In this document: positions 1 through 64,000 of the stretch, piece after piece
Layout of the letters: each line of letters opens with the position of its first letter
Position numbering within the stretch: the stretch's first letter is position 1
Assembly: GCA_001004105.1 (NCBI GenBank)
Contig: LCQK01000001.1
Span: 166,928 to 230,927, forward strand
Reading direction: 5' to 3'
Origin: Candidatus Jorgensenbacteria bacterium GW2011_GWB1_50_10
GTDB lineage: Bacteria > Patescibacteriota > Minisyncoccia > UBA6257 > GWB1-50-10
DNA: 64,000 nt
Program-made: the position numbers and the translations under genes
Notes under the pieces: generated by a model
What the model saw: the letters and a program-made list of their open reading frames with translations, nothing else
Database searches by the model: none
What the model was told of the DNA's origin: nothing

Positions 1-620
1 ATTTGCGCCGCCCGAGACATCTGTGTCAAAAATTGAAGAGTCCAAGGTGCCGGTTAATTTCCCGGGCCGCCAGCTCGTTTCCACTTTGTAGTCGGAGTCG
101 CCGCAGCTATTGTCGTTTGCGCAATTGAAGCTTATCCAGCCGTCAATCTCATTCCAGGCGTAGCCCTGAAAAAGACCGTTTGCATCAATCGTTACCCGGT
201 AATTGGAATTAGAGCAGACGCTTGAAGCGTCTTCCACCGACGAACCGTCGCAGTCGCCGTCACCGCACCAGAAACTTATCCAGCCCACAGTATCGTTCCA
301 GGCACAGCCGGAGAGATTGCCGCTGCCGTCGGGGTTCGTAACCTGGTAGTTGGAGGTGCCGCAGATGTCGCCGGAAGGTGAAGTGTGGCAGTCAAGAGAA
401 ATTTCGGCAATGGAAGAAGAAGCGTAGCCGGAGATAGAGGAAGTGCTAACTTCCACGTTACCGTAGTGGTAGAAATCCCACCACCCGCTCACGTCTGACC
501 AAGCCCAGCGGTTTGTGGCGGAGATGTTGGTTGCCGAGCTGGAGGTTTGGACAAAAACAATAATGAGAGCCACCGCGAGGCCAGTGCCGACCACGATTGC
601 CGAAAGAAGTTTCTTCCACA
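1..620 (-). CDS. Partial (C-terminus beyond window edge) Cys-rich repeat surface/secreted protein with N-terminal signal-anchor; repeats contain GW(I/W)SF and C..GDxDC motifs
   Basis: Reverse strand is open from ATG at 620 to position 1 (MWKKLLSAIVVGTGLAVALIIVF...); hydrophobic N-terminus; internal repeats (NYQVTNPDG..GWISFWC / NYRVTIDANG..GWISFNC); TATAAT-like box just upstream on minus strand. Confidence 0.5.
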
Positions 621-671
621 TCTTTTAATTTAAATTATACCAGAATTTTGATAATCTGGAGGGAGGCAAAA

Positions 672-1712
672 ATGCTCTTCAATTTTAAAGTCGGTTTTAT
701 CGCGCTCCTGGGTCTTATTCTCGTTTTTGCCGCTTCCAATTTTGATTCCGTCGCGGACGGCAGCCGAAAATTCTTAGGTGAAGCGAGTGGTTTGTTCAAG
801 GAAACCTTCTTTCCGCAGGATAATTTCCGGGAAGTGGCGGTTATTCCGCTCAATTCTTCGGTGCCGGGTGAAGAAAAAAATGAACCGGTTGAGAAGGAAT
901 TATCCGCCGTGGCAGCGGTTTCCCGAACCGTTTGCGATTTTGATTCAGGTAGCGCGCCCGTGCCGGACAAAATAATTTTGAATGAAATTGCCTGGATGGG
1001 AACGGCCGCCGGTTTTGATAAAGAGTGGATTGAAATTAAAAACATTTCCGACGAACCGGCTAACATTTCCGGTTTTCAAATTTTAGATAGGGACGAACAG
1101 ATTAAAATTATTTTTCCAAAAGGAGCAATTATTCCCGCCGGAGGATTTTATCTTTTGGAACGCGGCGAAGAAGCCGTTTCACAAGTCAAAGCTGATTTAA
1201 CTTATACCGGTAATTTGCGGAACGCCGATGAAGCGCTTGAATTTTTTGACGGCGATTGCAATTTAATTGATGAAGCAAGCGCGAGTCCGAATTGGCCGGC
1301 CGGCGACAGCAAAAACAAATTTACAATGGAGAGAAACGCCGATGGAAATGGTTGGCACGCTTCTTCGGTGAAAGATGGGACGCCGAAAAAAGAGAATTCA
1401 TCAGCGGCGGTAATTCCTATAAGTCCGATAGGAAATGCAACAACTTCAGAAACAGCCGTTTCACCGGGCGATTCTTCGTTTCAATCGCCACCGCTATCGC
1501 CACCCGAAGCGTTTGTCGCGGGGAAAATCAACATCAACACAGCGGGATACGAGGAATTGCAGAAGATTACGGGTGTCGGGCCGGTAATCGCGGGGAGGAT
1601 CATTGATTACAGGAACGTGAACGGGCCATTTGGGCAAATTGAGGACATTAAAGATGTTAAAGGCATCGGCGACATCACGTTTCAGAAAATGCAAGATGAA
1701 ATCACTATATAG
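672..1712 (+). CDS. ComEA-like DNA-binding protein: N-terminal signal/TM, lamin-tail (LTD) domain, C-terminal helix-hairpin-helix
   Basis: GGAGG RBS 9 nt before ATG at 672 (track ORF 597 starts too early); LTD-like block ILNEIAWMG...WIEIKN...GFQILD; C-terminal HhH NINTAGYEELQKITGVGPVIAGRIIDYR..GPF as in ComEA. Confidence 0.7.
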   Translation: MLFNFKVGFIALLGLILVFAASNFDSVADGSRKFLGEASGLFKETFFPQDNFREVAVIPLNSSVPGEEKNEPVEKELSAVAAVSRTVCDFDSGSAPVPDKIILNEIAWMGTAAGFDKEWIEIKNISDEPANISGFQILDRDEQIKIIFPKGAIIPAGGFYLLERGEEAVSQVKADLTYTGNLRNADEALEFFDGDCNLIDEASASPNWPAGDSKNKFTMERNADGNGWHASSVKDGTPKKENSSAAVIPISPIGNATTSETAVSPGDSSFQSPPLSPPEAFVAGKININTAGYEELQKITGVGPVIAGRIIDYRNVNGPFGQIEDIKDVKGIGDITFQKMQDEITI

Positions 1713-1790
1713 GAAGTCCCGCCGCCGATCTCAGGCAACTCCTTTCTATAAGAAGTTCCGGACTTTTATTTCTTTTCTTTCTCTCTTTTT

Positions 1791-1818
1791 TCATTTTCTC
1801 CCATATGGGAGAAAATGA
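1791..1818. repeat. Perfect 28-nt palindrome TCATTTTCTCCCATATGGGAGAAAATGA (CCCATATGGG-core family)
   Basis: Reverse complement identical; intergenic downstream of ComEA-like gene; shares core TTTCTCCCATATGGGAGAAA with copies at 10339, 11038, 61877. Confidence 0.8.
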
Positions 1819-2144
1819 GATATGGCAAAAACTTCAGAGAGATGCTCAGCGGCATATTAGGGAATGGAGCAATCTTTTCTCCGATATAGGAGTAACGGAA
1901 ATTCTGAAGAGTTCGAGCTATAAACGGGTTGATTTCCAAGAAAATCAGGTTCAAATTCGGTTCGCGCCCTCGCCGCGCGGTTCAAAATAGGGGAATTGGG
2001 AAAAAATTTGCCAACCTCCGAAAATTATGACGTTTTAGGAGGTTATCCCCACTTGCCACGTTTGACCAGTCAGCCATAATTTATCATGCCGAGCGTCGAA
2101 GAAAATCCGCCGGCTGGCGGATTAAAAAAAATCAAAAATTTTTC

Positions 2145-4613
2145 ATGAAAAAAAGGAAAAACGTTGCCGCAAAAGTGGTCACCCTAACTGATGAAACCGT
2201 GAACTCCAGTTTTTCGGAGAATGCCTTGAAAATGATGCGGAAACGCTACCTTTTTACTGACGAGAGCGGCAAACAGGAGGTGCCGGCCGACATGTTCAGG
2301 CGCGTGGCAAAGAATTTGGCGGAAGTTGAACGCAATTACGAGCACGACGAAAGGCGGGTAAAGCAAGTTGAAGGCGATTTTTACGAAATCATGGCGCGGA
2401 AGGAATACACGCCGGCAGGACGGACGCTCACCAACGCCGGGACGCCGCAATCTTTGATTGCAAACTGCATCGTTCTCCCCATCCGCGATTCAATGGAAAG
2501 TATTTTCGGAACTTTGAAAGACGCTTCGCTCTTACAGCAAGCCGGTTCCGGTTTGGGATTCGCTATCGACGAGATGCGGCCCTCCATGTGGCCGACCAAG
2601 CGCTCGCGCGGCCACTCTTCCGGGCCGGTTTCGTTCCTGAAGGTTTACAACGAAGCGTTTGGCACGATTAAGCAGCAGGGCCGGCACGGCGCGAATATGG
2701 CGATGATGTCGGTCAATCACCCGGACGTTTTGGATTTCATCCGGTCCAAAGAAGTGGAAGGGGAAATCCGCAATTTCAATATCTCGGTCAAGGTGACCGA
2801 TGAATTTATGAAACTCGTTGAAGAAGCGCCGGAGACAAAATGGTACTGCGAGTGGAGCGGTGAAAAATTGAAACCGCGAAAAGTTTTGCGCCACCCGAAC
2901 GGCTCTGTTTACGGCTACGAAGACGTGGATATCACGGTCGGCGAAATGTTTGACGAAATCGTGGAGTACGCTTGGCTAAACGGCGAACCGGGAATCGTTT
3001 TCATTGACGAGGTGAATCGGACAAACCCTTTGCCCTCGCTCGGTCCCATTGCTTGTTCCAATCCCTGTGGCGAGCAATTTCTCCACCCTTACGACAACTG
3101 CAATTTGGGTTCCATCAATCTCGCGGTTTTCGTGAAAGACGGAAAGGCGGATTACGCCCGTTTGCGTTTTGCGACAAAGACCGCCGTGCGCCTAATGGAC
3201 AACGTCATTGACCGGTTTGATTTTCCGGTGAAAGAAGTGACCGAACTTGCCAAAAAGAACCGGCGCATCGGGCTCGGGATTATGGGTTTCGCCGACATGC
3301 TCTATCAGTTGGGAATTAAATACAATTCCGAAAAAGGATACGAGACGGCCGAGAAGGTGATGAGTGTGATTCAGGAAGCTTCGCATGAGGCCTCGGCGGA
3401 ACTCGCCAAAGAAAAAGGCGCCTTCCCCAATATCAAGAAGAGTATTTTTGCCAAAGGCCCGAAAATGCGCAACGCCGCTTTGACGACGGTCGCGCCCACC
3501 GGTTCCATTTCCATGATGTACGACACTTCTTCCGGGGTAGAACCCAATTTCGCCCTGGCCTATGTGAAACAGGACAAAGATGGCGTCAAGTATCACTATT
3601 TGAACAGGTATTTTGAGGAAGAATTGAAGCGGCGCAACTTTAGCGAGGAAAAAATCAATGAAATCAAGGAAGAAGTCATGAAAACCGGCGGCATCCAGAA
3701 ATTGGACTCTCTGCCTCAGGACTTGCGGGACACATACGTCATTTCCATGGATATTCCGGGAGGGGACCACGTGAAAATCCAGGCCGCTTTTCAGAAACAC
3801 GTTGATAATTCCATCTCCAAGACGATTAATTTCCCCGGGAGCGCGACCAGGGAAGACGTGAAGCGCGGTTATATCCAGGCCTGGAAGGCCGGTTGCAAGA
3901 GCTGCACGGTTTACCGCGACGGTAGCCGCAACGTCCAGGTTTTGAACGTAGGGAGCGGCGAGAACATGATTTCTATCACAGATGTTCCTTCGGGAAAGAA
4001 ACGCGAAGCGCAAGCGCAACCGGTTTTGAATCTGGAAATTGACAAAGGCAAGCTTTCACCCCGGACGCGGCCGGCAGTAATGAGCGGCAAGACCTATAAG
4101 ATGAAAATAGGCTACGGTAATCTGTACGTGACGATTAACGACGATGAGACCGGTGCGCCTTTTGAGGTTTTTGCCGCAATCGGCAAGACCGGCGGCTTTT
4201 TCCAAGAGCAGAGCGAGAGCATCTGCCGGCTGATATCGCTATCGCTTCGGGCCGGCATTAAAGTGGAGGAAATTATTGACAACCTTAAAGGTATTCGCGG
4301 ACCGATGCCGGTTTTCACCGACAAAGGCACAGTCCTATCGCTCCCGGATGCGATCGCGAGAATTCTGGAAGAACACGTGACCGGCAAGAAAGAAGATGCC
4401 GTGGAAGAGTTGCCACAGGTGGCGGAACTTCAAGCACCTCAACCATTGGTGGTTACGGCCAAAGTTGATTTGAATTCATATGAGAACGGCAACGGAACGA
4501 AATCAATCGCCGATTACGGCTTGATGCCGGGCTGCCCCGAATGCGGCGAGATGCTTCAGATGAGCGAAGGGTGCCTTTCTTGCCGCAACTGCGGCTTCAC
4601 GCGCTGTTTGTAA
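2145..4613 (+). CDS. nrdJ: Class II (adenosylcobalamin-dependent) ribonucleotide reductase NrdJ with C-terminal zinc ribbon
   Basis: 822 aa; active-site NPCGEQ, TVAPTGSIS, C-terminal CPECGE...CRNCG; monomeric class II RNR length. Confidence 0.85.
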   Translation: MKKRKNVAAKVVTLTDETVNSSFSENALKMMRKRYLFTDESGKQEVPADMFRRVAKNLAEVERNYEHDERRVKQVEGDFYEIMARKEYTPAGRTLTNAGTPQSLIANCIVLPIRDSMESIFGTLKDASLLQQAGSGLGFAIDEMRPSMWPTKRSRGHSSGPVSFLKVYNEAFGTIKQQGRHGANMAMMSVNHPDVLDFIRSKEVEGEIRNFNISVKVTDEFMKLVEEAPETKWYCEWSGEKLKPRKVLRHPNGSVYGYEDVDITVGEMFDEIVEYAWLNGEPGIVFIDEVNRTNPLPSLGPIACSNPCGEQFLHPYDNCNLGSINLAVFVKDGKADYARLRFATKTAVRLMDNVIDRFDFPVKEVTELAKKNRRIGLGIMGFADMLYQLGIKYNSEKGYETAEKVMSVIQEASHEASAELAKEKGAFPNIKKSIFAKGPKMRNAALTTVAPTGSISMMYDTSSGVEPNFALAYVKQDKDGVKYHYLNRYFEEELKRRNFSEEKINEIKEEVMKTGGIQKLDSLPQDLRDTYVISMDIPGGDHVKIQAAFQKHVDNSISKTINFPGSATREDVKRGYIQAWKAGCKSCTVYRDGSRNVQVLNVGSGENMISITDVPSGKKREAQAQPVLNLEIDKGKLSPRTRPAVMSGKTYKMKIGYGNLYVTINDDETGAPFEVFAAIGKTGGFFQEQSESICRLISLSLRAGIKVEEIIDNLKGIRGPMPVFTDKGTVLSLPDAIARILEEHVTGKKEDAVEELPQVAELQAPQPLVVTAKVDLNSYENGNGTKSIADYGLMPGCPECGEMLQMSEGCLSCRNCGFTRCL

Positions 4614-4630
4614 AAAACAAAAATAAAAGA

Positions 4631-4666
4631 CCAACCCGCCTCTCTTAAGGGGCGGGTTGCTGTTTG
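4631..4666 (+). terminator. Rho-independent terminator after nrdJ
   Basis: Stem CAACCCGCC / GGCGGGTTG (9 bp) with loop tctcttaag, followed by CTGTTTG. Confidence 0.55.
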
Positions 4667-4896
4667 CGGCCGTTGGGGATGAGACGGGCGAGAACTTCCT
4701 CTTCGGTTTCTGCTCTCCGCTCGCCGTTGCCGACGTCTCTTTTCCATCGGCAGACTTCCAGAGTGACGGTGAGATTGTACACGAACGATTTTTCTCCGTC
4801 CGCGGCGAGGTTTACCGCCGTAATCCAAGCGGGGTTGAGGCCGTAGAGGCAGATCCCTAACTCCTTCCGCTTTTCGGAGAGTTCAGTCGCGTCCAC
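4645..4896 (-). CDS. Hypothetical small protein (GC-rich islet), GTG start
   Basis: 83 aa ORF; GGGAGGG immediately upstream of GTG; weak motif similarity (NPxx..A..EV) to the N-terminal half of the 56507 orphan protein; opposite-strand ORF 4657..4860 is an alternative. Confidence 0.3.
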   Translation of the reverse strand: MDATELSEKRKELGICLYGLNPAWITAVNLAADGEKSFVYNLTVTLEVCRWKRDVGNGERRAETEEEVLARLIPNGRKQQPAP

Positions 4897-4968
4897 TTTC
4901 CCTCCCTGAGAGTTCTAATTTAATTATATTCCTCGCAGATTTGATTTTTTGAGGGAAAAGTGCATAAA

Positions 4969-5199
4969 CTACAGGTAGCCCCCATCTTGGAGGAATATAT
5001 GTTTCAGGGGATTATCGCCTTGCCGCCAGGAAGGACTCTGGATGACGTTCGGGAGTTGAAGCCCAACGAAGGCGAGTGGCGGCCGCTGCCTGGCCTCTTC
5101 TGCATCAGTGATAGCGAACCCGCCGTTGCTCACCCTAACACGGACGGTATCGTGGGGTGTCCGGCGTGTCTCGCTACAGAAGATTTCACCGACGGTCAC
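4969..5199 (-). CDS. Hypothetical small protein (GC-rich islet), GTG start; possible paralog of the downstream ORF
   Basis: 76 aa; GGGGAGGG upstream of GTG, same initiation signature as 4645..4896; C-terminal GDNPLKHIFLQDG resembles KYNPLLKAFLAYND of the 56507 protein; plus-strand ORF 4999..5250 (GGAGG-6-ATG) is an equally possible alternative in this GC-rich stretch. Confidence 0.25.
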   Translation of the reverse strand: MTVGEIFCSETRRTPHDTVRVRVSNGGFAITDAEEARQRPPLAFVGLQLPNVIQSPSWRQGDNPLKHIFLQDGGYL

Positions 5200-5262
5200 C
5201 GCCCTCCCCGGCGGTTCCGTCGTGCGCTCGTCGGTTCCGACAGCGAGTGACGGGCAACCGCA

Positions 5263-5309
5263 GAAGCGAAAACGGCTCCGAACATCAGTTCGGGGCCGCT
5301 TCGTTTTTC
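5263..5309. terminator. Imperfect hairpin with T-runs on both strands (bidirectional terminator between the GC-rich islet and the SWIB gene)
   Basis: GAAGCG...GGCTCCGAAC atca GTTCGGGGCC..CGCTTC then GTTTTTCC on plus; reverse reading gives the hairpin then TTTTCGCTTC. Confidence 0.45.
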
Positions 5310-5333
5310 CGGAAGAGATTTAGATAAAATATC

Positions 5334-5588
5334 CTAGGAAAGGTGTTTGGAAACGAGCTTTGTCATTTCAAACATGCTCACCGTTGCTTTGCCGCCAAAC
5401 ACTTTCTTAAGATTATCATCGGCGTTAATGTTGCGCTTGTTCATCGGGTCCTGGAGATTGTTCTTTTTGATGTATACCCAGAGCTTTTTAACGACCTCCG
5501 ACCTGGGCATGGGCCCCGAGCCGACCACAGCAGCCAGTTCCTCGCTGATATTCATCGGCCTCATAAACGCTGAATTAGATTTTGCCAT
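5334..5588 (-). CDS. SWIB/MDM2 domain protein
   Basis: 84 aa; LAAVVG..MPRSEVVKKLWVYIKKNNLQDP..KRNINADDNLKKVFG motif pattern typical of SWIB. Confidence 0.8.
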   Translation of the reverse strand: MAKSNSAFMRPMNISEELAAVVGSGPMPRSEVVKKLWVYIKKNNLQDPMNKRNINADDNLKKVFGGKATVSMFEMTKLVSKHLS

Positions 5589-5648
5589 ATGTTTTATTGA
5601 TTTTCGACAGCTTTATTATACCAAATTCCACTTAAACTTTCTATATGG

Positions 5649-5670
5649 GCTCCCCGGGCAGGGAATCGAA
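5649..5670 (-). repeat. Degenerate duplicate of the tRNA-Asn 3' end (T-loop half plus acceptor 3' strand), att-like direct repeat
   Basis: Minus-sense TTCGATTCCCTGCCCGGGGAGC vs the intact tRNA 3' end TTCGAATCCTGCCCGGGGAGC, about 108 bp apart; no complete cloverleaf can be folded for this copy. Confidence 0.5.
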
Positions 5671-5776
5671 CAAAATTTCGCCTTCGCGAAATTTTCTGAC
5701 ACCTTGCGGTTTCAGTACTTCTACCACGGGAAAACTCCCGTTTTCCCGACCCCTTTCCCGTTCGAATCCTACTCTG

Positions 5777-5848
5777 CTCCCCGGGCAGGATTCGAACCTG
5801 CGACCTTCGCTTTAACAGAGCGCCGCACTACCGCTGTGCTACCGGGGA
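5777..5848 (-). tRNA. tRNA-Asn (anticodon GTT)
   Basis: Minus-strand cloverleaf TCCCCGG TA GCAC AGCGGTA GTGC G GCGCT CTGTTAA AGCGA AGGTC GCAGG TTCGAAT CCTGC CCGGGGA G. Confidence 0.85.
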
Positions 5849-5999
5849 ATGTTGAAATTATTACACGATTTGTTAAGATACATCAAGCGATATGGACCGC
5901 AAAGAATTAATCAGGACAGTCTATCTTTATCTTTTCTCGCTGGGAGCGAAAGGAGAAAAACGCCTCGGCGTTTAGAATTCCTCAATTAAAAATAAATAT

Positions 6000-6073
6000 C
6001 CCCCTATAGCTCAGTCCGGTAGAGCAGCTCCCTTTTAAGGAGATGGTCCCAGGTTCAAATCCTGGTGGGGGGA
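6000..6073 (+). tRNA. tRNA-Lys (anticodon TTT)
   Basis: CCCCCTA TA GCTC AGTCCGGTA GAGC A GCTCC CTTTTAA GGAGA TGGTC CCAGG TTCAAAT CCTGG TGGGGGG A. Confidence 0.85.
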
Positions 6074-6103
6074 CAAGAGATTGGGGTATTTATTTTTGCC
6101 TCA

Positions 6104-6157
6104 CTGCCATCTGATAAGGAGATGGTCGTAGGTTCAAATCCTACACGGGGGACAAGA
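6104..6157 (+). pseudogene. Partial duplicate of the tRNA-Lys 3' half (anticodon-arm 3' side, T-arm, acceptor 3' strand) with compensatory T-stem changes
   Basis: TAAGGAGATGGTC-GTAGG-TTCAAATCC-TACAC-GGGGGACAAGA vs tRNA TAAGGAGATGGTC-CCAGG-TTCAAATCC-TGGTG-GGGGGACAAGA; no matching 5' acceptor strand. Confidence 0.5.
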
Positions 6158-6186
6158 TTTTTTAGAGGTGATATTATATAGAGGCT

Positions 6187-7614
6187 TTGAAAATACTCAA
6201 GAGCAAGAAAGTCATCATCGGTTTGATTGTCGTTGTTCTTGCGGTTTTTGTTTATTTCGTGAGCCGCGACAAAGGACCGCAGTACGAATACGCAGTCGCG
6301 GCGCGCGGCAACATCCTGCAGGAAGTAAGCGTCACCGGCCGCGTGAAGCCAGCGGAGGACGTGACGCTCGCTTTTGAAACAAGCGGCCGGGTGCGCTCCG
6401 TAAGCGTGAAGGTAGGTGATACGGTTTTTGCAGGGACGGTGCTCGTGCGACTGGATGCGGCTGAGCTTTCGGCCGAACTTGCCAAAGCCGAATCGGATTT
6501 GGCGACGCAGAGAGCAAAATTGGACGAAGCGAAAACAGCCCTCGGAAACGTTTACACAGGAGCGATAAATGATTTGAATAGTGCCTATCTTAAAGCCGAT
6601 GACGCGGTTCACGTGAAGATAACCTCGCTTTTTACAAGTTCCGGCCAGTCGGTTTATCAGCTCAGTTTCGACACCTGCGATTACGAGGCGAAAGTTAACG
6701 CCGGCGGTGAAAGGGCGGCGGCCGAAGAAGATTTGAAAAAATGGAAAAGCGAACTTGCGTTGTTGAACTCCGATTTATCGGAAACAGAGAGCGGCGAGTG
6801 GCTTAACGCCGGCCGGACCCACCTTAATCTAGTTAAAGGGCTTCTGGAAAATTTGAATAAAGCTCTGAATGCCGACTGCATTTTGAACCAATCATCGCTT
6901 GACACTTACCGGGCGAGTTTGAGCACGGCAAGGAGCAACGTTAATGATGCGCTTGTCGCGTTAAGCAATAAGGAACAAGCCATTCTTTCGCAGAAAGCTG
7001 CTGTCACCTCAGTCGAAGTGTCGGAGAAGAGCTACGAAGCTTCCGTTTCAACCATTAAAACCCAGCTTGCCAAAACCGTCCTTGTCTCGCCCATAAGAGG
7101 CACAATTTCTTCGGTGGAAGCGGAAGCTGGTGAGATTGTCGGCGCGAATGCCGCGGTTGCTTCCGTCATTTCCGCGGCGGAACTGGAAATCGAAGCCAAT
7201 ATCCCGGAGGTGGACGTGGCCAAAATCAAAGTCGGGGATGAGGCCAAAGTGACGCTCGACGCCTACGGAAGCGGCGTTGTTTTCCAAGCGATGGTTTTCC
7301 AAATTGACCCGGCCGAGAAAATCATTGAAGGAGTGCCGACCTATCGGACCAAACTGCAGTTTACGGAAAAAGACGAACGGATTAAATCCGGCATGACAGC
7401 GAATATTGATATTCTCGCGGCAGAGAAAGAAAACGTTATTTACGTCCCGGCGCGGGCGGTGGTGGGCGATGACAACCGGACTTTTGTGAGAATACTCGAG
7501 GGAAACATACCTAAAGAAGCTGATGTTCAAACCGGTTTGCGCGGTTCGGACGGCAACGTGGAGATAATTTCGGGCTTGAATGATGGAGATAAAGTAGTGA
7601 CTTTTGAGAAATAA
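6187..7614 (+). CDS. HlyD-family periplasmic adaptor (membrane fusion protein) of a MacAB-like efflux system
   Basis: 475 aa; N-terminal TM anchor, coiled-coil rich centre, C-terminal beta-barrel-like region; first gene of an adaptor/ABC/permease operon; the in-frame start appears to be TTG. Confidence 0.7.
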   Translation: MKILKSKKVIIGLIVVVLAVFVYFVSRDKGPQYEYAVAARGNILQEVSVTGRVKPAEDVTLAFETSGRVRSVSVKVGDTVFAGTVLVRLDAAELSAELAKAESDLATQRAKLDEAKTALGNVYTGAINDLNSAYLKADDAVHVKITSLFTSSGQSVYQLSFDTCDYEAKVNAGGERAAAEEDLKKWKSELALLNSDLSETESGEWLNAGRTHLNLVKGLLENLNKALNADCILNQSSLDTYRASLSTARSNVNDALVALSNKEQAILSQKAAVTSVEVSEKSYEASVSTIKTQLAKTVLVSPIRGTISSVEAEAGEIVGANAAVASVISAAELEIEANIPEVDVAKIKVGDEAKVTLDAYGSGVVFQAMVFQIDPAEKIIEGVPTYRTKLQFTEKDERIKSGMTANIDILAAEKENVIYVPARAVVGDDNRTFVRILEGNIPKEADVQTGLRGSDGNVEIISGLNDGDKVVTFEK

Positions 7615-7619
7615 AACAG

Positions 7620-8336
7620 ATGTCCCTCATTGAGGTTAAAAATCTTAAGAAGTCCTACGAAGCGGACGGGGCGGGGACGCCCGCGCTCCAGGGCGTAAAT
7701 TTCACCGTGGGAACGGGCGAATTCGTGGCGGTCATGGGCCCATCGGGGTCCGGCAAGTCAACCTTGCTTCATATTTTGGGATTTTTGGACCGGCAGAGTA
7801 CCGGCAAATATTTTTTTGAAGGCAGAGCCATAGACGAGTATTCCGACGACGAACTCGCTTTAGTCCGCAATAAGAAAATGGGATTTGTTTTCCAAACTTT
7901 CAATCTTCTGCCGCGGATGACCGCCTTGGAGAACGTGGAGCTGCCCCTGGTTTACGCGGGTATACCCGAGAGAACAAGAAGAAAAATGGCCGAAGCTGCG
8001 ATTGCGGATGTCGGCCTCGCTCACCGCTTGCATTACGAATCAACCAAGCTCTCCGGCGGGGAAAAACAACGGGTCGCGATTGCCCGCGCCCTCGTGAACG
8101 ACCCGGCCGTGATTTTTGCCGATGAGCCGACCGGCAATTTGGATTCGGAGTCCGGCCGCCAAATCATGGAAATCATCCGCAATTTGAACCAAACGCACGG
8201 CCACACGGTGATTTTAATCACTCACGAAACCTATACGGCCAATTACGCTGAGCGGGTGATTAAACTCCTTGACGGGGAAATCGTCAGCGATGAAAAAGTC
8301 GCCGAGAGGACAACGGGCGTGAGCTTCAAAAAATGA
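7620..8336 (+). CDS. ABC transporter ATP-binding protein (MacB/LolD-like)
   Basis: Walker [10 protein letters not shown], signature [15 protein letters not shown], Walker [13 protein letters not shown]. Confidence 0.85.
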
Positions 8337-8337
8337 C

Positions 8338-9579
8338 ATGAACTTTCGAGACACTTTTCAAACTTCCGTTCGGGGACTCAAAACCCATAAATCGCGCTCG
8401 TTCCTTACGATTTTGGGGATAGTGATCGGCATCACGGCTATTATCATGGTGATGTCTTTGGGGGCCGGGGCGGAAAGTTTGATTTTAGGGCAGATTCAGT
8501 CCATTGGAAGCAAAACCATCGCCGTTATCCCGGGCCGCGAACCGAAAGGCCCGACCGATTTCATCTCCACCTTTACAGATTCACTGAAGCAGAGAGATTT
8601 GGACGCCTTAAGCAACAAGGCGAATGTGCCCCATCTAGCGAAGCTCATGCCCGTTCTTTTCGGCGGCGAGACGGCTTATTACGGCAGCGAGACCTACCGG
8701 CCGAACGTTTTCGGCGTCACCGACTTATTTGCGGAAATTTACAACATTTACCCGAGCGAGGGTCGGCTTTTTGGCGCTGAGGAGATTAAAAGCTACGCCG
8801 ACGTGGCGATAATCGGCTCGGAAGTGAAGAAAGAACTTTTCGGCGAATGGGAAAACGCTTTAGGCAAACGGATAAAAATCAAGGGTCGCAATTTCCAGGT
8901 TATCGGTATTTTGGGGAAAACCGGCCAGTTTTCGTTTCTGAACTTTGACCAGGGCGTGATAGTTCCTTACACCACTGCCGGGCAGTACATTTTCGGCATT
9001 AAATATTTCCACCGGCTGGTGGTGGAAGCCGACAGCGAAGTGAATGTTCCCGTCACGGTGGAGGACATCAAAATCACTCTCCGTAATTCCCACAATATCA
9101 CCGATCCGGAGAAAGACGACTTTTTTGTCCAGACCCAGGCGGACGCGATTAAAACCGTAGGCACGATCACCACGGCGCTCACCGCGTTTCTTACGGCCAT
9201 GGCGGCAATATCGCTCCTCGTCGGCGGCGTCGGCATCATGAATATTATGCTTGTGTCGGTTACGGAGCGGACGCGGGAGATCGGCTTGCGTAAAGCGCTC
9301 GGCGCGACCGAGAGCGATATCTTGCGCCAGTTTCTTTTTGAGGCGGTGATTTTGACCGGCATCGGCGGCGTTATCGGAATTATTTTGGGGTTTTTATTGT
9401 CGTTCGGCGTTTCTTTGGTTTTGAGCCGGGCGGTGCTCTCGGGGTGGGAATTCTCTTTCTCCATTCCGGCCGCGATTTTGGGACTCACGGTTTCCGCCTT
9501 CATTGGCTTCGTCTTTGGCATTTATCCCGCGAGAGAGGCGGGTAAGAAAGACCCGATTGAGGCGCTAAGATATGAATAA
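8338..9579 (+). CDS. ABC transporter permease, MacB/FtsX family
   Basis: 413 aa; N-terminal TM, large periplasmic domain, C-terminal FtsX-like 3-TM bundle (ERTREIGLRKALGAT). Confidence 0.8.
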   Translation: MNFRDTFQTSVRGLKTHKSRSFLTILGIVIGITAIIMVMSLGAGAESLILGQIQSIGSKTIAVIPGREPKGPTDFISTFTDSLKQRDLDALSNKANVPHLAKLMPVLFGGETAYYGSETYRPNVFGVTDLFAEIYNIYPSEGRLFGAEEIKSYADVAIIGSEVKKELFGEWENALGKRIKIKGRNFQVIGILGKTGQFSFLNFDQGVIVPYTTAGQYIFGIKYFHRLVVEADSEVNVPVTVEDIKITLRNSHNITDPEKDDFFVQTQADAIKTVGTITTALTAFLTAMAAISLLVGGVGIMNIMLVSVTERTREIGLRKALGATESDILRQFLFEAVILTGIGGVIGIILGFLLSFGVSLVLSRAVLSGWEFSFSIPAAILGLTVSAFIGFVFGIYPAREAGKKDPIEALRYE

Positions 9580-9646
9580 CCTTTTTGCGGCGTTTTGCTA
9601 TAATACATTTAGGTAGACAAAAGGTCGGTTTCCAAATCAAAAATAA

Positions 9647-9868
9647 ATGAAAGCTTTACACAAAGTTGCTTTCGTCCTGCTCGTCATCGGCGGTTTGAAC
9701 TGGCTCTTGACCGCTTTCGGCTGGAACGTGGTGGCTTACTTGGGCGACACGCTCGCAACGGTTGTTTACGTTTTGGTCGGCCTCTCGGCGATTTACTTAG
9801 TTGCCACGCACGGCAAGGATTGCAGGTGGTGTATGAAAGGAGGGATGGGCGGCGGCATGGGCACGTAG
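9647..9868 (+). CDS. DUF378 family small membrane protein
   Basis: 73 aa; MKALHKVAFVLLVIGGLNWLL...two TM helices typical of DUF378. Confidence 0.65.
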   Translation: MKALHKVAFVLLVIGGLNWLLTAFGWNVVAYLGDTLATVVYVLVGLSAIYLVATHGKDCRWCMKGGMGGGMGT

Positions 9869-9893
9869 GTTTGATTGATTTGTTGAACTTACG

Positions 9894-10208
9894 GTGACGA
9901 TGACGGTTGTGCCGGAACTTCCGGTTTCGCTCATGGGTTTAGGCAAGTGTGAGCACTGCGACGGCATCGTTTCTCTGGACCTTGAGCTTCAGAGAAAACC
10001 AGGTGCGGAATCTCTCTCGTGTCCCCACTGCCACCGCGAGATTTCTTTTGCGAAAACCTTCGGTTTCAAGCCGAATCCGTCAAGTTTCAAAAAGGTGAGC
10101 TGGGTTGGCTCGGACGGCAACCGGACCGACGTTAAGCCAGAGGATGATTTCAATCTCGGCCCGTTCCGGGTGCTCGTCGGAGCCAAGCTCGTCGTGAGCG
10201 CAAGCTGA
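9894..10208 (+). CDS. Hypothetical zinc-ribbon protein
   Basis: 104 aa; CEHC..x20..CPHC motif; no recognisable family. Confidence 0.4.
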   Translation: MTMTVVPELPVSLMGLGKCEHCDGIVSLDLELQRKPGAESLSCPHCHREISFAKTFGFKPNPSSFKKVSWVGSDGNRTDVKPEDDFNLGPFRVLVGAKLVVSAS

Positions 10209-10338
10209 AGAGGTTTACGAGAAGCCAGAAAGGCGCCGCTCCGTGAATTTACGGACCGCGGCGCTTTCGTTCTAATCTTCTTAAATAATCTATTAAAGCA
10301 AAAAGCTGGTTCCTGTTTCAATTTCATTTATTAATAGT

Positions 10339-10384
10339 CTCTTCTATTCACTTTCTCCCATATGGGAGAAAGTGAATAGAAGAG
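10339..10384. repeat. Perfect 46-nt palindrome CTCTTCTATTCACTTTCTCCCATATGGGAGAAAGTGAATAGAAGAG
   Basis: Reverse complement identical; 150 bp upstream of the GC-rich orphan gene 10538..10921. Confidence 0.85.
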
Positions 10385-10446
10385 AATCAAACTCAATTTA
10401 AAAATTGAGAGAATGAAAATCTGACTTTAACAATCCACACCCCTTA

Positions 10447-10474
10447 TTGACTATTTTCTTTTAATATCTACAAT
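10447..10474 (+). promoter_or_regulatory. Sigma70-like promoter (TTGACT-16-TACAAT) for the orphan gene 10538..10921
   Basis: -35 TTGACT 10447..10452, -10 TACAAT 10469..10474. Confidence 0.4.
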
Positions 10475-10537
10475 CTGTTCTTAGTCCCTAGTGATCTATC
10501 CTCAATCCATCCAACTTAAGCGGAGAGGAGAAAAACC

Positions 10538-10921
10538 ATGCGGGTACAGGTTGCTCCATCCCAGGCCCAGATTTTTCAGAAGATGATGGCGGGGGCGAAA
10601 AAACCCATCACCGACGGGGCGCTCGTCCGAGTTGACCTACTGCACCTCGTGACACGGAGGGTCAGCCGCCGGACGAGAGAGGCGTATTTCAACGCCAGGG
10701 GGCGAGTTCGGCCGAGGTGCTTCTTCGTCCAGGGGAACGGTGCGCCCATTTCGGAGAGAATCCGGTTTGAGGGCATTGTTCTTCGGGGGAGAGGCGAGTT
10801 CGCGGCTCACGACGTCTTCAACGTGATGGTGGACGCGCGCGACCCGGCGGTCACGGTCATCCGGCCGTGGAAGGACGATGAGCATCCGGAGGAAAACACC
10901 GACGTGAAGCCCGCGCACTGA
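10538..10921 (+). CDS. Hypothetical GC-rich orphan protein (127 aa); shares C-terminal motif VTV(I/Y)RP(W/M)K with the 56507 protein
   Basis: GGAGAGGAG RBS then ATG; about 60% GC vs AT-rich flanks; own promoter and terminator; flanked by CCCATATGGG palindromes. Confidence 0.5.
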   Translation: MRVQVAPSQAQIFQKMMAGAKKPITDGALVRVDLLHLVTRRVSRRTREAYFNARGRVRPRCFFVQGNGAPISERIRFEGIVLRGRGEFAAHDVFNVMVDARDPAVTVIRPWKDDEHPEENTDVKPAH

Positions 10922-10956
10922 AGAGCACAACTAAGGGATGGAGTAACAAGAACGAG

Positions 10957-10994
10957 GGGCAGTCGTCCGCCGGATGACTGCCCTTTTGATTTTT
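10957..10994 (+). terminator. Rho-independent terminator
   Basis: GGGCAGTC gtccgccggat GACTGCCC followed by TTTTGATTTTT. Confidence 0.6.
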
Positions 10995-11037
10995 CTAATT
11001 TTTATAAATTATTAATTATTAAGTTGCGATTGTCTTT

Positions 11038-11069
11038 ATTCACTTTATCCCATATGGGATAAAGTGAAT
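11038..11069. repeat. Perfect 32-nt palindrome ATTCACTTTATCCCATATGGGATAAAGTGAAT
   Basis: Reverse complement identical; downstream flank of the orphan gene. Confidence 0.85.
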
Positions 11070-11084
11070 GCTTAGTGAGTATGT

Positions 11085-11123
11085 GAAAACAAAACGGCCG
11101 CGATTCCTGGTGAATCGGGCCGT
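11085..11123. terminator. Imperfect hairpin flanked by A-run and T-run (bidirectional terminator between convergent genes)
   Basis: AAAACGGCCGCGATTCC tggtg AATCGGGCCGTTTTCAG. Confidence 0.4.
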
Positions 11124-11125
11124 TT

Positions 11126-11512
11126 TCAGTTCAAGCTGGTAGGAAGGGCGATAGCGAAGTTTGTTGCGAGTCGAATGCGCTTACGCTTCATGTTAGCCAT
11201 TTCCCACGCGAGATGCGAGATGAGGCAAACAGAGGCGAGTTCGGTTTCGGTGAGGTCGTCCTGTTCCTTGAGGATGTTGCAGCCGTGGATGGCTTCTTCG
11301 GCATCGTGGCGAAGAATTTTCCAGAGCGGAAAATCTTCACCGGTTCTCCGGAACGCCTCGACGAGATTTTTGAACGTTTTGATTCTCATCATGGCGTAGA
11401 GGAAAGCGCCCATCTCGAGTGAACACTCCGCTTCATCGGCTTCTTCGTAGCGCCGCTTGCAGTAGTCAAGCGCTTGCCCGAAAGCCGCATCGGAAATTTC
11501 TTTAATCAGCAT
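11126..11512 (-). CDS. Hypothetical protein (128 aa)
   Basis: Clean ORF, no recognisable motif. Confidence 0.45.
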   Translation of the reverse strand: MLIKEISDAAFGQALDYCKRRYEEADEAECSLEMGAFLYAMMRIKTFKNLVEAFRRTGEDFPLWKILRHDAEEAIHGCNILKEQDDLTETELASVCLISHLAWEMANMKRKRIRLATNFAIALPTSLN

Positions 11513-11582
11513 GGATGCTGCCGCCTTTCTTCGGGTTTGGTTGTTTCGGTACCGCTTTCATGAAAGCACAAAGCCTGTGGAT

Positions 11583-11609
11583 TTGTAAAATTTAACGATG
11601 TGCTATAAT
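11583..11609 (+). promoter_or_regulatory. Sigma70-like promoter with extended -10 (TTGTAA ... TGcTATAAT)
   Basis: -35 TTGTAA 11583..11588; TGC then TATAAT 11604..11609; spacer 15-16. Confidence 0.35.
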
Positions 11610-11680
11610 TCAAGGCACAACCTGAAAATAAACAATCCATCCCAAATCTTGTGAGGAGAGAAGGGGTGGAGGGTTGTTCG

Positions 11681-11721
11681 AGAAAGGCCTCTTTTTGAAG
11701 GAGAGGCCTTTCTGTTTTTTG
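11681..11721 (+). terminator. Strong rho-independent terminator about 70 nt downstream of the promoter (bounds a ~105-nt transcript / leader)
   Basis: Perfect 12-bp stem AGAAAGGCCTCT / AGAGGCCTTTCT then GTTTTTTGAG. Confidence 0.6.
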
Positions 11722-11788
11722 AGTGCTTGATAAAATTTTTTTGGAGGAGCGGCAGGAAAAGAAGAAGTCGGTTTCTTTGGAGAAAGCG

Positions 11789-11848
11789 ATGATGGCAATC
11801 GTTTTTGTCGTTCTCGCCGGCGTTTTCGCGCTGATTATTCTCTCATGA
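11789..11848 (+). CDS. Candidate 19-aa hydrophobic leader peptide ([19 protein letters not shown]) translationally coupled to msrB
   Basis: GGAGAAAG SD 6 nt upstream of ATG; stop TGA overlaps ATG of the downstream ORF as ATGA. Confidence 0.3.
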
Positions 11849-12306
11849 AGCCGGCAAACCGGAGAACGGGCCCCGCAAACCAGAAGGAAAACGGGCCCTT
11901 TTTCTATAATGAAGAGATGGACAAAGAAAAATTACCACCAGAACTCTATCGCGTGGCATATGAGAAAGGCACCGAGGTGCCTTTCACCGGCAAATATGTT
12001 CATGAAAAAGCCGAGGGTATGTACAGGTGCGCCGTCTGCGGCAGCGAACTTTTTTCGTCGGAGGCGAAATTTGATTCCGGCACCGGCTGGCCGAGTTTCA
12101 CCGAGCCGGCCAATTTGAACAATATTGAACTAAAGGAAGATTTAAGCGGAGGCATGCGGCGCACCGAGGTTTTGTGCAGAAAGTGCGGGGCGCACTTGGG
12201 CCATGTTTTTGACGATGGGCCGCGGGACGGGCGCCTGCCTGCCGGCAGGCAGGGCAAGCGTTATTGCATCAACTCCGTTTGTTTGGACCTGGAAAAGAAA
12301 GAGTAG
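11845..12306 (+). CDS. msrB: Peptide-methionine (R)-S-oxide reductase MsrB carrying an in-frame LPAGRQ insertion
   Basis: CxxC...[23 protein letters not shown] MsrB motifs; ATG at 11917 is an alternative start; 6-aa insertion between DG and GKRYCINS encoded by the palindrome. Confidence 0.85.
12234..12253. repeat. 20-nt perfect palindrome CCTGCCTGCCGGCAGGCAGG, in-frame inside msrB (encodes LPAGRQ)
   Basis: Direct read; reverse complement identical; no stop codon in any frame. Confidence 0.9.
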
Positions 12307-12322
12307 TGTGATAAAAACAAAT

Positions 12323-12370
12323 CCCGCCAGTCCATGGACTGGCGGGGCCGCCAGTCCATGGACTGGCGGG
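12323..12370. terminator. Two tandem 24-nt palindromic hairpins (CCGCCAGTCCATGGACTGGCGG twice) between convergent genes
   Basis: Each unit is self-complementary with CCATGG centre; lies between the msrB stop and the minus-strand ORF stop. Confidence 0.45.
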
Positions 12371-12376
12371 ATGAGT

Positions 12377-12562
12377 TTAACGGAAGTTCCGTCTCGGAGG
12401 TCTTTCTTCGCGGTAACAATCACGGCACATCAAGTTGCTCATGCGGGCCGGATCCGGCTCGAAAGGGAGCTCGGTAATCGCTTTGCCGCACTTGGAGCAC
12501 TTCCAGTCACCCTGATACATCTTCCGCGGAGGAAAACCACCGTTATCCTGGTTAAAAGCCAT
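12377..12562 (-). CDS. Hypothetical small zinc-ribbon protein (61 aa)
   Basis: CSKCGK..x22..CRDC; clean ORF convergent with msrB. Confidence 0.4.
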   Translation of the reverse strand: MAFNQDNGGFPPRKMYQGDWKCSKCGKAITELPFEPDPARMSNLMCRDCYREERPPRRNFR

Positions 12563-12697
12563 TTTGCTTTTTAATTTGCGACCTTCGGACTTGAAGCAGA
12601 ATGGCTTTCGCCCTCTTACTTGATAATCCTTAATTTCCGAGTTTAGGGCAGGGAATTTGTTTTGTCAAATGGGCTGTGGTATAGTGTTTTCAACCCA

Positions 12698-13099
12698 ATG
12701 AAATCCTTTTTAGCAGTTTTGACTTTCGCGAGCTTGGTCCTTATCGCCGTTTTCGGGTTTGCGGCGATGAGCCACGGCGCGGGTCACTGCATTGCCTCAG
12801 CGGTGCAGGGCGCCGTCTGTCCCAATAATGACTTGTTCGGATTCGCTTCCTTCCATATCGGTTTTTTTAAGAATTTCGGCAACGCGGCTTTTAAGTCCTT
12901 ATTGGCGGGAATAACTCTTCTTGCCCTCGCTCTACTTACGCTACTCCTGAAGTCGCCCGAATTTTCCGGTCTCGGCTTACGAGAGGCGACTTTCCAGAGA
13001 ACCGGCGGCAGTGAATTTGTCACCTCTTCCATCAAAAACAATCGGCGCTGGCTTTCTCTTTTGGAGACGAGTCCCACTTTGTCTTTGGCGTTAAGATAG
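12698..13099 (+). CDS. Hypothetical membrane/secreted protein
   Basis: ATG at 12698 (MKSFLAVLTF...); the track start at 12662 is a TTG; hydrophobic N-terminus and a second TM. Confidence 0.4.
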   Translation: MKSFLAVLTFASLVLIAVFGFAAMSHGAGHCIASAVQGAVCPNNDLFGFASFHIGFFKNFGNAAFKSLLAGITLLALALLTLLLKSPEFSGLGLREATFQRTGGSEFVTSSIKNNRRWLSLLETSPTLSLALR

Positions 13100-13161
13100 A
13101 ACCGTAATCGGAACGGTCGAATCTTAGCGCGCTCTTATTCCGAATCCCCGGGATTTTTAGT

Positions 13162-13680
13162 TTGACAATCGCAAAAAACATGAACACAAAAATAAAAACA
13201 ACAATAATTATCAGTTTGCTCGTGGTAGCGAGCATTGGTTTGATCCTTGTTACCAAACCGGCGCCTGCGGGCAGTGATAATTTTCAGGCATCATTAAATT
13301 CCGCTCTTCAGACGGACGAACCGTCTTTTGATTTTGGGACCATTTCCATGGCTGGAGGTAACGTGAGCCGCGAATTTTCTTTCGTGAATTCCGGCGGCGA
13401 AACGCTAACCATAAACCAAATCTACACTTCCTGTATGTGTACGACGGCCGTTCTGGATTTGGCCGGCAGGAAGTTTGGGCCGTTCGGCATGCCCGGCCAC
13501 GGTTTTTCCACCCCGATTAAAGCCGAAGTTGCCCCGAGCGGCGCGGGAAAAATTAACGTGGTTTTCGACCCGGCCGCCCACGGACCGGCTGGAGTCGGCC
13601 TCATTGAAAGATTTGTCTATGTTCAAACCGGGGACGGAGCAGTTCTTCGCTTCCGAATAACGGCGTTGGTCACTCCATAA
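13162..13680 (+). CDS. DUF1573 domain protein (membrane-anchored)
   Basis: FDFGTI..G..VSREFSFVNSGGETLTIN..YTSCMCT pattern typical of DUF1573. Confidence 0.6.
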   Translation: MTIAKNMNTKIKTTIIISLLVVASIGLILVTKPAPAGSDNFQASLNSALQTDEPSFDFGTISMAGGNVSREFSFVNSGGETLTINQIYTSCMCTTAVLDLAGRKFGPFGMPGHGFSTPIKAEVAPSGAGKINVVFDPAAHGPAGVGLIERFVYVQTGDGAVLRFRITALVTP

Positions 13681-13700
13681 AATGAAGAGGATTTATTTGA

Positions 13701-14396
13701 TTGTTCTTGCGGCAGTACTGGTTCTTGGGTTTTTCCTTTTCTTCCGGTTTACAGGAGCAGGCCAGGATCTTCTTTGGTCCGTATCCAGTGGCGGGAAACT
13801 CCTTCTACCGCTGCGCCTTTCTCGTCGGTTTGGGTGGGAAAACCGGCCAGATCCTAAAAATCGGCGGCACTTACATCTTAGGGCTTTTCGTGGTCTATGT
13901 CCTGATTGGTCTTGGGATATTGAACGCGCTTCATTTTTTCAACACGCCGCATTTCATGGCGAAGGTCGGAGCGTTTATTCTTATCGGCTGGGGCATCTTG
14001 GAGATTGTCGGTGAATTTTTCCCAAGATTTCCGATTAAGCTCAAAATTCCGGATGCGGCCCATCACAAAATGGCCGAACTCATGGCCAAGGCCTCTTTAC
14101 CGGCGGCTTTTGCACTTGGCGGCTTGGTGGGTTTGTGCGAATTCCCTTGCACCGGCGGGCCGTACCTCATGGTGCTGGGCCTTCTTCACGATGCGGGCAC
14201 CTATCTTCGGGGTTTCGGCTATCTCATCTTCTACAACGTCATTTTCGTCCTGCCGCTTGTGATAATTCTTCTTATTGCAAGCCACGAAGGACTACTCACG
14301 AAGGTGCGGGACTGGCAGAGAAAAGAGAGACGGCTGATGAGATTGGGAACCGGAGCGGCTATGATTGTATTAGGGTTATTAATTTTTGTATTGTAA
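13701..14396 (+). CDS. CcdA/DsbD_2-like thiol-disulfide transporter membrane protein (start uncertain; possible frameshift with overlapping frame 13682)
   Basis: Second conserved motif GLCEFPCTGGPYL (cf. CcdA AGWTPCTGPIL), PYPxxxxxFY near TM1; multi-TM; upstream frame 13682 has an operon-coupled ATG and a TM N-terminus. Confidence 0.6.
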   Translation: MFLRQYWFLGFSFSSGLQEQARIFFGPYPVAGNSFYRCAFLVGLGGKTGQILKIGGTYILGLFVVYVLIGLGILNALHFFNTPHFMAKVGAFILIGWGILEIVGEFFPRFPIKLKIPDAAHHKMAELMAKASLPAAFALGGLVGLCEFPCTGGPYLMVLGLLHDAGTYLRGFGYLIFYNVIFVLPLVIILLIASHEGLLTKVRDWQRKERRLMRLGTGAAMIVLGLLIFVL

Positions 14397-14400
14397 ATTT

Positions 14401-14871
14401 ATGGCTTTAGTCATCACAACAGGTTCAATTCTCGTTATCACTGGCTTGGCTTGGCTATTGAATAAGGTTTTACCCTTCAAGGTTTGCCCCATTTGCGCCG
14501 GCGTCTCCGGTACCTGGTTTTTATTGTTAATCGGAATCCTATCGGGTGTGCTCCTAGTTACTAGTTACCAATTACTGGTTTCTATCCTTATGGGCGGCAC
14601 CGTGGTCGGCATTGCCTACCAAGGCGAGAAAAGCATGGGTGTCGCGCCGGAGAATTTCTTAAAATTCAGAACAGCGACCATTGTTCCTGGTTTTATTCTG
14701 GTTTATTTTGCCGTAAACAACATCAGTTGGCTTACTTTGGTTGTTGAGGCGGTAGCATTGGCGGCGGTTACATATCTCTACTTTGTATTGCCGTTCTCTA
14801 AAAGTATTTCATCTCCGCGGGATAATCAAAAAATTGCTGAACTTGAAGAAAAAATGAAAAATTGTTGCTAA
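14401..14871 (+). CDS. Integral membrane protein with CPIC motif (possible thiol-disulfide oxidoreductase partner)
   Basis: ATG 14401 (MALVITTG...); 4 TM; CxxC in TM1; C-terminal NCC. Confidence 0.45.
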   Translation: MALVITTGSILVITGLAWLLNKVLPFKVCPICAGVSGTWFLLLIGILSGVLLVTSYQLLVSILMGGTVVGIAYQGEKSMGVAPENFLKFRTATIVPGFILVYFAVNNISWLTLVVEAVALAAVTYLYFVLPFSKSISSPRDNQKIAELEEKMKNCC

Positions 14872-14873
14872 CC

Positions 14874-15239
14874 ATGAGGAAATATTCGTTATTTATCATC
14901 ATCTTAATTATTGTTGCCGCGGCTGTGGCGGTTCTGATTATCAATCCTGGTAAGAAGGCGTCGGCTGAGCTCAATAATTTTGCCGCTTGTCTTGCGGGTA
15001 AAAACATTACTATGTACGGCGCCGAATCCTGCTCCTGGTGCCAGAAGGAAAAAGCGAATTTCGGAAGCGCTTTTGAGCAAGTGCCTTACGTGGAGTGCCC
15101 GGACGAACCGCAGAAATGCATCGCGCTCGGCATTGAAGGAACGCCGACCTGGATTTTCCCCGACGGTAGAAAGTTAGTTGGTTATCAAGGTCTCCAAAAA
15201 CTGTCGGAAGCGAGCGGCTGCTCATTGCCGCAGAATTAA
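14874..15239 (+). CDS. Membrane-anchored thioredoxin/glutaredoxin-fold protein (CSWC active site)
   Basis: N-terminal TM then MYGAESCSWCQKEK...GTPTWIF; ATG 14874 (track ORF starts on TTG). Confidence 0.7.
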   Translation: MRKYSLFIIILIIVAAAVAVLIINPGKKASAELNNFAACLAGKNITMYGAESCSWCQKEKANFGSAFEQVPYVECPDEPQKCIALGIEGTPTWIFPDGRKLVGYQGLQKLSEASGCSLPQN

Positions 15240-15240
15240 A

Positions 15241-16089
15241 ATGCAGAAATTAACTTTACCGCTTAGCATCATTTTCTCGGTGCTCATTGTGCTGGGCGCC
15301 GTCGCTTACCGGAGCGGGTTGGAGGCGCCGCTTACGGGGAGTTTCCTCTCGGCTGCCGGAGATGAGAGCAACGTTTTCTGGCCGGAGTGGGGGAATTTGG
15401 GAAAAAAGTTGGTTGATTCCGGCGCCATTGACCCGAATAAGTTTGAATCGGTCTATGCCAGCCGGGGCGGCTTGAGCGAAGGTGAGAAGAAACTGCTCTA
15501 CGGCGACAATAACGGCAAGCTGGTTGTAAACGGAGAAAACGCCGGATTTGTCCTAAACTTACTCTGGGCTTTTGGTCTTGCCAACAAAAATCCGATTCTT
15601 GAAGAAGGCCCGATGATGGACACTCGTTATGGCGGCGCCGGAAATTTTGCCTCAACCGGTGGCTGGACTTTGGCTAAGGGTGATGCAATGGAGTATTACT
15701 CGAAAATTCTTCTTGTTGTTCTTACGCCAAAACAACAGGCGTTAGTAGAGGAAGTTTCAAAGAATATCTATCGACCCTGCTGCAATAATTCCACTTATTT
15801 CCCGGATTGCAATCACGGCATGGCGATGCTCGGATTTTTGGAACTTTTGGCCGCCCAAGGCGCAAGCGAAGAAGAAATGTACCGCGCGGCGTTTCAAGCG
15901 AATTCACTATGGTTCCCCGACACTTACGCGACCATCGCCGAATATCTGAAATCAAAAGGTATTGCTTGGGAGAACGTAAGTCCAAAAGAAATTTTAGGGC
16001 CGGCTTTTTCCAGTTATTCGGGCTTCAGCCGGATTCTCGCCGAATTTACGCCGCCCGAAGGCACGGGAGGTGCAAGCTGCGGAGTTTAG
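15241..16089 (+). CDS. Hypothetical exported Cys-rich protein (CCNNSTYFPDCNHGM motif)
   Basis: ATG 15241 MQKLTLPLSIIFSVLIVLGAVA signal anchor; conserved cysteine cluster. Confidence 0.5.
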   Translation: MQKLTLPLSIIFSVLIVLGAVAYRSGLEAPLTGSFLSAAGDESNVFWPEWGNLGKKLVDSGAIDPNKFESVYASRGGLSEGEKKLLYGDNNGKLVVNGENAGFVLNLLWAFGLANKNPILEEGPMMDTRYGGAGNFASTGGWTLAKGDAMEYYSKILLVVLTPKQQALVEEVSKNIYRPCCNNSTYFPDCNHGMAMLGFLELLAAQGASEEEMYRAAFQANSLWFPDTYATIAEYLKSKGIAWENVSPKEILGPAFSSYSGFSRILAEFTPPEGTGGASCGV

Positions 16090-16147
16090 TATCGACAGGA
16101 TGGTTATAATTAAAGGGAAAGGCCGAAAAACTAATAATTAATTAAGA

Positions 16148-16348
16148 ATGACTCAAAATCTTGGTAAGTTGGACAGAATTTTGCGGTTTCTCTTGGCTTT
16201 TTGGTGGCTTGGTCCATGGGCACCACAGTATGAGGCGGCTGGGGTTAATCTTGTTATCGCCGTTATCGGCTGGATAGCCCTTATTGAAAGTTTTTGGGGC
16301 TGGTGCTGGCTCCATAAACTGTTTGGCATAGATAACAAGAATCAGTAA
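16148..16348 (+). CDS. DUF2892 (YgaP-like) small membrane protein
   Basis: LDRILRFLLAF...GWIALIESFWGWCWLHKLFGI resembles the DUF2892 GWCP.Y.L.GI motif. Confidence 0.55.
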   Translation: MTQNLGKLDRILRFLLAFWWLGPWAPQYEAAGVNLVIAVIGWIALIESFWGWCWLHKLFGIDNKNQ

Positions 16349-16396
16349 CTGAAAATAATCAAAAAGGTCGGTAGTTAATTAACACATACAAAAATT

Positions 16397-16672
16397 ATGG
16401 AATTGAACAAGCAAAAATTTTCCCTCGCGGCCGCCGGGACAATGGGAATTGTTTACGTTGTTTGCGCGGTTTTCGTGGCCTTGTGGCCGGACTTCGCTCT
16501 CCGGCTTTTCGGCTGGCTGGTTCATTTGGTGAACGTCGATAAATTCGTTGGCGACGTTGCCATAACTTTCGGCGGATTTGTAGTCGGACTTCTCCAAGCA
16601 GCCGTCTATACCTACATCGGTGCGTGGATTTTCGCCTCCCTGCACAACAAGTTTATGCAGTCAAGAGCATAG
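16397..16672 (+). CDS. Hypothetical small membrane protein
   Basis: 91 aa, two TM helices. Confidence 0.45.
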   Translation: MELNKQKFSLAAAGTMGIVYVVCAVFVALWPDFALRLFGWLVHLVNVDKFVGDVAITFGGFVVGLLQAAVYTYIGAWIFASLHNKFMQSRA

Positions 16673-16682
16673 AAAGTTTATC

Positions 16683-16889
16683 ATGCGCAAAAAATTGAAA
16701 TCGATTCTCGGTTGGTTCGGATTTCACATTGACCCGGAGCAAAAAACCGCGTTTGACGTTGTCTGCGGAATGGAATTAAAATCGTTTTCTATCAAACAGG
16801 CGAGCCCTTACAAAGGCGAAACTTATTACTTTTGTTCTGAATCATGCAAGGATCATTTTGATGCCGACCCTAAAAAGTACATCGGATAA
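16683..16889 (+). CDS. YHS/TRASH domain metal-binding protein
   Basis: DPEQKTAFDVVCGMEL...YYFCSESCKDHF..P.KY; ATG at 16683. Confidence 0.7.
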   Translation: MRKKLKSILGWFGFHIDPEQKTAFDVVCGMELKSFSIKQASPYKGETYYFCSESCKDHFDADPKKYIG

Positions 16890-17630
16890 ATGCAATACGC
16901 TTGGTTAATTTGGAGCTTGATACTTCTCGCGATTTGGTTTGCGGTCTACCTTTCGCTGAAAAATAAAGAGAGCCGGAAAGAAATGCTTACGGTGAGTTTC
17001 TGGACTTCTCTTTTGGGTTTTACCGAACCGCTTTTCGTGCCGGAGTACTGGGCGCCGCCTTCGCTCTTTGATTTGGCGATGCGAACAGGTTTTGACGTAG
17101 AAAGTCTGATTTTTTCTTTCGGCATCGGCGGAATTGCGGTTGTGCTCTACGAACGGGTTTTCCGCACAAAACACGAGCTAATGCCGCAAAAAGAACGGCA
17201 CGCCGGAGGCCACCGTTATCATTTGTGGGCAATCATTTCCACACCGGTTATTCTTGTTGTTCTTCTTTTGACGACGAATCTAAATCCCATTTATTCGTCC
17301 GCTATTGCTTTAGTTGCGGGAGGATTGTTTACTTGGTATTGCCGGCCCGACTTGAAGAAAAAAATGATTGCAAGCGCATTTATTTTTTTTGGCCTCTACT
17401 TTTTATATTTTTTGACTTTAATAATAATGTTCCCCGGTTATGTTGAAAAAGTATGGAATTTGAGCGTTATTTCCGGAATTTTAGTCTTGGGCATACCGCT
17501 TGAGGAACTGATGTTCGCTTTGAGTTTCGGATTTTTGTGGTCAAGTATTTACGAGCATTTCACCTGGCGGCGGGTAAAAAATCTTGACACAAGCGTTATA
17601 ATGATAAGAAAAGGTCGGAAAATTAAATGA
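16890..17630 (+). CDS. Hypothetical polytopic membrane protein (about 7 TM)
   Basis: 246 aa, hydrophobic throughout. Confidence 0.5.
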   Translation: MQYAWLIWSLILLAIWFAVYLSLKNKESRKEMLTVSFWTSLLGFTEPLFVPEYWAPPSLFDLAMRTGFDVESLIFSFGIGGIAVVLYERVFRTKHELMPQKERHAGGHRYHLWAIISTPVILVVLLLTTNLNPIYSSAIALVAGGLFTWYCRPDLKKKMIASAFIFFGLYFLYFLTLIIMFPGYVEKVWNLSVISGILVLGIPLEELMFALSFGFLWSSIYEHFTWRRVKNLDTSVIMIRKGRKIK

Positions 17631-17634
17631 ACTA

Positions 17635-18120
17635 ATGAATCAGGAGTTAAATAAAAATTCGGCGAAATGGCTTTTTGTCCTGCGGGTCGTAACCGGCTGG
17701 CTCATGTTTTACGCTGGTATCACCAAGATTCTTGACCCGAACTGGAGCGCCGCCGGTTACCTGAAGGGCGCGCAAACGTTTGCCGGATTCTACCAGTGGC
17801 TTGCTAGTGACAGTCTGCTTGGCATCGTTAATTTCGTTAACGAGTGGGGTCTTACGATTTTGGGTGTGTCGCTTATCTTGGGTATCGGCGTGAGATTGAG
17901 CTCCATTTTGGGCGCGATTCTCATGCTTCTCTACTATTTTCCAGTGGCGAACTTCCCTTTTGTGGAGCACGGGTTTATCGTGGACGACCACATTATTGAC
18001 GCCGCCGTTCTCGCGTTTTTGGCCGCCGTTCGGGCGGGTCGTTATTACGGATTGGAGCGCTGGTGTTCCAATTTGCCGATTTGTTCGAAGTTCCCAAAGT
18101 TGCGGAACTGGCTTGGATAA
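17635..18120 (+). CDS. DoxX family membrane protein
   Basis: WLFVLRVVTGWLMFYAGITKI...DoxX-like 4-TM pattern. Confidence 0.65.
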   Translation: MNQELNKNSAKWLFVLRVVTGWLMFYAGITKILDPNWSAAGYLKGAQTFAGFYQWLASDSLLGIVNFVNEWGLTILGVSLILGIGVRLSSILGAILMLLYYFPVANFPFVEHGFIVDDHIIDAAVLAFLAAVRAGRYYGLERWCSNLPICSKFPKLRNWLG

Positions 18121-18136
18121 GTAAACTGAAACCCAT

Positions 18137-18463
18137 ATGAAGTTGGGTATTATCTTGCAGTCAAATAAACCGGAACACGCTTGGAATACGTTTCGTTTGG
18201 GAATCACGGCGCTTAAAGCCGGTCATCGGGTAGAAGTTTTTTTAATGAACGAAGGCTCGGAGCTTGATGCTATTCCCGATTCTAAAGATTTTGACATCTC
18301 TGCAAAACTGGCGGAATTCAAAGAACTGAAAGGCGAAATATACGCCTGCGGCACTTGTCTCGAATTGCGTGGAAAGAGCGAAAGCAAAGTGTGTCCGGTT
18401 TCCACGATGTCCGATTTATTAAAAATGGTTGAGAAGTCGGACAAAGTTTTAGTTTTTGGATAA
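18137..18463 (+). CDS. DsrE/DsrF-like sulfur-relay family protein
   Basis: 108 aa; KLGIIL...FLMNEG..YACGTC pattern. Confidence 0.65.
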   Translation: MKLGIILQSNKPEHAWNTFRLGITALKAGHRVEVFLMNEGSELDAIPDSKDFDISAKLAEFKELKGEIYACGTCLELRGKSESKVCPVSTMSDLLKMVEKSDKVLVFG

Positions 18464-18490
18464 AATGATAAAAAGTAATAAAATGAACCT

Positions 18491-18871
18491 ATGAATACAA
18501 AACTTATTGAATGGATCCTGCGTATCGCAGTTGCCGGAGAGTTTATCGGTCACGGTGTATTTGCGCTTCAGGGTCGCAAAGCATGGGTGGAATGGTTTTC
18601 TATTTTCGGCATCTCTGATGCCCAGACCGCAACCACGCTTTTGTGGCTTGTCGGTTTAATGGATGTCTTCTTGGCGGTTTTGATTCTAATTAAACCAGTT
18701 CGCCTCGCGCTTCTTTGGATGGCTTTCTGGGGCTTCTGGACCGCGCTTATGCGCCCCGTTGCCGGAGAGTCAATTTTTGAATTCGTAGAAAGATGGGCTA
18801 ACTGGGGAGCACCGCTGGCGTTGCTCCTCACAGTCGGTTGGCCTAAATCTTTTAAGGAATGGTTCAAATGA
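18491..18871 (+). CDS. Hypothetical membrane protein
   Basis: 126 aa, 3-4 TM. Confidence 0.5.
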   Translation: MNTKLIEWILRIAVAGEFIGHGVFALQGRKAWVEWFSIFGISDAQTATTLLWLVGLMDVFLAVLILIKPVRLALLWMAFWGFWTALMRPVAGESIFEFVERWANWGAPLALLLTVGWPKSFKEWFK

Positions 18872-19470
18872 AAGTTATGAGGAAATTTATAATTACAACT
18901 TTTGTTTTAGGATTGGCTCTCGTTATTGCTGGCCCAGCAAAGGCTCAAATGATGGGCAATTTTTCCAATACGACGGTTGATTGGAACGAAGTCGTCGAGC
19001 ATACTGCCCGCGAAGAACAAGAAGGCAAAGAGCTTTGGGATAAATTTCAAGCCAAAGAGGTCGCTTGCGAGAATTTGAGCGACGAACAGTTTGGGGTACT
19101 CGGCGAGTATTTTATGGGGCAAATGGCCGGAGATTCGCACGCCGCCATGAACGCGATGATGATTCAGACGCACGGTGAAGACGGCGAGGAGCAAATTCAT
19201 ATTGTCATGGGCAAGCGTCTTTCCGGTTGCGATACCTCGGCGGCATTTCCTTTTGGCGGCAGCGGCTGGATGCCCATGATGAATATGATGTGGGGAGGTT
19301 GGTCGGCTCCTCTTGGTGATAATAATTCGAATAATATGATGTGGAATTGGGGTCAAAACATGATGGGTTGGGGAGGATTCGGGTGGCTCTTTACGCTTAC
19401 CTGGATTGTCTGGCTTATTGTCGGCATCTTCCTCGCCGTCTGGCTTTGGCAGAAAATCAATAAGAAATAA
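18868..19470 (+). CDS. Exported Met-rich (MMxxMM / MNMMWGGW) protein with C-terminal TM anchor; putative copper-binding
   Basis: ATGA overlap with the upstream stop; signal peptide; Met-rich repeats typical of Cu(I) binding; adjacent to the Cu-ATPase. Confidence 0.55.
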   Translation: MKVMRKFIITTFVLGLALVIAGPAKAQMMGNFSNTTVDWNEVVEHTAREEQEGKELWDKFQAKEVACENLSDEQFGVLGEYFMGQMAGDSHAAMNAMMIQTHGEDGEEQIHIVMGKRLSGCDTSAAFPFGGSGWMPMMNMMWGGWSAPLGDNNSNNMMWNWGQNMMGWGGFGWLFTLTWIVWLIVGIFLAVWLWQKINKK

Positions 19471-19473
19471 TCA

Positions 19474-21582
19474 ATGAGTGAAAAAGTTTACATTTGTCCG
19501 ATGCACCCGGACGTTAAATCATCCGTGCCCGGTCTTTGTCCCGACTGCGGAATGCGGCTTGTGGAAATAAAAGAAAAGGCAAAGCATTACAAGCACAAAG
19601 AGCAGGGAGACAACGATTATGACAAGCACGCCGGTCACAGCACAATTTCCTTTTTGCGCAAGTTTTGGGTGAGTTTGATTTTAACCGTCCCGGTAGTCCT
19701 TTATTCGGATATTGCCGAAAAAGTTTTGAAAATCAAAATGCCGGTTTTTACCGGCTCGGATTATCTCGCGGCGATTTTGGGCTCGGTTGTATTTTTCTAC
19801 GGCGGCTGGATATTTCTTGCAAGCGGATGGCGCGAAATGAAGGCACGCTTGCCTGGAATGATGACTCTGATTGCGATCGCCATAACCGCCGCCTACTTCT
19901 GGAGCGTCTATGCAGTTTTTGCCGGAGCAGATACTCTCTTTTGGGAACTTACTACTTTAATTACCATCATGCTCCTTGGTCACTTTTTGGAGATGCGGGC
20001 GGTGCAGAGTTCGCGGCGGGCGCTCTCTGAACTTTCCAAGCTTCTGCCGGATAAAGCCGAAGTGATAAAAGACGGCAAGAGCGAGATGATTCCTTTGAAT
20101 AAACTCCAGGTGAGCGACGTTATTTTTGTCCGGCCGGGCGGCCGCATTCCGGCTGACGGTGTTGTAACGGAGGGCGAATCCGACGTAGATGAATCGCTTA
20201 TGACCGGCGAGTCCAAACCGATTAAGAAAAAGGCGGGGAATGAGGTTATTGCCGGGGCTTTGAACACCGACGGCTCGCTCAAAATCAAGGTGGCCAGAAT
20301 CGGCGAACAAACGTTTCTCTCCGGCGTGATGCGGCTCGTGCGCGAGGCCGAGGTCTCCAAATCGCGGCTCCAGGTTTTATCCGACCGGGCGGCGTTTTAT
20401 CTCACGATTATCGCCGTTTTTTCCGGAATTATTACTTTAGTTGCTTGGCTTCTCTCCGGTAGGGAAGTTTCTTTTGCCGTTTCGAGGTTGGTTGCGGTAT
20501 TGGTCATTGCCTGTCCGCACGCGCTCGGGCTTGCCGTGCCTTTGGTCGCTTCTATTTCCACAACACTTGCGGCCAAGCGCGGATTTTTGGTAAGGCAGCG
20601 TTTGGCACTTGAGGCGGCAAGGAACGTTGATGTAGTGCTTTTTGACAAGACCGGCACGCTTACCCGCGGCGCTTACGGTGTGACCGAAGCGGTGGCTTAT
20701 GATTCGACGACGACGGACCGCCTGCTTCAGGTCGCAGCTTCCGTCGATGCTCATTCCGAACACTTCATTTCGCACGCCATTGTGAAAGAGGCAAAAACAA
20801 GAAACATTGATTTGCTTGAAGTCAAAAATTTCCAGCGAGTGGCCGGTAAGGGCGTGCGGGGCACAATTGACGGGAAAATTTTTCTTGTGGGCGGCGAAGC
20901 GATTTTAAACGAGAGCGGCGTGGTTGTTCCCGAAGCGCTGCGGGCAGAGATTAACGAACTCAAAAATCAGGGCAAAACGATTGTTTATGTTGTTTCGGAT
21001 GCCGTTTTTTACGGCTTCTTTGCTTTAGCCGACGTAATAAGGGAAGAATCTAAGGAAGCGGTGCGGGAACTCAAAAAATTGGGCGTGAAAACGGCGATGC
21101 TGACTGGCGACTCTGAAGAAGTGGCCAAGTGGGTGGCATTCGAAACCGGTTTGGAGGAATATTTTGCCCGCGTTCTGCCGGGCGAGAAAGCGAATATAGT
21201 TAAAAAACTTCAAGCCGAAGGCCGCCGGGTGGCGATGGTGGGCGACGGCATCAATGACGCGCCAGCTCTAACACAGTCGGATTTGGGAATAGCTATCGGC
21301 GCGGGCACGAACGTGGCGATCGAATCGGCCGGCATAATTTTGGTGCGGAACGACCCGCGCGACATCACTTCCATCGTCAAACTTTCGCGGGCGACCTATT
21401 CCAAAATGATTCAAAATCTCTTTTGGGCAACTGGCTACAATATTGTCGCCCTGCCGCTTGCCGCCGGCGTACTTGCAAGTCAGGGAATACTTTTAGAACC
21501 GGCCCTTGCCGCCGTTTTCATGTCGCTTTCAACCGTGATAGTCGCCTTCAACGCTTTACTTCTCAAGCGCCGCGTCTTATAA
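19474..21582 (+). CDS. copB: Copper-translocating P1B-type ATPase (CopB-like, CPH motif) with N-terminal CPMHP...CPxCGMxL metal-binding domain and His-rich stretch
   Basis: DKTGTLT, TGES, GDGINDAP, transmembrane CPH (VIACPHALGLA), N-terminal YICPMHPDV..CPDCGMRL. Confidence 0.9.
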   Translation: MSEKVYICPMHPDVKSSVPGLCPDCGMRLVEIKEKAKHYKHKEQGDNDYDKHAGHSTISFLRKFWVSLILTVPVVLYSDIAEKVLKIKMPVFTGSDYLAAILGSVVFFYGGWIFLASGWREMKARLPGMMTLIAIAITAAYFWSVYAVFAGADTLFWELTTLITIMLLGHFLEMRAVQSSRRALSELSKLLPDKAEVIKDGKSEMIPLNKLQVSDVIFVRPGGRIPADGVVTEGESDVDESLMTGESKPIKKKAGNEVIAGALNTDGSLKIKVARIGEQTFLSGVMRLVREAEVSKSRLQVLSDRAAFYLTIIAVFSGIITLVAWLLSGREVSFAVSRLVAVLVIACPHALGLAVPLVASISTTLAAKRGFLVRQRLALEAARNVDVVLFDKTGTLTRGAYGVTEAVAYDSTTTDRLLQVAASVDAHSEHFISHAIVKEAKTRNIDLLEVKNFQRVAGKGVRGTIDGKIFLVGGEAILNESGVVVPEALRAEINELKNQGKTIVYVVSDAVFYGFFALADVIREESKEAVRELKKLGVKTAMLTGDSEEVAKWVAFETGLEEYFARVLPGEKANIVKKLQAEGRRVAMVGDGINDAPALTQSDLGIAIGAGTNVAIESAGIILVRNDPRDITSIVKLSRATYSKMIQNLFWATGYNIVALPLAAGVLASQGILLEPALAAVFMSLSTVIVAFNALLLKRRVL

Positions 21583-21599
21583 TTCAAAAATAAAAAACT

Positions 21600-21683
21600 A
21601 TGAACGGTTCTGAGTTTTGGATTTTCGCCGTTATCGCCTTTATTCTCGTTATCTTGGGCTTTAATTTTGTTTTCGCTTCCTGA
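21600..21683 (+). CDS. Candidate 27-aa single-TM peptide (MNGSEFWIFAVIAFILVILGFNFVFAS) coupled to the downstream nuclease gene
   Basis: Stop and next start overlap as TGATG; no SD; highly hydrophobic. Confidence 0.25.
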   Translation: MNGSEFWIFAVIAFILVILGFNFVFAS

Positions 21684-22441
21684 TGCCGAATGGGCAGAGG
21701 ATAAGAAATCTTTTCAATCCCGACTCGCAAGAGCCCTTTAAGCTTAGCCGTTCCAAGTTGGAGCTTTTCACCGAGTGCCCGCGGTGTTTTTATCTGGACC
21801 GCCGCTTAGGCATTGGACGGCCGTCCGGTCCGCCGTTTACGTTGAATAACGCCGTGGATTTCTTGCTGAAAAAGGAATTTGATCTGCACCGGGCGCGCGG
21901 AGAGCGCCATCCGCTCATGGCCGCTTACGGGATAGAGGCGGTGCCTTACCCTTCCGACCATATGGACGAGTGGCGGAATAATTTCCAAGGCGTTCAGTTT
22001 TTTCATCGGCCGACCAAACTTTTAATAACTGGCGCAATAGACGATATCTGGATTGACAATAAAAAAGAATTGATTGTCGTGGATTACAAAGCGACAAGCA
22101 CCCAGAATGGCGTGAACATAAATTCCGAATACCGGGTTTCCTACAAGCGGCAGATGGAAATTTATCAATGGCTCTTGCGGCAGAATGGTTTCAAGGTTTC
22201 GGACGTCGGCTATTTTGTCTATGCCAATGGCGACAAAGACAAGGCGGCCTTTGACGGCAAGCTGGAATTCAAGGTGGAAATCATTCCGTACAAAGGGAAC
22301 GACGCATGGGTGGAAAAAACCGTTTTCGCCGCGCATAAGTGCCTTATCGGCGATTTGCCGAAGCCGGGAGAAAACTGCGAGTACTGCCTGTATAGGGCGG
22401 CGGCAAGCAAACATGAGGACGAGAAGCGTTTAGGGTTATAA
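21683..22441 (+). CDS. PD-(D/E)XK nuclease superfamily protein, Cas4/RecB-like with 4-Cys Fe-S motif
   Basis: N-terminal CPRC, central GAIDDIWID..IVVDYKAT, C-terminal C..C..C (CLIGD..CEYC); no CRISPR-cas nearby. Confidence 0.65.
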   Translation: MPNGQRIRNLFNPDSQEPFKLSRSKLELFTECPRCFYLDRRLGIGRPSGPPFTLNNAVDFLLKKEFDLHRARGERHPLMAAYGIEAVPYPSDHMDEWRNNFQGVQFFHRPTKLLITGAIDDIWIDNKKELIVVDYKATSTQNGVNINSEYRVSYKRQMEIYQWLLRQNGFKVSDVGYFVYANGDKDKAAFDGKLEFKVEIIPYKGNDAWVEKTVFAAHKCLIGDLPKPGENCEYCLYRAAASKHEDEKRLGL

Positions 22442-23419
22442 TTGATCATGGAAGCAGAAAAAATGATTTACGAAGATATTAAAAATTTTTTCGGGCAATT
22501 CGCCTGGAAACCGGAGATCGTTAACGATGATGGAGAGCGGTTTCGCAAATTCCTTGCGGTCGGCATGGGCGGTTCTAATCTCGCCGCCGATCTCGTGAGG
22601 ATTTTGCGGCCGGATTTGGACATTGCCGTCCACCGCGATTATGGCCTGCCGGAATATCTGGAAGCCGACCGGCTCGTCCTTTTGTGTTCCCACTCCGGCA
22701 ACACCGAGGAGGTAATTGACGCCTACAATGAGGCGGGTAAAAGAAATTTTAAAAGAATGGCGATTGGTGCGGGAGGAAAGCTCTTGGAACTTGCGGAAAA
22801 GGATAAAACTCCCTACCTTAGATTTCCGGAAAACAAAATTCAGCCGCGGGTCGCTTTGGGTTTCAGTTTCCTCGCGCTTTTGAAGGCAATCGGCGATGAG
22901 AAACTATTGGAAGCGTCGTCGCTTCTTGCGAAAACTTTAAAGCCGGCGGATTCGGAAGAAAACGGCAAGAAACTTGCCGAGGGTTTAAGAGGTTTCGTAC
23001 CGGTCATCTACGCCTCCAACAGAAATAAAGGACTCTCTTATGTTTGGAAAGTTATTTTCAACGAAACGGCGAAGATACCCGCTTTTGCGAACGTGTTTCC
23101 GGAATTGAACCACAACGAAATGACGGGTTTTGATTTTAACGGAGAAACAAAGCCGATGAACGAAAAATTGGCGTTTATATTTTTGGAAGACGGCGCAGAT
23201 TATTCTCGCATTACAAAAAGAGCGACCGTAACGATAAAACTTATGAGCGGCAAGAGATTCAAAGTTGAAAAAGTGGTTTTGACCGGTTCCTCGCCGGTAG
23301 AAAAAATTTTCAACTCCATCATTCTTGCTCACTTCACGGCTTATCATCTAGCTTTGAATTACGGAGTGGAGCCGGAAGCGGTGCCGATGGTTGAGGATTT
23401 TAAAAAGCTGATTGGTTAG
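22442..23419 (+). CDS. Bifunctional phosphoglucose/phosphomannose isomerase (archaeal-type PGI/PMI, SIS domain)
   Basis: 325 aa; GMGGSNLAADL, CSHSGNTEE SIS motifs. Confidence 0.7.
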   Translation: MIMEAEKMIYEDIKNFFGQFAWKPEIVNDDGERFRKFLAVGMGGSNLAADLVRILRPDLDIAVHRDYGLPEYLEADRLVLLCSHSGNTEEVIDAYNEAGKRNFKRMAIGAGGKLLELAEKDKTPYLRFPENKIQPRVALGFSFLALLKAIGDEKLLEASSLLAKTLKPADSEENGKKLAEGLRGFVPVIYASNRNKGLSYVWKVIFNETAKIPAFANVFPELNHNEMTGFDFNGETKPMNEKLAFIFLEDGADYSRITKRATVTIKLMSGKRFKVEKVVLTGSSPVEKIFNSIILAHFTAYHLALNYGVEPEAVPMVEDFKKLIG

Positions 23420-23422
23420 ACG

Positions 23423-24070
23423 ATGAGAAGTAAATTTCTTCTGTTTGTTATCGTTGTTGTTCTTGCGCTTGTCATCTGGACTTCGTATGAAGCGGAAAGG
23501 TTTCTTGAGGATTTTTTGGCGGTTTCGGGGAAGCTCATTGCCGGCAACGAGATTGTCGTCGGTCTTATTTTTTTTGTTCTCGGCGCGTTCTCCGCAATGT
23601 TCGCTTTTTTCTCAAGCGTAGTTCTGGTGCCGGTCGCCGTTTACAATTTCGGGCTTTTCCCCACTTTTGTTCTCCTCTTCGGCAGCTGGCTTCTAGGCGG
23701 CACGGCTGCTTACTTCATTGGCAAGGGCCTGGGCCGGCGCATTATCAACCGTTTTTGGGCGTCCGGAAAATTGGATTATTACGAGAATTTAATCGCCGAC
23801 AAGCTCAATTTTTTCTTGGTTCTTCTTTTTCGGCTCGCCATGCCGGCGGAGATTCCCGGTTATCTTCTGGGAATTCTACGATATGGATTTAAGCCATATC
23901 TTTTGGCAACCGCCTTAGCGGAACTGCCCTTCGCCTTGGGCGCCGTCTACGGCAGCGAGTTCTTCTTGAATCGCCAAAAATCACTTTTTATCGCCGTCCT
24001 AGCCGCCGCAGCTCTAATTTTTACCATTGCGTTTTATTTTTTCCGCCGCAGGACGGATAGTATAAAATAA
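23423..24070 (+). CDS. TVP38/TMEM64 (DedA-related) family membrane protein
   Basis: 215 aa; multi-TM with GxxxLGRRIINRF pattern. Confidence 0.65.
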   Translation: MRSKFLLFVIVVVLALVIWTSYEAERFLEDFLAVSGKLIAGNEIVVGLIFFVLGAFSAMFAFFSSVVLVPVAVYNFGLFPTFVLLFGSWLLGGTAAYFIGKGLGRRIINRFWASGKLDYYENLIADKLNFFLVLLFRLAMPAEIPGYLLGILRYGFKPYLLATALAELPFALGAVYGSEFFLNRQKSLFIAVLAAAALIFTIAFYFFRRRTDSIK

Positions 24071-24074
24071 GAAC

Positions 24075-24338
24075 ATGGTTGAGAGATTCATAAAACCAGA
24101 AGAACGAACAGGTGATTCTTTAAGTGTTCAGGAAACCAATGAGGCGCAGTTGCGTCTTATGGAGCTTGCGGGTGTGGCTGATACGCCGGCGCGAGCGGCT
24201 TGGATTGCCGAAAATTCCGGCGCTTTCCGGGAGTTGCTCAACGACCCCGATTTCCGGCAACTGGTGAGAGACGGCAATTTCGACGAAGCCAAGCTCCGCT
24301 TGGATAATTTTAAGGCGGAAGAGCAAAAAGCGGCATGA
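24075..24338 (+). CDS. Hypothetical small protein
   Basis: 87 aa, hydrophilic, coupled to sodA. Confidence 0.45.
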
Positions 24339-24943
24339 GGCACGAACTACCAAAACTACCGTATGCCTACGATGCTTTGGAACCGTACATTGATGCGCGG
24401 ACGATGGAAATTCATCACACCAAGCACCACCAGGGCTACGTGGATAAATTGAATAAGGCGCTTGAGGGGCACCTGGATTTGGAGAGTAAGACGCTTGAGG
24501 AACTGCTTGGTGATCTTGAAGCGGTGCCGGAGGATATTCGGACAGCGGTGCGGAATCAGGGCGGCGGCCACTTCAACCACTCGCTTTTCTGGAAAATCAT
24601 GGCGCCGAAAGCAGGTGGTGAGCCACAAGGGGATTTAGCGGCGGCAATTGATAAAAATTTCGGCAATTTCGCCAAGTTCAAGGAAAGTTTTGCGAATGCG
24701 GCCTCCGGTGTTTTCGGCAGCGGCTGGGCGTGGTTGGTTGTTAAAAATAGCGAATTGGATATTATGACGACGCCGAATCAGGACAGTCCAATAATGCAGG
24801 GGCAGAAGCCGATTTTAGGTCTGGACGTTTGGGAGCACGCCTATTATCTCAAATATCAAAACAAGCGGCCGGATTACGTCGCTGCTTGGTGGAACGTAGT
24901 CAACTGGGCGGAAGTTCTGCGAAACTTTGAAATGCTAAAATAA
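24335..24943 (+). CDS. sodA: Fe/Mn superoxide dismutase
   Basis: [25 protein letters not shown]; DVWEHAYY. Confidence 0.9.
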
Positions 24944-24947
24944 AACA

Positions 24948-25424
24948 ATGGAATTGATAAGCGACAATTGGGACGTTATCTTCCGGCTCGCTGCCGCCCT
25001 GATTTTAGGGGGAGTTTTGGGGCTGGAGCGGGAGTTCGCCGGCAAAATGGCGGGGCTCCGGACTTATTCGCTTATAAGCGTCGGTTCCGCTCTTTTTGTA
25101 ATTGTTTCCCAACTGGTGAGCGAAAATTTCATTGGTGTTACTGTCTTTGATCCGCTTCGCGTTGCTTCGCAAATTGTGGTCGGCGTCGGTTTCGTTGGCG
25201 CCGGCCTCGTTATTTTCCGGGAGGTGGAGCACCGGCCGGGCGGGATTACCACCGCCGCGGGCTTGTGGGTTTCGGCCGGAATCGGTATGGCTTCCGGGTT
25301 TGGTCTTTACTCTGTTGCGGTTTTTGGAACAATCGCCGCGCTTTTCATTCTTTGGATTTTGGCTTTTGCCGACAGGAAAATAAGAGAAAAAGCCGAGAGA
25401 GACGAAAACAAAGTCCGCGGATAA
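24948..25424 (+). CDS. mgtC: MgtC/SapB family membrane protein
   Basis: AAALILGGVLGLEREFAGK..GLRTY MgtC signature. Confidence 0.8.
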   Translation: MELISDNWDVIFRLAAALILGGVLGLEREFAGKMAGLRTYSLISVGSALFVIVSQLVSENFIGVTVFDPLRVASQIVVGVGFVGAGLVIFREVEHRPGGITTAAGLWVSAGIGMASGFGLYSVAVFGTIAALFILWILAFADRKIREKAERDENKVRG

Positions 25425-25441
25425 ACCGCGGATTTTTATTT
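25414..25441 (+). terminator. Rho-independent terminator overlapping the mgtC stop
   Basis: TCCGCGGA taaa CCGCGGA followed by TTTTTATTT. Confidence 0.6.
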
Positions 25442-25442
25442 G

Positions 25443-25526
25443 TGCCCGAGGTGGGAGTCGAACCCACATGTCCTTGCGAACACAGGATTTTGAGTCCTGC
25501 GCGTCTGCCAGTTCCGCCACCCGGGC
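25443..25526 (-). tRNA. tRNA-Leu (anticodon CAA), type II with long variable arm
   Basis: GCCCGGG TG GCGG AACTGGCAGAC GC GCAGGA CTCAAAA TCCTGT var GTTCGCAAGGACATG TGGG TTCGACT CCCA CTCGGGC A. Confidence 0.85.
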
Positions 25527-25545
25527 CTGCCTGCCGGCAGGCAGG
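25526..25545. repeat. 20-nt palindrome CCTGCCTGCCGGCAGGCAGG abutting the 5' end of tRNA-Leu
   Basis: Direct read; first base is shared with the tRNA. Confidence 0.9.
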
Positions 25546-25593
25546 CGAAATTTTATTGATAATGCCACAAATATTGGGTAGAGTAAATATTAT

Positions 25594-26370
25594 ATGGCTC
25601 GCGTTATAGCGATTTGCAATCAGAAAGGCGGGGTGGGGAAGACCACGACCGCGATGAACTTATCGGCCTATCTTGCGATGGCCGGCAAGCACACGCTCCT
25701 TGTTGATTTTGACCCGCAATTCAACGCGACGGTGGGAGTGGGCGCAACGCACGCGCCGGACGAAACGATTTATCACGCGCTCTTAGCCGGGGTAGCCGTG
25801 GAGCGGATTATTAAGCCGACCTACCTTTCTAATTTTGAAATCGCACCGTCCTCGGCGGACTTGGCCGGAGCGCTTGTGGAACTCGTGAATTTGCCGGATA
25901 GGGAAACTTATCTTAGAAATTTTATAAACCGTATCCGCGACCGATACGATTTCATTCTCATTGACTTGGGACCGAGTTTGAATCTTCTAACGGTAAACGG
26001 CCTTATGGCTGCTGACGAGGTCATTGTGCCCATCCAGTGTGAGTATTACAGTTTGGAAGGATTGAATCAGCTTTTAGAAACGTTGGATTTGGTGAGAAAC
26101 AATTTGGGGCATCAGATCCAGGTGGCCGGAGCGTTGCTCACCATGTACGACAAACGTGAGAAACTTTCCCGGGAAATCGCCCGCGAAGTGAGACGGCGTT
26201 TTCCGCACAAGGTTTACGAGATTGAAATTCCGCGCTCGGTGGGTCTCGCCGAGGCGCCCCAATTCAAAAAACCGATAATGCTCTACGCTCCCCAGTCCTC
26301 CGGCGCAAGGGCCTATGAGGCGCTTGCCCGCGAGGTTATTGGCGTCCCGTCTTATCCACAAACGGCTTGA
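25594..26370 (+). CDS. parA: Chromosome partitioning ATPase ParA/Soj
   Basis: KGGVGKTTT Walker A; 258 aa. Confidence 0.9.
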   Translation: MARVIAICNQKGGVGKTTTAMNLSAYLAMAGKHTLLVDFDPQFNATVGVGATHAPDETIYHALLAGVAVERIIKPTYLSNFEIAPSSADLAGALVELVNLPDRETYLRNFINRIRDRYDFILIDLGPSLNLLTVNGLMAADEVIVPIQCEYYSLEGLNQLLETLDLVRNNLGHQIQVAGALLTMYDKREKLSREIAREVRRRFPHKVYEIEIPRSVGLAEAPQFKKPIMLYAPQSSGARAYEALAREVIGVPSYPQTA

Positions 26371-26705
26371 TTGACAGCGCCCGCGGTTCTTCTAACATTC
26401 TTTATTAGTTCGTGTCTTCTCGGGATGCGTGTTTGGTTTCCTGTGAGGCGTTCGTACGGCGCCAAATTGGTTTCCGGCACATGTTTTGGGGAGATTGCGG
26501 ACTCGTGCATGTGCATGTTGCTAAAGCAGAGGAAAGTGTATTCCGTTTCTTGGGAAGTGACGAAGTACTTCAAACTCCGGTGAGTTCTTTAATCAAAAAT
26601 TGAATTAATTACCCCGGAGTCCTTCAATGAAGGAAAAGATGCTTCTTAAAAGGCGGAATGCGGCCCCTCTGTTTTAGTTTTTGTAAGTGATATAAAATTG
26701 AGAGA

Positions 26706-27716
26706 ATGACAGGCAAAGGATTGGAATCTCTTATTCCCAAAAAAGATCGGGACGGGGAGATGTTCTCAAAAGACGCGGTCATTTCACCCAGAGCGAATGA
26801 AACGCCGCTCGACTCTCAACCTCGCTCTGTCCCGTTGGGGCGGGACAACCATACCCGCTCGGTTTCCCTGCCTGACCGGCAGGCAGGCGAGACACTTTCT
26901 CAAGCATCTCCCCGTCCCTCAATTAGAGATGAAGCGATATTCCAGATAGAAGTTGAGAAAATAAAACCCAACCCCTACCAGCCGCGGAAAGATTTTAACG
27001 ATGAAGAAATTGAAGATTTGGCCCGTTCCGTCCGCGAGTTCGGCATCATCCAGCCCTTAGTGGTCACCAAAGTTGAAAAAGAAACGGAGACCGGCACGAG
27101 CGTGGAATACGAGCTTATTACTGGAGAGCGCCGGCTTCTTGCGGCCAAAAAAATTGGTTTGCGGAGCGTGCCCGCAATCGTAAAGAGAGTGGATGTCGGG
27201 AAAGCCAAACTGGAAATGGCGCTTGTGGAAAACATCCAGCGGAGCGATTTGAATCCATTGGAAATAGCTAGGGGCTACGCGCGGCTGCAGGACGAGTTTA
27301 ATCTAACCCAGCAGGAGGTCGCCTCCCGGGTCGGCAAGAGTCGGGCTTCCGTTGCAAACACAGTGCGGCTTCTCGCTCTTCCAGGCGAAATGCAGGAAGC
27401 GTTGGGGGCAGGGAAAATAAACGCTTCGCAGGCCATCGCTCTTCTTGCCACCTCCGACATCAATGAACAGCGGCGCTTATTCAGCGAGTTTGTTCACGGT
27501 AAGACTATTAAAGGAGATGCGTCCCACGCCGCGAAAGCTGAAACGCCTGACCCGGAAAAACAATATTGGGAAAAACGCCTAGAAGAACGTTTCGGCGCGC
27601 CGGTCAAGATCATGCGCCGGGATGGCAGGGGAAAAATGGAAATTCGTTTCCATTCCAAAGAAGAATGGCAGGCGATCTTAGATAAGCTTTTGGGCGGCGA
27701 GAATCCCGAAACTTAG
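26706..27716 (+). CDS. parB: ParB/Spo0J partition protein with about 60-aa low-complexity N-terminal insertion
   Basis: GKGLESLIP, ParB box ELITGERRLLAAK, HTH; insertion contains the palindromic element (SLPDRQAGE). Confidence 0.85.
   Translation: MTGKGLESLIPKKDRDGEMFSKDAVISPRANETPLDSQPRSVPLGRDNHTRSVSLPDRQAGETLSQASPRPSIRDEAIFQIEVEKIKPNPYQPRKDFNDEEIEDLARSVREFGIIQPLVVTKVEKETETGTSVEYELITGERRLLAAKKIGLRSVPAIVKRVDVGKAKLEMALVENIQRSDLNPLEIARGYARLQDEFNLTQQEVASRVGKSRASVANTVRLLALPGEMQEALGAGKINASQAIALLATSDINEQRRLFSEFVHGKTIKGDASHAAKAETPDPEKQYWEKRLEERFGAPVKIMRRDGRGKMEIRFHSKEEWQAILDKLLGGENPET
26867..26887. repeat. Variant palindrome CCTGCCTGACCGGCAGGCAGG (one extra A) in-frame in parB
   Basis: Direct read. 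Confidence 0.85.
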
Positions 27717-29476
27717 CGGTTGAATTTGTAGTTTACTTCCTTGGTGCCGGCGATTTTTTTGATTTTAACGAGAATCTGCTCCAGTTTGGATTTGGTAAGC
27801 GGGGCGGTTCTCACGGTTACCGCCGAGATGGCGCCGCGTTTGTCGGTCTCGCTCGAGAGGTAGCCGATGTTTATTTTTGATTCGTCAAACTGGGCGGTGA
27901 CATCTTTCAGGAAACCGGGACGGTCTTGATTGACGATTTTGAATTCAACCCCTGCCGGGGCGGATTTCTCCCGCAGCGTTTTAATTTTATCTTTAATGGC
28001 GTTTTTGATTTGGCTTCTCGCGAGCGAAGTTTTAATGAAGCGGAGCCAGTCCTCCGACGGTTTTTTGGTCTTTTGAGTCATAATTTCCACGATGTCGCCG
28101 GACTGGAGCTCGTAGTTTAAGGGTACGATTTTGCCGTTCACTTTCGCGCCCACGCAGTTGTTGCCGACATCGGAGTGAATCCGGTAGGCGAAATCGACGG
28201 GGGTGGCGCCGGCGGGCAGGTCAATCACGTCGTTCTGGGGCGTAATGACGAAAATTCTGTCCTTGAAGAAATCGACGGCGATGGATTCAATTAGTTCCTT
28301 ATCGGAGAAGCTTTTCTGCCAATTGCGGAGCTGTTCCACCCATAAAAGCTCCTTACGCGAGAGAACGCCCTTCCATTGCTCGCTGTGTCTTTTGGAGTTT
28401 TTGATTTGTTCGTAAGCCCAGTGGGCGGCGATGCCGAGCTCGTCTACTTCGTGCATCTCGGCGGTGCGGACCTGAAACTCGGTGATAATATTCTCCAGAG
28501 CGAAAACCGTGGTGTGCAAACTTTGGTAGCCGTTAGGTTTCGGTCTTGCGATGTAATCCTTTATCCGGCCTGGCAGAGGCGGATAAAGTTTGTGAATGAC
28601 GCCCAGAGCCGCATAGCAATCCTCAATAGTTTTCACGACTATGCGGAGTGCCACGAGGTCATAAATTTTATCCAAATCCATATCGTAGCGCTGGAGTTTT
28701 TTATACAAACTGGAGTATCTTTTGGCCCGGGAATCAATAGCGATGACTTTGATGCCGTTACGCTCGAAATTTTTCCTGATGATCGGTTTTATTTTCCTAG
28801 CGTAAGATTCCCGCTCTTCGTAGCGGTCTTTGACGTTGTCCAAAAGCCATAGATACTCCTCGGGATGAAAGTAAGGGAAGGCGAGGTCTTCAAGTTCGCC
28901 CGAGAGACGCTGCATACCGAGCCGATAGGCGAGGGGGGCGTAGATTTCCGATGTTTCCCAGGCGATTCTTTTCTGCCGGTCTTCGGGCAGGAACTTGAGC
29001 GTCCTCATATTGTGCCACCGGTCGGCGAGCTTAATAATGACGACCCGGAGGTCGCGGCTAAAAGAGATGATGAACTTGCGGAGCGTCTCCACGTTCGGGT
29101 CGTGCTCCGGGTACTGGATTTTTTTGAGTTTGGTGAGTCCATCAACGAGGAAAGCCACTTCCTTGCCAAATTGTTTATCAATGTTTTTTAAGGTGAAGTT
29201 GGTGTCCTCGACGACGTCATGGAGAAGAGCGGCGGCAACCGAAGCCTCATCCAAACCCCACTTATGGACGGTTTCGGCAACCGAGAGAGAGTGAGTAATG
29301 TAGGGGTCGCCGCTTTCCCTTTTGACATCCTTGTGAGCTTCTTCGGCAAAAGCATAAGCCCTTTTGATAAGGCCGTTTTCGGGGTATTTTTGAAACCAGG
29401 AGGTGTTCATGGGACTTTTTATTTTATCCCCAAGCCGGTTTATTGACAAATAGAGCGGTTTTGAGGGACTTGACAT
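27713..29476 (-). CDS. relA: Bifunctional (p)ppGpp synthetase/hydrolase, RelA/SpoT family
   Basis: HD domain HDVVEDT, synthetase domain, TGS and ACT regions; 587 aa. Confidence 0.9.
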   Translation of the reverse strand: MSSPSKPLYLSINRLGDKIKSPMNTSWFQKYPENGLIKRAYAFAEEAHKDVKRESGDPYITHSLSVAETVHKWGLDEASVAAALLHDVVEDTNFTLKNIDKQFGKEVAFLVDGLTKLKKIQYPEHDPNVETLRKFIISFSRDLRVVIIKLADRWHNMRTLKFLPEDRQKRIAWETSEIYAPLAYRLGMQRLSGELEDLAFPYFHPEEYLWLLDNVKDRYEERESYARKIKPIIRKNFERNGIKVIAIDSRAKRYSSLYKKLQRYDMDLDKIYDLVALRIVVKTIEDCYAALGVIHKLYPPLPGRIKDYIARPKPNGYQSLHTTVFALENIITEFQVRTAEMHEVDELGIAAHWAYEQIKNSKRHSEQWKGVLSRKELLWVEQLRNWQKSFSDKELIESIAVDFFKDRIFVITPQNDVIDLPAGATPVDFAYRIHSDVGNNCVGAKVNGKIVPLNYELQSGDIVEIMTQKTKKPSEDWLRFIKTSLARSQIKNAIKDKIKTLREKSAPAGVEFKIVNQDRPGFLKDVTAQFDESKINIGYLSSETDKRGAISAVTVRTAPLTKSKLEQILVKIKKIAGTKEVNYKFNR

Positions 29477-29499
29477 CGGTTGGCGGCGGGACTAATTTG

Positions 29500-29891
29500 A
29501 TAACAGCAATCAAGGATCGAGTGTGCGTGTGCGTGTCTCCCCCGGCCATCTAATTGCGTGTCGGGCGTGGAATGGCGGGTCGCCAAGCGCTTGGTGACCC
29601 AAAGCTCTGCGGGGATGTCGAATGTCCGGATTCGCCGGCACGTCATAGTAGGGCTACTGCGGGAGCATCTCCGCACACTCGATTTCTATTAGTCGTGAGG
29701 TCACCCTCCAGGCCAGGTCTTACCTCGAGTAGGGTTCTTGGTGAGGGTACAACCCAGCCCGGACAACTGGAACCTCTTCAAGGAAGGGTAAGCGCTCCCG
29801 TAAGCCCTTCGACCTCACGAGACTTCAATGATGCCTTAGGCATCTGTAGCGATAACCCCCCGGTCGGCAACGATCGGGGGTGAGTATTTTT
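29500..29891 (+). ncRNA. Candidate structured ncRNA of about 400 nt (GC-rich, nested long-range helices, intrinsic terminator); identity unresolved, RNase P RNA is one possibility
   Basis: Long-range pairs GATCGAGTGTGCG(29515)/CGCACACTCGAT(29672) and AGTCGTGAGGTC(29691)/GACCTCACGAGACT(29810); many local hairpins; only garbage GC-rich ORFs; terminator at the 3' end. Confidence 0.35.
29856..29891 (+). terminator. Rho-independent terminator
   Basis: CCCCCGGTCG gcaa CGATCGGGGG then TGAGTATTTTT. Confidence 0.65.
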
Positions 29892-29905
29892 AGAAAGCCA
29901 TTATC

Positions 29906-29933
29906 TTGACAATAGTTTTTTTTTCACTAAAAT
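29906..29933 (+). promoter_or_regulatory. Sigma70-like promoter of groES (TTGACA-16-TAAAAT); no CIRCE element seen
   Basis: -35 29906..29911, -10 29928..29933. Confidence 0.4.
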
Positions 29934-29946
29934 CTTAACTACCAAC

Positions 29947-30237
29947 ATGAACCTCAAACCTCTTTCCAACCACTTATTTATAGAAGCAATTGAGGAAGAA
30001 AAAATGTCCAAGTCCGGCATTGTTTTACCGGATACGGCCGAGAAAGAAAAACCCGTGAAAGGGAAAATTGTAGCTGCGGGTCCCGGGAAATTGAACGAAA
30101 AAGGCGAGCGGATGCCGATGGCAGTCAAAGTAGGCGACGTCGTGCTTTTTAAAAAGTATGGGCCAGATGAGTTTGAACTGGACGGGAAAAAATATCTGGT
30201 CGGCGACGAGGACGGTATACTTGCAATCATCGAATGA
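29947..30237 (+). CDS. groES: Co-chaperonin GroES
   Basis: 96 aa; typical GroES sequence. Confidence 0.9.
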   Translation: MNLKPLSNHLFIEAIEEEKMSKSGIVLPDTAEKEKPVKGKIVAAGPGKLNEKGERMPMAVKVGDVVLFKKYGPDEFELDGKKYLVGDEDGILAIIE

Positions 30238-30284
30238 TTGCAAGTAAATAAGACCTATTGGACTGATAAGTCCTATTAAAAATC

Positions 30285-31907
30285 ATGGCTAAAAAAATTC
30301 TGTTTAACGAAGATGCGAGGGTGGCTTTGAAAAAAGGCATTGATAAGCTTGCCGAAGCGGTGCGGATGACGCTTGGTCCCCGCGGCCGGGCGGCGGTGAT
30401 TGAAAAGGGCTACGGTGCGCCACAGGTCACTTTTGACGGCGTCACGGTCGCCAAAGAAATCGAGCTTGAGGAAAAATACGAAAACCTCGGCGCGGATTTT
30501 ATCAAGCAGGCGGCCGAGAAAACGAACGACAACGTCGGCGACGGCACAACGACGGCGGTGGTTTTAGCCCACGCCATGATTGACGAAGGCGAAAAAGTCA
30601 TCCGCGAAAAAGGCTTTAATGTCATTCAACTCGGCGAGGAATTGAGAAAAGCAAGCCAAACCATTGTTAAGGAACTTGAAAAACAAAAAGAGTTAATTAA
30701 CGACAACAAAAAGGTGGAGGAAGTAGCTTCTCTTTCGGCCAAGGATAATGAAATCGGCAAGCTTATTGCCGAAGTGATGGAGAAAATCGGCAAGGATGGC
30801 GTGGTGACGGTGGAGGATTCCAATACCGTCGGCAATTCCTACGAAATGGTGGAAGGGATGCAGTTTGACCGCGGCTATATCTCGCCCTACATGATTACGA
30901 ACGCGGAGCGGATGGAGGCGGTACTGGATGACCCGTATATCTTGGTGACCGACGAGAAAATTTCCGCGATTGGTGACTTACTGCCGCTTTTGGAAAAAAT
31001 CGTGGCTAGCGGCAAAAAAGAACTTTTGATTATTGCCGATGATGTTGATGGAGAAGCCTTGGCGACTCTAATCGTGAACAAGCTTCGCGGTACGTTCAAT
31101 GTCGTGCCGGTCAAAGCTCCAGGTTTCGGCGACCGGAAGAAAGAAATGCTGCAGGATATCGCGGTCGTGACAGGCGCCACGTTTATTTCCAAGGAAATCG
31201 GCAAAAAGATGGAGAACGCTGATTTGTCAGTTTTGGGCCGCGCTAAAAGGGTTATTTCCGACAAGGATAACACTACGATTGTGGGCGGCACCGGGGATAA
31301 AAAGACGATTGATGAGAGAATTCACCAGTTGAAAGCTGAAGTCCAGAGAACGGAATCCGATTTCGACAAGGAAAAATTACAGGAACGGTTGGGTAAGCTC
31401 GCCGGCGGAGTGGCCGTGATTAAAGTCGGCGCGCCCACCGAAACCGCCCAAAAGGAATTGAAGCAAAGAGTGGAGGACGCGGTTCACGCGACTCGGGCGG
31501 CGATGGAGGAAGGAATTGTCCCCGGTGGCGGCATGGCTCTGTTTCATGCCTCGCCCGCGGAAGGGGGAGACGATTCCACGGTTCACGGCGCGGCCCGGCT
31601 CATTATTGATAAAGCCCGCGAGGCGCCGCTTCGGGCCATTATTGAAAACAGCGGTCTTCAAGCCGAGGAGATTATCGGGAAATTAAGGAGCGAAAAGAAC
31701 ATCTGGACGGGCTTCAACGCGATTGACAACAAAATTACCAATTTGAAGGAAGCAGGCATTATTGACCCTTTGAAGGTAACCAAAACCGCCTTTTTGAATG
31801 CGGTTTCGGTCGCGGCTAATTACCTCACGGTGGGTGTGGCGATTACCGATATTCCCGAGAAGAAAGAAGCACCTCCTGCCGGCGGCGGCATGGGAATGGG
31901 TTATTAA
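30285..31907 (+). CDS. groEL: Chaperonin GroEL
   Basis: 540 aa; [13 protein letters not shown]-terminal GGM repeat. Confidence 0.95.
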
Positions 31908-31920
31908 AACACTAAAAACT

Positions 31921-31939
31921 CTGCCTACCGGCAGGCAGG
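31921..31939. repeat. Variant palindrome CTGCCTACCGGCAGGCAGG just after the groEL stop
   Basis: Direct read; one G to A change relative to the consensus. Confidence 0.85.
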
Positions 31940-31972
31940 CCTTTATAAAATGAGGGTTTTTGACTATTTTAC

Positions 31973-32000
31973 TTGACTTTTACGGCGGTTGGGTTACAAT
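31973..32000 (+). promoter_or_regulatory. Sigma70-like promoter (TTGACT-16-TACAAT)
   Basis: -35 31973..31978, -10 31995..32000. Confidence 0.4.
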
Positions 32001-32040
32001 GGGATTATTAGCCTAATGAAGCGGGCTATTTTTTTTGGAT

Positions 32041-32439
32041 ATGACTACAGTAATTACAGCAGCCGTATTGGCCGCGAGACTGATTATTGCTCTCGGGTTT
32101 TTGCCTACGGCCGTTGCAGAAGACAAAAATCCGAGCGATCCAGCGCCCAAGGCCGTCCAAATCGTTGTCACGGCCTATTCCTCGAGCCCCGACGAGACCG
32201 ACAGCACGCCCTTTATTACCGCTTCCGGTAAGACCACCGGCGACGGGATCCTCGCGAACAACTGCCTGCCTTTCGGCACGGAGGTGAAAATTCCCGAGCT
32301 TTTCGGCGAGAAGATATTCGTCGTGGAAGACCGGAAGCATTCCCGCTACAGCTGCAACTGGCTTGATGTTTGGTATCCGACTAAAGCCGAAGCAAAGAAA
32401 TTCGGCATCAAGAAGGAGATAGAAGCGCTGGTTTTCTAA
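32041..32439 (+). CDS. 3D-domain (MltA/YocH-like) secreted protein
   Basis: Signal anchor; VTAYSS..DETDSTPFITASG...CLPFGT..DR pattern of 3D domain. Confidence 0.6.
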   Translation: MTTVITAAVLAARLIIALGFLPTAVAEDKNPSDPAPKAVQIVVTAYSSSPDETDSTPFITASGKTTGDGILANNCLPFGTEVKIPELFGEKIFVVEDRKHSRYSCNWLDVWYPTKAEAKKFGIKKEIEALVF

Positions 32440-32467
32440 CCGGCGCTTTTGCTATAATTTAGAGACC

Positions 32468-33022
32468 ATGAACGCAACGACCATTATTTTGATAGTTGTC
32501 GGCATAATTCTGCTTTGGCTCGTTTACGTTTTCAACAGCTTTATCCGCCTGAAGTACCGGGCAAAAGAAGCCTGGGCTGACATTGAGATTCAGCTCAAGC
32601 GCCGTTATGATTTAATCCCGAACGTAGTGGAAACGGTGAAGGGTTACGTGAGGCACGAGCGGGGAACGCTTGAAAAAGTGACCGAGGCGCGGACCAAAGC
32701 CATGAATGCCGACGGTTTGCACGAGAAAGCCGGTGCCGAGAATATGCTCTCAAACACTTTAAAAACCCTTTTTGCGGTTTCGGAAAATTACCCCGACCTC
32801 AAAGCCAACGCGAATTTTTTGGACCTCCAGCGGGAACTGGCTGATACCGAGAATAAAATCCAGGCGGCCCGCAGATTTTACAACGGTCAGGTTTTAGAAC
32901 TGAACACGAAAATTGAAACTTTCCCTTCGAATATTATTGCTCGGACGTTTAATTTCCAAAAAGCGGAATTTTTTGAAACCAAAGAAGAACTTGAACGGGA
33001 ACCAGTAAAAGTCAGGTTCTAG
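32468..33022 (+). CDS. lemA: LemA family membrane protein
   Basis: 184 aa; N-terminal TM and LemA core. Confidence 0.8.
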   Translation: MNATTIILIVVGIILLWLVYVFNSFIRLKYRAKEAWADIEIQLKRRYDLIPNVVETVKGYVRHERGTLEKVTEARTKAMNADGLHEKAGAENMLSNTLKTLFAVSENYPDLKANANFLDLQRELADTENKIQAARRFYNGQVLELNTKIETFPSNIIARTFNFQKAEFFETKEELEREPVKVRF

Positions 33023-33023
33023 T

Positions 33024-33929
33024 ATGACCTCGCTTTATACGCACAAAGCGTCTAACATCAGAAAGACGTGGTTGCTTTTTACCTTATTTTTCGTAATTGT
33101 CATCGGTATCGGCTGGGCGTTTTCCCGCGTCTACGGCAGTCCGGGAATTTTGTACTTTGCGGTGATTTTCTCGGTTTTAATGAGCGTCATAAGTTACTGG
33201 TACTCGGACAAAATCGTGCTCCGGATGACCAAAGCCCGTCCGGTTACGCAAGAGAATGCCCGGGAGCTTTGGAATGTTGTTGAAAATCTCGCGATTACCG
33301 CGGGGCTCCCGATGCCCAAGGTTTATTTGATAGATGAGAGGGCGCCCAATGCTTTCGCTACCGGCCGCGACCCAAAACATGCGGTGGTGGCGGTCACAAG
33401 CGGGTTACTTGAACGGCTTGACCGGTCAGAGCTTGAGGGAGTTATTGCCCATGAACTTTCCCACATCGGCAACCGGGATATGCTCGTTTCAACCGTTGCG
33501 GTAATTCTCGTCGGCTTTATCGCCATTCTTTCTGATATTTTTCTGCGGTCAATGTTCTGGCGCAGCGCTGGCCGAAGGCGGAACAGTGCGGGCGGCCTAA
33601 TGCTTCTTGTAGGCATAATTCTTTCAATTCTTGCGCCGATTTCAGCAATGCTCATTCAACTTGCAATTTCCCGCAAGCGCGAATTTTTGGCTGATGCTTC
33701 GGGCGCGCTTTTAACCCGTTATCCTGAAGGGCTCGCAAGTGCCCTAAAAAAAATCGCAAGCGACCCCACGCCTCTACCCGGTGCCACGAACACTAATTCC
33801 CACCTCTGGTTTGATGATCCTTTCACCCACGGTTTGGGCGGCAGAAAAACATCTCCGCTTCATCGCTTATTTATGACTCACCCACCGGTCGAAGAACGTA
33901 TAGCGGCCTTAAAAGGGATGAAAGCTTAA
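33024..33929 (+). CDS. htpX: Zinc metalloprotease HtpX (M48)
   Basis: HELSHIGNRD HExxH; 4 TM. Confidence 0.85.
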   Translation: MTSLYTHKASNIRKTWLLFTLFFVIVIGIGWAFSRVYGSPGILYFAVIFSVLMSVISYWYSDKIVLRMTKARPVTQENARELWNVVENLAITAGLPMPKVYLIDERAPNAFATGRDPKHAVVAVTSGLLERLDRSELEGVIAHELSHIGNRDMLVSTVAVILVGFIAILSDIFLRSMFWRSAGRRRNSAGGLMLLVGIILSILAPISAMLIQLAISRKREFLADASGALLTRYPEGLASALKKIASDPTPLPGATNTNSHLWFDDPFTHGLGGRKTSPLHRLFMTHPPVEERIAALKGMKA

Positions 33930-33931
33930 CC

Positions 33932-34342
33932 ATGCGCAAAGGTTGGGATTTATGGGCGGAAGGGAAATACTTTGATTTTTGGTCGGTTAATCATTTTTTG
34001 AGCGGGGTGATGGTGGCCGCGGCATTGCTCTTGCTCAACGTCTCCTTTTGGCCGGCGTTCGTCATTGCCTTTTTGATTTTCGTCGCTTATGAGCTTTTTG
34101 AAGTGGCGCTCCAGATTGGGGAGCATATGACGAACCGCGTGACCGATATTGTCGTTGACGTTGCCGGTTTCTTTGCCGCCGCTTATATTTTTCTAGTTCT
34201 TCAAAAACCTTTGAGCGTGACGTTCCTCGTCATTATTGTTTTATTAATTTTGGTTTTGACAATTTTGGGTTACGATGCCTGGGTGAAGCGCACTAAAAGG
34301 AGAGGAAAGGAGCCGGTTGATATTAAGGAAATCTACAAGTAA
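33932..34342 (+). CDS. Hypothetical membrane protein
   Basis: 136 aa, 4 TM. Confidence 0.5.
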   Translation: MRKGWDLWAEGKYFDFWSVNHFLSGVMVAAALLLLNVSFWPAFVIAFLIFVAYELFEVALQIGEHMTNRVTDIVVDVAGFFAAAYIFLVLQKPLSVTFLVIIVLLILVLTILGYDAWVKRTKRRGKEPVDIKEIYK

Positions 34343-34373
34343 TATTTTGAAAGATTACGGAGGGGTCGCATAG

Positions 34374-34413
34374 CCCTGCCTGCCGCCTGCCTGCCGGTAG
34401 GCAGGGCAGGCGG
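34374..34413. repeat. Extended/duplicated version of the palindromic element (CCCTGCCTGCCGCCTGCCTGCCGGTAGGCAGGGCAGGCGG) preceded by a 15-nt copy of the tRNA-Ser 5' end
   Basis: GGAGGGGTCGCATAG at 34359 repeats the tRNA 5' GGAGGGGT; the palindrome family core is tandemly reiterated. Confidence 0.8.
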
Positions 34414-34434
34414 AGGTCTAGTGCAATCCTATTT

Positions 34435-34519
34435 GGAGGGGTGCAGGAGCGGTTTAACTGGCGGTCCTGGAAAGACCGTATGTCGAAAGGCATCGAGGGT
34501 TCGAATCCCTCCCCCTCCG
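34435..34519 (+). tRNA. tRNA-Ser (anticodon GGA), type II
   Basis: GGAGGGG TG CAG GAGCGGTTTAA CTG G CGGTC CTGGAAA GACCG var TATGTCGAAAGGCATC GAGGG TTCGAAT CCCTC CCCCTCC G. Confidence 0.8.
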
Positions 34520-34522
34520 CTT

Positions 34523-35206
34523 ATGCAAGCCGTAATTTTAGCCGCTGGCGAAGGAATGAGGTTAAGACCACTGACTGATGCTATTCCGAAGTGCTTGCTT
34601 AAAGTCGGTAAGAAAACGATTTTAGAGCATATTTTTTCCCAGCTGCCGCAGGAAATTCACGAAGTTGTTCTTGTGGTCGGTCACCTGAAAGGCGAGATAA
34701 AAAAACAAATCGGCACGAGCAACGGAGGCCGGCGCATCCAATATATTGAACAGACCGAGCGGCTCGGTACCGGTCACGCGCTCTCCATCTGCAAAGACGT
34801 TTTAAACGACAGCAAGTTTCTCGTGCTCATGGGCGACAATCTTTATTTCAAAAAAGACATTGAAAATTGCCTGCGCCACGATTTATGTCTTCTTGCCCAG
34901 AAATTGGAGTCGCCGGAGCGCTTCGGCGTCTTGAGAATTGAAGACGGGATTCTGCGGGACATTATTGAAAGCCCGAAGTTATCAGTTGGGACACTCGTAA
35001 ACTGCGGTCTCTACGTACTGGACAAAAGAATTTTTGATTATCCGCTCGTGTCTATCGGGTTGAACGAGTACGGTTTGCCGCAGACAATCGTCAAAATGTC
35101 CAACCACCATCCCGTCGGAATTGAAAAAGCCAATTTCTGGCTTTCTATCAACACGGTTCAGGATTTGAAGCAGGCGGACAAGTATTTGAAGAAAATTTAC
35201 GTTTAA
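34523..35206 (+). CDS. Sugar-phosphate nucleotidyltransferase (NTP_transferase domain)
   Basis: AVILAAGEGMRLRPLTDAIPKCLLKVG motif; ATG at 34523, 3 nt after the tRNA. Confidence 0.7.
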   Translation: MQAVILAAGEGMRLRPLTDAIPKCLLKVGKKTILEHIFSQLPQEIHEVVLVVGHLKGEIKKQIGTSNGGRRIQYIEQTERLGTGHALSICKDVLNDSKFLVLMGDNLYFKKDIENCLRHDLCLLAQKLESPERFGVLRIEDGILRDIIESPKLSVGTLVNCGLYVLDKRIFDYPLVSIGLNEYGLPQTIVKMSNHHPVGIEKANFWLSINTVQDLKQADKYLKKIYV

Positions 35207-35362
35207 TCTTTCGCAAAAAGTTTTAACAAATTAAAAGTTATCCACAGATTTTGTAAAAAAACCTAAATGAAAAGGTTTATAATTAATACGTAAACAATTC
35301 GGCAGCTTGGTCGACTGTCAATAAAAGAAAAAACTTTTTTAAAACAGTTTTTCTGAAATAGA

Positions 35363-35437
35363 ATGGCAAAAAGAAGGAGAGCTAAAAAAGCAGCGCCGCG
35401 CAGGAGAAGGAGAGCGGCAAAGCGCAGAAGGAGATAA
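35363..35437 (+). CDS. Candidate 24-aa Arg/Lys-rich peptide (MAKRRRAKKAAPRRRRRAAKRRRR)
   Basis: Short ORF followed by a hairpin at 35458..35499; no SD; speculative. Confidence 0.2.
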   Translation: MAKRRRAKKAAPRRRRRAAKRRRR

Positions 35438-35506
35438 GCTCAGCAGGTACTTACAATTACCCCGTGAGATGATACTATTTGTCCCACGGGGTAATTTTTG
35501 AAAAAT

Positions 35507-35944
35507 ATGGCGAAGAAAAACTTATTAATAATAGTTATCTTGATTGTTGCAGTGATTATCGCGGTTTTTGCGTTTGGTAATAAAGCCGATAATAATCAGG
35601 AAGCAACACCCGGATCTCAAATACCGGTGCCGGGCAATACAATTTTTTATACCGATAGCGGTTTCTCGCCGAACCCCCTCACTGTCAAACTAGGTGAAAC
35701 GGTAACTTTCATAAATCAGAGTTCCAATCCTTTCTGGCCGGCTTCCGCCATGCACCCGACCCATAAAGTTTACCCGGGCTCTGACATTGAAAGGTGCGGC
35801 ACCGCCGAAGAGCCGAATATATTTGACGCCTGCCGCGGGATTCCCGCCGGCGGCTCGTGGTCTTTCACATTTGACGAAATCGGCAGCTGGAACTACCACA
35901 ATCATTTGAACTCAAGTCATTTCGGGAAAATTGTGGTCGAGTAG
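35507..35944 (+). CDS. Secreted cupredoxin-like fold protein (atypical ligand set)
   Basis: Signal anchor; TVKLGETVTFINQS...HP.H...NYHNHLNSSHFGKIVV resembles plastocyanin/amicyanin topology but lacks the canonical Cys ligand. Confidence 0.5.
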   Translation: MAKKNLLIIVILIVAVIIAVFAFGNKADNNQEATPGSQIPVPGNTIFYTDSGFSPNPLTVKLGETVTFINQSSNPFWPASAMHPTHKVYPGSDIERCGTAEEPNIFDACRGIPAGGSWSFTFDEIGSWNYHNHLNSSHFGKIVVE

Positions 35945-35946
35945 CG

Positions 35947-36130
35947 GAACTTTTATTTTTTACGTCAGACACTCTTCGGCTCGGGCGATTTCGTCCCGCT
36001 TCGGCGGGACTCAACCCTTCGCTCGCTTTAGACCGAGCACTCAAAGCATTGAGTGCTCGGTAGCTCGCTCACCCTAAAGGGCTCCGCCGAAGAATGGTAT
36101 TGAGAGTCTGACTTTAAAAAATAAAAGTTC
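35947..36130 (+). ncRNA. Structured repeat element copy A (about 184 nt): long closing stem, two internal perfect hairpins, conserved cores; second copy at 56176
   Basis: Closing stem GAACTTTTATTTTTTACGTCAGACACTCTTCGGC / GCCGAAGAAT..GAGAGTCTGACTTTAAAAAATAAAAGTTC; inner hairpins GTCCCGC-ttcg-GCGGGAC and CCGAGCACTCAA-agca-TTGAGTGCTCGG; conserved TCAACCCTTCGCTCGCTTTAGA and TAGCTCGCTCACCCTAAAGGGCTCCGCCGAAGAAT. Confidence 0.5.
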
Positions 36131-36400
36131 TGCAGGATTACTTGATTGGTTATTAATTGTTAAACGAAGCGGTTTTTATTAAGGAAACCGACTGTAGGTT
36201 TTTCACGCACTAAGCGAAGCCATTACCCCTGACGGCAACTCTCGGAGGCGAAAAAGATTGGTTCCGCGAAGCGGATTTTTCGCCGAGAGCGTAGCGGTGC
36301 GGCTTGTTGCTGGAGCAAGCCGACACCCGGTGACGGAAGAGGTGATGGCTGAACGATCTTGTTTGATTTTGAGCGTTAAAATAAGGTAAACTTCCTATTA

Positions 36401-38086
36401 ATGGCTCGCGAAACCGACCTAATTAAAGAGAGGTTGGACTTGGTTGAATTCCTGCGTTCTTACCTGAAAATTACGCCCGCCGGCAAGAATTTCCGGGCGC
36501 TCTGTCCATTCCACGCCGAAAAAACCCCTTCTTTCATTGTCTCGCCGGAACGGAAGATGTGGCACTGCTTCGGCTGCGGCTTGGGCGGCGACATCATCGG
36601 ATTCCTCATGCGCTACGAGAACCTGGAGTTTCCGGAAGCGCTCCGGTTCTTGGCCGAGAGAGCCGGCATTCCAATGCGGAGCTTGGACCCGCTCCAAGAG
36701 AAGCAATTCGGCGTTCTTTACTCACTCCAGGGGGCGGCCAAGGATTTTTACCGGGAGCATTTGGCAAAAAATGAAAAGGCCCGCGGCTATCTTAAGGAAC
36801 GAGGTTTGAACGACAAAACCATTGAGGAGTTTGAACTAGGGCTTGCGCCGGGCGGCGACTCCTTGACCCTCCACCTCATTAAAAAAGGATTTGACGTGAG
36901 CGATATTGTGCGAGCGGGTCTTGCCCACAAGAGCACGAGCGGAATGCTGCGCGACCGGTTTGAGGGCCGAATCATTTTTCCGATTGTAAATCACGTCGGT
37001 AAAATCGTTGCCTTCACCGGCCGGCTGCTCGACGAATCGGTAAATCAGGACCGGCCCAAATATTTGAATTCGCCCGAAACGCCGATATTCAACAAATCCA
37101 AAATTCTTTTCGGTCTCAATAAGTCCAAAAATGAAATCGCGAAGGTTCGGAGTGTTTTTTTGGTTGAAGGTCAGATGGACTTTCTTCTCGCTTGGCAGGC
37201 GGGGACGCAGAACGTCGCGGCCGTCTCCGGCACTGGTCTCACTAATTTCCATCTTGAGCGCTTGCGGCGTCTCGCCGATACCGTCCTTTTGAGTTTTGAC
37301 AACGATGAAGCTGGCTTGAAAGCTTTGGAACGCTCTTTGGACGTTTTCAATAATTACGATTTTCACATTAAGGTCATTGATTTGGGGATTTATAAGGACC
37401 CGGGCGATGCCTGCAAAGCCGAACCTGATTTTCTAGTGAAAGCGCTCGAGAATTCAAAGCCGGCTTTCGTCTACATTTTCAGCCGTTATTTCAAGGAGGC
37501 GCCCCGGGATGTCGCGAGTAAAAAAAGATTAGTGAGAGAAATGCTCCTCAAAATCCGAAAAATCAGAAGCCAAGTTGAACAGGCAAGCTGGATTAAGGAG
37601 CTCAGTGTTCATTCCGGCATTTCGGAGACGGCCTTAGAGAGCGAACTCCAAAATCTGCCCTCCGTTGAAACAAGGAGAACGGAAACAAGCGAAAAACCGC
37701 CTGAAGCTGCAATTCCCCGCATTGACTTGATCTCAAGCCGCCTGTTATCCTTGGCTTTCGGTGATGCTGTACTCCTCAAAACAGTGGATGGTTTGAGGGA
37801 TTGGCTGCCGGATGACTGGCGGCGGGTTTTGGAAAATCCGCAAGACGAAAAACTCGGTTTGATTGAAATGCGTTCGAGCTACGAGTTTGCCCTAAAGGAA
37901 CCCGAGATTTTAAAAACCGAATTCAATGAACTGGTGAAACAACTCCAGATTGAATCGCTAAAGCGCCAAATGGAAGAACTCCGTGAAGAAATCCGTCTCG
38001 CCCAGAACAAAGGTGACGACGATGCTCTTTCGGAAGTAATGGTGAGATTTAACGTTTTGGCGGGAAGACTGCAGAACCTTAAATGA
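36401..38086 (+). CDS. dnaG: DNA primase DnaG
   Basis: Zinc finger [17 protein letters not shown]; 561 aa. Confidence 0.9.
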
Positions 38087-39255
38087 AAAAAAGACAAAAA
38101 AAGGTAAAGAAAATTAAAAAGGGAAAGAAAAAAACCTTGCGCAAGCCCGCGAGGGAAGCGGTGAGAAACAGAATCCTTAAAATCGGTGAGGATTATCTTG
38201 AAGCGCTTGAAGATTTAATAAGGCGCGGCCGGGGCCGGGGATTCGTGACCGACGCCGAAGTGCTGAATTACTTCCCGAAAATAGAGCAAAACCTCGGTTT
38301 CTTGGAGAAGGTCTACGACCGGCTGGAGAAAGAAGGCATTAAGGTCAGGGAATCCGGGTCAATCATCGCCGGCGGCGAAGAAATCAGCGCCAAGGAACTA
38401 TCGGACGCGACGCGAATTGACCAGAATCTGCCGGATGCCGTTCAGATGTACCTGAAAGAAATCGGCCGGACGGCGCTTCTCACTTCCAAAGAGGAAAAAG
38501 AACTCGCCCGCCGGATTGAAAAAGGCGACGAGATTTCCAGAAAGAAACTTATTCAGGCGAACCTCCGGCTTGTCGTGTCGCTTGCCAAGCGCTACGTGAA
38601 CCGCAGTCCGCATCTTTCCATTCTTGATTTGATTCAGGAGGGGAACATTGGCCTTTCCCGGGCGGTGGATAAATTCGATTACCGCAAGGGGTTCAAGTTT
38701 TCCACTTACGCCACCTGGTGGATTAGGCAGGCCATTACAAGGGCGCTTGCCGATTACTCGCGGACCATCCGCATTCCGGTGCATATGGTTGAGACCATCA
38801 CCAAATACACCCAAACCAAACGCCGGCTGATGCAGGAGCTCGGCCGCGAACCGCTGCCTGAGGAAATCGCAACGGAAATGAATTTGGACGTGGAGAAAAT
38901 CCGCTACATCCAGAAAATTTCCCAGGAAGTGATCTCCCTTGAATCGCCGGTTGGCGACGACGATGAGGATTCCACTCTCTCCGACTTCATCAAGGATGAA
39001 ACGAGTTTAAGCCCAGACCAGCTTGCGAGCCAGGCGCTTTTGAAGGACCAAATCCGGGAAATTTTGGGCGACCTCACCGAACGGGAGCGGAAAATTCTTT
39101 CGATGCGGTTCGGTTTGGACGACAACATCACTCACACCTTGGAAGAAGTGGGAAAAGTTTTCGGCGTGACCCGCGAGCGCATCAGGCAGATTGAAGCGAA
39201 AGCTCTGGATAAAATCCGGCAGCATCATAAATCCAAAAAACTGGAAGGATATTAA
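38083..39255 (+). CDS. rpoD: RNA polymerase sigma-70 factor RpoD
   Basis: Regions 1.2-4 incl. [11 protein letters not shown], 390 aa. Confidence 0.9.
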
Positions 39256-39259
39256 GCAA

Positions 39260-40609
39260 ATGTCTAACAAAACACTTTTTGTTGTCGGTTTAATATTGTT
39301 TTTAGGTCTCGGTTCTTCGGCCCTCGCCCACGAAGATGCCTCGGGTGCGAGCATTGACTTAGGAGTGGGAAATCCTTTGATTTTGCCCGCCAACCCCCTT
39401 TATTTTTTTAAAGAACTGGGTCGCGATGTCAGACGTTTATTTACCTTCAACAAGGAGGCGAAGGCGCTTTTGGAATTGGAAATTTTGAACAAGAAAGCCG
39501 CGGAAATTAAATCTCTGGAAGAAAAGGAAAAAACCGAAGACGTCGTGAAAGCCATTCAGAAATATAAAAAGAGCGCTCTATCCCTCGCCGGACGGGTAAG
39601 CTCGCTAAAGCAAAGCGAGGCGGTGAAATATGAAAAACTGGTCGGCCTCTTGACCGACAAGCTTTTGAGACACCACGAACTTTTTGTGGAAATTTTGAGC
39701 CATAATGAGGATTTTAAGAAAGAAATAGAAGACACAAGAATCGTTTTGGATAAAGTAAGCGTCGCCATGGTGGTGAATTTTGAGAATCCGAACGATTTCA
39801 AGAAAATTTTCGAGGAGGCGGTGGCAAATTACAAAGACGGCACCCTTAAGGAGTTTAACGCCGTTCATGTTTTAGACAGAATTGAAGACCAACTGCCGGA
39901 GGAGGTGCGGGATAAAATCGTCTCCCTCAAAGACGATTTGATTTTGAGGTTTGAGGGCCGGTTTCGGGCCGAATCAAACGAAGATTTCATTAAGGTCCTG
40001 GACGAACTGACCATTAATAACCTCGAAGAACTAAAAGTTTTTGACGAAGTGAGGGAAAAGATCAGTGATTCCGGCCTGAAAAGCAAAATGAACTTAGTCC
40101 GGCAAAAAGCGTTTCTTGCTGCTGAAGAAAACGCTCTTACTGACCAGAGGGCGGCTGCCGAAATAATCGGTGCTGCCGAGGCATCAGTCCTGGAACTGGA
40201 AGGAAAAGTCGCCGCATCCGGCGCCGAGACGCAGAAGTCGGTAAGGAATCTTTTAGAAAAAGCCGATTTCCATTTTGAACAAGCCAAGAAATTTTTTGAT
40301 GGCGGTGAGTATGGTTCGGCCTTCGGCCAGGCGACCGCGGCTCTCGCGGAAGCGGAGAACGGTTTGGACCAGCTCGGCAAGGGGAGCGAGGATTTGTCTT
40401 CGGAAAATCTTGATTTAAGGAAGGAGTTCGACGAGTTGAAAGCCCGAGCTAAAGCGGAGAATCTGACCCCGGATGTCGTTCCTGACCTCTACGAACTTTT
40501 TGACGAGGCGGAAAAGCAAGTACTTGAGGCGAAGGCTGTAGAGAGCTTACGGGCGGTGAAAATTCTCCTGGCTGAGATTGAAGCGAAAATCCGGGCGAGA
40601 GAAAATTAA
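39260..40609 (+). CDS. Hypothetical secreted coiled-coil protein (Glu/Lys-rich)
   Basis: ATG 39260 MSNKTLFVVGLILFLGLGSSALA signal peptide; heptad-rich, about 449 aa. Confidence 0.5.
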   Translation: MSNKTLFVVGLILFLGLGSSALAHEDASGASIDLGVGNPLILPANPLYFFKELGRDVRRLFTFNKEAKALLELEILNKKAAEIKSLEEKEKTEDVVKAIQKYKKSALSLAGRVSSLKQSEAVKYEKLVGLLTDKLLRHHELFVEILSHNEDFKKEIEDTRIVLDKVSVAMVVNFENPNDFKKIFEEAVANYKDGTLKEFNAVHVLDRIEDQLPEEVRDKIVSLKDDLILRFEGRFRAESNEDFIKVLDELTINNLEELKVFDEVREKISDSGLKSKMNLVRQKAFLAAEENALTDQRAAAEIIGAAEASVLELEGKVAASGAETQKSVRNLLEKADFHFEQAKKFFDGGEYGSAFGQATAALAEAENGLDQLGKGSEDLSSENLDLRKEFDELKARAKAENLTPDVVPDLYELFDEAEKQVLEAKAVESLRAVKILLAEIEAKIRAREN

Positions 40610-40612
40610 TAA

Positions 40613-42373
40613 ATGAAATCCGAGGATATAAGAAAAAAATTTCTGGAGTTTTTCGCAAATAGGGGACACGCTATCGTGCCTTCGTCCTCGCTTATTCCCG
40701 ATGACCCGTCGGTGCTCCTCACCACCGCCGGCATGCAGCAATTCAAGCGGTATTACACCGGCGAACTTGACCCGATGAAGGATTTTGGGAGCTATAACAC
40801 GGCTTCGATTCAGAAATCGTTCAGAACTTCGGATATTGACGAGGTCGGCGACGAGTCACATCTCACCTTTTTTGAAATGCTCGGGAATTTCTCGTTCGGT
40901 GGGTATTTCAAGGAGAAGGCGGTAGAGTACGGCCGCGAATTCATTGAGGACGTGATGGGTTTGAAAATAGATTACGTAACGGTTTTTGACCCGACCAAGG
41001 TGCCGGCGGGCGACTGGCGGAAAGGCGTTCCCCGCGATGACGAATCGCGTGCCATTTGGGAAAAACTTGGCGTTAAAGATATCCGCGCCGAGGGGACGGA
41101 AGTGTTTTGGGGGCCGACCGGAGCGGAGGGACCCTGCGGTCCGACCACGGAAATTTATGTAAACGGCGTGGAGGTTTGGAACATTGTTTTCAACGAGTTC
41201 TATTGCGATAAAAACAGGAAGTTAGCGCCTCTAAAAACGCCGGGCGTGGATACCGGTATGGGTTTGGAGCGTTTGGCGATGGTTGCCCAAAATGTGCCGA
41301 CCATTTTTGAAACAGATTTGTTTAATCCATTGATTAGTCTTATATCTGGGAAATTGCCTATGCGTGTACGACGTATAATTTCAGATCATATCCGAGGCAT
41401 AGCCTTTTTAGTTTCCGATGGAGTGCGTCCATCGAACAAAGATGCTGGATACATGCTTCGTAGATTAATGAGGCGGGTTATTGCTTATGCTTACAGAGAT
41501 AATATTGGTTCTCCGCCGCAGGATATATTGAGACTCGTAGTCGACCAATACAGAAAGTTTCCTGATTATCGTAATTTGAATTCAGATATCGTTATTAAAG
41601 TCTTTAGCGAAGAGTATGAAGGATATAAGGAAAAAGTTGGTCCAGAAATTAAAGCTACAGAGAAGATTTTTTCTGAGTACAAAGCACAGGGGAAAAAATT
41701 AATCCCTCCCGCGGTTATTTTCGGTTTACATCAAAGCGCAGGTGTTACTTTTGATATATCAAGCGATATAGCGGAAGAATTAGGGGTAGAAGTTGACAGG
41801 AAGGCATTTGAGCAAGATTTGGATCGCCATAAGAAAATATCCCGTGCCGGGGGTGAGAAAAAGTTCGGCGGCCACGGCCTCATATTGAATACCGGTGAGC
41901 TTAAAGCGGGAAGCGAGGAGGAACTGAAAAAAGTGACGCGGCTTCACACCGCCACTCACCTTTTGAACCAGGCGCTCCGCGACGTTTTGGGAAAAGATGT
42001 TCGGCAGATGGGTTCGGATATCACCGTAGAACGGACGCGTTTTGACTTCACATTCCCCAGAAAAATGACCGCGGACGAGGTAAAGAAAGTAGAAAAAATC
42101 GTAAATGAAAAAATAGAGGAGAATTTGCCGGTGGGTTTCAAGGAAATGCCGAAAACCGAAGCGGAGGCAACCGGCGCCCTGCATTTTTTCAAAAGCAAGT
42201 ACCCGGAACGGGTAAAGATTTATTATGTCGGCAAATCATTGGAGGATGCCTGGAGCAAAGAGTTCTGCGGCGGTCCGCACGTGACCCGTATCGGCGAGAT
42301 CGGCAAATTCAGAATCATCAAGGAAGAAGCATCTTCGGCCGGCGTCCGCCGAATACGCGCAATCGTGGGATGA
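40613..42373 (+). CDS. alaS: Alanine--tRNA ligase, short form (catalytic and editing domains, no C-Ala domain)
   Basis: FLEFFANRGHAIVPSSSLIPDDPSVLLTTAGMQQFK; editing HTATHLL..CGGPHV; 586 aa. Confidence 0.85.
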   Translation: MKSEDIRKKFLEFFANRGHAIVPSSSLIPDDPSVLLTTAGMQQFKRYYTGELDPMKDFGSYNTASIQKSFRTSDIDEVGDESHLTFFEMLGNFSFGGYFKEKAVEYGREFIEDVMGLKIDYVTVFDPTKVPAGDWRKGVPRDDESRAIWEKLGVKDIRAEGTEVFWGPTGAEGPCGPTTEIYVNGVEVWNIVFNEFYCDKNRKLAPLKTPGVDTGMGLERLAMVAQNVPTIFETDLFNPLISLISGKLPMRVRRIISDHIRGIAFLVSDGVRPSNKDAGYMLRRLMRRVIAYAYRDNIGSPPQDILRLVVDQYRKFPDYRNLNSDIVIKVFSEEYEGYKEKVGPEIKATEKIFSEYKAQGKKLIPPAVIFGLHQSAGVTFDISSDIAEELGVEVDRKAFEQDLDRHKKISRAGGEKKFGGHGLILNTGELKAGSEEELKKVTRLHTATHLLNQALRDVLGKDVRQMGSDITVERTRFDFTFPRKMTADEVKKVEKIVNEKIEENLPVGFKEMPKTEAEATGALHFFKSKYPERVKIYYVGKSLEDAWSKEFCGGPHVTRIGEIGKFRIIKEEASSAGVRRIRAIVG

Positions 42374-42882
42374 ATTTGAGCCAAATAATAAAAAAAGGCG
42401 GCGTTGGCGTCATCCCGACCGACACCGTTTACGGCATCGTCGGTTCGGTTTTCTCCCGCAGAGCGGTGGAAAGGATTTACCGCTTGCGCAAACGCGACCG
42501 CCGAAAGCCGTTTATTGTTTTGATTTCCGGATTTGGCGACCTGAAAAAATTAAGCGTAAAACCGAATAAGGAAACGACATCTCTTTTGAAAAAACTGTGG
42601 CCGGGGCCGGTAAGCGTGATTTTACCCTGCAAAAACAAAAAATTCGCTTATATTCACCGCGGCACAAGTTCCGTTGCTTTTCGTCTACCTAAGGACATTT
42701 GGCTCCGGAATTTTTTGAAGAAAACCGGGCCGCTTGTCGCGCCTTCCGCCAATTTAGCCGGCAAACCGCCGGCTAAAACCATTGCCGAAGCGAGAAAGTA
42801 CTTCGGAAACAAGGTTGATTTCTATTTTAATAAAGGCAGACGCGGGGGAGCGCCTTCAACTCTTGTGGAGATAAAGAGGTAG
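42370..42882 (+). CDS. tsaC: L-threonylcarbamoyladenylate synthase TsaC/YrdC family
   Basis: GGVGVIPTDTVYGIVG..KRDRRKPFIVLI. Confidence 0.8.
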   Translation: MNLSQIIKKGGVGVIPTDTVYGIVGSVFSRRAVERIYRLRKRDRRKPFIVLISGFGDLKKLSVKPNKETTSLLKKLWPGPVSVILPCKNKKFAYIHRGTSSVAFRLPKDIWLRNFLKKTGPLVAPSANLAGKPPAKTIAEARKYFGNKVDFYFNKGRRGGAPSTLVEIKR

Positions 42883-42901
42883 GGATTATACTCTAAAACG
42901 G

Positions 42902-44524
42902 ATGAAGACGGAGAAAAAAATATTCCTGGAGAAAAAAGATGATGTTCAGTTCGCACTCCAGGCACTTCGTGAGACGCCGGCCGAACTGGTTATTTTAAAC
43001 ATTCCCCAGGAGTCGGTTTTAGGCAGAACCATAGATAATTTTCATACTCTAAAGAACAAAGCATCGGTTTTTCAGAAAGAAATTTCCATTGAGTCCTTAG
43101 ACGATAAAATTTTGGAGATGGCAAACGCTGCCGGTTTAAAAAGCTTGAACCCGCTTTTTCGCCGAAGCGAAAAATTAATCTCCGACATTGTGCTGAAATC
43201 AAAACCGGTTCCTAAGTTCAAGGCCCCGCGGAGGCTGGAAACTGAAGTTGAAGCTCCGCCGGAGGTAAAGCCGAAAATTGAAAAGAGGCCGGAATTGCCG
43301 AAAGTTTTCTTTGAGCCGAAAGAACCGTCCCCGAAAGTAATTTCTTTCCAAGAGCCAAGAATCATCATGAAGCGGCCGAAATCGCGGATGAGGCGATTCG
43401 TTTTCGTTGCCTTTTTGGTTCTGTTTGTTTCCGGCGTTTTCATTTTTGCGACGAACGTTTTACCCAAAGCGAATATCACTATAACCCTCAAAAAATTTCC
43501 AACATCTTTCAACGAAACAGTTTGGGCCGAAACGTCGGCGAAGGAAGCTGATGCCGGAACTAATATTATCTTGCCAGCCGAACTTATCGCCGCCAAGAAG
43601 AATTTGACGATGAATTTCCTGGCCACCGGCAAGGAAGAAGTGGAGCGCAAAGCCAAAGGGATGCTAACTGTTTACAACGCTTTCAGTTCCGAGCCCCAGG
43701 CGCTTGTTGCAAACACGAGATTTCTTTCACCTGACGGGAAAATTTTCCGCCTGACTGCGAAAGCCACCGTCCCCGGCGCGAAAATCGTGGACAATAAAAT
43801 CGTGCCTTCGAAAATTGACGTGGCGGTGACTTCCGACAAGCCCGGCGAGGAATACAATGTGCCAGCCTCCGCGAAATGGCGGATTCCCGGGTTTCAAGGA
43901 ACACCCCGCTATGAAGGTTTCTACGCCGAATCCGTGAGCGCCATGAGCGGCGGCTTTGTGGGCGAATTGCCCACGCCGACCGAAAACGATTTAGAGAAAG
44001 CGAGGACCGTAGTGACGGAGACTTTGAAGAACGCTCTCACGAACGAAACCAACATTCTTATTACTTCGCGCTTCAAGCTTTTTGACGAAGCGAAGCAATT
44101 TAGGTTTTTGACCGAACGGATTGACGAAGCCGATGAGGACGGCAATTTCGGCTTTTTCGGCGAAGCCGAACTCAAGTATCTGGTTTTTGAGGAAAAAATG
44201 CTGAAGAGTGTTCTGGAAAATAAATTGAGGTCCGCCGTGCCGGAGAAAAAAACGAGCGTCCGAGATTTTGCTTTGGAGTATGCTGAACCGAAAGTTGATT
44301 TTGCCTCCGGTCGGCTGGAGTTTAATGCCTCCGGCTCCATTGTTTTTACTTCCGCGATTGAAGCTAATAAACTCAAGGCGGAACTCGCTGGCCTTAGCGA
44401 GGAAAAATTGCGGCAGACGGTTTTTTTCCTGCCCGGCCTTGAAAAAGCGAACGTTTCCCTTTGGCCGTTTTGGGTCGGCCGCGTGCCCAAAAACGAAGAC
44501 CGCGTGAAAATTGAGATAAATTGA
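42902..44524 (+). CDS. Hypothetical membrane-anchored protein (540 aa)
   Basis: Single TM around residue 165, large extracytoplasmic domain; no family recognised. Confidence 0.5.
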   Translation: MKTEKKIFLEKKDDVQFALQALRETPAELVILNIPQESVLGRTIDNFHTLKNKASVFQKEISIESLDDKILEMANAAGLKSLNPLFRRSEKLISDIVLKSKPVPKFKAPRRLETEVEAPPEVKPKIEKRPELPKVFFEPKEPSPKVISFQEPRIIMKRPKSRMRRFVFVAFLVLFVSGVFIFATNVLPKANITITLKKFPTSFNETVWAETSAKEADAGTNIILPAELIAAKKNLTMNFLATGKEEVERKAKGMLTVYNAFSSEPQALVANTRFLSPDGKIFRLTAKATVPGAKIVDNKIVPSKIDVAVTSDKPGEEYNVPASAKWRIPGFQGTPRYEGFYAESVSAMSGGFVGELPTPTENDLEKARTVVTETLKNALTNETNILITSRFKLFDEAKQFRFLTERIDEADEDGNFGFFGEAELKYLVFEEKMLKSVLENKLRSAVPEKKTSVRDFALEYAEPKVDFASGRLEFNASGSIVFTSAIEANKLKAELAGLSEEKLRQTVFFLPGLEKANVSLWPFWVGRVPKNEDRVKIEIN

Positions 44525-44568
44525 CAATAATTTTTGATTTTGATAGGATTTCAAACTGACATCGTTAA

Positions 44569-44787
44569 ATGACGCGTGAGCAAAAAGGCGTAAAAGCCGA
44601 GGGTATGGTTTTTGAGGCGTTGCCGGGACTCCTGTTCCGAGTCCGTCTGGACGACGGCAAGGAAGTGCTCGCCCATCTCGCTGGCAAAATGAAAATCAAC
44701 TACATTCGCGTTATTCCCGGCGATCGGGTGATCGTGGAAATGCCCAGCGCCGAAGACAGACGCGGCCGCATCGTGAGACGATTCTAG
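44569..44787 (+). CDS. infA: Translation initiation factor IF-1
   Basis: 72 aa S1-like; [19 protein letters not shown]. Confidence 0.85.
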
Positions 44788-44792
44788 ATTTT

Positions 44793-44906
44793 ATGAAAGT
44801 CAGGACTTCGGTCAAGAAAATCTGCAGCAACTGCAAGATAGTCCGGCGCCACGGCCGACTTTACGTTATCTGCAAGAATCCGAAGCATAAACAAAAACAA
44901 GGTTAA
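44793..44906 (+). CDS. rpmJ: 50S ribosomal protein L36
   Basis: [37 protein letters not shown]; not in the ORF track because it is shorter than 60 aa. Confidence 0.85.
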
Positions 44907-44908
44907 TT

Positions 44909-45292
44909 ATGAGAGTAGTTGGAGTAAATATTCCCGACAATAAAAAAGTAGAAATAGCTTTGAGCTATCTTTACGGCGTTGGCCGTTCGCTTGCGGAGAA
45001 AATTTTGGCGGAAGCGGGCATTTCGACCGGAAAGAGAGCGAAAGACCTGACCGCCGAAGAGGTGAATAAAATCCAATCCATTCTTGAAAAAAAGTACAAG
45101 GTGGAAGGAGAACTTCGCCAGATTGTGAAGCAGAATATTTCCCGCCTGAAGGAAATTCAGGCCTACCGCGGCTTGCGCCACGTAAAGAAACTGCCGGTGC
45201 GGGGCCAGCGGACAAAGAGCAATTCAAGAACGGTCCGCGGCAACGTCCGGAAAACGGCCGGTAGCGGCAAGAGAAAAGTTGAACTGAAATAA
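44909..45292 (+). CDS. rpsM: 30S ribosomal protein S13
   Basis: MRVVGVNIPDNKKVEIALSYLYGVG. Confidence 0.9.
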   Translation: MRVVGVNIPDNKKVEIALSYLYGVGRSLAEKILAEAGISTGKRAKDLTAEEVNKIQSILEKKYKVEGELRQIVKQNISRLKEIQAYRGLRHVKKLPVRGQRTKSNSRTVRGNVRKTAGSGKRKVELK

Positions 45293-45294
45293 TT

Positions 45295-45732
45295 ATGGGA
45301 AAAAAGAAAGTAATCCAAAAATCGGAAACGGAAGCCGTGAAGGAGCCAGTTGTGACTAAAAAAAAGACCGAGGGCGCCCAGACAAGGTACGAGAAGGGTT
45401 TTATTTACATCCAGGCCTCCTACAACAACACGCTCCTTACGGTCACCGACGACAAAGGCAATGTTTTGACTTGGCTCTCCGCCGGCAGTTTGGGTTTCTC
45501 GGGACCGAAAAAAGCCACTCCTTTCGCCGCTTCCAAGGTAGCGGAGGCGATTGTGGAAAAAATTCAGAAATCGGGTCCGTCCACGGTTGAGGTTTTCGTG
45601 AAAGGCGTCGGTTCCGGCCGGGACGCCGTGCTCCGCTCACTCGCGGCCCAGGGATTGAACATTGTCTCCATTAAGGATATCACTCCGATTCCCCACAACG
45701 GTCCGCGGCCGAGAAAAGTCAGGCGAGTTTAG
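45295..45732 (+). CDS. rpsK: 30S ribosomal protein S11
   Basis: IYIQASYNNTLLTVTDDKGNVLTW. Confidence 0.9.
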   Translation: MGKKKVIQKSETEAVKEPVVTKKKTEGAQTRYEKGFIYIQASYNNTLLTVTDDKGNVLTWLSAGSLGFSGPKKATPFAASKVAEAIVEKIQKSGPSTVEVFVKGVGSGRDAVLRSLAAQGLNIVSIKDITPIPHNGPRPRKVRRV

Positions 45733-45748
45733 GTAATTCAAATTAGCT

Positions 45749-46348
45749 ATGAGAAAAATAACCGAAAAAAAGGAGAGGTATTTAGGCGTCAAGCTTTTTT
45801 TGAAGCCGGAGCGCTGTTCGAGTCCCAAGTGCGTGATGATCCGCCGGCCTTACCGGCCAGGCGTCCACGGCGCAAAAAGAAGGGGGCCGGTTTCCGATTA
45901 CGGCCGGCAGCTCCGGGAAAAGCAGAAAATTCAGATTGTCTACGGCCTCACGAACCGCCAGATGTGCAACCTTTTCAAGGAGCCATTAGGGAAAATTCTT
46001 TTGATTTTAGAGCAGCGGCTGGACAGAGTAGTGTATCTTTTGGGTTTGGCGCCCTCGCCCCGGGTCGCCCGGCAGTTTATTTCCCACGGCCATATTCAGG
46101 TGAATCAAAGGAAGGTGACAATTCCTTCCTTCCATGTTAAAGTGGGTGACATTGTGGGTATTCGGCCCGAGTCGCGGAAAGCCAAAATTTTTGAAGGCCT
46201 ACCAGAGAAATTGAAGCAGTACCAACCGCCGGCCTGGCTTGAACTCAATAAAGAAGAACTGAAGGGCAAATGTGTCGCGAACCCGCGGGCCGAAGAAATA
46301 AACCTTGGCGCTGACGCCAATTTAGTCGGTCAGTTTTATTCAAGGTGA
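45749..46348 (+). CDS. rpsD: 30S ribosomal protein S4
   Basis: S4 N-terminal zinc-ribbon-like region and S4 RNA-binding domain. Confidence 0.9.
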   Translation: MRKITEKKERYLGVKLFLKPERCSSPKCVMIRRPYRPGVHGAKRRGPVSDYGRQLREKQKIQIVYGLTNRQMCNLFKEPLGKILLILEQRLDRVVYLLGLAPSPRVARQFISHGHIQVNQRKVTIPSFHVKVGDIVGIRPESRKAKIFEGLPEKLKQYQPPAWLELNKEELKGKCVANPRAEEINLGADANLVGQFYSR

Positions 46349-46363
46349 AATAATTTTACTTAT

Positions 46364-47149
46364 ATGAAGTATTCACATCTGAGCGAAACAGTATCGATTA
46401 AAAAAGTTTCCGAAGACGGAAAAAAAGGGGTTTTTCACGTTGAGGGCCTCTATACAGGTTACGGTCAGACGGTCGGCAACGCCTTGCGCCGTGCCCTTCT
46501 TTCGTCGCTTCCCGGCGCGGCCATAACCCAGATTAAAATCAAAGGTGTGGACCATGAATTTTCAACGCTGCCCGGCATGGTGGAAGACGCCGTTGAACTC
46601 ACGCTGAATTTAAAAAAAGTCCGGTTTCATTTCTTCGCCGACGAGCCGCAGACTTTGAAACTCCACGTCAAAGGCGAGCGCGAAGTGAAGGCGGGTGACA
46701 TTGAGTCGACGACGCTCGTCAGAGTGGTAAATCCCGAGCTTCGCATCGCCACTTTAACCAAGAAAAACGCCGATTTGGACATGGAGCTTACGGTTGAAAA
46801 AGGTTTGGGCTACGTGCCTTCGGAGTCGCGCCGCCTAGAACGGCTCTCCGTGGGAACCATCGTGCTTGATGCCATTTTTTCGCCGGTCACGCGGGTTGAA
46901 TTTTCGGTGGAGGATATGCGGGTCGGCGAACGCACCGATTATAACCGCTTGGAACTTGAAATCGAAACTGACGGGTCCTTAAGTCCCTCGGAAGCGCTCC
47001 ATAAAGCGGCCAATGTTCTGAAGGATCATTTTGAAAAAGTTTCAGACATTCCGGTTGTTAAAGTTGAAACGGAGGCCATGCCTACCGGCAGGCAGGCGCC
47101 GAAAGAAGGTAGCAAGAAAAAACCGAGAGCGAAGAAGGCGAAATTATGA
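46364..47149 (+). CDS. rpoA: DNA-directed RNA polymerase alpha subunit, short form (N-terminal domain plus Lys-rich tail, apparently no alpha-CTD), tail carries a palindromic-element insertion
   Basis: 261 aa; alpha NTD motifs; C-terminal ...EAMPTGRQAPKEGSKKKPRAKKAKL. Confidence 0.85.
   Translation: MKYSHLSETVSIKKVSEDGKKGVFHVEGLYTGYGQTVGNALRRALLSSLPGAAITQIKIKGVDHEFSTLPGMVEDAVELTLNLKKVRFHFFADEPQTLKLHVKGEREVKAGDIESTTLVRVVNPELRIATLTKKNADLDMELTVEKGLGYVPSESRRLERLSVGTIVLDAIFSPVTRVEFSVEDMRVGERTDYNRLELEIETDGSLSPSEALHKAANVLKDHFEKVSDIPVVKVETEAMPTGRQAPKEGSKKKPRAKKAKL
47090..47107. repeat. Variant palindrome GCCTACCGGCAGGCAGGC in-frame in the rpoA tail (encodes PTGRQA)
   Basis: Direct read; same reading frame as the msrB and efp copies. 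Confidence 0.85.
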
Positions 47150-47496
47150 GGCACTTAGCGAAGGGCAGAAAATTCGGCCTCACAAAAGGTAAGAGAAAAG
47201 CGTTTTTGAAAACGCTTGCGGGGAATTTCATTAAAAAAGAGAGAATTGTGACGACCGAGGCGAGAGCCAAGGAAATCCGGCCGCTCGTCGAGCGGTTTGT
47301 AAGCTACGGCAAGCGCAGAAATTTGCAGGGACTTCGGCTTCTTCTTCAAAAACTTCCCAAAGAAGCCGCTTATAAGGTTTATTACGAAATTGCCCCCCGT
47401 TATGAAGGTCGCCGCGGCGGCTACGTTAGAATCGTGAAGCGCGCGGCCGCGAGGCGCGGCGACGGCGCAAAAATGGCCACCATTGAATTCGTTTAA
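47146..47496 (+). CDS. rplQ: 50S ribosomal protein L17
   Basis: MRHLAKGRKFGLTKGKRKA. Confidence 0.9.
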   Translation: MRHLAKGRKFGLTKGKRKAFLKTLAGNFIKKERIVTTEARAKEIRPLVERFVSYGKRRNLQGLRLLLQKLPKEAAYKVYYEIAPRYEGRRGGYVRIVKRAAARRGDGAKMATIEFV

Positions 47497-47498
47497 CT

Positions 47499-47846
47499 AT
47501 GGCCGAATACGTTATTGACGCAAAAAACAAAAAACTCGGACGACTGGCGAGCGAAATCGCGGTTATTCTCCAAGGCAAAAAAAATCCGACCTACGAACCT
47601 AAAGAAGCCGGCAGCGACCGCGTCGTCGTAAAAAACGTGGCCGGTTTGACTTTAAGCGGCCGCAAAACGAAACAAAAAGTTTATTATAAGCACACCGGTC
47701 CTTTGGGTCACCTCAAAATCAGGAAATACGAGGAAGTTTTCGCGAAAAACCCGGCCTGGGTGCTCCGCCACGCTGTTTCCCTGATGTTGCCCAAAAACCG
47801 TCTCCAAAAAGCAAGGATGAAAAGATTGGTCATTCTAGTAAAATAA
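47499..47846 (+). CDS. rplM: 50S ribosomal protein L13
   Basis: 115 aa L13 pattern. Confidence 0.9.
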   Translation: MAEYVIDAKNKKLGRLASEIAVILQGKKNPTYEPKEAGSDRVVVKNVAGLTLSGRKTKQKVYYKHTGPLGHLKIRKYEEVFAKNPAWVLRHAVSLMLPKNRLQKARMKRLVILVK

Positions 47847-47849
47847 TTT

Positions 47850-48296
47850 ATGGAAAAACAAAAAACAAGAGCCAAAGTGAAGAAAATAGAAGAGAAACCC
47901 GTCCCCAAGGAACGTTATTTTGAGGGCTTAGGCAGGCGAAAAACGGCGGTCGCGCGGGTGCGGATCGTAAAAGGCAACCGCGACGAAGTTATTATAAACG
48001 GCCGGGAACTTATGAAATATTTCCCGCTTCAAAAGCAGGCAAACACGGCCGTTTCAGCTTTCAAGCAGCTTTCCCTTAAGGGCTATAAAACGAGTGTCAG
48101 GGTTTCAGGCGGCGGCGCGAGCGCCCAAGCCGAAGCGGTTCGGTTGGGTGTTGCCCGTGCTTTGGTTCTAATGGACGCCGAACTTCGTTCGCGCCTTAAA
48201 GCGCTCGGATTCTTAAGGCGCGACCCGCGAATGGTGGAGCGGAAGAAATACGGGCTACGCAAAGCGCGAAGACCGCAGCAGTGGCGAAAGCGCTAA
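47850..48296 (+). CDS. rpsI: 30S ribosomal protein S9
   Basis: C-terminal GLRKARRPQQWRKR. Confidence 0.9.
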   Translation: MEKQKTRAKVKKIEEKPVPKERYFEGLGRRKTAVARVRIVKGNRDEVIINGRELMKYFPLQKQANTAVSAFKQLSLKGYKTSVRVSGGGASAQAEAVRLGVARALVLMDAELRSRLKALGFLRRDPRMVERKKYGLRKARRPQQWRKR

Positions 48297-49627
48297 AGCG
48301 AGGTCTTTAAAACTTCTCCAGCTTTCAAAAAATACAAGTCGTTTCCGCTTATGGCGTAATTCGCCACATCTTCGGCAATGTCCTCGGCGTTCAAGCCGTC
48401 GCGGGTGTCAAGTTCCGTGACCCAGAGATTGCCCCCTCGGAGGCCGATAAAATGGTTGGTTTTTGGAAGCCAGGTTACATTTTCAAGTTTGTTTTCGTCG
48501 CCTGCCGGAAGAATGATGTTTTTTGTAAAGACCTTATATTCAATGTCGCTTTGGTAATCGTCGAGATATAAAACCTGGAGCGAGCCGTCAGTTTTCGCGA
48601 TGGCCAACCTTTTTTCTTCAGGTGAAAGAACGGCGGTAAAAACTCCGTCGTCAAGGAGTGTGCTTGTCGCCGCGTTTCGGTTGTAAAGATAGAGTTTGTA
48701 AGATTCGTTCAAAAAGATGATTCTTCCGCCTCGCCCAACGATGAGGTTCAGATTTTTAGGGCCCACGAGGGGATAACTCGACCTGATCTTTAAAAGAAGG
48801 TTTATGACGTTCAGGTTCTCGCCGTCCCACAAGACGACTTCGCTTCCGCTTACGGCAAAATCATCGATTTTTTCCGAAAAAGCCAGTCTTTCGAGAGAGA
48901 GTTTTTTGAAATCCAGCGCGTAGAGGGAATTTTGGGTTGAAATAAGGATTTTCTGCGGCGTGAAGGGATGAAACAGAACTTTCTTAATGGGCACAACGCC
49001 TTGCAGGAGGAGTTGCCTTTGTTTTAAGGAGTTGAAAAGCTGGCTCAAATTCGTGGCGGACGAAGGATCATCCAAATCGAAGAGGAAAAAATTATTATTA
49101 TCTTTCGTCACCACAAATTTAGAGTTCGGCCCGCCGAGCAGAATGTCGTTCCCCCGCAGTATCACTTCATTGTTAAAGAGGAGCTTATTTTCCTCGTCCC
49201 GAAAAATAAGTCCTTTTTCCGTGAGATAAAAATTTTCCGTTTTTTCATTGATTTTTTCGGTTTCGGGCGTCACGGGCCACAATTTAATTTGGGAAACCGA
49301 GGTAATGAGACCGGATTTAACGGAGAGCGTTTTCCGCCAGGGACGAAAACCGGGTTTTGATACTTCAATTTCATATTCGCCTGGGGAGAGGTTCCTGATG
49401 AGCGAACCGGTTTCAAAGAGACCGGAGGAGCCGCTTGTTTTTTTGCCGTTCAAACGGATTTCGGCATCAGCGGGTGAATGCTTCAAAAACAGGCCGCCGG
49501 TTTTGACGATTTGGAGATGTTTCAGGTCAAGAACCATCCCTTGGGCGGTAAGAACAAGATAGGCACTGACTATGATAAAAACGGCGGCGAAGAATAAAAA
49601 AAGCAGCCGTCTGGTTTTCAAATTCAT
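48293..49627 (-). CDS. PEGA domain-containing exported protein (signal anchor, PEGA, beta-rich C-terminal region)
   Basis: GEYEIEVSKPGFRPWRKTLSV PEGA motif; N-terminal TM. Confidence 0.55.
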   Translation of the reverse strand: MNLKTRRLLFLFFAAVFIIVSAYLVLTAQGMVLDLKHLQIVKTGGLFLKHSPADAEIRLNGKKTSGSSGLFETGSLIRNLSPGEYEIEVSKPGFRPWRKTLSVKSGLITSVSQIKLWPVTPETEKINEKTENFYLTEKGLIFRDEENKLLFNNEVILRGNDILLGGPNSKFVVTKDNNNFFLFDLDDPSSATNLSQLFNSLKQRQLLLQGVVPIKKVLFHPFTPQKILISTQNSLYALDFKKLSLERLAFSEKIDDFAVSGSEVVLWDGENLNVINLLLKIRSSYPLVGPKNLNLIVGRGGRIIFLNESYKLYLYNRNAATSTLLDDGVFTAVLSPEEKRLAIAKTDGSLQVLYLDDYQSDIEYKVFTKNIILPAGDENKLENVTWLPKTNHFIGLRGGNLWVTELDTRDGLNAEDIAEDVANYAISGNDLYFLKAGEVLKTSL

Positions 49628-49651
49628 ATGGGATAGTATACTTTAAAGGAC

Positions 49652-50947
49652 ATGAAATTCGTAGTTAGGGGCGGTAAACCATTGAAGGGAGAAGTTAAGC
49701 TCGCCGGCGCCAAGAACGCCGCGACAAAGTTGCTCGTTGCGTCCATTTTAAGCGAAGAGCCTTCAGTTTTGGAAAATTTTCCGATTATCGGCGATACGGC
49801 AATTACCGCGGGCCTCTGCGAAGAATTGGGAAGCGAAATTTTAAAAGACGGCAATACTGTTTCCATCAAAACGCCGGTCATTAAAAACACCAGGGTCGGC
49901 TTGCTCACCCGCCGCAACCGGATTCCCGTTTTGGCCTTAGGACCGCTTCTTGCGAGAGCCGGCCGAGCCGAAGTGCCGGTCGTAGGCGGCGATAAAATCG
50001 GCGCCCGGCCGGTTGATATTCATCTGGAGGCGTTAAAAAAGCTTGGAGCCGAAGTTACGATTTCCGGTGCTTCTTACGAAGCCAAGGCGCCGGAGGGCTT
50101 ACGGGGAGCAGAGATAACCTTCCGTTTTCCTTCGGTCGGGGCGACCGAAAACACACTCCTTGCCTCGGTTTTAGCCAAGGGCAAAACCGTCATGAGAAAT
50201 GCGGCTCTTGAGCCCGAGATAATGGACTTAATCAAATTTTTGCAGAAAATGGGGGCGATTATCGAGCTTGGGGCGAACCGCACAATTTATGTGGAGGGCG
50301 TCTCGCGCCTGCGGGGAGCAAAACACAGTATTTTGCCGGATCGGAACGAAGCGGTTTCTTTTGCCTGTCTTGCGGTCGTGACGGGGGGCGATATCTTCGT
50401 AAAAGACGCCGTTCAGGAACATTTGATAACTTTTTTGAACACCTTACGGAGAATCGGCGGCGACTACGAGGTGGTTAATGGAGGTGTGAGATTTTGGAGA
50501 GCCGGCAAACTTACGCCCACTAGCATTGAAACCGACACCCATCCGGGTTTCATGACCGATTGGCAGCAGCCGCTTGCCATACTTCTCACGCAGGCCGAGG
50601 GCGTTTCAAAAATCCACGAGACCGTTTACGAAGACCGTTTCAGCTACACCAAGGACTTGAATTTAATGGGAGCGGATATTATTGTGACTACGGAGTGTCT
50701 CGGTAGTTTGCCTTGCCGTTTCTCCGGAAAATTTCCCCATAGTGCGACGATAAGTGGACCGACGCCCTTGAAAGGAATGAAGTTGGAAGTGCCGGATTTG
50801 CGGGCGGGGATGGCGCACCTGACCGCCGCTTTAATCGCCGAGGGGGAGTCCGAAATTTCGGGCGTGGAGGAAATCGACCGCGGTTACGAAAGGATAGATG
50901 AGAGATTGAGATATTTGGGCGCCGACATTAAAAGAATTGACGATTAA
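49652..50947 (+). CDS. murA: UDP-N-acetylglucosamine 1-carboxyvinyltransferase
   Basis: 431 aa, EPSP-synthase fold motifs. Confidence 0.9.
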   Translation: MKFVVRGGKPLKGEVKLAGAKNAATKLLVASILSEEPSVLENFPIIGDTAITAGLCEELGSEILKDGNTVSIKTPVIKNTRVGLLTRRNRIPVLALGPLLARAGRAEVPVVGGDKIGARPVDIHLEALKKLGAEVTISGASYEAKAPEGLRGAEITFRFPSVGATENTLLASVLAKGKTVMRNAALEPEIMDLIKFLQKMGAIIELGANRTIYVEGVSRLRGAKHSILPDRNEAVSFACLAVVTGGDIFVKDAVQEHLITFLNTLRRIGGDYEVVNGGVRFWRAGKLTPTSIETDTHPGFMTDWQQPLAILLTQAEGVSKIHETVYEDRFSYTKDLNLMGADIIVTTECLGSLPCRFSGKFPHSATISGPTPLKGMKLEVPDLRAGMAHLTAALIAEGESEISGVEEIDRGYERIDERLRYLGADIKRIDD

Positions 50948-50954
50948 CTCAAAA

Positions 50955-51962
50955 ATGTTTGTAAGAAAAATAGGCATTGATTTGGGAACGACGAATACTT
51001 TGGTTTTTTTACCTGACAAAGGCATCGTCATCAACGAACCAACCGTCGTTGCTCTCCGCCGGCCCGATAACGGCGTTTTGGCGGTTGGCGCCGAGGCCAA
51101 AGAAATGGTGGGGCGCACACCCGACAATATCGTCACCTACAAACCTTTAAAAGACGGCGTCATTGCCGAGTATTACATCACTCAAGCGATGCTCAAATAT
51201 TTCATTGCCAAAAGCATCGGTCCTTTCAACGTTTTCCGGCCAGAGGTGGTCATTTCTGTGCCGGCCGGCATTACTTCCACCGAGTATCGGGCGGTCATGA
51301 ATGCGGCCCGGGAGGCCGGCGCTCGCGAAGTTTATCTCGTTAAGGAGCCGCTTTTGGCTTCCTTGGGTGCCGGTATCCCCATTCATTCTTCGGAAGGGAA
51401 TATGATTGTGAATATCGGCGGCGGCACGACGGAGGTCGCCATCATTTCCTTGGGTGGCATTGTTGCCTGGGCGAGCCGGCGGGTGGCCGGCAACCGTTTT
51501 GACCAGGCCGTTTCCGAGTATATCAAGAAAAAATACGGCCTCGCGATTGGCGAGAGCACGGCCGAGAACATCAAAATCGCGGTGGGCAGCGCCTTGCCGA
51601 ACCGGACGAAGCTTGAGGCGAAAATCCGCGGCCGCGACTTGCTCTCCGGCTTGCCGCGGGATTTGGTGGTGAATTCCAATGAGGTGGCGGAAGCGATTAA
51701 TCCGTACTTAATAGAGATAATGGATGCGGTCCAGTCGGTTTTCAACGTCACGCCGCCGGAACTCGCGGCTGATATCATGGAAAAAGGCATTATTCTTTCG
51801 GGCGGCAGCGCCCAACTTCGGAATTTGGACGAATTTTTCAAGCGGTCTTTGGGGGTGGCGGCCTACATTGCGGAGGACCCGTTTTTCTGCGTTGCCCGCG
51901 GCACGGCGACGATCTTGAATCACCTCGACGTTTATAAGCGGACGCTTTTGACCAAACGATGA
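50955..51962 (+). CDS. mreB: Rod shape-determining protein MreB
   Basis: IGIDLGTTNTLV, actin-fold phosphate motifs; ATG 50955. Confidence 0.85.
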   Translation: MFVRKIGIDLGTTNTLVFLPDKGIVINEPTVVALRRPDNGVLAVGAEAKEMVGRTPDNIVTYKPLKDGVIAEYYITQAMLKYFIAKSIGPFNVFRPEVVISVPAGITSTEYRAVMNAAREAGAREVYLVKEPLLASLGAGIPIHSSEGNMIVNIGGGTTEVAIISLGGIVAWASRRVAGNRFDQAVSEYIKKKYGLAIGESTAENIKIAVGSALPNRTKLEAKIRGRDLLSGLPRDLVVNSNEVAEAINPYLIEIMDAVQSVFNVTPPELAADIMEKGIILSGGSAQLRNLDEFFKRSLGVAAYIAEDPFFCVARGTATILNHLDVYKRTLLTKR

Positions 51963-52720
51963 CGGAGCTTTACGGTCACGAGGGTAAACTTGCCGCTTTT
52001 CAAAAACTGATCGAAAGCGGCCTCTTGAGCCACGCTTATCTTTTTTACGGCGCTCCCGGGATAGGTAAGTTTCATTTTGCGAAAATTTTGGCTCGGAGAA
52101 TGGAATTCGGCGCCGTTTCGCCTAAAAAAGAACCGTTCTTAGACACCTTTTTTATTGAACCGGATGAAAAAGGAACAATCGGAGTGGAGACAGTCCGCGA
52201 AATCAGAAAATTTTTGTCGCAAAAGCCCTTCCGGTCAAGCCGCCGGCTTGCGGTTGTCCGGGACGCCGAGGCCTTAACCAGGGAAGCACAAAGCGCGATG
52301 CTCAAAATCGTTGAAGAGCCGGGAGAGGCGGCACTCATTGTTTTTATAGCGCACGACCCGCAAGTCCTTTTTGCGCCGCTCCGCTCACGGCTATTAAGGA
52401 TTTATTTCCGCCATTTCAGAAAAGAAGAACTTGAATCGATTCTTGTGGGCCTTAAAGTAAGCGCCCGGGATGCTAAATCAATCGCTTCAAAATCGTTCGG
52501 CCGCCTGGACTTGGCTCTTCGCTTCGCTAAAGGAAAGAAAATAAGGACCGATGATTTATTTGAAGAAATAACCCAGGAAATTCTCAATCTTTATTTTAAG
52601 GGAGTTAAAGCGGAATCCGGGAAACTTTCAGAGCTCCTTAGTCGGGCAACGGCTGCGGTGCGCTTCAATCTCAATGCCAATCTTCAGCGCAAGGCCCTGG
52701 AATACATAATGGAGCAATGA
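51959..52720 (+). CDS. holB: DNA polymerase III delta-prime subunit-like (HolB)
   Basis: AYLFYGAPGIGKFHFAKILA AAA+ Walker A, 253 aa. Confidence 0.7.
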   Translation: MTELYGHEGKLAAFQKLIESGLLSHAYLFYGAPGIGKFHFAKILARRMEFGAVSPKKEPFLDTFFIEPDEKGTIGVETVREIRKFLSQKPFRSSRRLAVVRDAEALTREAQSAMLKIVEEPGEAALIVFIAHDPQVLFAPLRSRLLRIYFRHFRKEELESILVGLKVSARDAKSIASKSFGRLDLALRFAKGKKIRTDDLFEEITQEILNLYFKGVKAESGKLSELLSRATAAVRFNLNANLQRKALEYIMEQ

Positions 52721-53268
52721 ACGATTTTATTTCCGATTTTAAAACTAAACTCTCCGCCGTTCTTTCCGATTTCAAAAAGGAATTGGGCGGGATTCGGACG
52801 AATCGCCCGACGCCGGCTATTTTGGAAAACATCCGGGTGGAGTATTACGGCCAAAAATTACCCCTCAATCAGGTTGCCTCGATCGCCATTGAACCGCCGC
52901 GCGACATCGTGGTTTCCGTTTGGGATGCTTCGGCTATCCCCGAAGTCGTGAAGGGCATTGAATCGGCCTCAATGGGCTTATCGGCCGCCCCCCAGGGCAA
53001 CATCGTCCGGGTTCATTTGCCGGAGCTCTCCACCGAACGGCGGGCGGAACTTACCAAACTTGTGGGACGCATTGCTGAAGATTACCGCATCAAGGTGCGG
53101 CACCTCCGGGATGAGGTTAATAAACACGCGGAAAATCTTTTCAAAAGCGGAGAAATCAACGAGGATATGAAGTTCAAATCAAAGGAAAAAATCCAGGAAG
53201 AGACGGAAAAAACCAACAAAGAGATTGAAACGGCCCTTGAGGGAAAAATCAGGGAAATAAAGGAATGA
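52717..53268 (+). CDS. frr: Ribosome recycling factor
   Basis: 183 aa RRF pattern. Confidence 0.9.
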   Translation: MNDFISDFKTKLSAVLSDFKKELGGIRTNRPTPAILENIRVEYYGQKLPLNQVASIAIEPPRDIVVSVWDASAIPEVVKGIESASMGLSAAPQGNIVRVHLPELSTERRAELTKLVGRIAEDYRIKVRHLRDEVNKHAENLFKSGEINEDMKFKSKEKIQEETEKTNKEIETALEGKIREIKE

Positions 53269-54308
53269 TCATCGTTCTTGTCGTCGTCGGCCTGTCGCTT
53301 TTGATTTTAGTCCACGAATTCGGCCACTTTTTGGCCGCCAAACTATCGGGCGTCAAAGTGGAGGAATTCGGTCTGGGTTTTCCGCCGCGCCTCTTCGGTA
53401 AAAAAATAGGCGAGACGATTTACAGCATAAACCTCCTGCCTTTCGGCGGCTTTGTGAGAATTTTCGGTGAGGACGGAAGCGAGGAAACCAAGCGGGACGA
53501 GAAAAGTTTTTCCAATCAGCCCATCTCACACCGTTCGGCGATAATTCTCGCCGGTGTCATCATGAACGTAATCCTTGGCTGGCTTATCTTGAGCTTGGTT
53601 TTCGCAATCGGCGCGCCGGAACATTTGATGATTGCCGAAGTTGCCCCCGGCTCACCGGCCGCCGAAGCCAAATTGAAAAGCGGCGACGTCATTTTGGAAG
53701 CGAGAACCAGAGAGGTTTTAAGCGACCCGGTGAGAAGCAGCGCTTTTGTGGATTTGGTGGAGAACGCCCCAGGAGAAGTTTTTTTGAAGCTAAAGCGGGG
53801 CAAGGATGTTTTTGAGACGACTCTCGCACCCCGGAGGGAACCGCCCGCGGGGCAAGGACCGATTGGCGTGAGTTTGGTGGAAATCGGAATTCCCTCCGAG
53901 CCAATTCTTAAAAGTTTTTACCGGGGGCTCACCGCCACTTTCCGAACCTTAGTTTTGGTTGCCGTAGGCCTTTGGACATTTTTCAGCCGGCTTTTCGTCT
54001 CGCCCGAAGTGCTGGAAACCGTGGCCGGCCCGGTCGGCATTTTCGCCCTCTCGGCTCAGGCCGGTTATTTGGGCCTTGTTTATCTTTTTCAACTTCTCGC
54101 TTTCATTTCTTTGAACTTGGCGGTTTTGAATCTTATTCCTTTTCCGGCTCTGGATGGCGGTCGTTTTCTTCTTCTTATTATTGAAAAAATCAAAGGTAAG
54201 CCGATTTCGCGCCGCTTTCAGGTTGTCGTTAACGCCGCGGGCTTCGTTTTTCTCATTGTTTTAATGCTCATCGTCACTTGGCGCGATGTACTCCGCATCT
54301 TAGAGTGA
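53265..54308 (+). CDS. rseP: RIP metalloprotease RseP (site-2 protease, M50) with PDZ
   Basis: HEFGHF HExxH in TM1, PDZ region, C-terminal LDGG. Confidence 0.8.
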   Translation: MIIVLVVVGLSLLILVHEFGHFLAAKLSGVKVEEFGLGFPPRLFGKKIGETIYSINLLPFGGFVRIFGEDGSEETKRDEKSFSNQPISHRSAIILAGVIMNVILGWLILSLVFAIGAPEHLMIAEVAPGSPAAEAKLKSGDVILEARTREVLSDPVRSSAFVDLVENAPGEVFLKLKRGKDVFETTLAPRREPPAGQGPIGVSLVEIGIPSEPILKSFYRGLTATFRTLVLVAVGLWTFFSRLFVSPEVLETVAGPVGIFALSAQAGYLGLVYLFQLLAFISLNLAVLNLIPFPALDGGRFLLLIIEKIKGKPISRRFQVVVNAAGFVFLIVLMLIVTWRDVLRILE

Positions 54309-54323
54309 TATTATTAATTCAAG

Positions 54324-56168
54324 ATGGCTAATTCCTCGGGAAACAGTAAAGACGTAGTTTACTTCGGCCGGACCGATTTTCGGGGCGAGAACCGGCTCTT
54401 CGGCGTGAAGCGCGCCGATCGGCGCCAGCACATGTATGTTATCGGCAAGACCGGCACCGGCAAGAGCGCGCTCCTGCACAATATGATCGTCCAAGATATT
54501 GCAAACGGCGAAGGCGTTTGCGTCGTTGACCCCCACGGCGAACTCGTTGAGGATATTCTCTCCAAAATTCCCGAGGAGCGGCTAGAGGATGTGATTTATC
54601 TTAATCCGGCCGACACCGAACATTACGTCGGCTTCAACGTGCTGGAGTTGCCGGACCCGAAATACAAACATCTGGTCGCCTCCGGCTTAATGGGAATTTT
54701 CACCAAAATCTGGGCGAATGTCTGGTCGGCGCGGATGGAGTACATCTTGAACAACGCCGTCCTCGCCCTACTGGACACGCCCAATTCCACGCTTTTGGGT
54801 ATTACCCGAATACTCGTTGATAAGGAGTACCGGCAGAAAATTATCGCCAATCTCAAGGACCCGGTGGTGAAGGCCTTTTGGGTTCACGAATACGAAGAAT
54901 GGCAGGATAAATTCCGTAACGAAGCCATCGCTCCCATTCAGAATAAAGTCGGCCAGTTCCTTTCAACCGCCCTCATTAGGAACATTGTGGGGCAGGCCAA
55001 AAGCACGATAGACATTTTTAAAATAATGAACGAGGGAAAAATTTTTATCGTAAATCTTTCTAAAGGCAGAATCGGCGAAGATAATTCTGCTCTCCTTGGA
55101 GCCATGATTATCACCAAAATCCAGCTCTCGGCCATGGAGCGCGTCCGCCTTCCCGAGGAGGAACGGGTGGATTTTTATCTCTATGTCGATGAGTTTCAGA
55201 ATTTCGCGACCGATTCCTTCGCGGGCATTTTGTCGGAGGCCCGCAAATACCGCCTCAATCTGATTTTGGCCCATCAGTACGTGGGCCAGCTCGTGACCGA
55301 AACTTCCACCCGGGTGCGGGATGCCGTTTTCGGCAACGTCGGGACAATGATTATTTTCCGGGTGGGGGCGGCTGATGCTGAATATCTGGAGCCGGAATTT
55401 ACGCCGGAATTCACGATTCAGGATATCGTCAATCTCCCGAACTACCACGTTTATTTGAAACTGATGGTAAACGGCGTGACAAGCCGCCCTTTTTCTTCCC
55501 GGACCCTGCCGCCGTTTAAGGTCCAAGCCTCGCCACTTATCAAGGAAAAAGTGATTGCTTCTTCCGTGAAGCGTTATGGCCGGCCGAGAGTGGTGGTGGA
55601 AGAAGAAATCAACCGCTGGAGCGGGATTATGGCCGGGGAAGGAGGCGCTCCCCCAAGCGGCAAGTATGAAGCGACTTGTTCCATTTGCGGCAAACCGGCG
55701 ATTGTGCCTTTCAAACCCGAGCCGGGCCGGCCGGTTTACTGCAGCGACTGTTTTGCCAAAATTGAGGCCGGCGAACTAAAGCCGCTCCCCGCCAAACTTT
55801 TTACCGGCAAACCTGAAAAGAGATATACAAGCGATTTATCGGCCTTAGGCATTGAATTTGAAGGGTCGCCAAAAAAAGAAACGATGGTGGGTGGGCTCGC
55901 CCGCAACGCTTCGCGTAGCGATGCGGGCGGGGGATTTCTAGAGAGAAGGAACCGGCCCGAAAGAAGAAGATATGAGCGCCCGAGGCAGGGTCCGCCACGG
56001 CCGCAATCCATTATCCGGGAAAGTTCGGTGCCGGAGGAGACCGAGAAGCCACTGGGGCTTAGTGAACTCACGCCTCAAGAGGAAAAAATCAAACCCGAAC
56101 GGAGTAAACCCGAGCCGGACGTGGCCGGTCTCCAAGAAGCGCTCCGAAAGGCGCTGGAGAATAAGTAG
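54324..56168 (+). CDS. VirD4/TraD-type (T4SS coupling protein-like) AAA ATPase with C-terminal zinc ribbon and RG-rich tail
   Basis: Walker A GKTGTGKS, VVDPHGE, Walker B YLYVDEFQNF; C-terminal CSICGK...VYCSDCF; no other T4SS genes in the window. Confidence 0.5.
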   Translation: MANSSGNSKDVVYFGRTDFRGENRLFGVKRADRRQHMYVIGKTGTGKSALLHNMIVQDIANGEGVCVVDPHGELVEDILSKIPEERLEDVIYLNPADTEHYVGFNVLELPDPKYKHLVASGLMGIFTKIWANVWSARMEYILNNAVLALLDTPNSTLLGITRILVDKEYRQKIIANLKDPVVKAFWVHEYEEWQDKFRNEAIAPIQNKVGQFLSTALIRNIVGQAKSTIDIFKIMNEGKIFIVNLSKGRIGEDNSALLGAMIITKIQLSAMERVRLPEEERVDFYLYVDEFQNFATDSFAGILSEARKYRLNLILAHQYVGQLVTETSTRVRDAVFGNVGTMIIFRVGAADAEYLEPEFTPEFTIQDIVNLPNYHVYLKLMVNGVTSRPFSSRTLPPFKVQASPLIKEKVIASSVKRYGRPRVVVEEEINRWSGIMAGEGGAPPSGKYEATCSICGKPAIVPFKPEPGRPVYCSDCFAKIEAGELKPLPAKLFTGKPEKRYTSDLSALGIEFEGSPKKETMVGGLARNASRSDAGGGFLERRNRPERRRYERPRQGPPRPQSIIRESSVPEETEKPLGLSELTPQEEKIKPERSKPEPDVAGLQEALRKALENK

Positions 56169-56175
56169 GGAATTA

Positions 56176-56367
56176 AAACTTCTTTTCTTACGCCAGACAG
56201 CTTCAGCTCGGGCGATTTCCCCCGCCTGTCCATGGGCAGGCGGGGTCAACCCCTCGCTCGCTTTAGATCCGGTGGTATGACGCGTCATACCACCGGATAG
56301 CTCGCTCACCCTAAAGGGCTTCGCCGAAGAATTGAGGGGTAAGTCTGGCGCAAAGAAAAGTAGTTTT
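56176..56367 (+). ncRNA. Structured repeat element copy B (about 192 nt), homolog of copy A with compensatory changes
   Basis: Closing stem AAACTTCTTTTCTTACGCCAGACAGCTTCAGC / GCCGAAGAAT..GTCTGGCGCAAAGAAAAGTAGTTT; hairpins CCCCGCCTG..CAGGCGGGG and TCCGGTGGTATGACG/CGTCATACCACCGGA; same conserved cores as A. Confidence 0.5.
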
Positions 56368-56381
56368 GATAAGAGAAGAAT

Positions 56382-56410
56382 TTGACAAAATCAGATTTAT
56401 CTGATATAAT
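56382..56410 (+). promoter_or_regulatory. Consensus sigma70 promoter TTGACA-17-TATAAT driving the 56507 orphan gene through a hairpin-containing 5'UTR
   Basis: -35 56382..56387, -10 56405..56410; 5'UTR hairpin GGTATAAGA/TCTTATACC; SD CAGGAGG. Confidence 0.55.
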
Positions 56411-56506
56411 TAAAGATAGCACAATGGTATAAGATCACTCTGGTCTTATACCCCTACCAGATGCCCGGACGGGCTCAAAGGGTCGGATGACCCAGGAGGC
56501 ACAGCA

Positions 56507-57016
56507 ATGTCGTTACTGAAAACGATGTCCCCGAGGGAGCAAGAGAGGATTCAACACGAACGGCTCGTGAACCGGGATTTCCCCTGGTTGTGGGCCGTGA
56601 GAAGCGAGTGGGATTTTCCAGCGCAGGAGATGACAGTTCAGTACGCTGGTAAATACAATCCACTTCTCAAGGCGTTTCTTGCCTACAATGACTCCATACT
56701 CAAAGAGATTTGGGTTCGAGTTGAGGTCAAACATCCTCGGGGCAAGGACTACACCGGTTACTCTTTCTCCGCGGTGAGGAAAGTAGACGAACCCCGGGAT
56801 CGCTCTTGGGCGGAGGCGATTTTGTGCAGAGTTCCTTACGGGGGCGTAACTCACCTCGCGATTCTGAGTTACCGTCATCATCAAGACGGCACGGAGGATA
56901 GGAGTAGGCGTCAGGTAACGGTCTATCGGCCGATGAAGCCGGAGATGACCCTCGACGCCTTCCTTCTCGAGGCTGTCGAAGAGGCGGAAAAGAACAAGCC
57001 GCGGGCGTGGAAATAA
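56507..57016 (+). CDS. Hypothetical GC-rich orphan protein (169 aa)
   Basis: Strong promoter, SD and terminator; shares VTVYRPMK with the 10538 protein and NPLLKAFL with the minus-strand ORFs at 4645-5199. Confidence 0.55.
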   Translation: MSLLKTMSPREQERIQHERLVNRDFPWLWAVRSEWDFPAQEMTVQYAGKYNPLLKAFLAYNDSILKEIWVRVEVKHPRGKDYTGYSFSAVRKVDEPRDRSWAEAILCRVPYGGVTHLAILSYRHHQDGTEDRSRRQVTVYRPMKPEMTLDAFLLEAVEEAEKNKPRAWK

Positions 57017-57034
57017 CCCGCAGTTGCAGAGTTT

Positions 57035-57066
57035 GGAGGCGACACGAAAGTGCCGCCTCTTTCTTT
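57035..57066 (+). terminator. Rho-independent terminator
   Basis: GGAGGCG acacgaaagt GCCGCCTC then TTTCTTTTT. Confidence 0.55.
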
Positions 57067-57651
57067 TTATCCTTTCTCCACCCGTTCTACGTAATCGCCG
57101 CTTGCCGTGTTTATGCGGATGATGTCGCCTTCATTGATGAAGAGGGGAACATTTACTTTGGCGCCGGTTTCCAAAGTCACGGTTTTAGTGCCGCCCTGGG
57201 CGGTGTTGCCTTTGACGCCCGGCGGCGCTTCCGTCACTTTCAAGTCCATCTTGACGGGCGGTTCGATATTGATGATTTTTTCGTTGAATTTGAAAGCCCG
57301 TGCCTCGCTGCCCTGTTTCAAATAATTTGCCGCTTCGCCCACGATGTCGGCCTTGAGGGCAAATCTTGATTTGGGATTGCCAGAGACGTGGAACCAGTAC
57401 TCCTGCCTGCCGGCAGGCAGGCGCCGCGCATAAATAAACTCAACCGGAATTATCTCAATATCTGCCTCTTTGAACGAGTCGTTCTGGTGGGCGGCGTATT
57501 CCCGGACCTTGCCGGAAATTAAATTCTTGATTTTGAGCTGGGCCACGGGCTTGCGCTGCTGCATCCGGACGAAGGCGTAGTCCAGTACCTCATACGGCTC
57601 GCCGTCTTTAATGAACAACATCCCGACTTTTAGTTCGTTGTAGGAAAGCAT
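57067..57651 (-). CDS. efp: Elongation factor P carrying an in-frame LPAGRQ insertion
   Basis: 194 aa EF-P; FIYARR-LPAGRQ-EYWFHV where canonical EF-P has a short loop. Confidence 0.9.
   Translation of the reverse strand: MLSYNELKVGMLFIKDGEPYEVLDYAFVRMQQRKPVAQLKIKNLISGKVREYAAHQNDSFKEADIEIIPVEFIYARRLPAGRQEYWFHVSGNPKSRFALKADIVGEAANYLKQGSEARAFKFNEKIINIEPPVKMDLKVTEAPPGVKGNTAQGGTKTVTLETGAKVNVPLFINEGDIIRINTASGDYVERVEKG
57402..57421. repeat. 20-nt palindrome CCTGCCTGCCGGCAGGCAGG in-frame inside efp
   Basis: Direct read, perfect copy. Confidence 0.9.
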
Positions 57652-57720
57652 AACGAGAACTATTGTGCCCTAATTCCCAAAAATAATCAACGCCTGGGAA
57701 CCTGTATAATTAGATTAAAT

Positions 57721-59493
57721 ATGACTGAAACAAAGGTCTGCCAAAGTTGCAAACAAAGTTTTGTAATAGAGGCCGAGGATTTTGATTTCTACATGAAAAT
57801 CCAAGTTCCGCCGCCGACGTGGTGTTCGGATTGCAGAATCATGCGGCGGCTTGCTTGGCGAAACGAGCGAACGCTGTATAAAGCGAAGTGCGCGAATTGC
57901 AAGAAAGATATTTTTTCCGCTTACTCACCGGACAAACCATTTCCGGTTTTCTGCCACGATTGCTGGTTTTCCGATGCCTGGGACCCTATAGCCTACGGCC
58001 GTGATTATGATTTTTCCAGGCCCTTTTTTGAGCAGTGGGGCGAGCTTTTTCAGGAAGTGCCGCGGCTCAATCTCTGGCAATTGAACTGCGTAAATTCCCC
58101 GTACTCAAACATTATCCGCGATGCCAAGAATTGTTACCTTGCTTTTTCCATGGTTGGCGGTGAGGAGGTTTTTTATTCAAAAATCATTGACCGTTCGAAG
58201 CAGATTTTTGACAGTTTGCTCGTCGTAGACAGCGAGCTCTGTACAGGGGTGATTTACGGTGCGAAGAATTATAACGTCCACAATTCTCTCTCCGTTAACT
58301 CATGCTTGGATTCGTCTTTCTTATTTGACTGCCGGAACGTCAGAAACTGCTTCATGAGTTCCAACTTCCGCAATAAAGAATATGTTTTCAAGAATAAACA
58401 GCTTACAAAAGAGCAGTATATTGGAGAATTAAAGAAGATTAATTTCGGCAGTTTTTCGGTTTCCCAGGGCTTAAAAAAGGAATTTGATGAAATGTTGCTT
58501 CGGTCTATTCATGAATATGCTGATAATAACAAGGTAGAAAACTCCACCGGTGATAAGTTAATGAACGTGAGAAACGTAAAAGATTCTTTTGAAAGTTATG
58601 AGATGGAGAACTGCCGCTTTATGGGGCGGTGCCTTCAAATTAATGATTCAATGGATTGCGTATATACAGGAGTTGGTTCAGAGTTGATTTTTGAATATAC
58701 TAGCGGTGGCTCGGCGATGCGAAACATTAAATTTGCGATTGCCTGTTTTGGCGGCGAGAGCGACTGTATTTATGTTGGTTGGTGCAAGAACTCGTCAAAT
58801 CTTTTCGGTTGTTTTGGGGTTCGTGACAAACGTTATTGTATTTTAAACAAGCAATACACAGAAGCAGGGTATGATGAATTGGTATCGAAAATTATAAAAC
58901 ACATGGACGCGATGCCATATGCGGGAAAGAACGGCCGCATTTATAAATATGGAGAATTCTTTCCGATTGAACTTTCGCCGTTTTCATATAACGGCAGTGT
59001 GGCGCAAGAACACTACCCGTTTGCGAGGGAGGAGATCCTGGCGCGCGGGTACAATTATCGCAAGCCGGACGTGAAGGATCCGGCGATTGACGTCAAAAAT
59101 GAGGAGATTCCGGATGATATTACCTCGGTTAAAGACGATTTTGTGGGTAAATCAGTCGCCTGTGCTCACGCCGGAGAATGTATCCATCAGTGCACCGTTG
59201 CTTTTAAGATTGTTCCTCAAGAACTTACGATGTATCGGAGAATTAAACTTCCTCTGCCGCGTTTATGTCCCAACTGTCGCCACTACGAACGCTTGAGATA
59301 TAGGAATCCTTGGAAACTCTGGCACCGCAAATGCACTTGTGCCGGCCAAAAATCAGAAAATGGCGTCTATCAAAACACCACTTCTCATTTCCACGGTGCA
59401 GGCCATTGCCCCAACGAATTTGAAACAAGTTATTCTCCGGACAGAAAGGAGGTCGTCTACTGCGAGCAGTGCTATAACACTGAGGTAGTGTAA
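57721..59493 (+). CDS. Hypothetical Cys-rich protein with homologous double zinc-ribbon modules at both termini and a central beta-helix-like repeat region
   Basis: N-terminal CQSC..CSDCR..CANC..CHDC; C-terminal CPNCR..CTC..CEQC; internal repeat of the module (Y.K..P.P..C..CR..R...RN...L...C....YSPD...V.C..C). Confidence 0.55.
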   Translation: MTETKVCQSCKQSFVIEAEDFDFYMKIQVPPPTWCSDCRIMRRLAWRNERTLYKAKCANCKKDIFSAYSPDKPFPVFCHDCWFSDAWDPIAYGRDYDFSRPFFEQWGELFQEVPRLNLWQLNCVNSPYSNIIRDAKNCYLAFSMVGGEEVFYSKIIDRSKQIFDSLLVVDSELCTGVIYGAKNYNVHNSLSVNSCLDSSFLFDCRNVRNCFMSSNFRNKEYVFKNKQLTKEQYIGELKKINFGSFSVSQGLKKEFDEMLLRSIHEYADNNKVENSTGDKLMNVRNVKDSFESYEMENCRFMGRCLQINDSMDCVYTGVGSELIFEYTSGGSAMRNIKFAIACFGGESDCIYVGWCKNSSNLFGCFGVRDKRYCILNKQYTEAGYDELVSKIIKHMDAMPYAGKNGRIYKYGEFFPIELSPFSYNGSVAQEHYPFAREEILARGYNYRKPDVKDPAIDVKNEEIPDDITSVKDDFVGKSVACAHAGECIHQCTVAFKIVPQELTMYRRIKLPLPRLCPNCRHYERLRYRNPWKLWHRKCTCAGQKSENGVYQNTTSHFHGAGHCPNEFETSYSPDRKEVVYCEQCYNTEVV

Positions 59494-59494
59494 A

Positions 59495-60931
59495 ATGTCT
59501 TCTTACGACATTTTCTTTTTTGTTGCGTTGTTTTTCTTAGCTGGAGTGTTTTTGTCGAGTATCGGAGGAGAGTTTTGGATATTAGTTTTGGTTGTCGCGG
59601 CGGGAGCCGCGTTTTTGTTTTGGGGCGTTTGGCGCAAAAACAGAAGATTTTTTTGGCTTGCCGGTCTGGTTTTTATCACTATCGTGGGCGCGCTTTATTA
59701 CACCGGGGATGATTTGAAATTCCAGGGAAGCGTCAATATTCATTTTGACGAGAAAATAACTTTTACCGGCGTCATTATTTCCAACCCAACCTTGAAAAGT
59801 GGCAGTCAAGAATTTAAATTGAAATTAAATCCGCCCTTTAGCGGCAATGTTTTAGTAAAAACCGCCCGCTATCCCGAGTTCAGTTATGGCGATGAAGTGC
59901 GGATTGAGGGAAAAATAGAGAGACCGTTTTCCGGAAGTTATGCTCAATATTTGAGTAAAGAAAAGATAAGCGGCGTCGTAACTTTTGCCGAGGCCGAAGA
60001 AATCTCAAGCGGCAAGGGAAGCAAAATAAAAGCGCTCCTTTTCGGCGTCAAAAATGCCGTGATTGGCTCGTTTCAGAATATTTTACCGGTGAAGGAGGCA
60101 GCCTTTGCTTCCGGCCTTACTTTGGGCGAGCGGGGAGAGTTTTCCGAAGAGTTTCGGGAAGCAATGTCAAAGAGCGGCACGACGCATTTGGTAGCGCTCT
60201 CCGGCTACAACATCACGATTATCGTCGGCGCCGTGACGGGGCTCTTTGTTTGGTTTCTCTCGCGCCGGGTTTCATTTATTCTCACTATCATTGTGGTTTT
60301 GGGTTTCGTGCTCATGACCGGCGCCGAGGCCTCGGTGGTACGGGCGGCGATTATGGGAATTTTAGTGATGCTCTCACGCGAAGTGGGGCGCTTGTTTGAT
60401 TTCCGGAACGCGATAATCTTGGCCGGACTCCTCATGGTTCTTCAAAATCCCAAAGTGCTCGCTTTTGACGCCGGTTTTCAATTGTCGTTTCTCGCGCTTC
60501 TCGGAATAATCTATCTTCGGCCGGCAGTCGTGAAATTTTTCCGGGTCAGTGACGACGAAGGGTTTTTGTCTTGGAAAGGCAACCTTTTGACCACCGCCTC
60601 AGCGCAATTTATGGTTGCGCCGCTTTTGATCTCCAGTTTCGGCAGTTTTTCGCTCACCTCGCTTGCCGCAAACGTCTTAATTTTGGAACTTGTCCCGCTC
60701 ACGATGTTTTTGGGTTTTCTTACCGCCTTTTTGGGTTTTTTCGCCAGTTACTTTGCTATGATCTCAGGGCTTATCGTTTCCGTGCTTCTCAAATTTGAGA
60801 TGTTTGTCATAGAACTCTTCGCTAAATTGAGTATTCCTTTCGGTTCGGGTGCCGGAAGTTTATTTTTCGTTTTCTATTACATGGTTCTTGTCGGTTTCAT
60901 AATTTATGTGGGAAAAATTAGCCGAGCATAA
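59495..60931 (+). CDS. comEC: ComEC/Rec2 competence protein, membrane channel part (DUF4131 plus competence domain)
   Basis: TTHLVALSGYNITII motif, 10+ TM. Confidence 0.8.
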   Translation: MSSYDIFFFVALFFLAGVFLSSIGGEFWILVLVVAAGAAFLFWGVWRKNRRFFWLAGLVFITIVGALYYTGDDLKFQGSVNIHFDEKITFTGVIISNPTLKSGSQEFKLKLNPPFSGNVLVKTARYPEFSYGDEVRIEGKIERPFSGSYAQYLSKEKISGVVTFAEAEEISSGKGSKIKALLFGVKNAVIGSFQNILPVKEAAFASGLTLGERGEFSEEFREAMSKSGTTHLVALSGYNITIIVGAVTGLFVWFLSRRVSFILTIIVVLGFVLMTGAEASVVRAAIMGILVMLSREVGRLFDFRNAIILAGLLMVLQNPKVLAFDAGFQLSFLALLGIIYLRPAVVKFFRVSDDEGFLSWKGNLLTTASAQFMVAPLLISSFGSFSLTSLAANVLILELVPLTMFLGFLTAFLGFFASYFAMISGLIVSVLLKFEMFVIELFAKLSIPFGSGAGSLFFVFYYMVLVGFIIYVGKISRA

Positions 60932-61775
60932 AAACAAAATTATCGTTTTGCTCGCGGCCCTCGCGATTCTTGATTTTTTGGTTTTTTGGCAAATCGGCAG
61001 GGCGGGAACGGAGGATGAAAATTTAAGGATTTATTTCTTGAGCGTCGGCCAGGGCGACAGTGAGCTTGTCGAACTACCGGGCGGCGTGAAGGTTTTGATT
61101 GACGGCGGCCCGCCGAACGGCTTGGTCTCCGGAGAATTAAGTAAATTTCTGCCGATGGGTGACCGTTACGTTGATTTAGTGGTGATGAGCCATCCGCAAT
61201 TGGACCACTTCGGCGGCTTGATTGAAATTTTGAGAAATTACGAAATCGGCGCCTTCCTTACAAGCGGCCGTGAGGGGGAAGCCGCGGCTTTTGCCGAGCT
61301 TGAGCAAGTAATTGAAGAGAAGAACATAAAAGTTATTACGCTCTCTGCCGGCGACAGAATCCGCTATCTTGATTCTCGTTTTGAAATTTTGAGCCCCGAA
61401 CCGGCCGATTTGAAAAGCAGAGAATTGAACGATGCCACGCTTGTGATGGAGCTTACGAACGGGGCGGCGAAGGCGCTTTTTACGGGTGACATCGGAGCAG
61501 ACATTGAGGAGAAGATTTTCTGGAAATTGGAGAATATCGATATTCTCAAAGTCCCTCACCACGGCTCCAAATTTTCTTCATCGGAAAAATTTCTCGCGGC
61601 GATAAAACCGGCGGTCGCGGTGGTGGAAGTCGGCAAGAACAGTTACGGCCATCCGACGAAAGAAGCGCTCGATCGGGTAAGTTCCGTGGGCGCCCGCATT
61701 TTCCGGACGGATTTGGACGGCACTTTAAGGTTTGAACTAAGCGATAAGGAGATTAGAATTTTTCAGCAGAGATAA
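60906..61775 (+). CDS. ComEC C-terminal metallo-beta-lactamase domain encoded as a separate, +1-overlapping ORF
   Basis: MBL motif VMSHPQLDHFGG, D..H; overlaps the upstream ORF by 26 nt in the +1 frame. Confidence 0.75.
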   Translation: MWEKLAEHKNKIIVLLAALAILDFLVFWQIGRAGTEDENLRIYFLSVGQGDSELVELPGGVKVLIDGGPPNGLVSGELSKFLPMGDRYVDLVVMSHPQLDHFGGLIEILRNYEIGAFLTSGREGEAAAFAELEQVIEEKNIKVITLSAGDRIRYLDSRFEILSPEPADLKSRELNDATLVMELTNGAAKALFTGDIGADIEEKIFWKLENIDILKVPHHGSKFSSSEKFLAAIKPAVAVVEVGKNSYGHPTKEALDRVSSVGARIFRTDLDGTLRFELSDKEIRIFQQR

Positions 61776-61800
61776 CCAGTTGCTGTAAGATTTCTGTCTC

Positions 61801-61834
61801 GCCTCAAAAACGCCCATATGGGCGTTTTTGAGGC
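61801..61834. repeat. 34-nt perfect palindrome GCCTCAAAAACGCCCATATGGGCGTTTTTGAGGC (hairpin after the comEC-MBL stop)
   Basis: Reverse complement identical; CCCATATGGG core; no T-run. Confidence 0.8.
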
Positions 61835-61876
61835 GGTAGAGAAAAAGTTTAGTTTGGAAATTGGGTTGTTCTTTCT

Positions 61877-61914
61877 CTATTTCACTTTCTCCCATATGGG
61901 AGAAAGTGAAATAG
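61877..61914. repeat. 38-nt perfect palindrome CTATTTCACTTTCTCCCATATGGGAGAAAGTGAAATAG
   Basis: Reverse complement identical; same family as 10339 and 11038. Confidence 0.85.
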
Positions 61915-61968
61915 TTAAGGCGAAGAGTTCAATCAGGGGATTAGAATTTTTAAGGAGAATAAAGTAAA

Positions 61969-63378
61969 ATGATAAGAATGAAAGGAAGGATTTTAGCAGG
62001 CGAAATCAGCAAATACGAAGGGGAGGAAGTGAAATTGAAGGGCTGGGTGGATTCCCGCCGCGACCACGGCGGCCTTATTTTTATTGATGTCCGCGACCGG
62101 AGCGGCCTGGCGCAGGTTGTTTTCAATCCAAAGAAGGATAAGAAACTTCACGAAATTGCGGAAGAACTGCGGCCGGAATGGGTAGTGGCGATTCGCGGGG
62201 AAGTCGTGAAACGCCCGAAGGGAATGGAGAATCCGAAGATTTTAGGCGGCGAATTTGAGGTCGTGGCTCTGAAACTTGAGGTTTTGGCCCAGGCCTTGCC
62301 GGTGCCGCTTGACGTTACCGGCGACGGGGCCGATGTCGGCGAGGAAATCAGGATGAAATACCGCTATCTGGATTTGCGCCGGCCGCGGATGCAGAAAAAT
62401 ATCCGGATGCGCGATAAAGTCATCAAGTTTTTCCGCGACTACTTGACCGCCCGCGATTTTGTGGAAATTGAGACGCCGCATTTGAGCAAGTCCACGCCGG
62501 AAGGAGCCCGCGACTACGTTGTCCCTTCCCGGCTCCACGCCGGCAAGTTCTATGCTCTACCCCAATCTCCCCAGCAGTATAAGCAGCTCCTCATGGTGGC
62601 CGGCTTTGAAAAATATTTTCAGATTGCCCGGGTCTTCCGCGACGAAGACACACGTGGCGACCGCCAGCCCGAGCACACCCAGCTCGATATTGAAATGTCT
62701 TTCACCAGCCCCGAAGAAGTGATGAGTTTAGTTGAGGAAATGGTGACGGAGATGATCGGCGTTCTTTACTCGGAGAAGAGGATTGAGACACCATGGCCGC
62801 GGCTAGATTATGCGGATGCAATGAAGAAATACAGCACCGACAAGCCGGATTTGCGCAAAGACAAGAACGATCCGAATGAAGTCGCCTTTTGCTGGATCGT
62901 GGATTTTCCGCAGTTTGAGTTGGACAAAGCCACGAAACAAATTCAGCCGGTGCATCATATGTTTGTAGAACCGGCGGAGGGCGGTGCCGATTTACTGGAT
63001 TCCGAACCGCTTAAAATGACGAGCACGCAGTATGACTGGGTTTGCAACGGCTATGAACTAGCAAGCGGCAGTTTGCGAATTACCGATCCAACGCTTCAGA
63101 TGAAAGTATTCAAACTTTTGGGCATGAGCGAAGAAAAGGCACGGGCTGATTTCGGTCACTTGCTTGAAGCGTTCAGTTTCGGCGTGCCGCCCCACGGCGG
63201 CATCGCGCCGGGTATTGACCGACTGGTAATGATTTTGCAGAATGAACCGAACATCCGGGAAGTGATTGCTTTCCCCAAAACCGGCGACGGGCGGGATTTG
63301 ATGATGGACTCACCGAGTGAAGTTTCTAAAAAACAACTGAAAGAACTTCATCTCAAAATTGATAAAAAGGAAAAATAA
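61969..63378 (+). CDS. aspS: Aspartate--tRNA ligase (archaeal/short type, possibly non-discriminating)
   Basis: OB-fold N-terminus, class II motifs FRDEDTRGDRQPEHTQLDIE, GGIAPGIDR. Confidence 0.85.
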   Translation: MIRMKGRILAGEISKYEGEEVKLKGWVDSRRDHGGLIFIDVRDRSGLAQVVFNPKKDKKLHEIAEELRPEWVVAIRGEVVKRPKGMENPKILGGEFEVVALKLEVLAQALPVPLDVTGDGADVGEEIRMKYRYLDLRRPRMQKNIRMRDKVIKFFRDYLTARDFVEIETPHLSKSTPEGARDYVVPSRLHAGKFYALPQSPQQYKQLLMVAGFEKYFQIARVFRDEDTRGDRQPEHTQLDIEMSFTSPEEVMSLVEEMVTEMIGVLYSEKRIETPWPRLDYADAMKKYSTDKPDLRKDKNDPNEVAFCWIVDFPQFELDKATKQIQPVHHMFVEPAEGGADLLDSEPLKMTSTQYDWVCNGYELASGSLRITDPTLQMKVFKLLGMSEEKARADFGHLLEAFSFGVPPHGGIAPGIDRLVMILQNEPNIREVIAFPKTGDGRDLMMDSPSEVSKKQLKELHLKIDKKEK

Positions 63379-63379
63379 T

Positions 63380-63985
63380 ATGAAACACCCCAAGACCGAA
63401 AGAACATTGGTAATTATTAAACCCGACGGCGTCCAGCGGGGGCTTATCGGCGAGATTATCAGGCGCTACGAGCAGAGCGGTTTGAAGCTTGTCGGTTTAA
63501 AAATGGTTGTGCCGACCAAGGATTTCATTGAAAAGCATTACTTAATCAATCCCGAATGGCGCCGGATAACCGGCGAGAAAACAATTGAATCCTATCGCAA
63601 GAATGGAAAGAAACCGCCTTCGGACGACCCGATTAAAGTGACCGAGGTTATCCTCAATAATCTGAAAAAATACCTGTCCTCGGGCCCCGTCGTCGCAATG
63701 GTCTGGCAGGGGATGCACGCCGTGGGCATTGTCCGGAAAATCACGGGCGGCACTGAGCCCCTAACCTCCGATGTCGGCACCATCCGGGGCGATTTGACGA
63801 TTGATTCCTACGAGGTATCCGACGTTGACGGCCGGGCAGTGCGGAATCTTATCCACGCCTCCGGCACCCCGGAGGAAGCGGAGGCGGAAATCCCCCTCTG
63901 GTTTTCGGAAAAAGAGCTTTTGAATTACCGCCTCATTTCCGAGGCGATATTATACGACGTGAATCTCGACGGGATTTTGGAATAA
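63380..63985 (+). CDS. ndk: Nucleoside diphosphate kinase (with internal insertion)
   Basis: ERTLVIIKPDGVQRGLIGEIIRRYEQSGLKL; active-site His region; 201 aa. Confidence 0.8.
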   Translation: MKHPKTERTLVIIKPDGVQRGLIGEIIRRYEQSGLKLVGLKMVVPTKDFIEKHYLINPEWRRITGEKTIESYRKNGKKPPSDDPIKVTEVILNNLKKYLSSGPVVAMVWQGMHAVGIVRKITGGTEPLTSDVGTIRGDLTIDSYEVSDVDGRAVRNLIHASGTPEEAEAEIPLWFSEKELLNYRLISEAILYDVNLDGILE

Positions 63986-64000
63986 TCTTTTGAATTATCC

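Follow-up and report, generated by a model that had tools for sequence, protein, structure and literature searches.

The window, by which we mean the whole 64-kb stretch of DNA that was analyzed, contains genes for MsrB, ParB, GroEL, RpoA, and EF-P, two tRNA genes, and dispersed copies of a 20-nt perfect palindrome, CCTGCCTGCCGGCAGGCAGG, that we call E. The window is from the Parcubacteria genome of a groundwater bacterium. The copies of E and the annotated genes next to or around them are as follows:

11845..12306, plus strand: msrB, SelR domain (Pfam PF01641, E-value 2.7e-46), host of copy 1
12234..12253: E copy 1, exact, in msrB, preceded by CG; product (R)LPAGRQ
25442..25526, minus strand: tRNA-Leu(caa), intact (ARAGORN; visual check of acceptor-stem pairing)
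25526..25545: E copy 2, exact, directly 5' of the minus-strand tRNA-Leu(caa)
26867..26887: E copy 3, 21-nt variant with an extra central A, in the N-terminal extension of parB; product LPDRQAG
31920..31939: E copy 4, 2 mismatches, intergenic, 13 nt past the groEL stop codon
34375..34413: E copies 5 and 6, a nested pair that ends 22 nt upstream of tRNA-Ser(gga)
34435..34520, plus strand: tRNA-Ser(gga) (ARAGORN)
47077..47096: E copy 7, 2 mismatches, in the Lys-rich C-terminal tail of rpoA, followed by CG; product MPTGRQ(A)
57067..57651, minus strand: efp (Pfam EFP_N and Elong-fact-P_C; orthologue alignment), host of copy 8
57402..57421, minus strand: E copy 8, exact, in efp; product (R)RLPAGRQ, located in the turn that joins FIY to EYWF

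The window thus contains eight copies of E (three exact and five variants, with two of the eight nested), or approximately 1 per 8 kb. The first-pass annotation of this DNA had reported a palindromic repeat in seven copies with one-base variants only. The repeat is real, as 0.01 matches are expected by chance and none of 100 shuffles of the window sequence gave six. The count is eight because the "extended" copy placed at 34374 is two nested copies of E; several copies differ at more than one base from the consensus, and two start positions, 31921 and 47090, were corrected to 31920 and 47077. Other parts of that annotation were borne out: Pfam confirmed the identities of the host genes msrB, parB, rpoA, and efp, ARAGORN confirmed both neighboring tRNA genes, and direct reading of the sequence confirmed that E is free of stop codons in all six frames. 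The sequence had also been thought to be undescribed, and neither the 20-mer nor the peptide LPAGRQ was found in the literature that we searched.

All four copies within ORFs begin at codon position 3, so that the single codon phase noted at first pass is retained, and these copies encode LPAGRQ, LPDRQAG, or MPTGRQ. In EF-P, E adds five to seven amino acids to a turn that is four residues long in most of the 120 closest relatives. In MsrB, alignment with solved structures showed that E adds seven amino acids between DDGPR and GKRYC. Judged from these alignments, E was inserted in frame into EF-P and MsrB in a lineage-specific manner. The earlier claim of an extra segment relative to orthologues therefore holds for these two proteins, whereas the copies in ParB and RpoA are in tails beyond the Pfam domains. 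In ParB, E occupies residues 54-60 and the ParB_N domain starts at residue 78; in RpoA, the domains recognized by Pfam (N-terminal and insert only) end near residue 227, and a relative (L244) has an RpoA tail that lacks E. The unit gained at non-coding sites is 20 nt, a length not divisible by 3, whereas the copies in msrB, efp, and rpoA share a 21-nt form comprised of CG and 19 nt of E; the last G is common to E and the host gene. This in-frame form is not a simple insertion of E, and a clean 20-nt mechanism leaves it unexplained.

The efp copy is common to six independent assemblies of this population. When efp was compared between lineages, third-codon-position identity was 0.47-0.51, yet E matched at 19-20 of 20 positions. 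This near-identity of E despite saturated synonymous sites in efp suggests that the copies are young or renewed. In a neighbor-joining tree, efp sequences occupied by E were scattered over five separate clades.

Copies outside of protein-coding genes show how E is arranged at its insertion sites. The last G of copy 2 is also base G1 of tRNA-Leu(caa), as would be expected if exactly 20 nt had been inserted between G1 and C2. In the nested pair, the inner E (34386-34405, one mismatch) entered an outer, decayed E after position 11, leaving outer halves at 34375-34385 and 34406-34413. Nested copies at three other loci (L018, L042, and L021) have the same internal insertion point. At non-coding sites with a known empty state, E adds 20 nt with no target duplication; comparison of pseudo-tRNA with intact tRNA gave this size at L037, L106, L118, L152, L083, L165, and L248, with one extra or substituted base at L253 and L030. 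There are no conserved flanks around the 20-21-nt insert, and a search for a longer element bounded by E halves found none. The lack of target-site duplication at known empty sites and of a larger E-bounded element led us to reject the idea that E is a MITE derived from an insertion sequence.

Stems of at least 7 bp flank 5.5% of E copies vs 0.9% of control positions, and approximately 90% of copies are outside of obvious hairpin loops. All four nested copies examined are at C|CGG or CCG|G of the predicted tetraloop of E, and E also occurs in D-, anticodon-, variable-, and T-loops of tRNA sequences. These positions show that E favors the single-stranded loops of hairpins and enters its own loop as well. 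Decay, nesting, and repeated arrival at the same efp nucleotide support the conclusion that E behaves as selfish DNA.

E is widespread. The exact 20-mer is present at at least 120 genome loci in approximately ten phyla, cultured Bacteroidota among them, and in 35 stretches of viral contigs; one viral locus (L143) has seven copies in 10.4 kb. By arithmetic, approximately 0.5 exact matches are expected in 596 Gb. Decayed copies were found alongside exact ones. A perfect palindrome that is identical across unrelated datasets, mostly metagenome-assembled genomes, is what would be expected of an adaptor, a linker, or a palindrome made by an assembler. This explanation is effectively refuted, since cultured isolates and one complete long-read chromosome carry E, host flanks are continuous with reading frames intact, copies are decayed and nested, the same copy occurs in six assemblies from different pipelines, and the context of tRNA and GIY-YIG genes described below is consistent. 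Thus, E is neither a chance sequence nor an artefact.

Of the protein families encoded within 600 nt of E, a GIY-YIG nuclease recurs most often, and no other enzyme family was recurrent among the 1,585 ORFs within this distance. These nucleases are 77-88 aa long with a single GIY-YIG domain (PF01541, the only domain found), and their nearest PDB entries are the UPF0213 proteins 1zg2 and 1ywl. The cassette that contains the gene has the order duplicated 5' tRNA fragment (usually from tRNA-Leu), nuclease gene, intact tRNA gene. The leader of this cassette is where E is usually found; it lies within the duplicated fragment, 11-64 nt ahead of the nuclease start codon. E or decayed E was found just upstream of the nuclease gene in 13 of 14 tRNA-linked cassettes; these 13 include L165, which was fetched for ParA rather than selected for E, and L077, where the cassette is 2.6 kb away from the E that retrieved the locus. 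The 13 also include all seven of the cassettes chosen by protein sequence alone (from Bacteroidota and CPR). In 863 kb of ParA-anchored loci, the sole exact E that had not been selected for is in such a cassette. Two loci (L165 and L251) are syntenic with the window and have a GIY-YIG/E cassette at the same tRNA-Leu/ParA position, and two (L251 and L253) have E on both sides of the nuclease gene. Given this physical linkage, the small GIY-YIG nuclease probably recognizes or moves E.

It could instead be that E is mobilized by another agent, such as an IS200/IS605- or RAYT-type ssDNA transposase, recombination, or template switching, and that the cassette leader is a neutral, highly transcribed, hairpin-rich hot spot that accumulates and inherits E. 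There is no GIY-YIG gene within the 64-kb window, and the nuclease family was found once in viral contigs vs the 35 viral stretches with E, including E-dense ones, so that E can be maintained, and may even spread, where the gene is absent in cis. Pseudo-tRNA fragments that carry E without a nuclease gene (L030, L083, and a 3' fragment in L253) also favor another agent. In many cassettes E is at an identical D-loop position, which several cassettes sharing it by inheritance would predict, so the association may partly reflect inheritance of the cassette rather than repeated insertion. Moreover, GIY-YIG enzymes hydrolyze DNA and do not join it. Insertion thus needs another activity, and the ligation is beyond these enzymes. 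Nonetheless, we consider another agent unlikely. No alternative enzyme family recurs near E, and no larger element ends in E halves. The E-linked nucleases are only 42-49% identical to one another while the E beside them is identical and perfect, an argument for gene-linked constraint or renewal. Fresh and decayed copies adjoin in one leader of approximately 35 nt at L165, L251, L247, and L257, and at L060, which lacks a neighboring tRNA, E is upstream of a GIY-YIG gene of another subtype.

We also considered whether E is a functional cis-element, such as a protein-binding site, a stabilizing or terminating hairpin, or a tag for self-recognition or uptake, that is selected site by site, with the copies in ORFs as tolerated side effects. 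Perfect conservation of E in cassette leaders of several phyla and its regular spacing ahead of the nuclease start codon would be consistent with this. The groEL-proximal copy has a terminator-like score, on the minus strand only, and a T-run is missing after most copies. A terminator would be harmful in essential or conserved ORFs, which contain four of the eight window copies. The NTS repeat modulates natural transformation in Neisseria (PMC11893778), and ComEC is encoded beside efp in this genome; uptake sequences, however, are lineage-specific, whereas E is identical across phyla. Copies of E decay without compensatory changes (for instance at positions 2, 8, and 13 in the window), nesting destroys the outer hairpin, and E is gained as a discrete insertion, not through point mutations. 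A cis-element selected at each site is therefore quite improbable.

The closest known system to E and its nuclease is that of the Ssn nucleases with their NTS/SRM hairpin repeats (Chenal et al., Nat Commun 2025; PMC11893778). The pairing of a hairpin repeat with a single-domain GIY-YIG ssDNA nuclease was thus already known from that 2025 report (PMC11893778). Experiments have shown that Ssn enzymes bind a hairpin repeat on ssDNA and cleave adjacent to it, and the authors suggest an IS-like or REP/RAYT-like source for expansion of the repeat (PMC11893778). In both systems a small single-domain GIY-YIG protein (approximately 80-100 aa for Ssn and 77-88 aa for the E-linked proteins) is encoded by a gene flanked by a hairpin repeat, and both occur in several phyla. 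The Ssn repeat is also dispersed through the genome in many copies; E has eight copies in the 64-kb window, which has no nuclease gene. As a proxy for the Ssn clade (CDD cd10448; SsnA CAX49033.1) we compared the nuclease profile with an Azospirillum GIY-YIG protein, the gene for which is flanked by four SRM repeats; hhalign gave a match at 98.4% probability with an E-value of 1e-14 and 39% identity.

There are also clear differences. E is a perfect, unoriented 20-nt palindrome that shares no sequence with NTS, whereas NTS is oriented and SsnA cleavage requires this orientation (PMC11893778). A script that recovered the four SRMs flanking the Azospirillum gene gave no match to the published SRM pattern HGTCWYN(0-2)YYVSBRHN(0-5)WNVSBRGN(0-2)RNCYNB in either the window or five cassettes. 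From phylum to phylum E is identical and does not co-vary with the nuclease, and the E-linked nuclease gene is in a tRNA 5'-duplication cassette; the main text of PMC11893778 mentions neither tRNA genes nor the E motif. E enters ORFs in frame, whereas 2% of NTS copies in N. meningitidis are intragenic (PMC11893778).

On balance, we favor as the likely explanation that E is a mobile palindrome, the cognate hairpin of an Ssn-like clade of GIY-YIG nucleases, that has proliferated in this genome. Single-stranded E would form a hairpin with an 8-bp stem and a CCGG loop at which the nuclease would bind and cut ssDNA, so that E would stand to its nuclease as NTS/SRM repeats do to Ssn enzymes and REPs to RAYT transposases. 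We infer that the nuclease recognizes E and that spread is catalyzed by the nuclease together with host repair or ligation. New copies would arise at exposed single-stranded sites, chiefly the loops of other hairpins such as tRNA D-, anticodon-, and T-loops, terminator loops, and the loop of E itself, with the outcome being a 20-nt insertion that lacks a target duplication. The tRNA-targeted cassette may carry the nuclease-hairpin pair from one phylum to another, which would account for a 20-mer that is the same everywhere, and in the Parcubacteria genome of the window E would have spread beyond the cassette. In coding DNA, only in-frame copies would survive, that is, the 21-nt "CG+E" form or E with a compensating base, and these would be retained in loops or tails of four proteins (MsrB, EF-P, ParB, and RpoA), read in the LPAGRQ phase, which is free of cysteine.

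More tentatively, and with less confidence than doubt, E might be the smallest autonomous-partnered mobile element known so far, a 20-nt ssDNA hairpin that is excised and re-inserted into single-stranded loops by the Ssn-like nuclease with ligation or repair by the host. The pair would then spread from phylum to phylum on a cassette that homes into tRNA genes, for which the duplicated 5' tRNA segment would serve as a portable arm of homology, and E would strike essential genes (efp, for example) repeatedly at one codon. If correct, the Ssn family would gain a role in driving the expansion of hairpin repeats, and proteins would have a new route for acquiring loop segments.

The behavior of E had been likened at first pass to that of Rickettsia palindromic elements (RPEs). 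RPEs are roughly 100-150 bp long, belong to several sequence families, and are known only from Rickettsia. The likeness stands for selfish character and in-frame colonization of conserved genes (msrB, efp, parB, and rpoA for E) with addition of a surface peptide. Identity with RPEs does not stand; E is an insert of 20-21 nt with one sequence in approximately ten phyla and phages and has a candidate partner gene, making RPEs an analogy only.

REP/RAYT systems resemble E in having a dispersed short palindrome, a single-copy enzyme gene flanked by the cognate palindrome, and an ssDNA hairpin as substrate. REPs are extragenic, imperfect, and species-specific with a conserved GTAG. RAYT is an HUH/Y1 transposase that cuts and rejoins, whereas the partner of E is a hydrolytic GIY-YIG nuclease. 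We rejected membership in this group because the recurrent neighbor is GIY-YIG rather than Y1, half of the window copies are intragenic, and E lacks GTAG. The Neisseria dRS3 repeat (ATTCCC-N8-GGGAAT) is likewise a 20-bp palindrome with hundreds of copies, approximately half of which are part of the NTS recognized by SsnA (PMC11893778). In contrast to E, dRS3 is conserved only in its arms, intergenic, and confined to Neisseria, and its sequence has no similarity to E. The mobile GC clusters of yeast mitochondria, like "byp"-type inserts, are short GC-rich palindromes within protein and RNA genes. The yeast clusters differ from E in being organellar, eukaryotic, 30-50 bp long, and of several classes, some with target duplications, and we know of no link between them and a GIY-YIG/tRNA cassette. 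Free-standing GIY-YIG homing endonucleases such as those like T4 Seg have a separate DNA-binding domain and spread into a cognate site through double-strand-break repair, whereas the E-linked nuclease has no extra domain. The order of pseudo 5' tRNA, ORF, and intact tRNA, together with a foreign pseudo-tRNA in L251, fits tRNA-gene homing.

We searched the window for the perfect 20-nt palindrome CCTGCCTGCCGGCAGGCAGG (called E), a candidate mobile element, allowing up to three mismatches and using shuffled sequence as a control. The search returned six sites, with 0.01 matches expected in shuffles, and two more copies were found by reading the sequence, for a total of eight.

Copies of E and an adjoining tRNA gene in the window
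12234: exact E, inside msrB
25442-25526, minus strand: tRNA-Leu(caa), whose first base is the last G of E
25526: exact E, adjoining tRNA-Leu(caa)
26867-26887: 21-nt E with an extra A at the center, inside parB; found by reading the sequence
31920: E with two mismatches
34375-34385 and 34406-34413: outer, decayed E, split by the copy at 34386; found by reading the sequence
34386: E with one mismatch, inner member of the nested pair
47077: E with two mismatches, inside rpoA
57402: exact E, inside efp

The first-pass annotation had counted seven copies, the parB copy among them; the split outer copy at 34375-34413 brings the number to eight. The repeated palindrome is confirmed, more strongly than first stated. 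Some of the positions then given were off by 1-13 nt, and several copies described as one-base variants differ from the consensus at more than one base. The four host genes are borne out by Pfam as msrB (SelR), parB, rpoA and efp. The common codon phase also stands, with E starting at codon position 3 in all four ORF copies and encoding LPAGRQ, LPDRQAG or MPTGRQ. Both tRNA neighbors also stand, since E shares a base with tRNA-Leu(caa) and the nested pair is followed after 22 nt by the start of tRNA-Ser(gga). A 'CG' flank is frequent among the window copies. The central hexamer of E, GCCGGC, occurs 80 times in the window versus 29.5 expected from dinucleotide shuffles. We rejected this excess as a HIP1-like signal because the hexamer is no outlier under a maximal-order Markov model; the excess is oligomer or codon composition, not E debris.

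Alignment of the window EF-P with its 120 closest relatives showed that most are 188-191 aa long with the pattern FIY-xxxG-EYWF, the commonest form being 189 aa with FIYHN-RG-EYWF. Eight sequences in the alignment carry an insert. This reads A-RRLPAGRQ in the window EF-P and two comparison proteins (P0001, P0002) and G-RLPAGRQ-E, a gain of seven aa, in the other five. At the DNA level, the empty efp site of comparison locus L245 is GGA followed by GAA TAC TGG, and the occupied site of L243 and L244 is GGN CGC CTG CCT GCC GGC AGG CAG GAA. The net gain is 21 nt, made up of 'CG' plus E, with the last G of E common to the host. Against solved MsrB structures, the window MsrB is longer by seven residues, which are placed between DDGPR and GKRYC, directly preceding the catalytic RYCxNS motif; the msrB DNA also has the 'CG+E' form. 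Thus, both alignments agree with the earlier proposal that E is an insertion relative to orthologues. E lies N-terminal to the ParB_N domain in ParB and in the Lys-rich tail past the dimerization domain in RpoA; the RpoA tail of a relative lacks it. The window RpoA (46364-47149) is only 261 aa long, with N-terminal and insert domains and a short Lys-rich tail but no detected alpha C-terminal domain, and L244 has the same layout.

A 20-nt insert shifts the reading frame, so an in-frame E needs an extra base. The window ORFs gain it through the 21-nt CG+E form in msrB, efp and rpoA and through an additional central A in parB. The LPAGRQ phase is used in 8 of 11 long E-bearing ORFs of other genomes; the two other reading phases of E encode cysteine. 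Homologous proteins in L043:2000 (WWE3) and L047:3381 (Daviesbacteria) have E at a seemingly equal position (…G-LPAGRQ-G-x-IF…) and may represent a second recurrently occupied coding site.

In a neighbor-joining tree the occupied EF-P sequences fell into five separate clades. Third-codon-position identity among these efp genes is 0.47-0.51, whereas E agrees at 19-20 of its 20 positions in every one, so the efp copies of E are far younger than the lineages that carry them or have been renewed. The repeated occupation of this one site is observed directly; either a single efp nucleotide was struck repeatedly or the occupied allele moved between lineages. The comparison of occupied and empty sites between strains, suggested in the first-pass annotation, revealed no polymorphism in six independent assemblies of the window's Parcubacteria (CPR) population from Rifle groundwater (99.8-100% identical), all of which are occupied with an identical efp copy.

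The exact 20-mer is present in at least 120 stretches of a one-genome-per-species collection, and arithmetic gives a chance expectation of about 0.5 in 596 Gb. Among the matches listed, 120 loci tallied by record title comprise CPR/Patescibacteria (36), Bacteroidota (38), Ignavibacteria (1), Omnitrophota (10), Planctomycetota/PVC (8), 'Gammaproteobacteria'/Pseudomonadota (12), Delta-type/Bdellovibrionota (6), Nitrospirota (3), Chloroflexi (1), Elusimicrobia (1) and unclassified sequences (4). Seven of the listed loci are from cultured isolates, for example Winogradskyella echinorum, Longitalea luteola and Aquiflexum lacus. E is also present in 35 stretches of viral contigs, some of them dense (seven copies in 10.4 kb of L143, five in 12 kb of L141), and its presence across phyla and in phages is thus a direct observation. 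Neither the 20-mer nor the peptide LPAGRQ had a match in the literature searched.

We clustered the ORFs that are no more than 600 nt from E, taking all loci together, and found one recurrent family, a small GIY-YIG protein of 77-88 aa with only a PF01541 domain and a C-terminal REKYLKSGxG. At an E-value below 1e-5 the family numbers at least 7,868 proteins, named in their sources only as 'GIY-YIG nuclease family protein' or 'putative endonuclease'; a literature search on GIY-YIG with tRNA or CPR found nothing relevant. The gene is part of a cassette in which a duplicated 5' tRNA part (position 1 to ~24-52) is followed by a short spacer, the ORF and an intact tRNA, whose start ranges from a few bases ahead of the ORF stop codon to 16 nt past it. 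E is inside the duplicated fragment, 11-64 nt 5' of the nuclease ATG. We also chose seven family proteins by sequence alone; they came from Ekhidna lutea, Chitinophagaceae, Colwellbacteria and metagenomes. Each of their genes was upstream of tRNA-Leu, and each cassette had E (exact in four) or E-derived variants in the pseudo-tRNA D-loop. Overall, 13 of 14 tRNA-linked cassettes contain E or a decayed E, the exception being a decayed remnant (L074). The tight physical link of E to the nuclease cassette is observed directly.

Loci anchored on ParA rather than on E were used for synteny. Most of these metagenome loci were too distant (≤64% identity) and only L165 was informative; it has a decayed and a perfect E in a pseudo-tRNA-Leu and is syntenic with the tRNA-Leu/ParA pair of the window. 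The ParA-anchored DNA, 863 kb from diverse bacteria, contains a single exact E that had not been selected for, namely this cassette copy. At L077 the cassette is 2.6 kb away from the E by which the locus was selected. At L251 an E-bearing pseudo-tRNA flanks the ORF on both sides; its sequence is unlike that of the resident tRNA-Leu, so it came in with the cassette. Pairwise identity of the E-linked nucleases is only 42-49%, whereas E itself is identical, so E is constrained or constantly renewed in the cassette. At L060:3745-3880 (Thermodesulfobacteriota), where no tRNA is close by, E and a decayed 21-nt E precede a GIY-YIG gene of a different subtype by ~45 nt; because E is stop-free, this gene is fused in frame to an upstream ORF. 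The 64-kb window contains no GIY-YIG gene, and the family had one locus in viral contigs and two matches in plasmids. Rfam found only tRNAs and one group I intron near cassettes. The intron (RF00028, 86 bits; L152:1182-1416) is ~365 nt downstream of a GIY-YIG/E cassette at a locus where ARAGORN called no intact tRNA. A GIY-YIG ORF of the same general type is inside the 23S rRNA of a Saccharibacteria locus (L093:4758-5042), with no E nearby.

Comparison of the duplicated tRNA fragment with the adjoining intact tRNA gives the size of the insert. This is exactly 20 nt without target duplication at L037, L106, L118, L152, L083, L165 and L248, with one extra or substituted base at L253 and L030. 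What is observed is thus a discrete 20-nt insert, lengthened to 21 nt in ORFs and at two sites in non-coding DNA, that duplicates no target. We rejected target-site duplication because the few loci with 5-7 bp direct repeats are all in host tandem repeats and known-empty sites have no duplication. E is found within short (7-10 nt) intergenic host tandem repeats that mimic such duplications at L101, L050, L058, L082, L115 and others. A larger transposon bounded by E halves was also rejected, as solo half-sites are rare and never paired. The flanks are unconserved except for the adjacent base, which is A before or T after E in 41% versus 9% for the opposite base.

As single-stranded DNA, E is predicted to fold into an 8-bp stem with a CCGG loop (-8 kcal/mol). 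All four nested copies (window 34386, L018, L042, L021) are inserted between C and CGG or between CCG and G, inside this predicted loop. Other copies are inside or border the D-, anticodon-, variable- and T-loops of tRNAs, and some are in terminator-like hairpins. Flanking stems of at least 7 bp occur at 5.5% of copies versus 0.9% of control positions and are absent at most copies. The loop bias, adjacent A/T bias and self-loop nesting are direct observations, but a hairpin loop is not an obligatory target, since loops are enriched 3-6 fold and hold only ~9% of copies. E copies decay without compensatory changes. A second palindrome variant, CCTGACTRCCGTCAGG, and 'TGAC' variants of E recur in independent loci (L251:1432-1451, L255:1165-1184, L077, L242, window 26867); rather than products of random decay, they may be sub-families whose stems have changed. 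An otherwise intact tRNA-Met in a viral contig (L145:2239-2330, IMGVR_UViG_3300033148_008720) has E at the variable region/T-stem junction; ARAGORN calls this tRNA by treating E as an intron, and the E hairpin would mimic a long variable arm. At L253:1840-1930, the 3' portion of a tRNA (variable arm, T-arm, acceptor strand) is duplicated downstream of the intact tRNA-Leu, and E is in the T-loop of this duplicate (GGTTCGAA followed by TCC). Thus, 3' pseudo-tRNA fragments exist too and also take E.

Chenal et al. (Nat Commun 2025, PMC11893778) described the Ssn family of single-domain GIY-YIG enzymes (SsnA is 94 aa, CDD family cd10448), which bind a hairpin repeat (NTS/SRM) in ssDNA only and cut alongside it. 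In that study, at least one SRM is close to 71% of Ssn genes and 42% are flanked by SRMs on both sides, 81% of SRM-rich genomes encode an Ssn homologue, and the authors raised an IS-like or REP/RAYT-like origin of repeat expansion. The main text mentions no tRNA, Bacteroidota, Patescibacteria or CCTGCC/GGCAGG motif. E does not match the published SRM pattern and the window contains no SRM; applied to an Azospirillum lipoferum plasmid, the same script detected four canonical SRMs (CGTCATCCCCGCGAAGGCGGGGATCCAG) flanking a GIY-YIG gene. This 97-aa gene (L254; strain 4B plasmid NC_016623.1, 255506-255799) is between sufB and sufC, with an inverted pair of canonical SRM/NTS-like repeats on each side. 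The E-linked profile aligned to the Azospirillum protein with an hhalign probability of 98.4% (E-value 1e-14, 39% identity). The nearest solved structures to the E-linked protein are UPF0213 proteins, with a weak match to SLX1. Because the SRM pattern failed and the profile aligns to an SRM-flanked protein, the best reading of the sequences is that the E system is a probable sister variant beside Ssn/SRM. It is unusual in its 20-nt size, cross-phylum identity, tRNA-duplication cassette and recurrent in-frame colonization of essential genes. The likeness to Rickettsia palindromic elements (RPEs) proposed in the first-pass annotation holds only as an analogy: E too colonizes ORFs in frame, but it fails the defining features of RPEs. 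E is neither a REP/RAYT element nor a MITE.

By analogy with Ssn biochemistry, we infer that the nuclease recognizes E as an ssDNA hairpin. Cutting at the base of this hairpin would free or expose E, after which ligation or repair by the host could set it into other single-stranded loops. The cassette might spread by homing to tRNA genes, bringing along its own left homology arm in the duplicated 5' tRNA segment, and selection would retain only in-frame, cysteine-free copies in protein loops and tails. The extra 'C/CG' of the 21-nt form may be carried over from the tRNA-Leu donor context TAGA-E-CGCG. As GIY-YIG enzymes hydrolyze DNA and do not join it, insertion would need another activity, and E can persist in phage contigs that lack the gene. 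If E is the nuclease substrate, it would offer a natural case for reading Ssn-type-driven repeat expansion directly, through empty versus occupied sites, a 20-nt insert at most sites, no target duplication and a loop preference. This would explain the identical 20-mer in CPR bacteria, Bacteroidota, Omnitrophota, PVC bacteria and phages, and essential proteins such as EF-P and MsrB would repeatedly acquire the same seven residues via a DNA parasite. Several cultured Bacteroidota encode the nuclease and carry E, which puts the hypothesis within reach of experiment, and a fixed 20-nt recognition hairpin could be of use in ssDNA tools like those proposed for Ssn. In the window, efp has as neighbors a VirD4/TraG-like coupling-protein gene and a ComEC competence gene (54324-56168 and 59495-60931), which may be relevant if ssDNA uptake is a route of E or nuclease action.

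What the first reader, a model, noticed from the sequence alone, without database searches (positions are those of the whole stretch)
29478..29895. Roughly 400-nt GC-rich structured ncRNA candidate between relA and the groESL promoter
The spacer has much higher GC than the genome and only nonsense ORFs. It shows nested long-range helices (29515-29527 pairs with 29672-29683; 29691-29702 pairs with 29810-29824), many local hairpins and a strong intrinsic terminator. The size and two-domain architecture would fit RNase P RNA. I see only partial matches to its conserved regions (GTCCGG, GGTAAGCGC), and they are not in canonical order, so the identity is open. It could also be a lineage-specific large ncRNA.
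Basis: partly seen in the sequence, partly recalled or inferred. Interest (0 to 1): 0.6.

Follow-up and report, generated by a model that had tools for sequence, protein, structure and literature searches.

The report
Orphan structured RNA gene, not RNase P
The GC-rich spacer between relA and groES in this groundwater Candidatus Jorgensenbacteria (CPR) genome most likely encodes a real, evolutionarily constrained ~385-nt structured RNA that matches no known family and is not RNase P RNA. It sits in a locus where close relatives carry different or no RNA cassettes.

Summary
Region 29478-29895 is 56.9% GC against 49.4% for the window (99th percentile). It has no conserved ORF, folds better than shuffles (z = -3.95 on the + strand) and ends in an intrinsic terminator just before the groES promoter.

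They keep pairing through compensatory changes in relatives (L030, L031, L089).

The RNase P reading fails:
- No Rfam hit even at E<=10.
- No CR-I or CR-V motif.
- The topology is wrong.
- The nearest relatives (L028, L029, L060) carry non-alignable RNAs at the same site, and others (L065, L067, L112) carry none.

What is there:
- A stand-alone RNA gene on the + strand.
- A conserved domain 1: a rod capped by a junction, with a core about 95% identical between lineages whose four-fold sites are only 51% identical.
- An optional domain 2, absent from the minimal 215-nt L089 version.
- A short 3' hairpin and a terminator.

The gene lies between two copies of the TTGACA(A) -35 element of the ancestral relA/groES divergent promoter. 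The site behaves as an insertion and replacement hot spot. Function is unknown. I favour a trans-acting protein-binding scaffold.

The parts
29421..29449 (-). relA promoter (TTGTCA-17-TAAAAT). Its -35 is the palindromic TTGTCAA/TTGACAA element at 29443-29449, which also reads as a -35 on the + strand.
   Evidence: Promoter scan gives 10/12 matches. The block ATTTTATCCCCA...TTATTGACAAA is conserved in win, L028-L031 and L089. In RNA-less relatives such as L067, the same single element serves both relA and groES.
29470..29498 (+). Putative promoter of the RNA in this genome: TTGACA, 17 nt, TAATTT. The -10 is weak (3/6), so this is inferred.
   Evidence: Read by eye; it falls below the 4/6 rule of the scan. 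In relatives the RNA promoter is the 29443-type TTGACA followed by 16-18 nt and TATTCT, TATCCT, TACGCT or TAGGCT (sequences). Conservation between win and L030 starts at about 29503.
29505..29891 (+). Predicted RNA transcript, about 385 nt. Both ends are inferred, not mapped.
   Evidence: Bounded by the promoter above and the terminator below. Fold z = -3.95 on the + strand against -2.56 on the reverse. Many G-U pairs in conserved helices would be A-C mismatches on the other strand.
29516..29683 (+). Domain 1, the conserved module. H1 is 29516-29527/29672-29683. H2 is 29537-29541/29661-29665. An internal loop follows. H3 is 29556-29564/29635-29643. H4 is 29566-29571/29606-29611. Hairpin Hp-a is 29577-29600.
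   Evidence: All pairs are canonical in the window. Compensatory changes occur in H1 (G-C,A-U / A-U,G-C / G-C,G-C; C-G to U-A), H2 (C-G to U-A) and H3 (U-A to C-G) across win, L030, L031 and L089.
29550..29649 (+). Domain-1 core (H3, H4, Hp-a and a short hairpin). This is the most conserved stretch. Invariant segments: GUCGGGCG, GGCGGG, CCCAAA.
   Evidence: Covariance model R1 scores win 115 bits, L030 112, L031 85 and L089 34 (E about 1e-5), and nothing else in roughly 885 kb of loci. 91.8% of cells are paired against 34-51% when partners are slid. Four pairs change on both sides.
29693..29820 (+). Domain 2, a lineage-specific add-on. H5 is 29693-29702/29811-29820. H6 is 29703-29708/29743-29748. 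A variable hairpin is at 29712-29742. Hairpin H7 is 29783-29789/29804-29810.
   Evidence: MFE folds. H5 shows compensatory C-G to U-A and U-A to C-G changes, and H7 an A-U to G-C change. Domain 2 is absent from L089. In L060 its interior is replaced while the GUGAG/CUCAC closing stem is kept.
29830..29844 (+). Short 3' hairpin (GAUGCC UUA GGCAUC).
   Evidence: A hairpin is present at the same place with a different sequence in every variant: L030 AAGGCC/GGCCUU, plus L028, L029, L031, L060 and L089.
29846..29855 (+). Conserved linker GUAGCGAUAA (family pattern GCAGYNAUA) between the 3' hairpin and the terminator.
   Evidence: Shared by all slot variants, including the otherwise unalignable types B and C.
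29857..29891 (+). Intrinsic terminator: stem 29857-29880, then a T-run at 29887-29891.
   Evidence: Terminator scan. A terminator hairpin plus T-run sits at the same position in L028, L029, L030, L031, L060 and L089.
29906..29933 (+). Proximal groES promoter (TTGACA-16-TAAAAT), the second copy of the TTGACA(A) element. It shows that groES does not depend on read-through from the RNA.
   Evidence: 11/12 match. Conserved in all relatives with or without the RNA.

Best explanation
**What it is.** A stand-alone gene for a structured, non-coding RNA of about 385 nt on the + strand, belonging to no described family.

**Transcription unit.**
- It is transcribed rightwards from a sigma-70-type promoter that descends from, or duplicates, the ancestral groES promoter. 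That promoter sits back-to-back with the relA promoter.
- It is stopped by an intrinsic terminator about 15 bp before a second, near-consensus groES promoter.
- The RNA and groESL are therefore separate transcription units.

**Architecture.**
- The conserved, selected part is domain 1. It is a long irregular rod (H1-H2-internal loop-H3) capped by a small junction with invariant purine- and A-rich strands (GUCGGGCG, GGCGGG, CCCAAA).
- Domain 2 and other inserts are dispensable lineage-specific expansions.

**Likely function (inferred).** The RNA most likely acts in trans as a folded scaffold, with the domain-1 cap and internal loop as a binding surface for a protein or another macromolecule.

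**The locus.** The RNA lies between two copies of the TTGACA(A) -35 element. The site is an insertion and recombination hot spot where cassettes have been swapped, shortened or lost.

**Shown versus inferred.**
- Shown: structure, covariation, purifying selection, absence of any known-family signal, patchy and incongruent distribution.
- Inferred: transcription start, independence from groES, and trans action.
For: **Structure and strand.**
- Fold z = -3.95 on the + strand against -2.56 on the reverse.
- The type-B relative gives z = -4.9 against -2.9. Minimal L089 gives z = -3.8.

**Covariation.**
- H1, H2, H3, H5, H7, the 3' hairpin and the terminator keep pairing through two-sided changes.
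- In the domain-1 core, 91.8% of cells pair against 34-51% in slid controls. The covariation score is reached by 3 of 500 shuffles.

**Purifying selection.**
- Four-fold-site identity between win and L030 is 51% in both relA and groES.
- The RNA is 76% identical over 446 nt, and the ~100-nt core about 95%.
- A 25-nt core stretch is identical between L031 and L089.

**Not coding.** Indels are not multiples of three and no ORF is shared.

**Own terminator plus downstream groES promoter** in all variants.

**No family match.** No Rfam match at any threshold in win, L028-L031 or L089.

**No partner gene nearby.** Neighbours are parA, parB, relA, groESL, LemA and an M48 peptidase. The other 20 large ORFs scanned across the window are ordinary cellular genes, with no RT, TnpB or Cas among them.
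Against: - No expression data. The window's own -10 (TAATTT) is weak and the 5' end is a guess.
- Only four independent domain-1 sequences exist, so covariation statistics are thin. Alignment A4 was fitted to the model.
- The nearest relatives (L028, L029, L060) have different RNAs, and L065, L067 and L112 have none. The RNA is therefore dispensable or replaceable, which also fits a decaying insertion.
- Nothing indicates what it would bind.
- The direct repeat TTGACAA at both ends, and a MITE-like insert at the same site in L001, hint at a mobile origin.
Confidence: 0.5

Rival explanations
1. It is a cis-acting leader or attenuator of groESL. Transcripts from the distal (ancestral) promoter run through a large structured leader and are conditionally terminated at 29857-29891, adding a regulated layer such as a heat or ligand sensor to groESL expression.
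For: - Same orientation as groES and directly upstream.
- The distal promoter is orthologous to the groES promoter of RNA-less relatives.
- The window clade has lost the CIRCE/HrcA operator that most relatives carry, so another control could have replaced it.
Against: - A near-consensus promoter (11/12) lies between the terminator and groES in every variant.
- L089 keeps the RNA, CIRCE and the proximal promoter together.
- L065 and L067 lack both CIRCE and the RNA.
- I did not see a conserved antiterminator pairing by eye. No systematic search for one was run.
- The interior is interchangeable between close relatives.
Confidence: 0.15
2. It is a decaying or selfish insertion. Small palindromic or mobile elements have accumulated at a hot spot in the relA/groES divergent promoter. 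The structure reflects GC-rich palindromes rather than an RNA function.
For: - TTGACA(A) direct repeats flank the insert in all variants.
- L001 has a 72-bp palindromic insert with an 8-bp direct repeat GGGTTGAC at the same site.
- Presence is patchy and cassette types do not follow the RelA/GroES tree.
- Scaffold gaps and contig ends pile up at this spacer.
Against: - The domain-1 core is under strong purifying selection relative to saturated silent sites.
- Compensatory changes include G-U intermediates that make sense only on the + strand RNA.
- A promoter and terminator are maintained.
- There is no second copy in the 64-kb window or in about 885 kb of loci from relatives, metagenomes and viral contigs.
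- No terminal inverted repeats were seen by eye.
Confidence: 0.15
3. It is a 6S-like RNA. Domain 1 would be a rod with a central internal loop that mimics an open promoter and sequesters RNA polymerase.
For: - The minimal L089 RNA is a single ~145-nt irregular rod with an A/U-rich internal loop flanked by G-C-rich stems, followed by a hairpin and terminator.
- The same H1-H2-loop-H3 order is kept in all four type-A sequences.
- The size range and stand-alone gene organisation fit.
Against: - No hit to the Rfam 6S families at E<=10.
- In win, L030 and L031 the apex is a junction rather than a simple terminal loop, and a second domain follows.
- It is absent or replaced in very close relatives, which is unusual for 6S.
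- RNAP binding and product-RNA synthesis cannot be tested here.
Confidence: 0.1
4. It is a highly diverged RNase P RNA. Some CPR RNase P RNAs do fall below Rfam thresholds (PMC8172020).
For: - The size is about 385 nt and there are two domains.
- GAAUGUCCGG resembles the CR-I core GAAAGUCCGG.
- UGUCCGG (29623-29629) is complementary to CCGGACA (29759-29765), a P4-like long-range pairing. This was read.
- CPR RNase P RNAs are known to be divergent.
Against: - No RNase P hit at E<=10 on the region or E<=5 on the whole window. The diverged CPR examples were still found with RF00010 at lowered cut-offs.
- CR-I and CR-V are absent at up to 2 mismatches.
- The GUCCGG and CCGGAC strings are not conserved in L031. 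L089 lacks domain 2 altogether.
- Types A and B share no 7-mer.
- Relatives at 74-78% RelA identity have no RNA at this site.
- The topology is wrong.
Confidence: 0.02

Closest known systems
Orphan stand-alone structured bacterial ncRNAs found by comparative genomics (the class of candidates catalogued e.g. in PMC5737381)
   Same: - Intergenic location, elevated GC, and its own promoter and intrinsic terminator.
- Helices supported by covariation.
- No associated protein gene and unknown function.
- Narrow phylogenetic range.
   Different: - It matches none of the 4227 Rfam 15 families.
- Non-homologous cassettes alternate at one locus among close relatives.
- Only one of the two domains is conserved.
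6S RNA (RNA polymerase-sequestering RNA)
   Same: - A rod-like domain with a large internal loop between G-C-rich stems.
- A 150-200-nt conserved module.
- An independent gene whose primary sequence evolves fast.
   Different: - No hit to the Rfam 6S models.
- The apex is a junction and an extra domain 2 follows.
- It is missing or replaced in close relatives.
Bacterial RNase P RNA (type A), including the diverged CPR forms described in PMC8172020
   Same: Overall length, GC-rich multi-helix fold, and CPR host.
   Different: - No CR-I to CR-V motifs.
- No P1/P2 stem enclosing all branches.
- No conserved P4 pseudoknot.
- No covariance-model score.
- Not conserved among close relatives.
Intergenic palindromic or MITE-like insertions (REP/BIME-type hot spots)
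   Same: - Sits between duplicated short direct repeats at a promoter.
- Variable content between strains, which breaks assemblies.
- A genuine MITE-like insert occupies the same site in L001.
   Different: - Single copy.
- No terminal inverted repeats.
- Strong purifying selection and RNA-strand-specific compensatory changes in domain 1.

Membership tests
Bacterial RNase P RNA (RF00010/RF00011) | Scores against the family covariance models, even below the gathering cut-off as in diverged CPR examples | tested here: not met
   No RNase P hit at gathering score, at E<=10 on 29350-30000, or at E<=5 on the whole window. The same holds for L028-L031 and L089.
Bacterial RNase P RNA (RF00010/RF00011) | Universally conserved regions CR-I (GAGGAAAGUCC) and CR-V (ACARAAnnnGGCUUA) | tested here: not met
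   No + strand match in 29478-29895 with up to 2 mismatches. Window-wide counts equal chance.
Bacterial RNase P RNA (RF00010/RF00011) | P4 long-range pseudoknot conserved across homologues | tested here: not met
   The UGUCCGG/CCGGACA complementarity exists in win and L030. It is lost in L031 and impossible in L089, which lacks domain 2.
Bacterial RNase P RNA (RF00010/RF00011) | Essential single-copy gene, so close relatives carry an alignable orthologue | tested here: not met
   L028 (RelA 94%), L029 and L060 carry non-alignable RNAs at this site. L065, L067 and L112 have 57-84 bp spacers. Whether they have the gene elsewhere could not be checked.
tmRNA | tRNA-like domain plus tag reading frame | tested here: not met
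   ARAGORN finds no tmRNA in the window. No Rfam tmRNA hit.
6S RNA | Match to 6S covariance models | tested here: not met
   No 6S hit at E<=10 in the window region or in the minimal L089 RNA.
6S RNA | Extended hairpin with a large central bubble flanked by stable stems, about 150-200 nt | tested here: inconclusive
   Domain 1 of L089 folds as one irregular rod with an A/U-rich internal loop. In win, L030 and L031 the apex branches and a second domain follows.
6S RNA | Binds sigma-70 RNA polymerase and templates product RNA | not testable with these tools
   Needs biochemistry or RNA-seq.
SRP RNA | Match to the bacterial SRP covariance models | tested here: not met
   No SRP hit at any threshold. 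By eye, a CCAGGCCAGGUC resemblance to the helix-8 region in win is not kept in L030.
Riboswitch / cis-regulatory leader | Lies in the 5' UTR of the regulated gene, with the expression platform directly controlling it | tested here: not met
   A near-consensus promoter (29906-29933, 11/12) separates the terminator from groES in all variants. No riboswitch family is hit.
MITE / REP-type repeated element | Multiple dispersed copies | tested here: not met
   No second copy in the window or in other loci. Only 64 kb of this genome could be searched.
MITE / REP-type repeated element | Terminal inverted repeats | not tested
   None seen when the ends of the insert were compared by eye. No inverted-repeat search was run on the element ends.
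MITE / REP-type repeated element | Target-site duplication | tested here: inconclusive
   TTGACA(A) is repeated at both ends. Both copies are also functional -35 elements, so selection could explain the repeat as well.
Type I toxin-antitoxin locus / small protein gene | Conserved short ORF, typically hydrophobic | tested here: not met
   No ORF is shared between win, L030 and L031. Frames are broken by indels and no hydrophobic peptides are present.

The most novel reading that the evidence does not exclude
The relA-groES spacer of a Jorgensenbacteria subclade is a dedicated 'RNA slot'. Alternative, mutually unalignable structured RNAs (types A, B, C, and a minimal form) are each kept under selection, and are exchanged between lineages by recombination in the conserved flanking genes. 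This would resemble an allelic cassette system for an RNA. Domain 1 would be a previously undescribed RNA class, for example a 6S-like or other protein-sequestering regulator in CPR bacteria.
Probability: 0.2. Interest if true: 0.7.

Novelty: new variant of a known kind. Interest (0 to 1): 0.45.

Why it matters
CPR/Patescibacteria have tiny, gene-dense genomes and almost no characterised regulatory RNAs. Keeping a 200-550-nt non-coding gene under purifying selection implies a real function.

The case is also a useful caution. A GC-rich ~400-nt two-domain fold in a CPR genome is not automatically the 'missing' RNase P RNA.

If cassette-like replacement at one promoter-flanked site is confirmed, it would be an unusual mode of ncRNA evolution. 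It would also partly explain why this spacer breaks metagenome assemblies.

The practical value is modest for now. The family is known from about seven lineages and has no assigned function.

Tried and rejected
**Known families and coding potential**
- RNase P, tmRNA, SRP, 6S, riboswitches, ribozymes and introns: rejected by Rfam at gathering and permissive thresholds on the window and on relatives, by ARAGORN and by motif scans.
- Protein-coding gene or pseudogene: the 109-aa ORF has no Pfam hit. Indels break all frames and no ORF is shared.
- tRNA gene with a group I intron: suggested by the 5' motif UAGCUCA in L028, L029 and L031. Neither ARAGORN (window only) nor Rfam reports a tRNA in these spacers. 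By eye, the would-be anticodon loops have 6 nt, and the order of the P7-like strands is reversed relative to group I introns.

**Mobile or repeated element**
- Phage or mobile origin: no match in the phage collection. Viral-contig pattern hits are chance matches.
- Repeated element: no other copy in the window.
- Partner protein: neighbours and 20 other large ORFs across the window are ordinary cellular genes, with no RT, TnpB, IscB or Cas among them.

**Other functions considered by eye**
- CsrB-like sponge: I counted 8 GGA motifs by hand in the transcript, about what its base composition predicts. No tool run.

**Searches that gave little**
- A strict metagenome pattern found nothing.
- A relaxed pattern gave 44 loci, of which only L089 is a true homologue by the covariance model.
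- A GTDB scan with RelA gave 24 loci. Ten are syntenic, all with short spacers and no homologue.
- Literature searches found no description of such an RNA.
- MAFFT alignments of L031 domain 2 and of the domain-1 5' strand (A1 in part, A2) were unreliable. I replaced them with explicit helix tables and a model-based alignment (A4).

Full report
**Setting**

The window comes from a CPR/Patescibacteria bacterium of the Candidatus Jorgensenbacteria group. The RelA and GroES proteins are identical to those named for GW2011_GWA1_48_13 and GWC1_48_8. The finding lies between three genes:
- relA/spoT on the minus strand, 27713 to 29410 or 29476 (HD_4, RelA_SpoT, TGS, ACT).
- groES, 29947-30237.
- groEL, 30285-31907.

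**Checking the observation**

Every descriptive claim holds.
- GC is 56.9% against 49.4% for the window, the 99th percentile of 418-nt windows.
- The only long ORF (109 aa, 29554-29883) has no Pfam hit. No gene was called there in public assemblies. Its frame is destroyed by 1-, 2- and 4-nt indels in the homologous L030 sequence.
- The + strand folds to -175.3 kcal/mol, z = -3.95, with 0 of 100 shuffles as good. The reverse strand gives z = -2.56.
- The two long-range helices are H1 (29516-29527 with 29672-29683) and H5 (29693-29702 with 29811-29820). All their pairs are canonical.
- A terminator (stem 29857-29880, T-run 29887-29891) is followed by a TTGACA-16-TAAAAT promoter for groES at 29906-29933.

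**Is it a known RNA?**

It is not.
- Rfam 15 finds only tRNAs in the window at gathering scores. On the region alone at E<=10 it finds only meaningless snoRNA-type hits. On the whole window at E<=5 it finds nothing relevant.
- ARAGORN finds no tmRNA.
- CR-I and CR-V of RNase P are absent even with two mismatches.

This matters because Lui et al. (PMC8172020) showed that many CPR RNase P RNAs fall below Rfam thresholds. Those were still recovered with RF00010 at lowered cut-offs and keep the conserved features. This sequence does neither.

**Relatives: RNA-less lineages**

A RelA-based scan of GTDB genomes gave 24 loci. Ten keep the divergent relA/groES arrangement, with spacers of only about 90-220 bp and no homologue of the element.

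**Relatives: the closer lineages**

Closer relatives were fetched through the protein collection.

| Locus | Identity to window | Spacer content |
|---|---|---|
| L061 | GroES 98% | type A, 4 differences in 343 nt |
| L028 | RelA 94% | long spacer, type B |
| L060 | GroES 92% | type C (313 nt available) |
| L029 | RelA 88% | long spacer, type B |
| L030 | RelA 88% | long spacer, type A |
| L031 | RelA 81% | long spacer, type A |
| L067 | RelA 78% | 84 bp, no RNA |
| L112 | RelA 74% | 79 bp, no RNA |
| L065 | GroES 86% | 57 bp, no RNA |

- L028-L031 all have long spacers of 520-660 bp, ending in a + strand terminator just before the conserved groES promoter.
- The window, L030 and L031 share an alignable RNA, which I call type A.
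- L028 and L029 share a different RNA, type B. It is equally well folded on the same strand (z = -4.9 against -2.9) and has no Rfam hit.
- L060 carries type C. It keeps the CGCACAC strand, a GUGAG/CUCAC closing stem, the 3' hairpin, the GCAGYNAUA linker and the terminator, but has a different interior.
- Types A and B share no 7-mer.

**A more distant homologue**

The second metagenome pattern scan gave 44 loci. The covariance model picked out one true homologue, L089 (34 bits, E about 1e-5).
- L089 is syntenic (parA-parB-relA / groES-groEL) with RelA 71% identical to the window's.
- It holds a minimal ~215-nt RNA: domain 1, a small hairpin, the linker and a terminator. Domain 2 is absent.

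**Structure and selection**

Domain 1 (29516-29683) consists of H1, H2, an internal loop, H3, H4 and hairpin Hp-a. Across the window, L030, L031 and L089 the helices are kept through two-sided changes:
- H1: G-C,A-U / A-U,G-C / G-C,G-C, and C-G to U-A.
- H2: C-G to U-A.
- H3: U-A to C-G.

On the model-based alignment of the core, 91.8% of cells pair against 34-51% when partners are slid. Four pairs change on both sides, and 3 of 500 shuffles reach the covariation score. Two caveats apply: there are only four sequences, and the alignment was fitted to the model.

Domain 2 (29693-29820) shows compensatory changes in H5 and H7. The 3' hairpin changes three pairs between the window and L030 while staying paired. 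Numerous G-U pairs in these helices fix the + strand as the RNA strand.

Selection is clear.
- Four-fold degenerate sites of relA and groES are 51% identical between the window and L030, and 42-49% between the window and L031.
- The RNA is 76% identical over 446 nt, and the 100-nt core about 95%.
- A 25-nt core stretch is identical in L031 and L089.

**Evolution of the locus**

The nearest relatives by silent sites carry types B and C: L028 at 70% four-fold identity in relA, L060 at 73% in groES. The much more distant L030, L031 and L089 carry type A. Gradual divergence cannot explain this. Cassettes have been replaced or exchanged, and lost in L065, L067 and L112.

The promoter arrangement points the same way.
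- In RNA-less relatives one palindromic TTGTCAA/TTGACAA element serves as the -35 of both relA and groES.
- In RNA-bearing genomes this element is present twice, flanking the RNA. The window has a third copy at 29470.
- In L001 the same site holds a 72-bp palindromic insert flanked by the 8-bp direct repeat GGGTTGAC.
- Three GTDB MAGs have 100-N scaffold gaps exactly here.
- Contigs L060, L061 and L062 begin inside or beside the RNA.

Together these suggest strain heterogeneity at the site.

**Interpretation**

The best-supported reading is a stand-alone, structured, non-coding RNA gene of a new family. Domain 1 is the functional module and domain 2 is an add-on. The gene lies in an insertion and recombination hot spot created around the duplicated groES promoter.

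The downstream promoter and the constitutive-looking terminator argue that it is not a groESL leader. L089 makes the same point, because it keeps the RNA, the CIRCE operator and the proximal promoter together. Purifying selection and strand-specific compensation argue against a mere relic.

The function is not established. A trans-acting protein-binding scaffold is my preferred guess. A 6S-like role is a specific, testable version of it, suggested by the rod-plus-internal-loop shape of the minimal L089 RNA but unsupported by the Rfam 6S models. RNase P RNA is rejected.

**Limits**
- There is no expression data.
- Only about seven lineages are known, and only four independent domain-1 sequences.
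- Only 64 kb of this genome was visible, so canonical rnpB or ssrS elsewhere, and extra copies of the element, could not be checked.
- The transcription start is inferred from weak -10 elements.

Noticed in passing
window 12231-12262, 25523-25547, 31917-31941, 34372-34407, 47074-47098, 57399-57423 (and weaker copies at 32262 and 37797): A family of GC-rich palindromes (GCCTGCCTGCCGGCAGGCAGGC), 9 copies in 64 kb. Several sit right after genes or tRNAs, for example just after the groEL stop and next to tRNA-Leu. It looks like a REP-like or terminator hairpin family.
   Followed up: no
window 1789-1822, 1870-1903, 10346-10379, 11038-11071, 61880-61913: A 30-bp perfect or near-perfect palindrome (TTCACTTTCTCCCATATGGGAGAAAGTGAA) in five intergenic places. 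One is about 320 bp upstream of the ribonucleotide reductase gene at 2145-4613. Two flank a GC-rich 127-aa ORF at 10538-10921. It is a candidate operator for an unknown regulator.
   Followed up: no
window 6036-6078 and 6115-6157: The 3' half of tRNA-Lys (6000-6074) is repeated 79 bp downstream at 86% identity. This may be an integration scar (att-like duplication).
   Followed up: no
window 29934-29946; relatives L001-L009 and L089 upstream of groES: Most relatives have a CIRCE-like HrcA operator (TTAGCA-N9-TGCTAA) between the groES promoter and the start codon. The window clade (win, L028-L031, L060), L065 and L067 lack it, so heat-shock control of groESL seems to have changed in this lineage.
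   Followed up: partly
window 29424-29432: TTATCCCCA is one mismatch from the DnaA box TTATCCACA. It is invariant in the relA promoter region of win, L028, L030, L031 and L089 (L029 has TCTATCCCCA), and lies next to parA-parB. It could be a DnaA or other regulator site rather than part of the promoter.
   Followed up: no
L007:3889-3988, L014:3873-3972, L024:3901-4000; starts of contigs L060, L061, L062: Three of 24 GTDB loci have 100-N scaffold gaps exactly in the spacer upstream of relA. Three short contigs begin inside or beside the RNA. The locus is hard to assemble, which fits strain-level heterogeneity and means its true distribution is probably under-sampled.
   Followed up: partly
L001:1236-1452 (reverse strand), the relA-groES spacer: A 72-bp palindromic insert (ATAGTAAT ... 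ATTACTAT arms) is flanked by the 8-bp direct repeat GGGTTGAC, which duplicates the groES -35. It is a MITE-like insertion at the same site as the RNA slot.
   Followed up: partly
window 29443-29449: The relA promoter and the distal + strand promoter use one palindromic -35 (TTGTCAA/TTGACAA), so the two divergent promoters overlap back to back and probably exclude each other. In RNA-less relatives this single element drives both relA and groES.
   Followed up: partly
L031:2777-2940 (reverse strand): L031 carries an extra ~150-nt perfect-stem hairpin (GCCUUCAGGCGAGCCGGAGACC ... GGUCUCCGGCUCGCC) inserted 5' of domain 1. It is another example of modular expansion of this RNA.
   Followed up: no

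What the first reader, a model, noticed from the sequence alone, without database searches (positions are those of the whole stretch)
35947..36130. Roughly 185-nt multi-hairpin structured element, copy A, directly after the cupredoxin-like gene and upstream of dnaG
The element is closed by a stem of about 30 bp (GAACTTTTATTTTTTACGTCAGACACTCTTCGGC ... GCCGAAGAAT..GAGAGTCTGACTTTAAAAAATAAAAGTTC). It contains two perfect internal hairpins (GTCCCGC-TTCG-GCGGGAC; CCGAGCACTCAA-AGCA-TTGAGTGCTCGG). These are separated by conserved single-stranded cores (CTCGGGCGATTTC, TCAACCCTTCGCTCGCTTTAGA, TAGCTCGCTCACCCTAAAGGGCTCCGCCGAAGAAT). A second copy at 56176 keeps the cores but replaces every stem with a different sequence that still pairs. 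That is the covariation signature of a selected RNA (or DNA cruciform) structure, not a simple duplication. The class is unknown to me. It could be a ncRNA family, a complex terminator or insulator, or the ends of a miniature mobile element.
Basis: seen in the sequence. Interest (0 to 1): 0.85.

Follow-up and report, generated by a model that had tools for sequence, protein, structure and literature searches.

The report
Structured mosaic intergenic repeat, Jorgensenbacteria
The reported 185-nt element is real and is one copy of a small, previously undescribed family of highly structured repeats scattered just behind genes in two groundwater Jorgensenbacteria (CPR) genomes; it looks like a new, unusually elaborate relative of the palindromic intergenic repeats known from other bacteria, and its function is still unknown.

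Summary
Confirmed. Copy A (35945-36132) and copy B (56172-56369) share three sequence blocks, 59 nt in all with 2 differences. Their outer stem and two hairpins differ but still pair. Folding z-scores are about -9.4. No Rfam family matches.

I found a third intact copy (C) in another Rifle Jorgensenbacteria genome and a decayed copy (D) 5.5 kb upstream of the window. About 137 kb from related genomes holds no intact copy. One orthologous site is empty. Another keeps only a left-arm remnant.

All four copies lie 2-30 nt after a stop codon, co-oriented with that gene, and A, B and C have no promoter of their own.

Caveat: the "covariation" in the two inner hairpins is wholesale exchange of perfect palindromes, and related palindromes also occur free-standing in these genomes. 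Only the outer stem shows stepwise compensatory change. The inner helices are invariant, so they are untested.

Best reading: a dispersed, mosaic repeat that behaves like BIME or ERIC elements. Its core, predicted to form a four-way junction, is under purifying selection. It most likely acts as RNA in the 3' UTR of the upstream gene. A DNA-level role is the main rival.

It is a new variant of a known kind and of moderate interest.

The parts
35945..36132 (+). Copy A, whole element (covariance-model match 35944-36132). It starts 2 nt after the TAG stop (35942-35944) of the plastocyanin-like gene and ends 268 nt before dnaG (36401).
   Evidence: flanking genes
35947..35980 (+). A, 5' half of the closing stem. 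P1 (35947-35962) is T-rich. P1b is GTCAGAC (35964-35970). P2 is CTTCGGC (35974-35980).
   Evidence: P1 covaries; P1b and P2 are nearly invariant.
35981..35992 (+). A, conserved core 1, TCGGGCGATTTC. GGGCGA is predicted to pair with UCGCUC of core 2.
   Evidence: It is invariant in A, B and C, so the pairing is untested.
35993..36010 (+). A, variable hairpin slot P3: 7 bp with a cUUCGg tetraloop.
36011..36032 (+). A, conserved core 2, TCAACCCTTCGCTCGCTTTAGA.
36033..36060 (+). A, variable hairpin slot P4: 12 bp with loop AGCA.
36061..36085 (+). A, conserved core 3, TAGCTCGCTCACCCTAAAGGGCTCC. It holds a small predicted hairpin, GCUC...GGGC.
36086..36130 (+). A, 3' half of the closing stem. P2 is GCCGAAG (36086-36092). 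A 13-nt C-free bulge follows (36093-36105). P1b is GTCTGAC (36106-36112). P1 (36115-36130) is A-rich.
56172..56369 (+). Copy B, whole element. It starts about 4-6 nt after the TAG stop (56166-56168) of the TrwB/VirD4-like ATPase gene. Sub-parts: P1 56175-56190 with 56352-56367; P1b 56192-56198 with 56343-56349; P2 56201-56207 with 56323-56329; core 1 56208-56219; P3 56220-56245; core 2 56246-56267; P4 56268-56297; core 3 56298-56322; 13-nt bulge 56330-56342.
56382..57066 (+). Context of B, not part of the element. It holds a perfect sigma-70-type promoter (56382-56410), orphan ORF169 (56507-57016) and a hairpin before the end of efp (57067-57651, minus strand). Together with B this forms a spacer of about 900 nt. 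Relatives have 31 or 122 nt there.

Best explanation
A and B are two intact members of a small family of dispersed, mosaic, strongly structured intergenic repeats, about 185-200 nt long. So far the family is found only in two Jorgensenbacteria (CPR) genomes from the Rifle aquifer.

**Architecture**
- A closing helix of about 30 bp, pyrimidine-rich on the 5' arm and purine-rich on the 3' arm.
- A 13-nt bulge on the 3' strand that contains no C.
- A non-palindromic conserved core of 59 nt in three blocks. It is predicted, not shown, to form a compact four-way junction.
- Two slots, P3 and P4, that hold interchangeable perfect palindromes. At least some of these are related to free-standing hairpins elsewhere in these genomes.

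**Genomic behaviour**
The family is gained, kept or lost locus by locus. Every copy sits just after a stop codon, in the sense orientation of that gene, and A, B and C lack a promoter of their own.

**Inferred mechanism**
The element is transcribed as the 3' UTR of the upstream gene and acts as RNA.
1. The long closing duplex forms a barrier to 3' exonucleases and a double-stranded RNA substrate of the kind RNase III cuts.
2. Because the stem starts 2-6 nt after the stop codon in A, B and D, it could also interfere with the terminating ribosome, as reported for REP elements within 15 nt of a stop codon (recalled from memory, not checked in the paper library).
3. The invariant junction is the binding platform for an unidentified factor, which would explain the purifying selection on it.

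**Shown:** the family, its anatomy, the rate heterogeneity, the position and orientation, the gain and loss, and the palindrome swapping.
**Inferred:** transcription, action at the RNA level, processing, and the existence of a partner.
For: **Family and structure**
- Copies A and B. Copy C. Decayed copy D (L033 2366-2592).
- Folding z is about -9.4 for A and B.
- Cores differ at 2/59 positions against 21/45 in alignable variable parts, p about 1e-7.
- The outer stem has 11 pairs changed on both sides.

**Position and orientation**
- All four copies are co-oriented with the upstream gene and begin 2-30 nt after its stop.
- No promoter-like site lies upstream of A, B or C.

**Strand hints**
- By my hand count on the sequences, G.U wobbles favour the + strand 4 to 1.
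- A's P3 has a cUUCGg tetraloop.

**Gain and loss**
- A is a clean insertion of about 188 nt relative to L028 and L029.
- Model R1 found no copy in syntenic DNA of the closest relatives, L028-L032.
- The L032 spacer is 31 nt and empty.
- L030 keeps a left-arm remnant at exactly the position orthologous to B; 0-1 such hits occur per shuffle of about 261 kb.

**Mosaic nature**
- P4 of B and C and P3 of B have free-standing relatives.
- The window holds 15 perfect hairpins of at least 10 bp, against 0-1 in shuffles.

**Not a known family**
- No Rfam match.
Against: - There is no expression data, so RNA-level action is inference.
- Both strands fold equally well.
- Several slot hairpins are loop-less perfect DNA palindromes. 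That fits a DNA-level origin, or arm-to-arm template switching, as well as it fits selection on RNA.
- The junction helices never vary, so they are untested.
- There are only three intact sequences.
- The 4-to-1 wobble asymmetry is not significant (one-sided binomial about 0.19).
- A, B and D lie on the same strand of one contig. Orientation relative to replication is therefore confounded with orientation relative to transcription.
- No mobilising enzyme and no target-site duplication were found.
Confidence: 0.45

Rival explanations
1. The element acts at the DNA level. It would be a nested-palindrome repeat recognised as single-stranded or cruciform DNA by a recombinase or transposase (RAYT or IS200/IS605-like, or another type), or by a nucleoid protein. 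The conserved cores would be protein-binding sites. The arms would stay complementary through intra-strand template switching rather than through selection on RNA.
For: - The genome is rich in loop-less perfect palindromes centred on CATATG, GCCGGC, CCATGG or ACGCGT.
- P3 and P4 are swapped as whole palindromes.
- Both strands fold equally well.
- The family shows gain, loss and decay.
- A, B and D share one orientation on one contig, which fits a bias tied to the replication strand.
- The upstream flank reads AGTAG in A, B and D. This recalls the GTAG next to REP hairpins. That resemblance is from memory and is only a lead.
Against: - About 92 kb of the source genome and about 22 kb of C's genome were surveyed. 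Most of their genes were checked against Pfam, and none is a transposase, RAYT, integrase or reverse transcriptase.
- No target-site duplication was seen.
- The outermost termini are the least conserved part, which is the opposite of transposase-bound inverted repeats.
- A's hairpin loops are asymmetric, and one is a UUCG tetraloop typical of RNA.
- Pairing of arms 150 nt apart is unlikely in duplex DNA.
Confidence: 0.27
2. It is a gene family for a trans-acting small RNA, released from the upstream mRNA by cleavage in the closing helix. One possibility is a 6S-like mimic of RNA polymerase's open promoter; another is a different protein-sequestering RNA. Copy A lies next to dnaG-rpoD.
For: - The length of 184-198 nt equals that of E. 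coli 6S (recalled from memory).
- It has a long closing stem, a conserved central region, a terminal stem and conserved cores.
- A lies directly upstream of the dnaG-rpoD operon.
Against: - No 6S or other Rfam match was found, even up to E = 10.
- The central region is predicted to be a paired four-way junction, not an open bubble.
- The source genome holds at least three copies per about 92 kb, one of them decayed.
- It is absent from the syntenic DNA surveyed in close relatives.
- A, B and C have no promoter of their own.
- The contexts of B, C and D are unrelated to sigma factors.
Confidence: 0.13
3. The conserved junction is a new self-cleaving ribozyme carried by a small selfish element. 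This would be analogous to the hammerhead, twister and hairpin ribozymes that occur in repeated elements.
For: - The pattern of invariant unpaired or junction nucleotides plus freely variable perfect stems is typical of small ribozymes.
- It has a predicted four-way junction with two arms that carry conserved internal loops.
- It is a dispersed, multi-copy element.
Against: - No match was found to any ribozyme family in Rfam.
- No cleavage site can be nominated.
- There are only three sequences.
- Nothing links it to circular or rolling-circle RNAs.
Confidence: 0.05

Closest known systems
BIMEs / REP elements of enterobacteria (mosaics of palindromic units and conserved extra-palindromic motifs)
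   Same: - Dispersed in intergenic and 3'-UTR positions.
- Built from interchangeable palindromic units combined with conserved non-palindromic motifs.
- The genome also carries the palindromes on their own.
- The stem begins within a few nt of the stop codon, as in the REP elements reported to affect the translation of the upstream gene (recalled from memory).
   Different: - Here the conserved part is a 59-nt core predicted to form a four-way junction, enclosed by a 30-bp closing helix. It is not a short linker between two inverted REPs.
- No sequence similarity.
- No RAYT was seen in the regions surveyed.
- The host is a CPR bacterium.
ERIC/IRU, Correia (CREE) and other MITE-like structured repeats
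   Same: - Size of 100-200 nt.
- A long imperfect palindrome that would fold in mRNA.
- Presence or absence varies between related genomes.
- Decayed copies exist.
   Different: - No target-site duplication.
- The termini are the least conserved part and the interior cores the most conserved.
- No cognate IS element was found.
- The inner hairpins are swapped wholesale.
6S RNA (Rfam RF00013 and related families)
   Same: - Length of about 185 nt.
- A closing stem, a conserved central region and a terminal stem.
- One copy lies next to rpoD.
   Different: - No covariance-model match.
- The central region is predicted to be paired.
- It is multi-copy, with a decayed copy.
- It is absent from the relatives' DNA surveyed.
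Integron attC sites
   Same: - They lie immediately 3' of an ORF and are orientation-specific.
- Structure is conserved more than sequence.
- Their central part varies.
   Different: - No R''/R' core sites (RYYYAAC / GTTRRRY) at the ends, by inspection.
- The conserved part is internal rather than terminal.
- No integrase and no array were seen.

Membership tests
Any Rfam 15 family | Covariance-model match at or near the family's gathering score | tested here: not met
   The whole window at gathering thresholds gave only 3 tRNAs. Scans of A, B and C up to E = 10 gave only noise, 11-18 bits against gathering scores of 37-95.
6S RNA | Match to RF00013 or a related 6S model | tested here: not met
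   No 6S hit up to E = 10.
6S RNA | Largely double-stranded rod with a large open central bubble | tested here: inconclusive
   A closing stem and a terminal stem are present. The central region is predicted to form paired helices and a four-way junction. Those helices are invariant, so the prediction is untested.
6S RNA | A housekeeping gene of one or two copies, conserved across related species | tested here: not met
   The source genome has at least 3 copies per about 92 kb, one of them decayed. About 137 kb of relatives holds none.
MITE | Terminal inverted repeats conserved among copies | tested here: inconclusive
   The arms are complementary within each copy. Between A and B they differ at 14/32 positions, and the outermost bases vary most. 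Only CG(Y)CAGAC is conserved.
MITE | Target-site duplication flanking each copy | tested here: not met
   No direct repeats flank A, B, C or D (sequences).
MITE | Empty orthologous sites | tested here: met
   A is absent between the same two genes in L028 and L029. The L032 spacer is 31 nt. L030 keeps a left-arm remnant.
MITE | An autonomous element or transposase with matching ends | tested here: inconclusive
   None was found in about 92 kb of the source genome or about 22 kb of C's genome, where most genes were checked against Pfam. The rest of the genomes could not be read.
REP / BIME | Repeated short palindromic units, alone and combined with conserved non-palindromic motifs | tested here: met
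   The window has 15 perfect hairpins against 0-1 in shuffles, in families. P4 of B and C and P3 of B have free-standing relatives. This is a likeness of architecture, not sequence homology.
REP / BIME | An associated RAYT (IS200/IS605-type Y1 transposase) | not testable with these tools
   None appears in the loci fetched.
Intrinsic terminator | GC-rich hairpin followed directly by a U-tract | tested here: not met
   No terminator-like site coincides with the element. The 3' arm is A-rich on both strands.
Retron msr/msd | Reverse transcriptase gene directly downstream | tested here: not met
   The downstream genes are dnaG, an orphan ORF, a Zn-dependent alcohol dehydrogenase and DUF2238.
Integron attC | R'' RYYYAAC and R' GTTRRRY core sites at the ends | tested here: not met
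   The ends of A and B do not fit these patterns (inspection).

The most novel reading that the evidence does not exclude
The invariant 59-nt core is a new functional RNA module specific to CPR bacteria. It would be either a self-cleaving or self-mobilising ribozyme, or the docking site of a dedicated protein. It rides on a selfish element and tolerates any palindrome in its two peripheral slots. In other words, it would be a new class of structured, mobile non-coding RNA, not a passive repeat.
Probability: 0.12. Interest if true: 0.85.

Novelty: new variant of a known kind. Interest (0 to 1): 0.5.

Why it matters
CPR bacteria have tiny, streamlined genomes, so a 190-nt non-coding element kept intact at several loci calls for an explanation. 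The core is essentially invariant across two species while everything around it turns over.

If the core proves to be a functional RNA or a protein-docking site, it would be a new regulatory or selfish module in a lineage whose non-coding repertoire is almost unexplored.

If it is "only" a mosaic repeat, it is still, as far as the searches made here show, an undescribed BIME/ERIC-like family in Jorgensenbacteria. Four targeted full-text searches found nothing similar.

It also shows concretely how swapping whole palindromes can mimic RNA covariation. That is a useful caution for motif-discovery pipelines.

Tried and rejected
**Searches that found nothing**
- Rfam at gathering and at permissive thresholds.
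- Three exact-pattern scans of viral contigs.
- blastn of A against the phage and plasmid collections gave only chance matches.
- A protein search with the translation of the ORF that spans C, hoping for spuriously called ORFs over other copies: no candidates.
- Literature searches for CPR 6S RNA, structured RNAs in Patescibacteria, MITEs in CPR, and Jorgensenbacteria non-coding RNA: nothing relevant.

**Searches that found little**
- Exact 18-mer scans of 596 Gb of reference genomes and of the JGI metagenomes found only copy C and its identical duplicates, plus chance hits.
- Model R1, run on loci from five related Jorgensenbacteria genomes (about 137 kb), found no intact copies.

**Ideas dropped**
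- Cross-phylum spread. The "Saccharibacteria" label of C's contig is contradicted by NCBI protein names, which say Jorgensenbacteria GWA1_49_17.
- Strain-level polymorphism of C. The strains are too similar to be informative, with 9 variable sites in 3.25 kb and none in the element.
- Coding potential. The differing hairpin lengths shift the reading frame between the cores.
- Terminator, retron, attC and tRNA-like readings were rejected on their defining features (see the membership table).
- A partner enzyme in the window. Pfam turned up no transposase, reverse transcriptase, integrase, TnpB or IscB.
- ORF169 next to B as the partner. It has no family hits. A confident AlphaFold model has no PDB fold match. 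A, C and D have no such neighbour.

Full report
**1.

It has a closing helix in four parts:
- P1, 16 bp (35947-35962 with 36115-36130)
- P1b, 7 bp, GTCAGAC/GTCTGAC
- a 3-bp CUC/GAG helix
- P2, 7 bp, CTTCGGC/GCCGAAG

It also has two perfect hairpins. P3 is at 35993-36010 and carries a cUUCGg loop. P4 is at 36033-36060. Three blocks lie between these helices.

As RNA the + strand folds at -85.6 kcal/mol, against -47.3 +/- 4.1 for dinucleotide shuffles (z = -9.4). The second copy, at 56172-56369, gives z = -9.4. The complementary strands fold equally well, so folding energy does not pick a strand.

The 22- and 23-nt core blocks occur only at these two places in the window, where 0 matches are expected by chance. 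A covariance model built from the family (R1) was run over the whole window without filters. It finds only A and B plus generic hairpins.

**2. It is not a known RNA family**

Rfam 15 at gathering thresholds reports only three tRNAs in the window. Permissive scans of A, B and C (E up to 10) give only noise, with snoRNA and miRNA models at 11-18 bits.

**3. More copies, and the source organism**

The flanking proteins identify the source as Candidatus Jorgensenbacteria GW2011_GWA1_48_13, from Rifle groundwater.

- **Copy C.** An exact 18-mer scan of 185,579 reference genomes gave about the number of hits expected by chance, plus one real copy. The metagenome scan found three identical duplicates of it. 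C's contig is labelled "Saccharibacteria". Its proteins, however, are named Jorgensenbacteria GWA1_49_17 by NCBI. There is therefore no evidence of spread between phyla. C lies between guaA and a Zn-dependent alcohol dehydrogenase gene.
- **Copy D.** Extending the source contig upstream revealed a fourth, decayed copy at L033 2366-2592. It starts 2 nt after the stop codon of a Na+/H+ exchanger gene. It keeps the left arm through GCTTCGGCTCG and keeps the right arm. Its interior has diverged, it has lost the P1b pairing, and its folding z is only -2.6.
- **No further copies.** None turned up in about 10 more kb of the source genome, in the rest of C's contig, or in about 137 kb from five related genomes.

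**4. Anatomy and conservation**

Between A and B the three cores (12 + 22 + 25 nt) differ at 2 of 59 positions. The P1 arms and the 13-nt 3' bulge differ at 21 of 45 (Fisher p about 1e-7). P3 and P4 cannot be aligned at all.

On the alignment of A, B and C:
- 95% of predicted pair cells are standard pairs.
- 24 pairs changed on both sides. No shuffle of 500 reached this, and slid controls gave 2-6.
- All of that signal comes from the outer stem (11 pairs), P3 (4 pairs) and P4 (9 pairs).
- P2 never changes on both sides.
- The helices RNAalifold predicts inside the cores never vary at all. These are GGGCGA/UCGCUC, GCU/AGC and GCUC/GGGC, which would together make a compact four-way junction. They are therefore neither supported nor contradicted.
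- The 3' bulge between P2 and P1b is 13 nt long and free of C in all three copies, although its sequence differs.

**5. A caveat on the "covariation"**

The variable hairpins are not the product of stepwise compensatory change.
- B's P4 core, GGTGGTATGACGCGTCATACCACC, recurs exactly as a free-standing hairpin after an unrelated gene in a relative (L030 20316-20339). A variant of this palindrome, closest to C's P4, follows the alcohol dehydrogenase gene in C's genome (L038 8104-8123).
- B's P3 is 22/26 identical, by my hand alignment, to a free tandem hairpin at window 12321-12372 (sequences).
- The window contains 15 perfect hairpins of at least 10 bp, against 0-1 in shuffles. Nine are loop-less palindromes centred on CATATG, GCCGGC or ACGCGT.

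P3 and P4 are thus slots filled by whole palindromes that have relatives among the genome's free-standing hairpins. Any palindrome pairs by construction. Only the outer stem shows transition-type double substitutions, for example TTTTATTTTTT, CTTCTTTTCTT and CTTTTTCTTCCC with matching purine changes on the other arm. Those need either selection for pairing or correction of one arm against the other.

**6. Genomic behaviour**

All four copies lie in the sense orientation of the gene upstream. The stem begins 2-6 nt after the stop codon in A, B and D, and about 30 nt after it in C. No promoter-like site precedes A, B or C.

In the closest relatives (DnaG 74-75% identical, the TrwB/VirD4-like ATPase 81-83% identical) the same gene pairs are adjacent, but R1 finds nothing there.
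- **Site of A.** A is a clean extra segment of about 188 nt right after the conserved stop codon.
- **Site of B.** One relative has a spacer of only 31 nt (L032). Another (L030) begins its 122-nt spacer with TTAAAACTTTTTCCGCCAG. That is a recognisable left-arm remnant at exactly the orthologous position. A pattern for this arm gives 0-1 hits per shuffle of about 261 kb.
- **In the window, B's spacer is about 900 nt.** B shares it with a perfect sigma-70-type promoter, an orphan 169-aa ORF and a hairpin.

The family is therefore gained, retained or eroded locus by locus. B has stayed intact where a relative's copy decayed.

Most genes in the surveyed regions were checked against Pfam. No transposase, RAYT, integrase, reverse transcriptase, TnpB or IscB turned up. 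No target-site duplications are visible.

**7. Interpretation**

Dispersal, mosaic construction, a position just past the stop codon and birth-and-death dynamics put the element closest in behaviour to BIME/REP, ERIC and Correia-type structured repeats.

It differs from all of them. Its most conserved part is an internal, non-palindromic 59-nt core, and its termini are the least conserved part. That rate pattern, together with B's retention where a relative's copy decayed, argues for purifying selection on the core.

I judge RNA-level action in the 3' UTR of the upstream gene the most likely (0.45), for these reasons:
- sense orientation in 4 of 4 copies
- no promoter of its own at A, B or C
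- a UUCG tetraloop in A's P3
- G.U wobbles on the + strand 4 to 1 (my hand count; not significant)
- pairing between arms 150 nt apart

In that model the closing helix acts as an exonuclease barrier and an RNase III-type substrate. Being so close to the stop codon, it may also act as an obstacle to the terminating ribosome. The junction would be a binding platform for an unknown factor.

The main rival (0.27) is a DNA-level element, recognised as folded single-stranded DNA or bound by a protein, with its palindromes maintained by template switching. The abundance of loop-less palindromes and the confounding with replication direction keep this reading alive.

A trans-acting RNA, 6S-like or otherwise, is less likely (0.13). 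There is no model match, the family is multi-copy with a decayed member, and it was not found in the relatives' DNA surveyed.

A new ribozyme is possible but unsupported (0.05).

**8. Novelty and score**

The family has no Rfam match and I found no literature on it. Its architecture is a new variant of the known kind "structured dispersed intergenic repeat".

Interest is moderate (0.5). The element is real, unusual and in an under-studied lineage. But the family is so far narrow, with three intact copies in two genomes from one aquifer, and there is no functional evidence.

Noticed in passing
window 1791-1818, 10338-10385, 11038-11069, 61800-61835, 61877-61914: A family of loop-less perfect palindromes centred on CCCATATGGG, such as CTTTCTCCCATATGGGAGAAAG, lies in intergenic spacers. 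They resemble REP units or bidirectional terminators. One copy is also embedded in decayed element D.
   Followed up: partly
window 12234-12253, 25525-25546, 57402-57421 (related: 34384-34412); 12321-12372: A second set of GC-rich perfect palindromes. CCTGCCTGCCGGCAGGCAGG occurs at least three times, and CCCGCCAGTCCATGGACTGGCGGG occurs as a tandem pair. By my hand alignment the tandem pair is 22/26 identical to P3 of copy B. Overall the window has 15 perfect hairpins of at least 10 bp, against 0-1 in shuffles.
   Followed up: partly
L033 2366-2592 (source contig, about 5.5 kb upstream of the window start): Decayed copy D of the element. It keeps the left and right arms, which are closest to those of copy C from the other species. 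Its interior has diverged and carries an inserted CATATG palindrome. Its folding z is only -2.6.
   Followed up: yes
window 1789-1856 (minus strand) versus L033 2489-2556: A 68-nt module (GCCGC[C/T]GAGCATCTCTCTGAAGTTTTTGCCA plus a palindrome) is 93% identical between decayed copy D and the spacer upstream of the ribonucleotide reductase gene. It may be another composite repeat or a second decayed element.
   Followed up: no
window 56382-57066: This stretch is absent from the spacer between the TrwB/VirD4-like ATPase gene and efp in three relatives. It holds a perfect TTGACA-17-TATAAT promoter and orphan ORF169 (56507-57016). ORF169 belongs to a rare family: 35 clusters among 1.84 billion representative proteins. 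It has invariant P26, W27, W29 and W69, a confident AlphaFold model (pLDDT 88.9), no Pfam, NCBIfam, PHROG or PADLOC hit, and no PDB fold match.
   Followed up: partly
L030 11825-11946 and L029 2508-2620 (relatives): The relatives' sites are not all empty. L030 starts with a left-arm remnant, TTAAAACTTTTTCCGCCAG, at the position orthologous to B. The spacer upstream of dnaG in L029 holds a 29-nt stretch that is 26/29 identical to the P3 region of copy D (z about 7-8 against shuffles). Both hint at older, eroded members of the family.
   Followed up: partly
L003 (CAZGRD010000012.1): The GTDB/TPA record title says "uncultured Candidatus Saccharibacteria". The identical GyrB and GuaA proteins are named Jorgensenbacteria GWA1_49_17 / Parcubacteria GWC1_43_11 in NCBI. 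One of the two labels must be wrong.
   Followed up: yes
window 35941-35946, 56164-56170; L033 2363-2367: The bases just before the stem read (A/G)AGTAG in A, B and D. In A and B this includes the upstream gene's TAG stop codon. In D it follows the stop codon. The motif recalls the GTAG next to REP hairpins that RAYT transposases recognise (recalled from memory). It is unexplained.
   Followed up: no
window 6036-6078 versus 6115-6157: A 43-nt direct repeat (86% identical) overlaps the 3' part of the tRNA gene at 6000-6073 and recurs just downstream. It may be a partial tRNA duplication.
   Followed up: no
L026 position 1 (contig end): One independent assembly of the same population breaks inside copy A; the contig starts at model position 12. 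This is the behaviour expected of a repeat that confuses assemblers.
   Followed up: no
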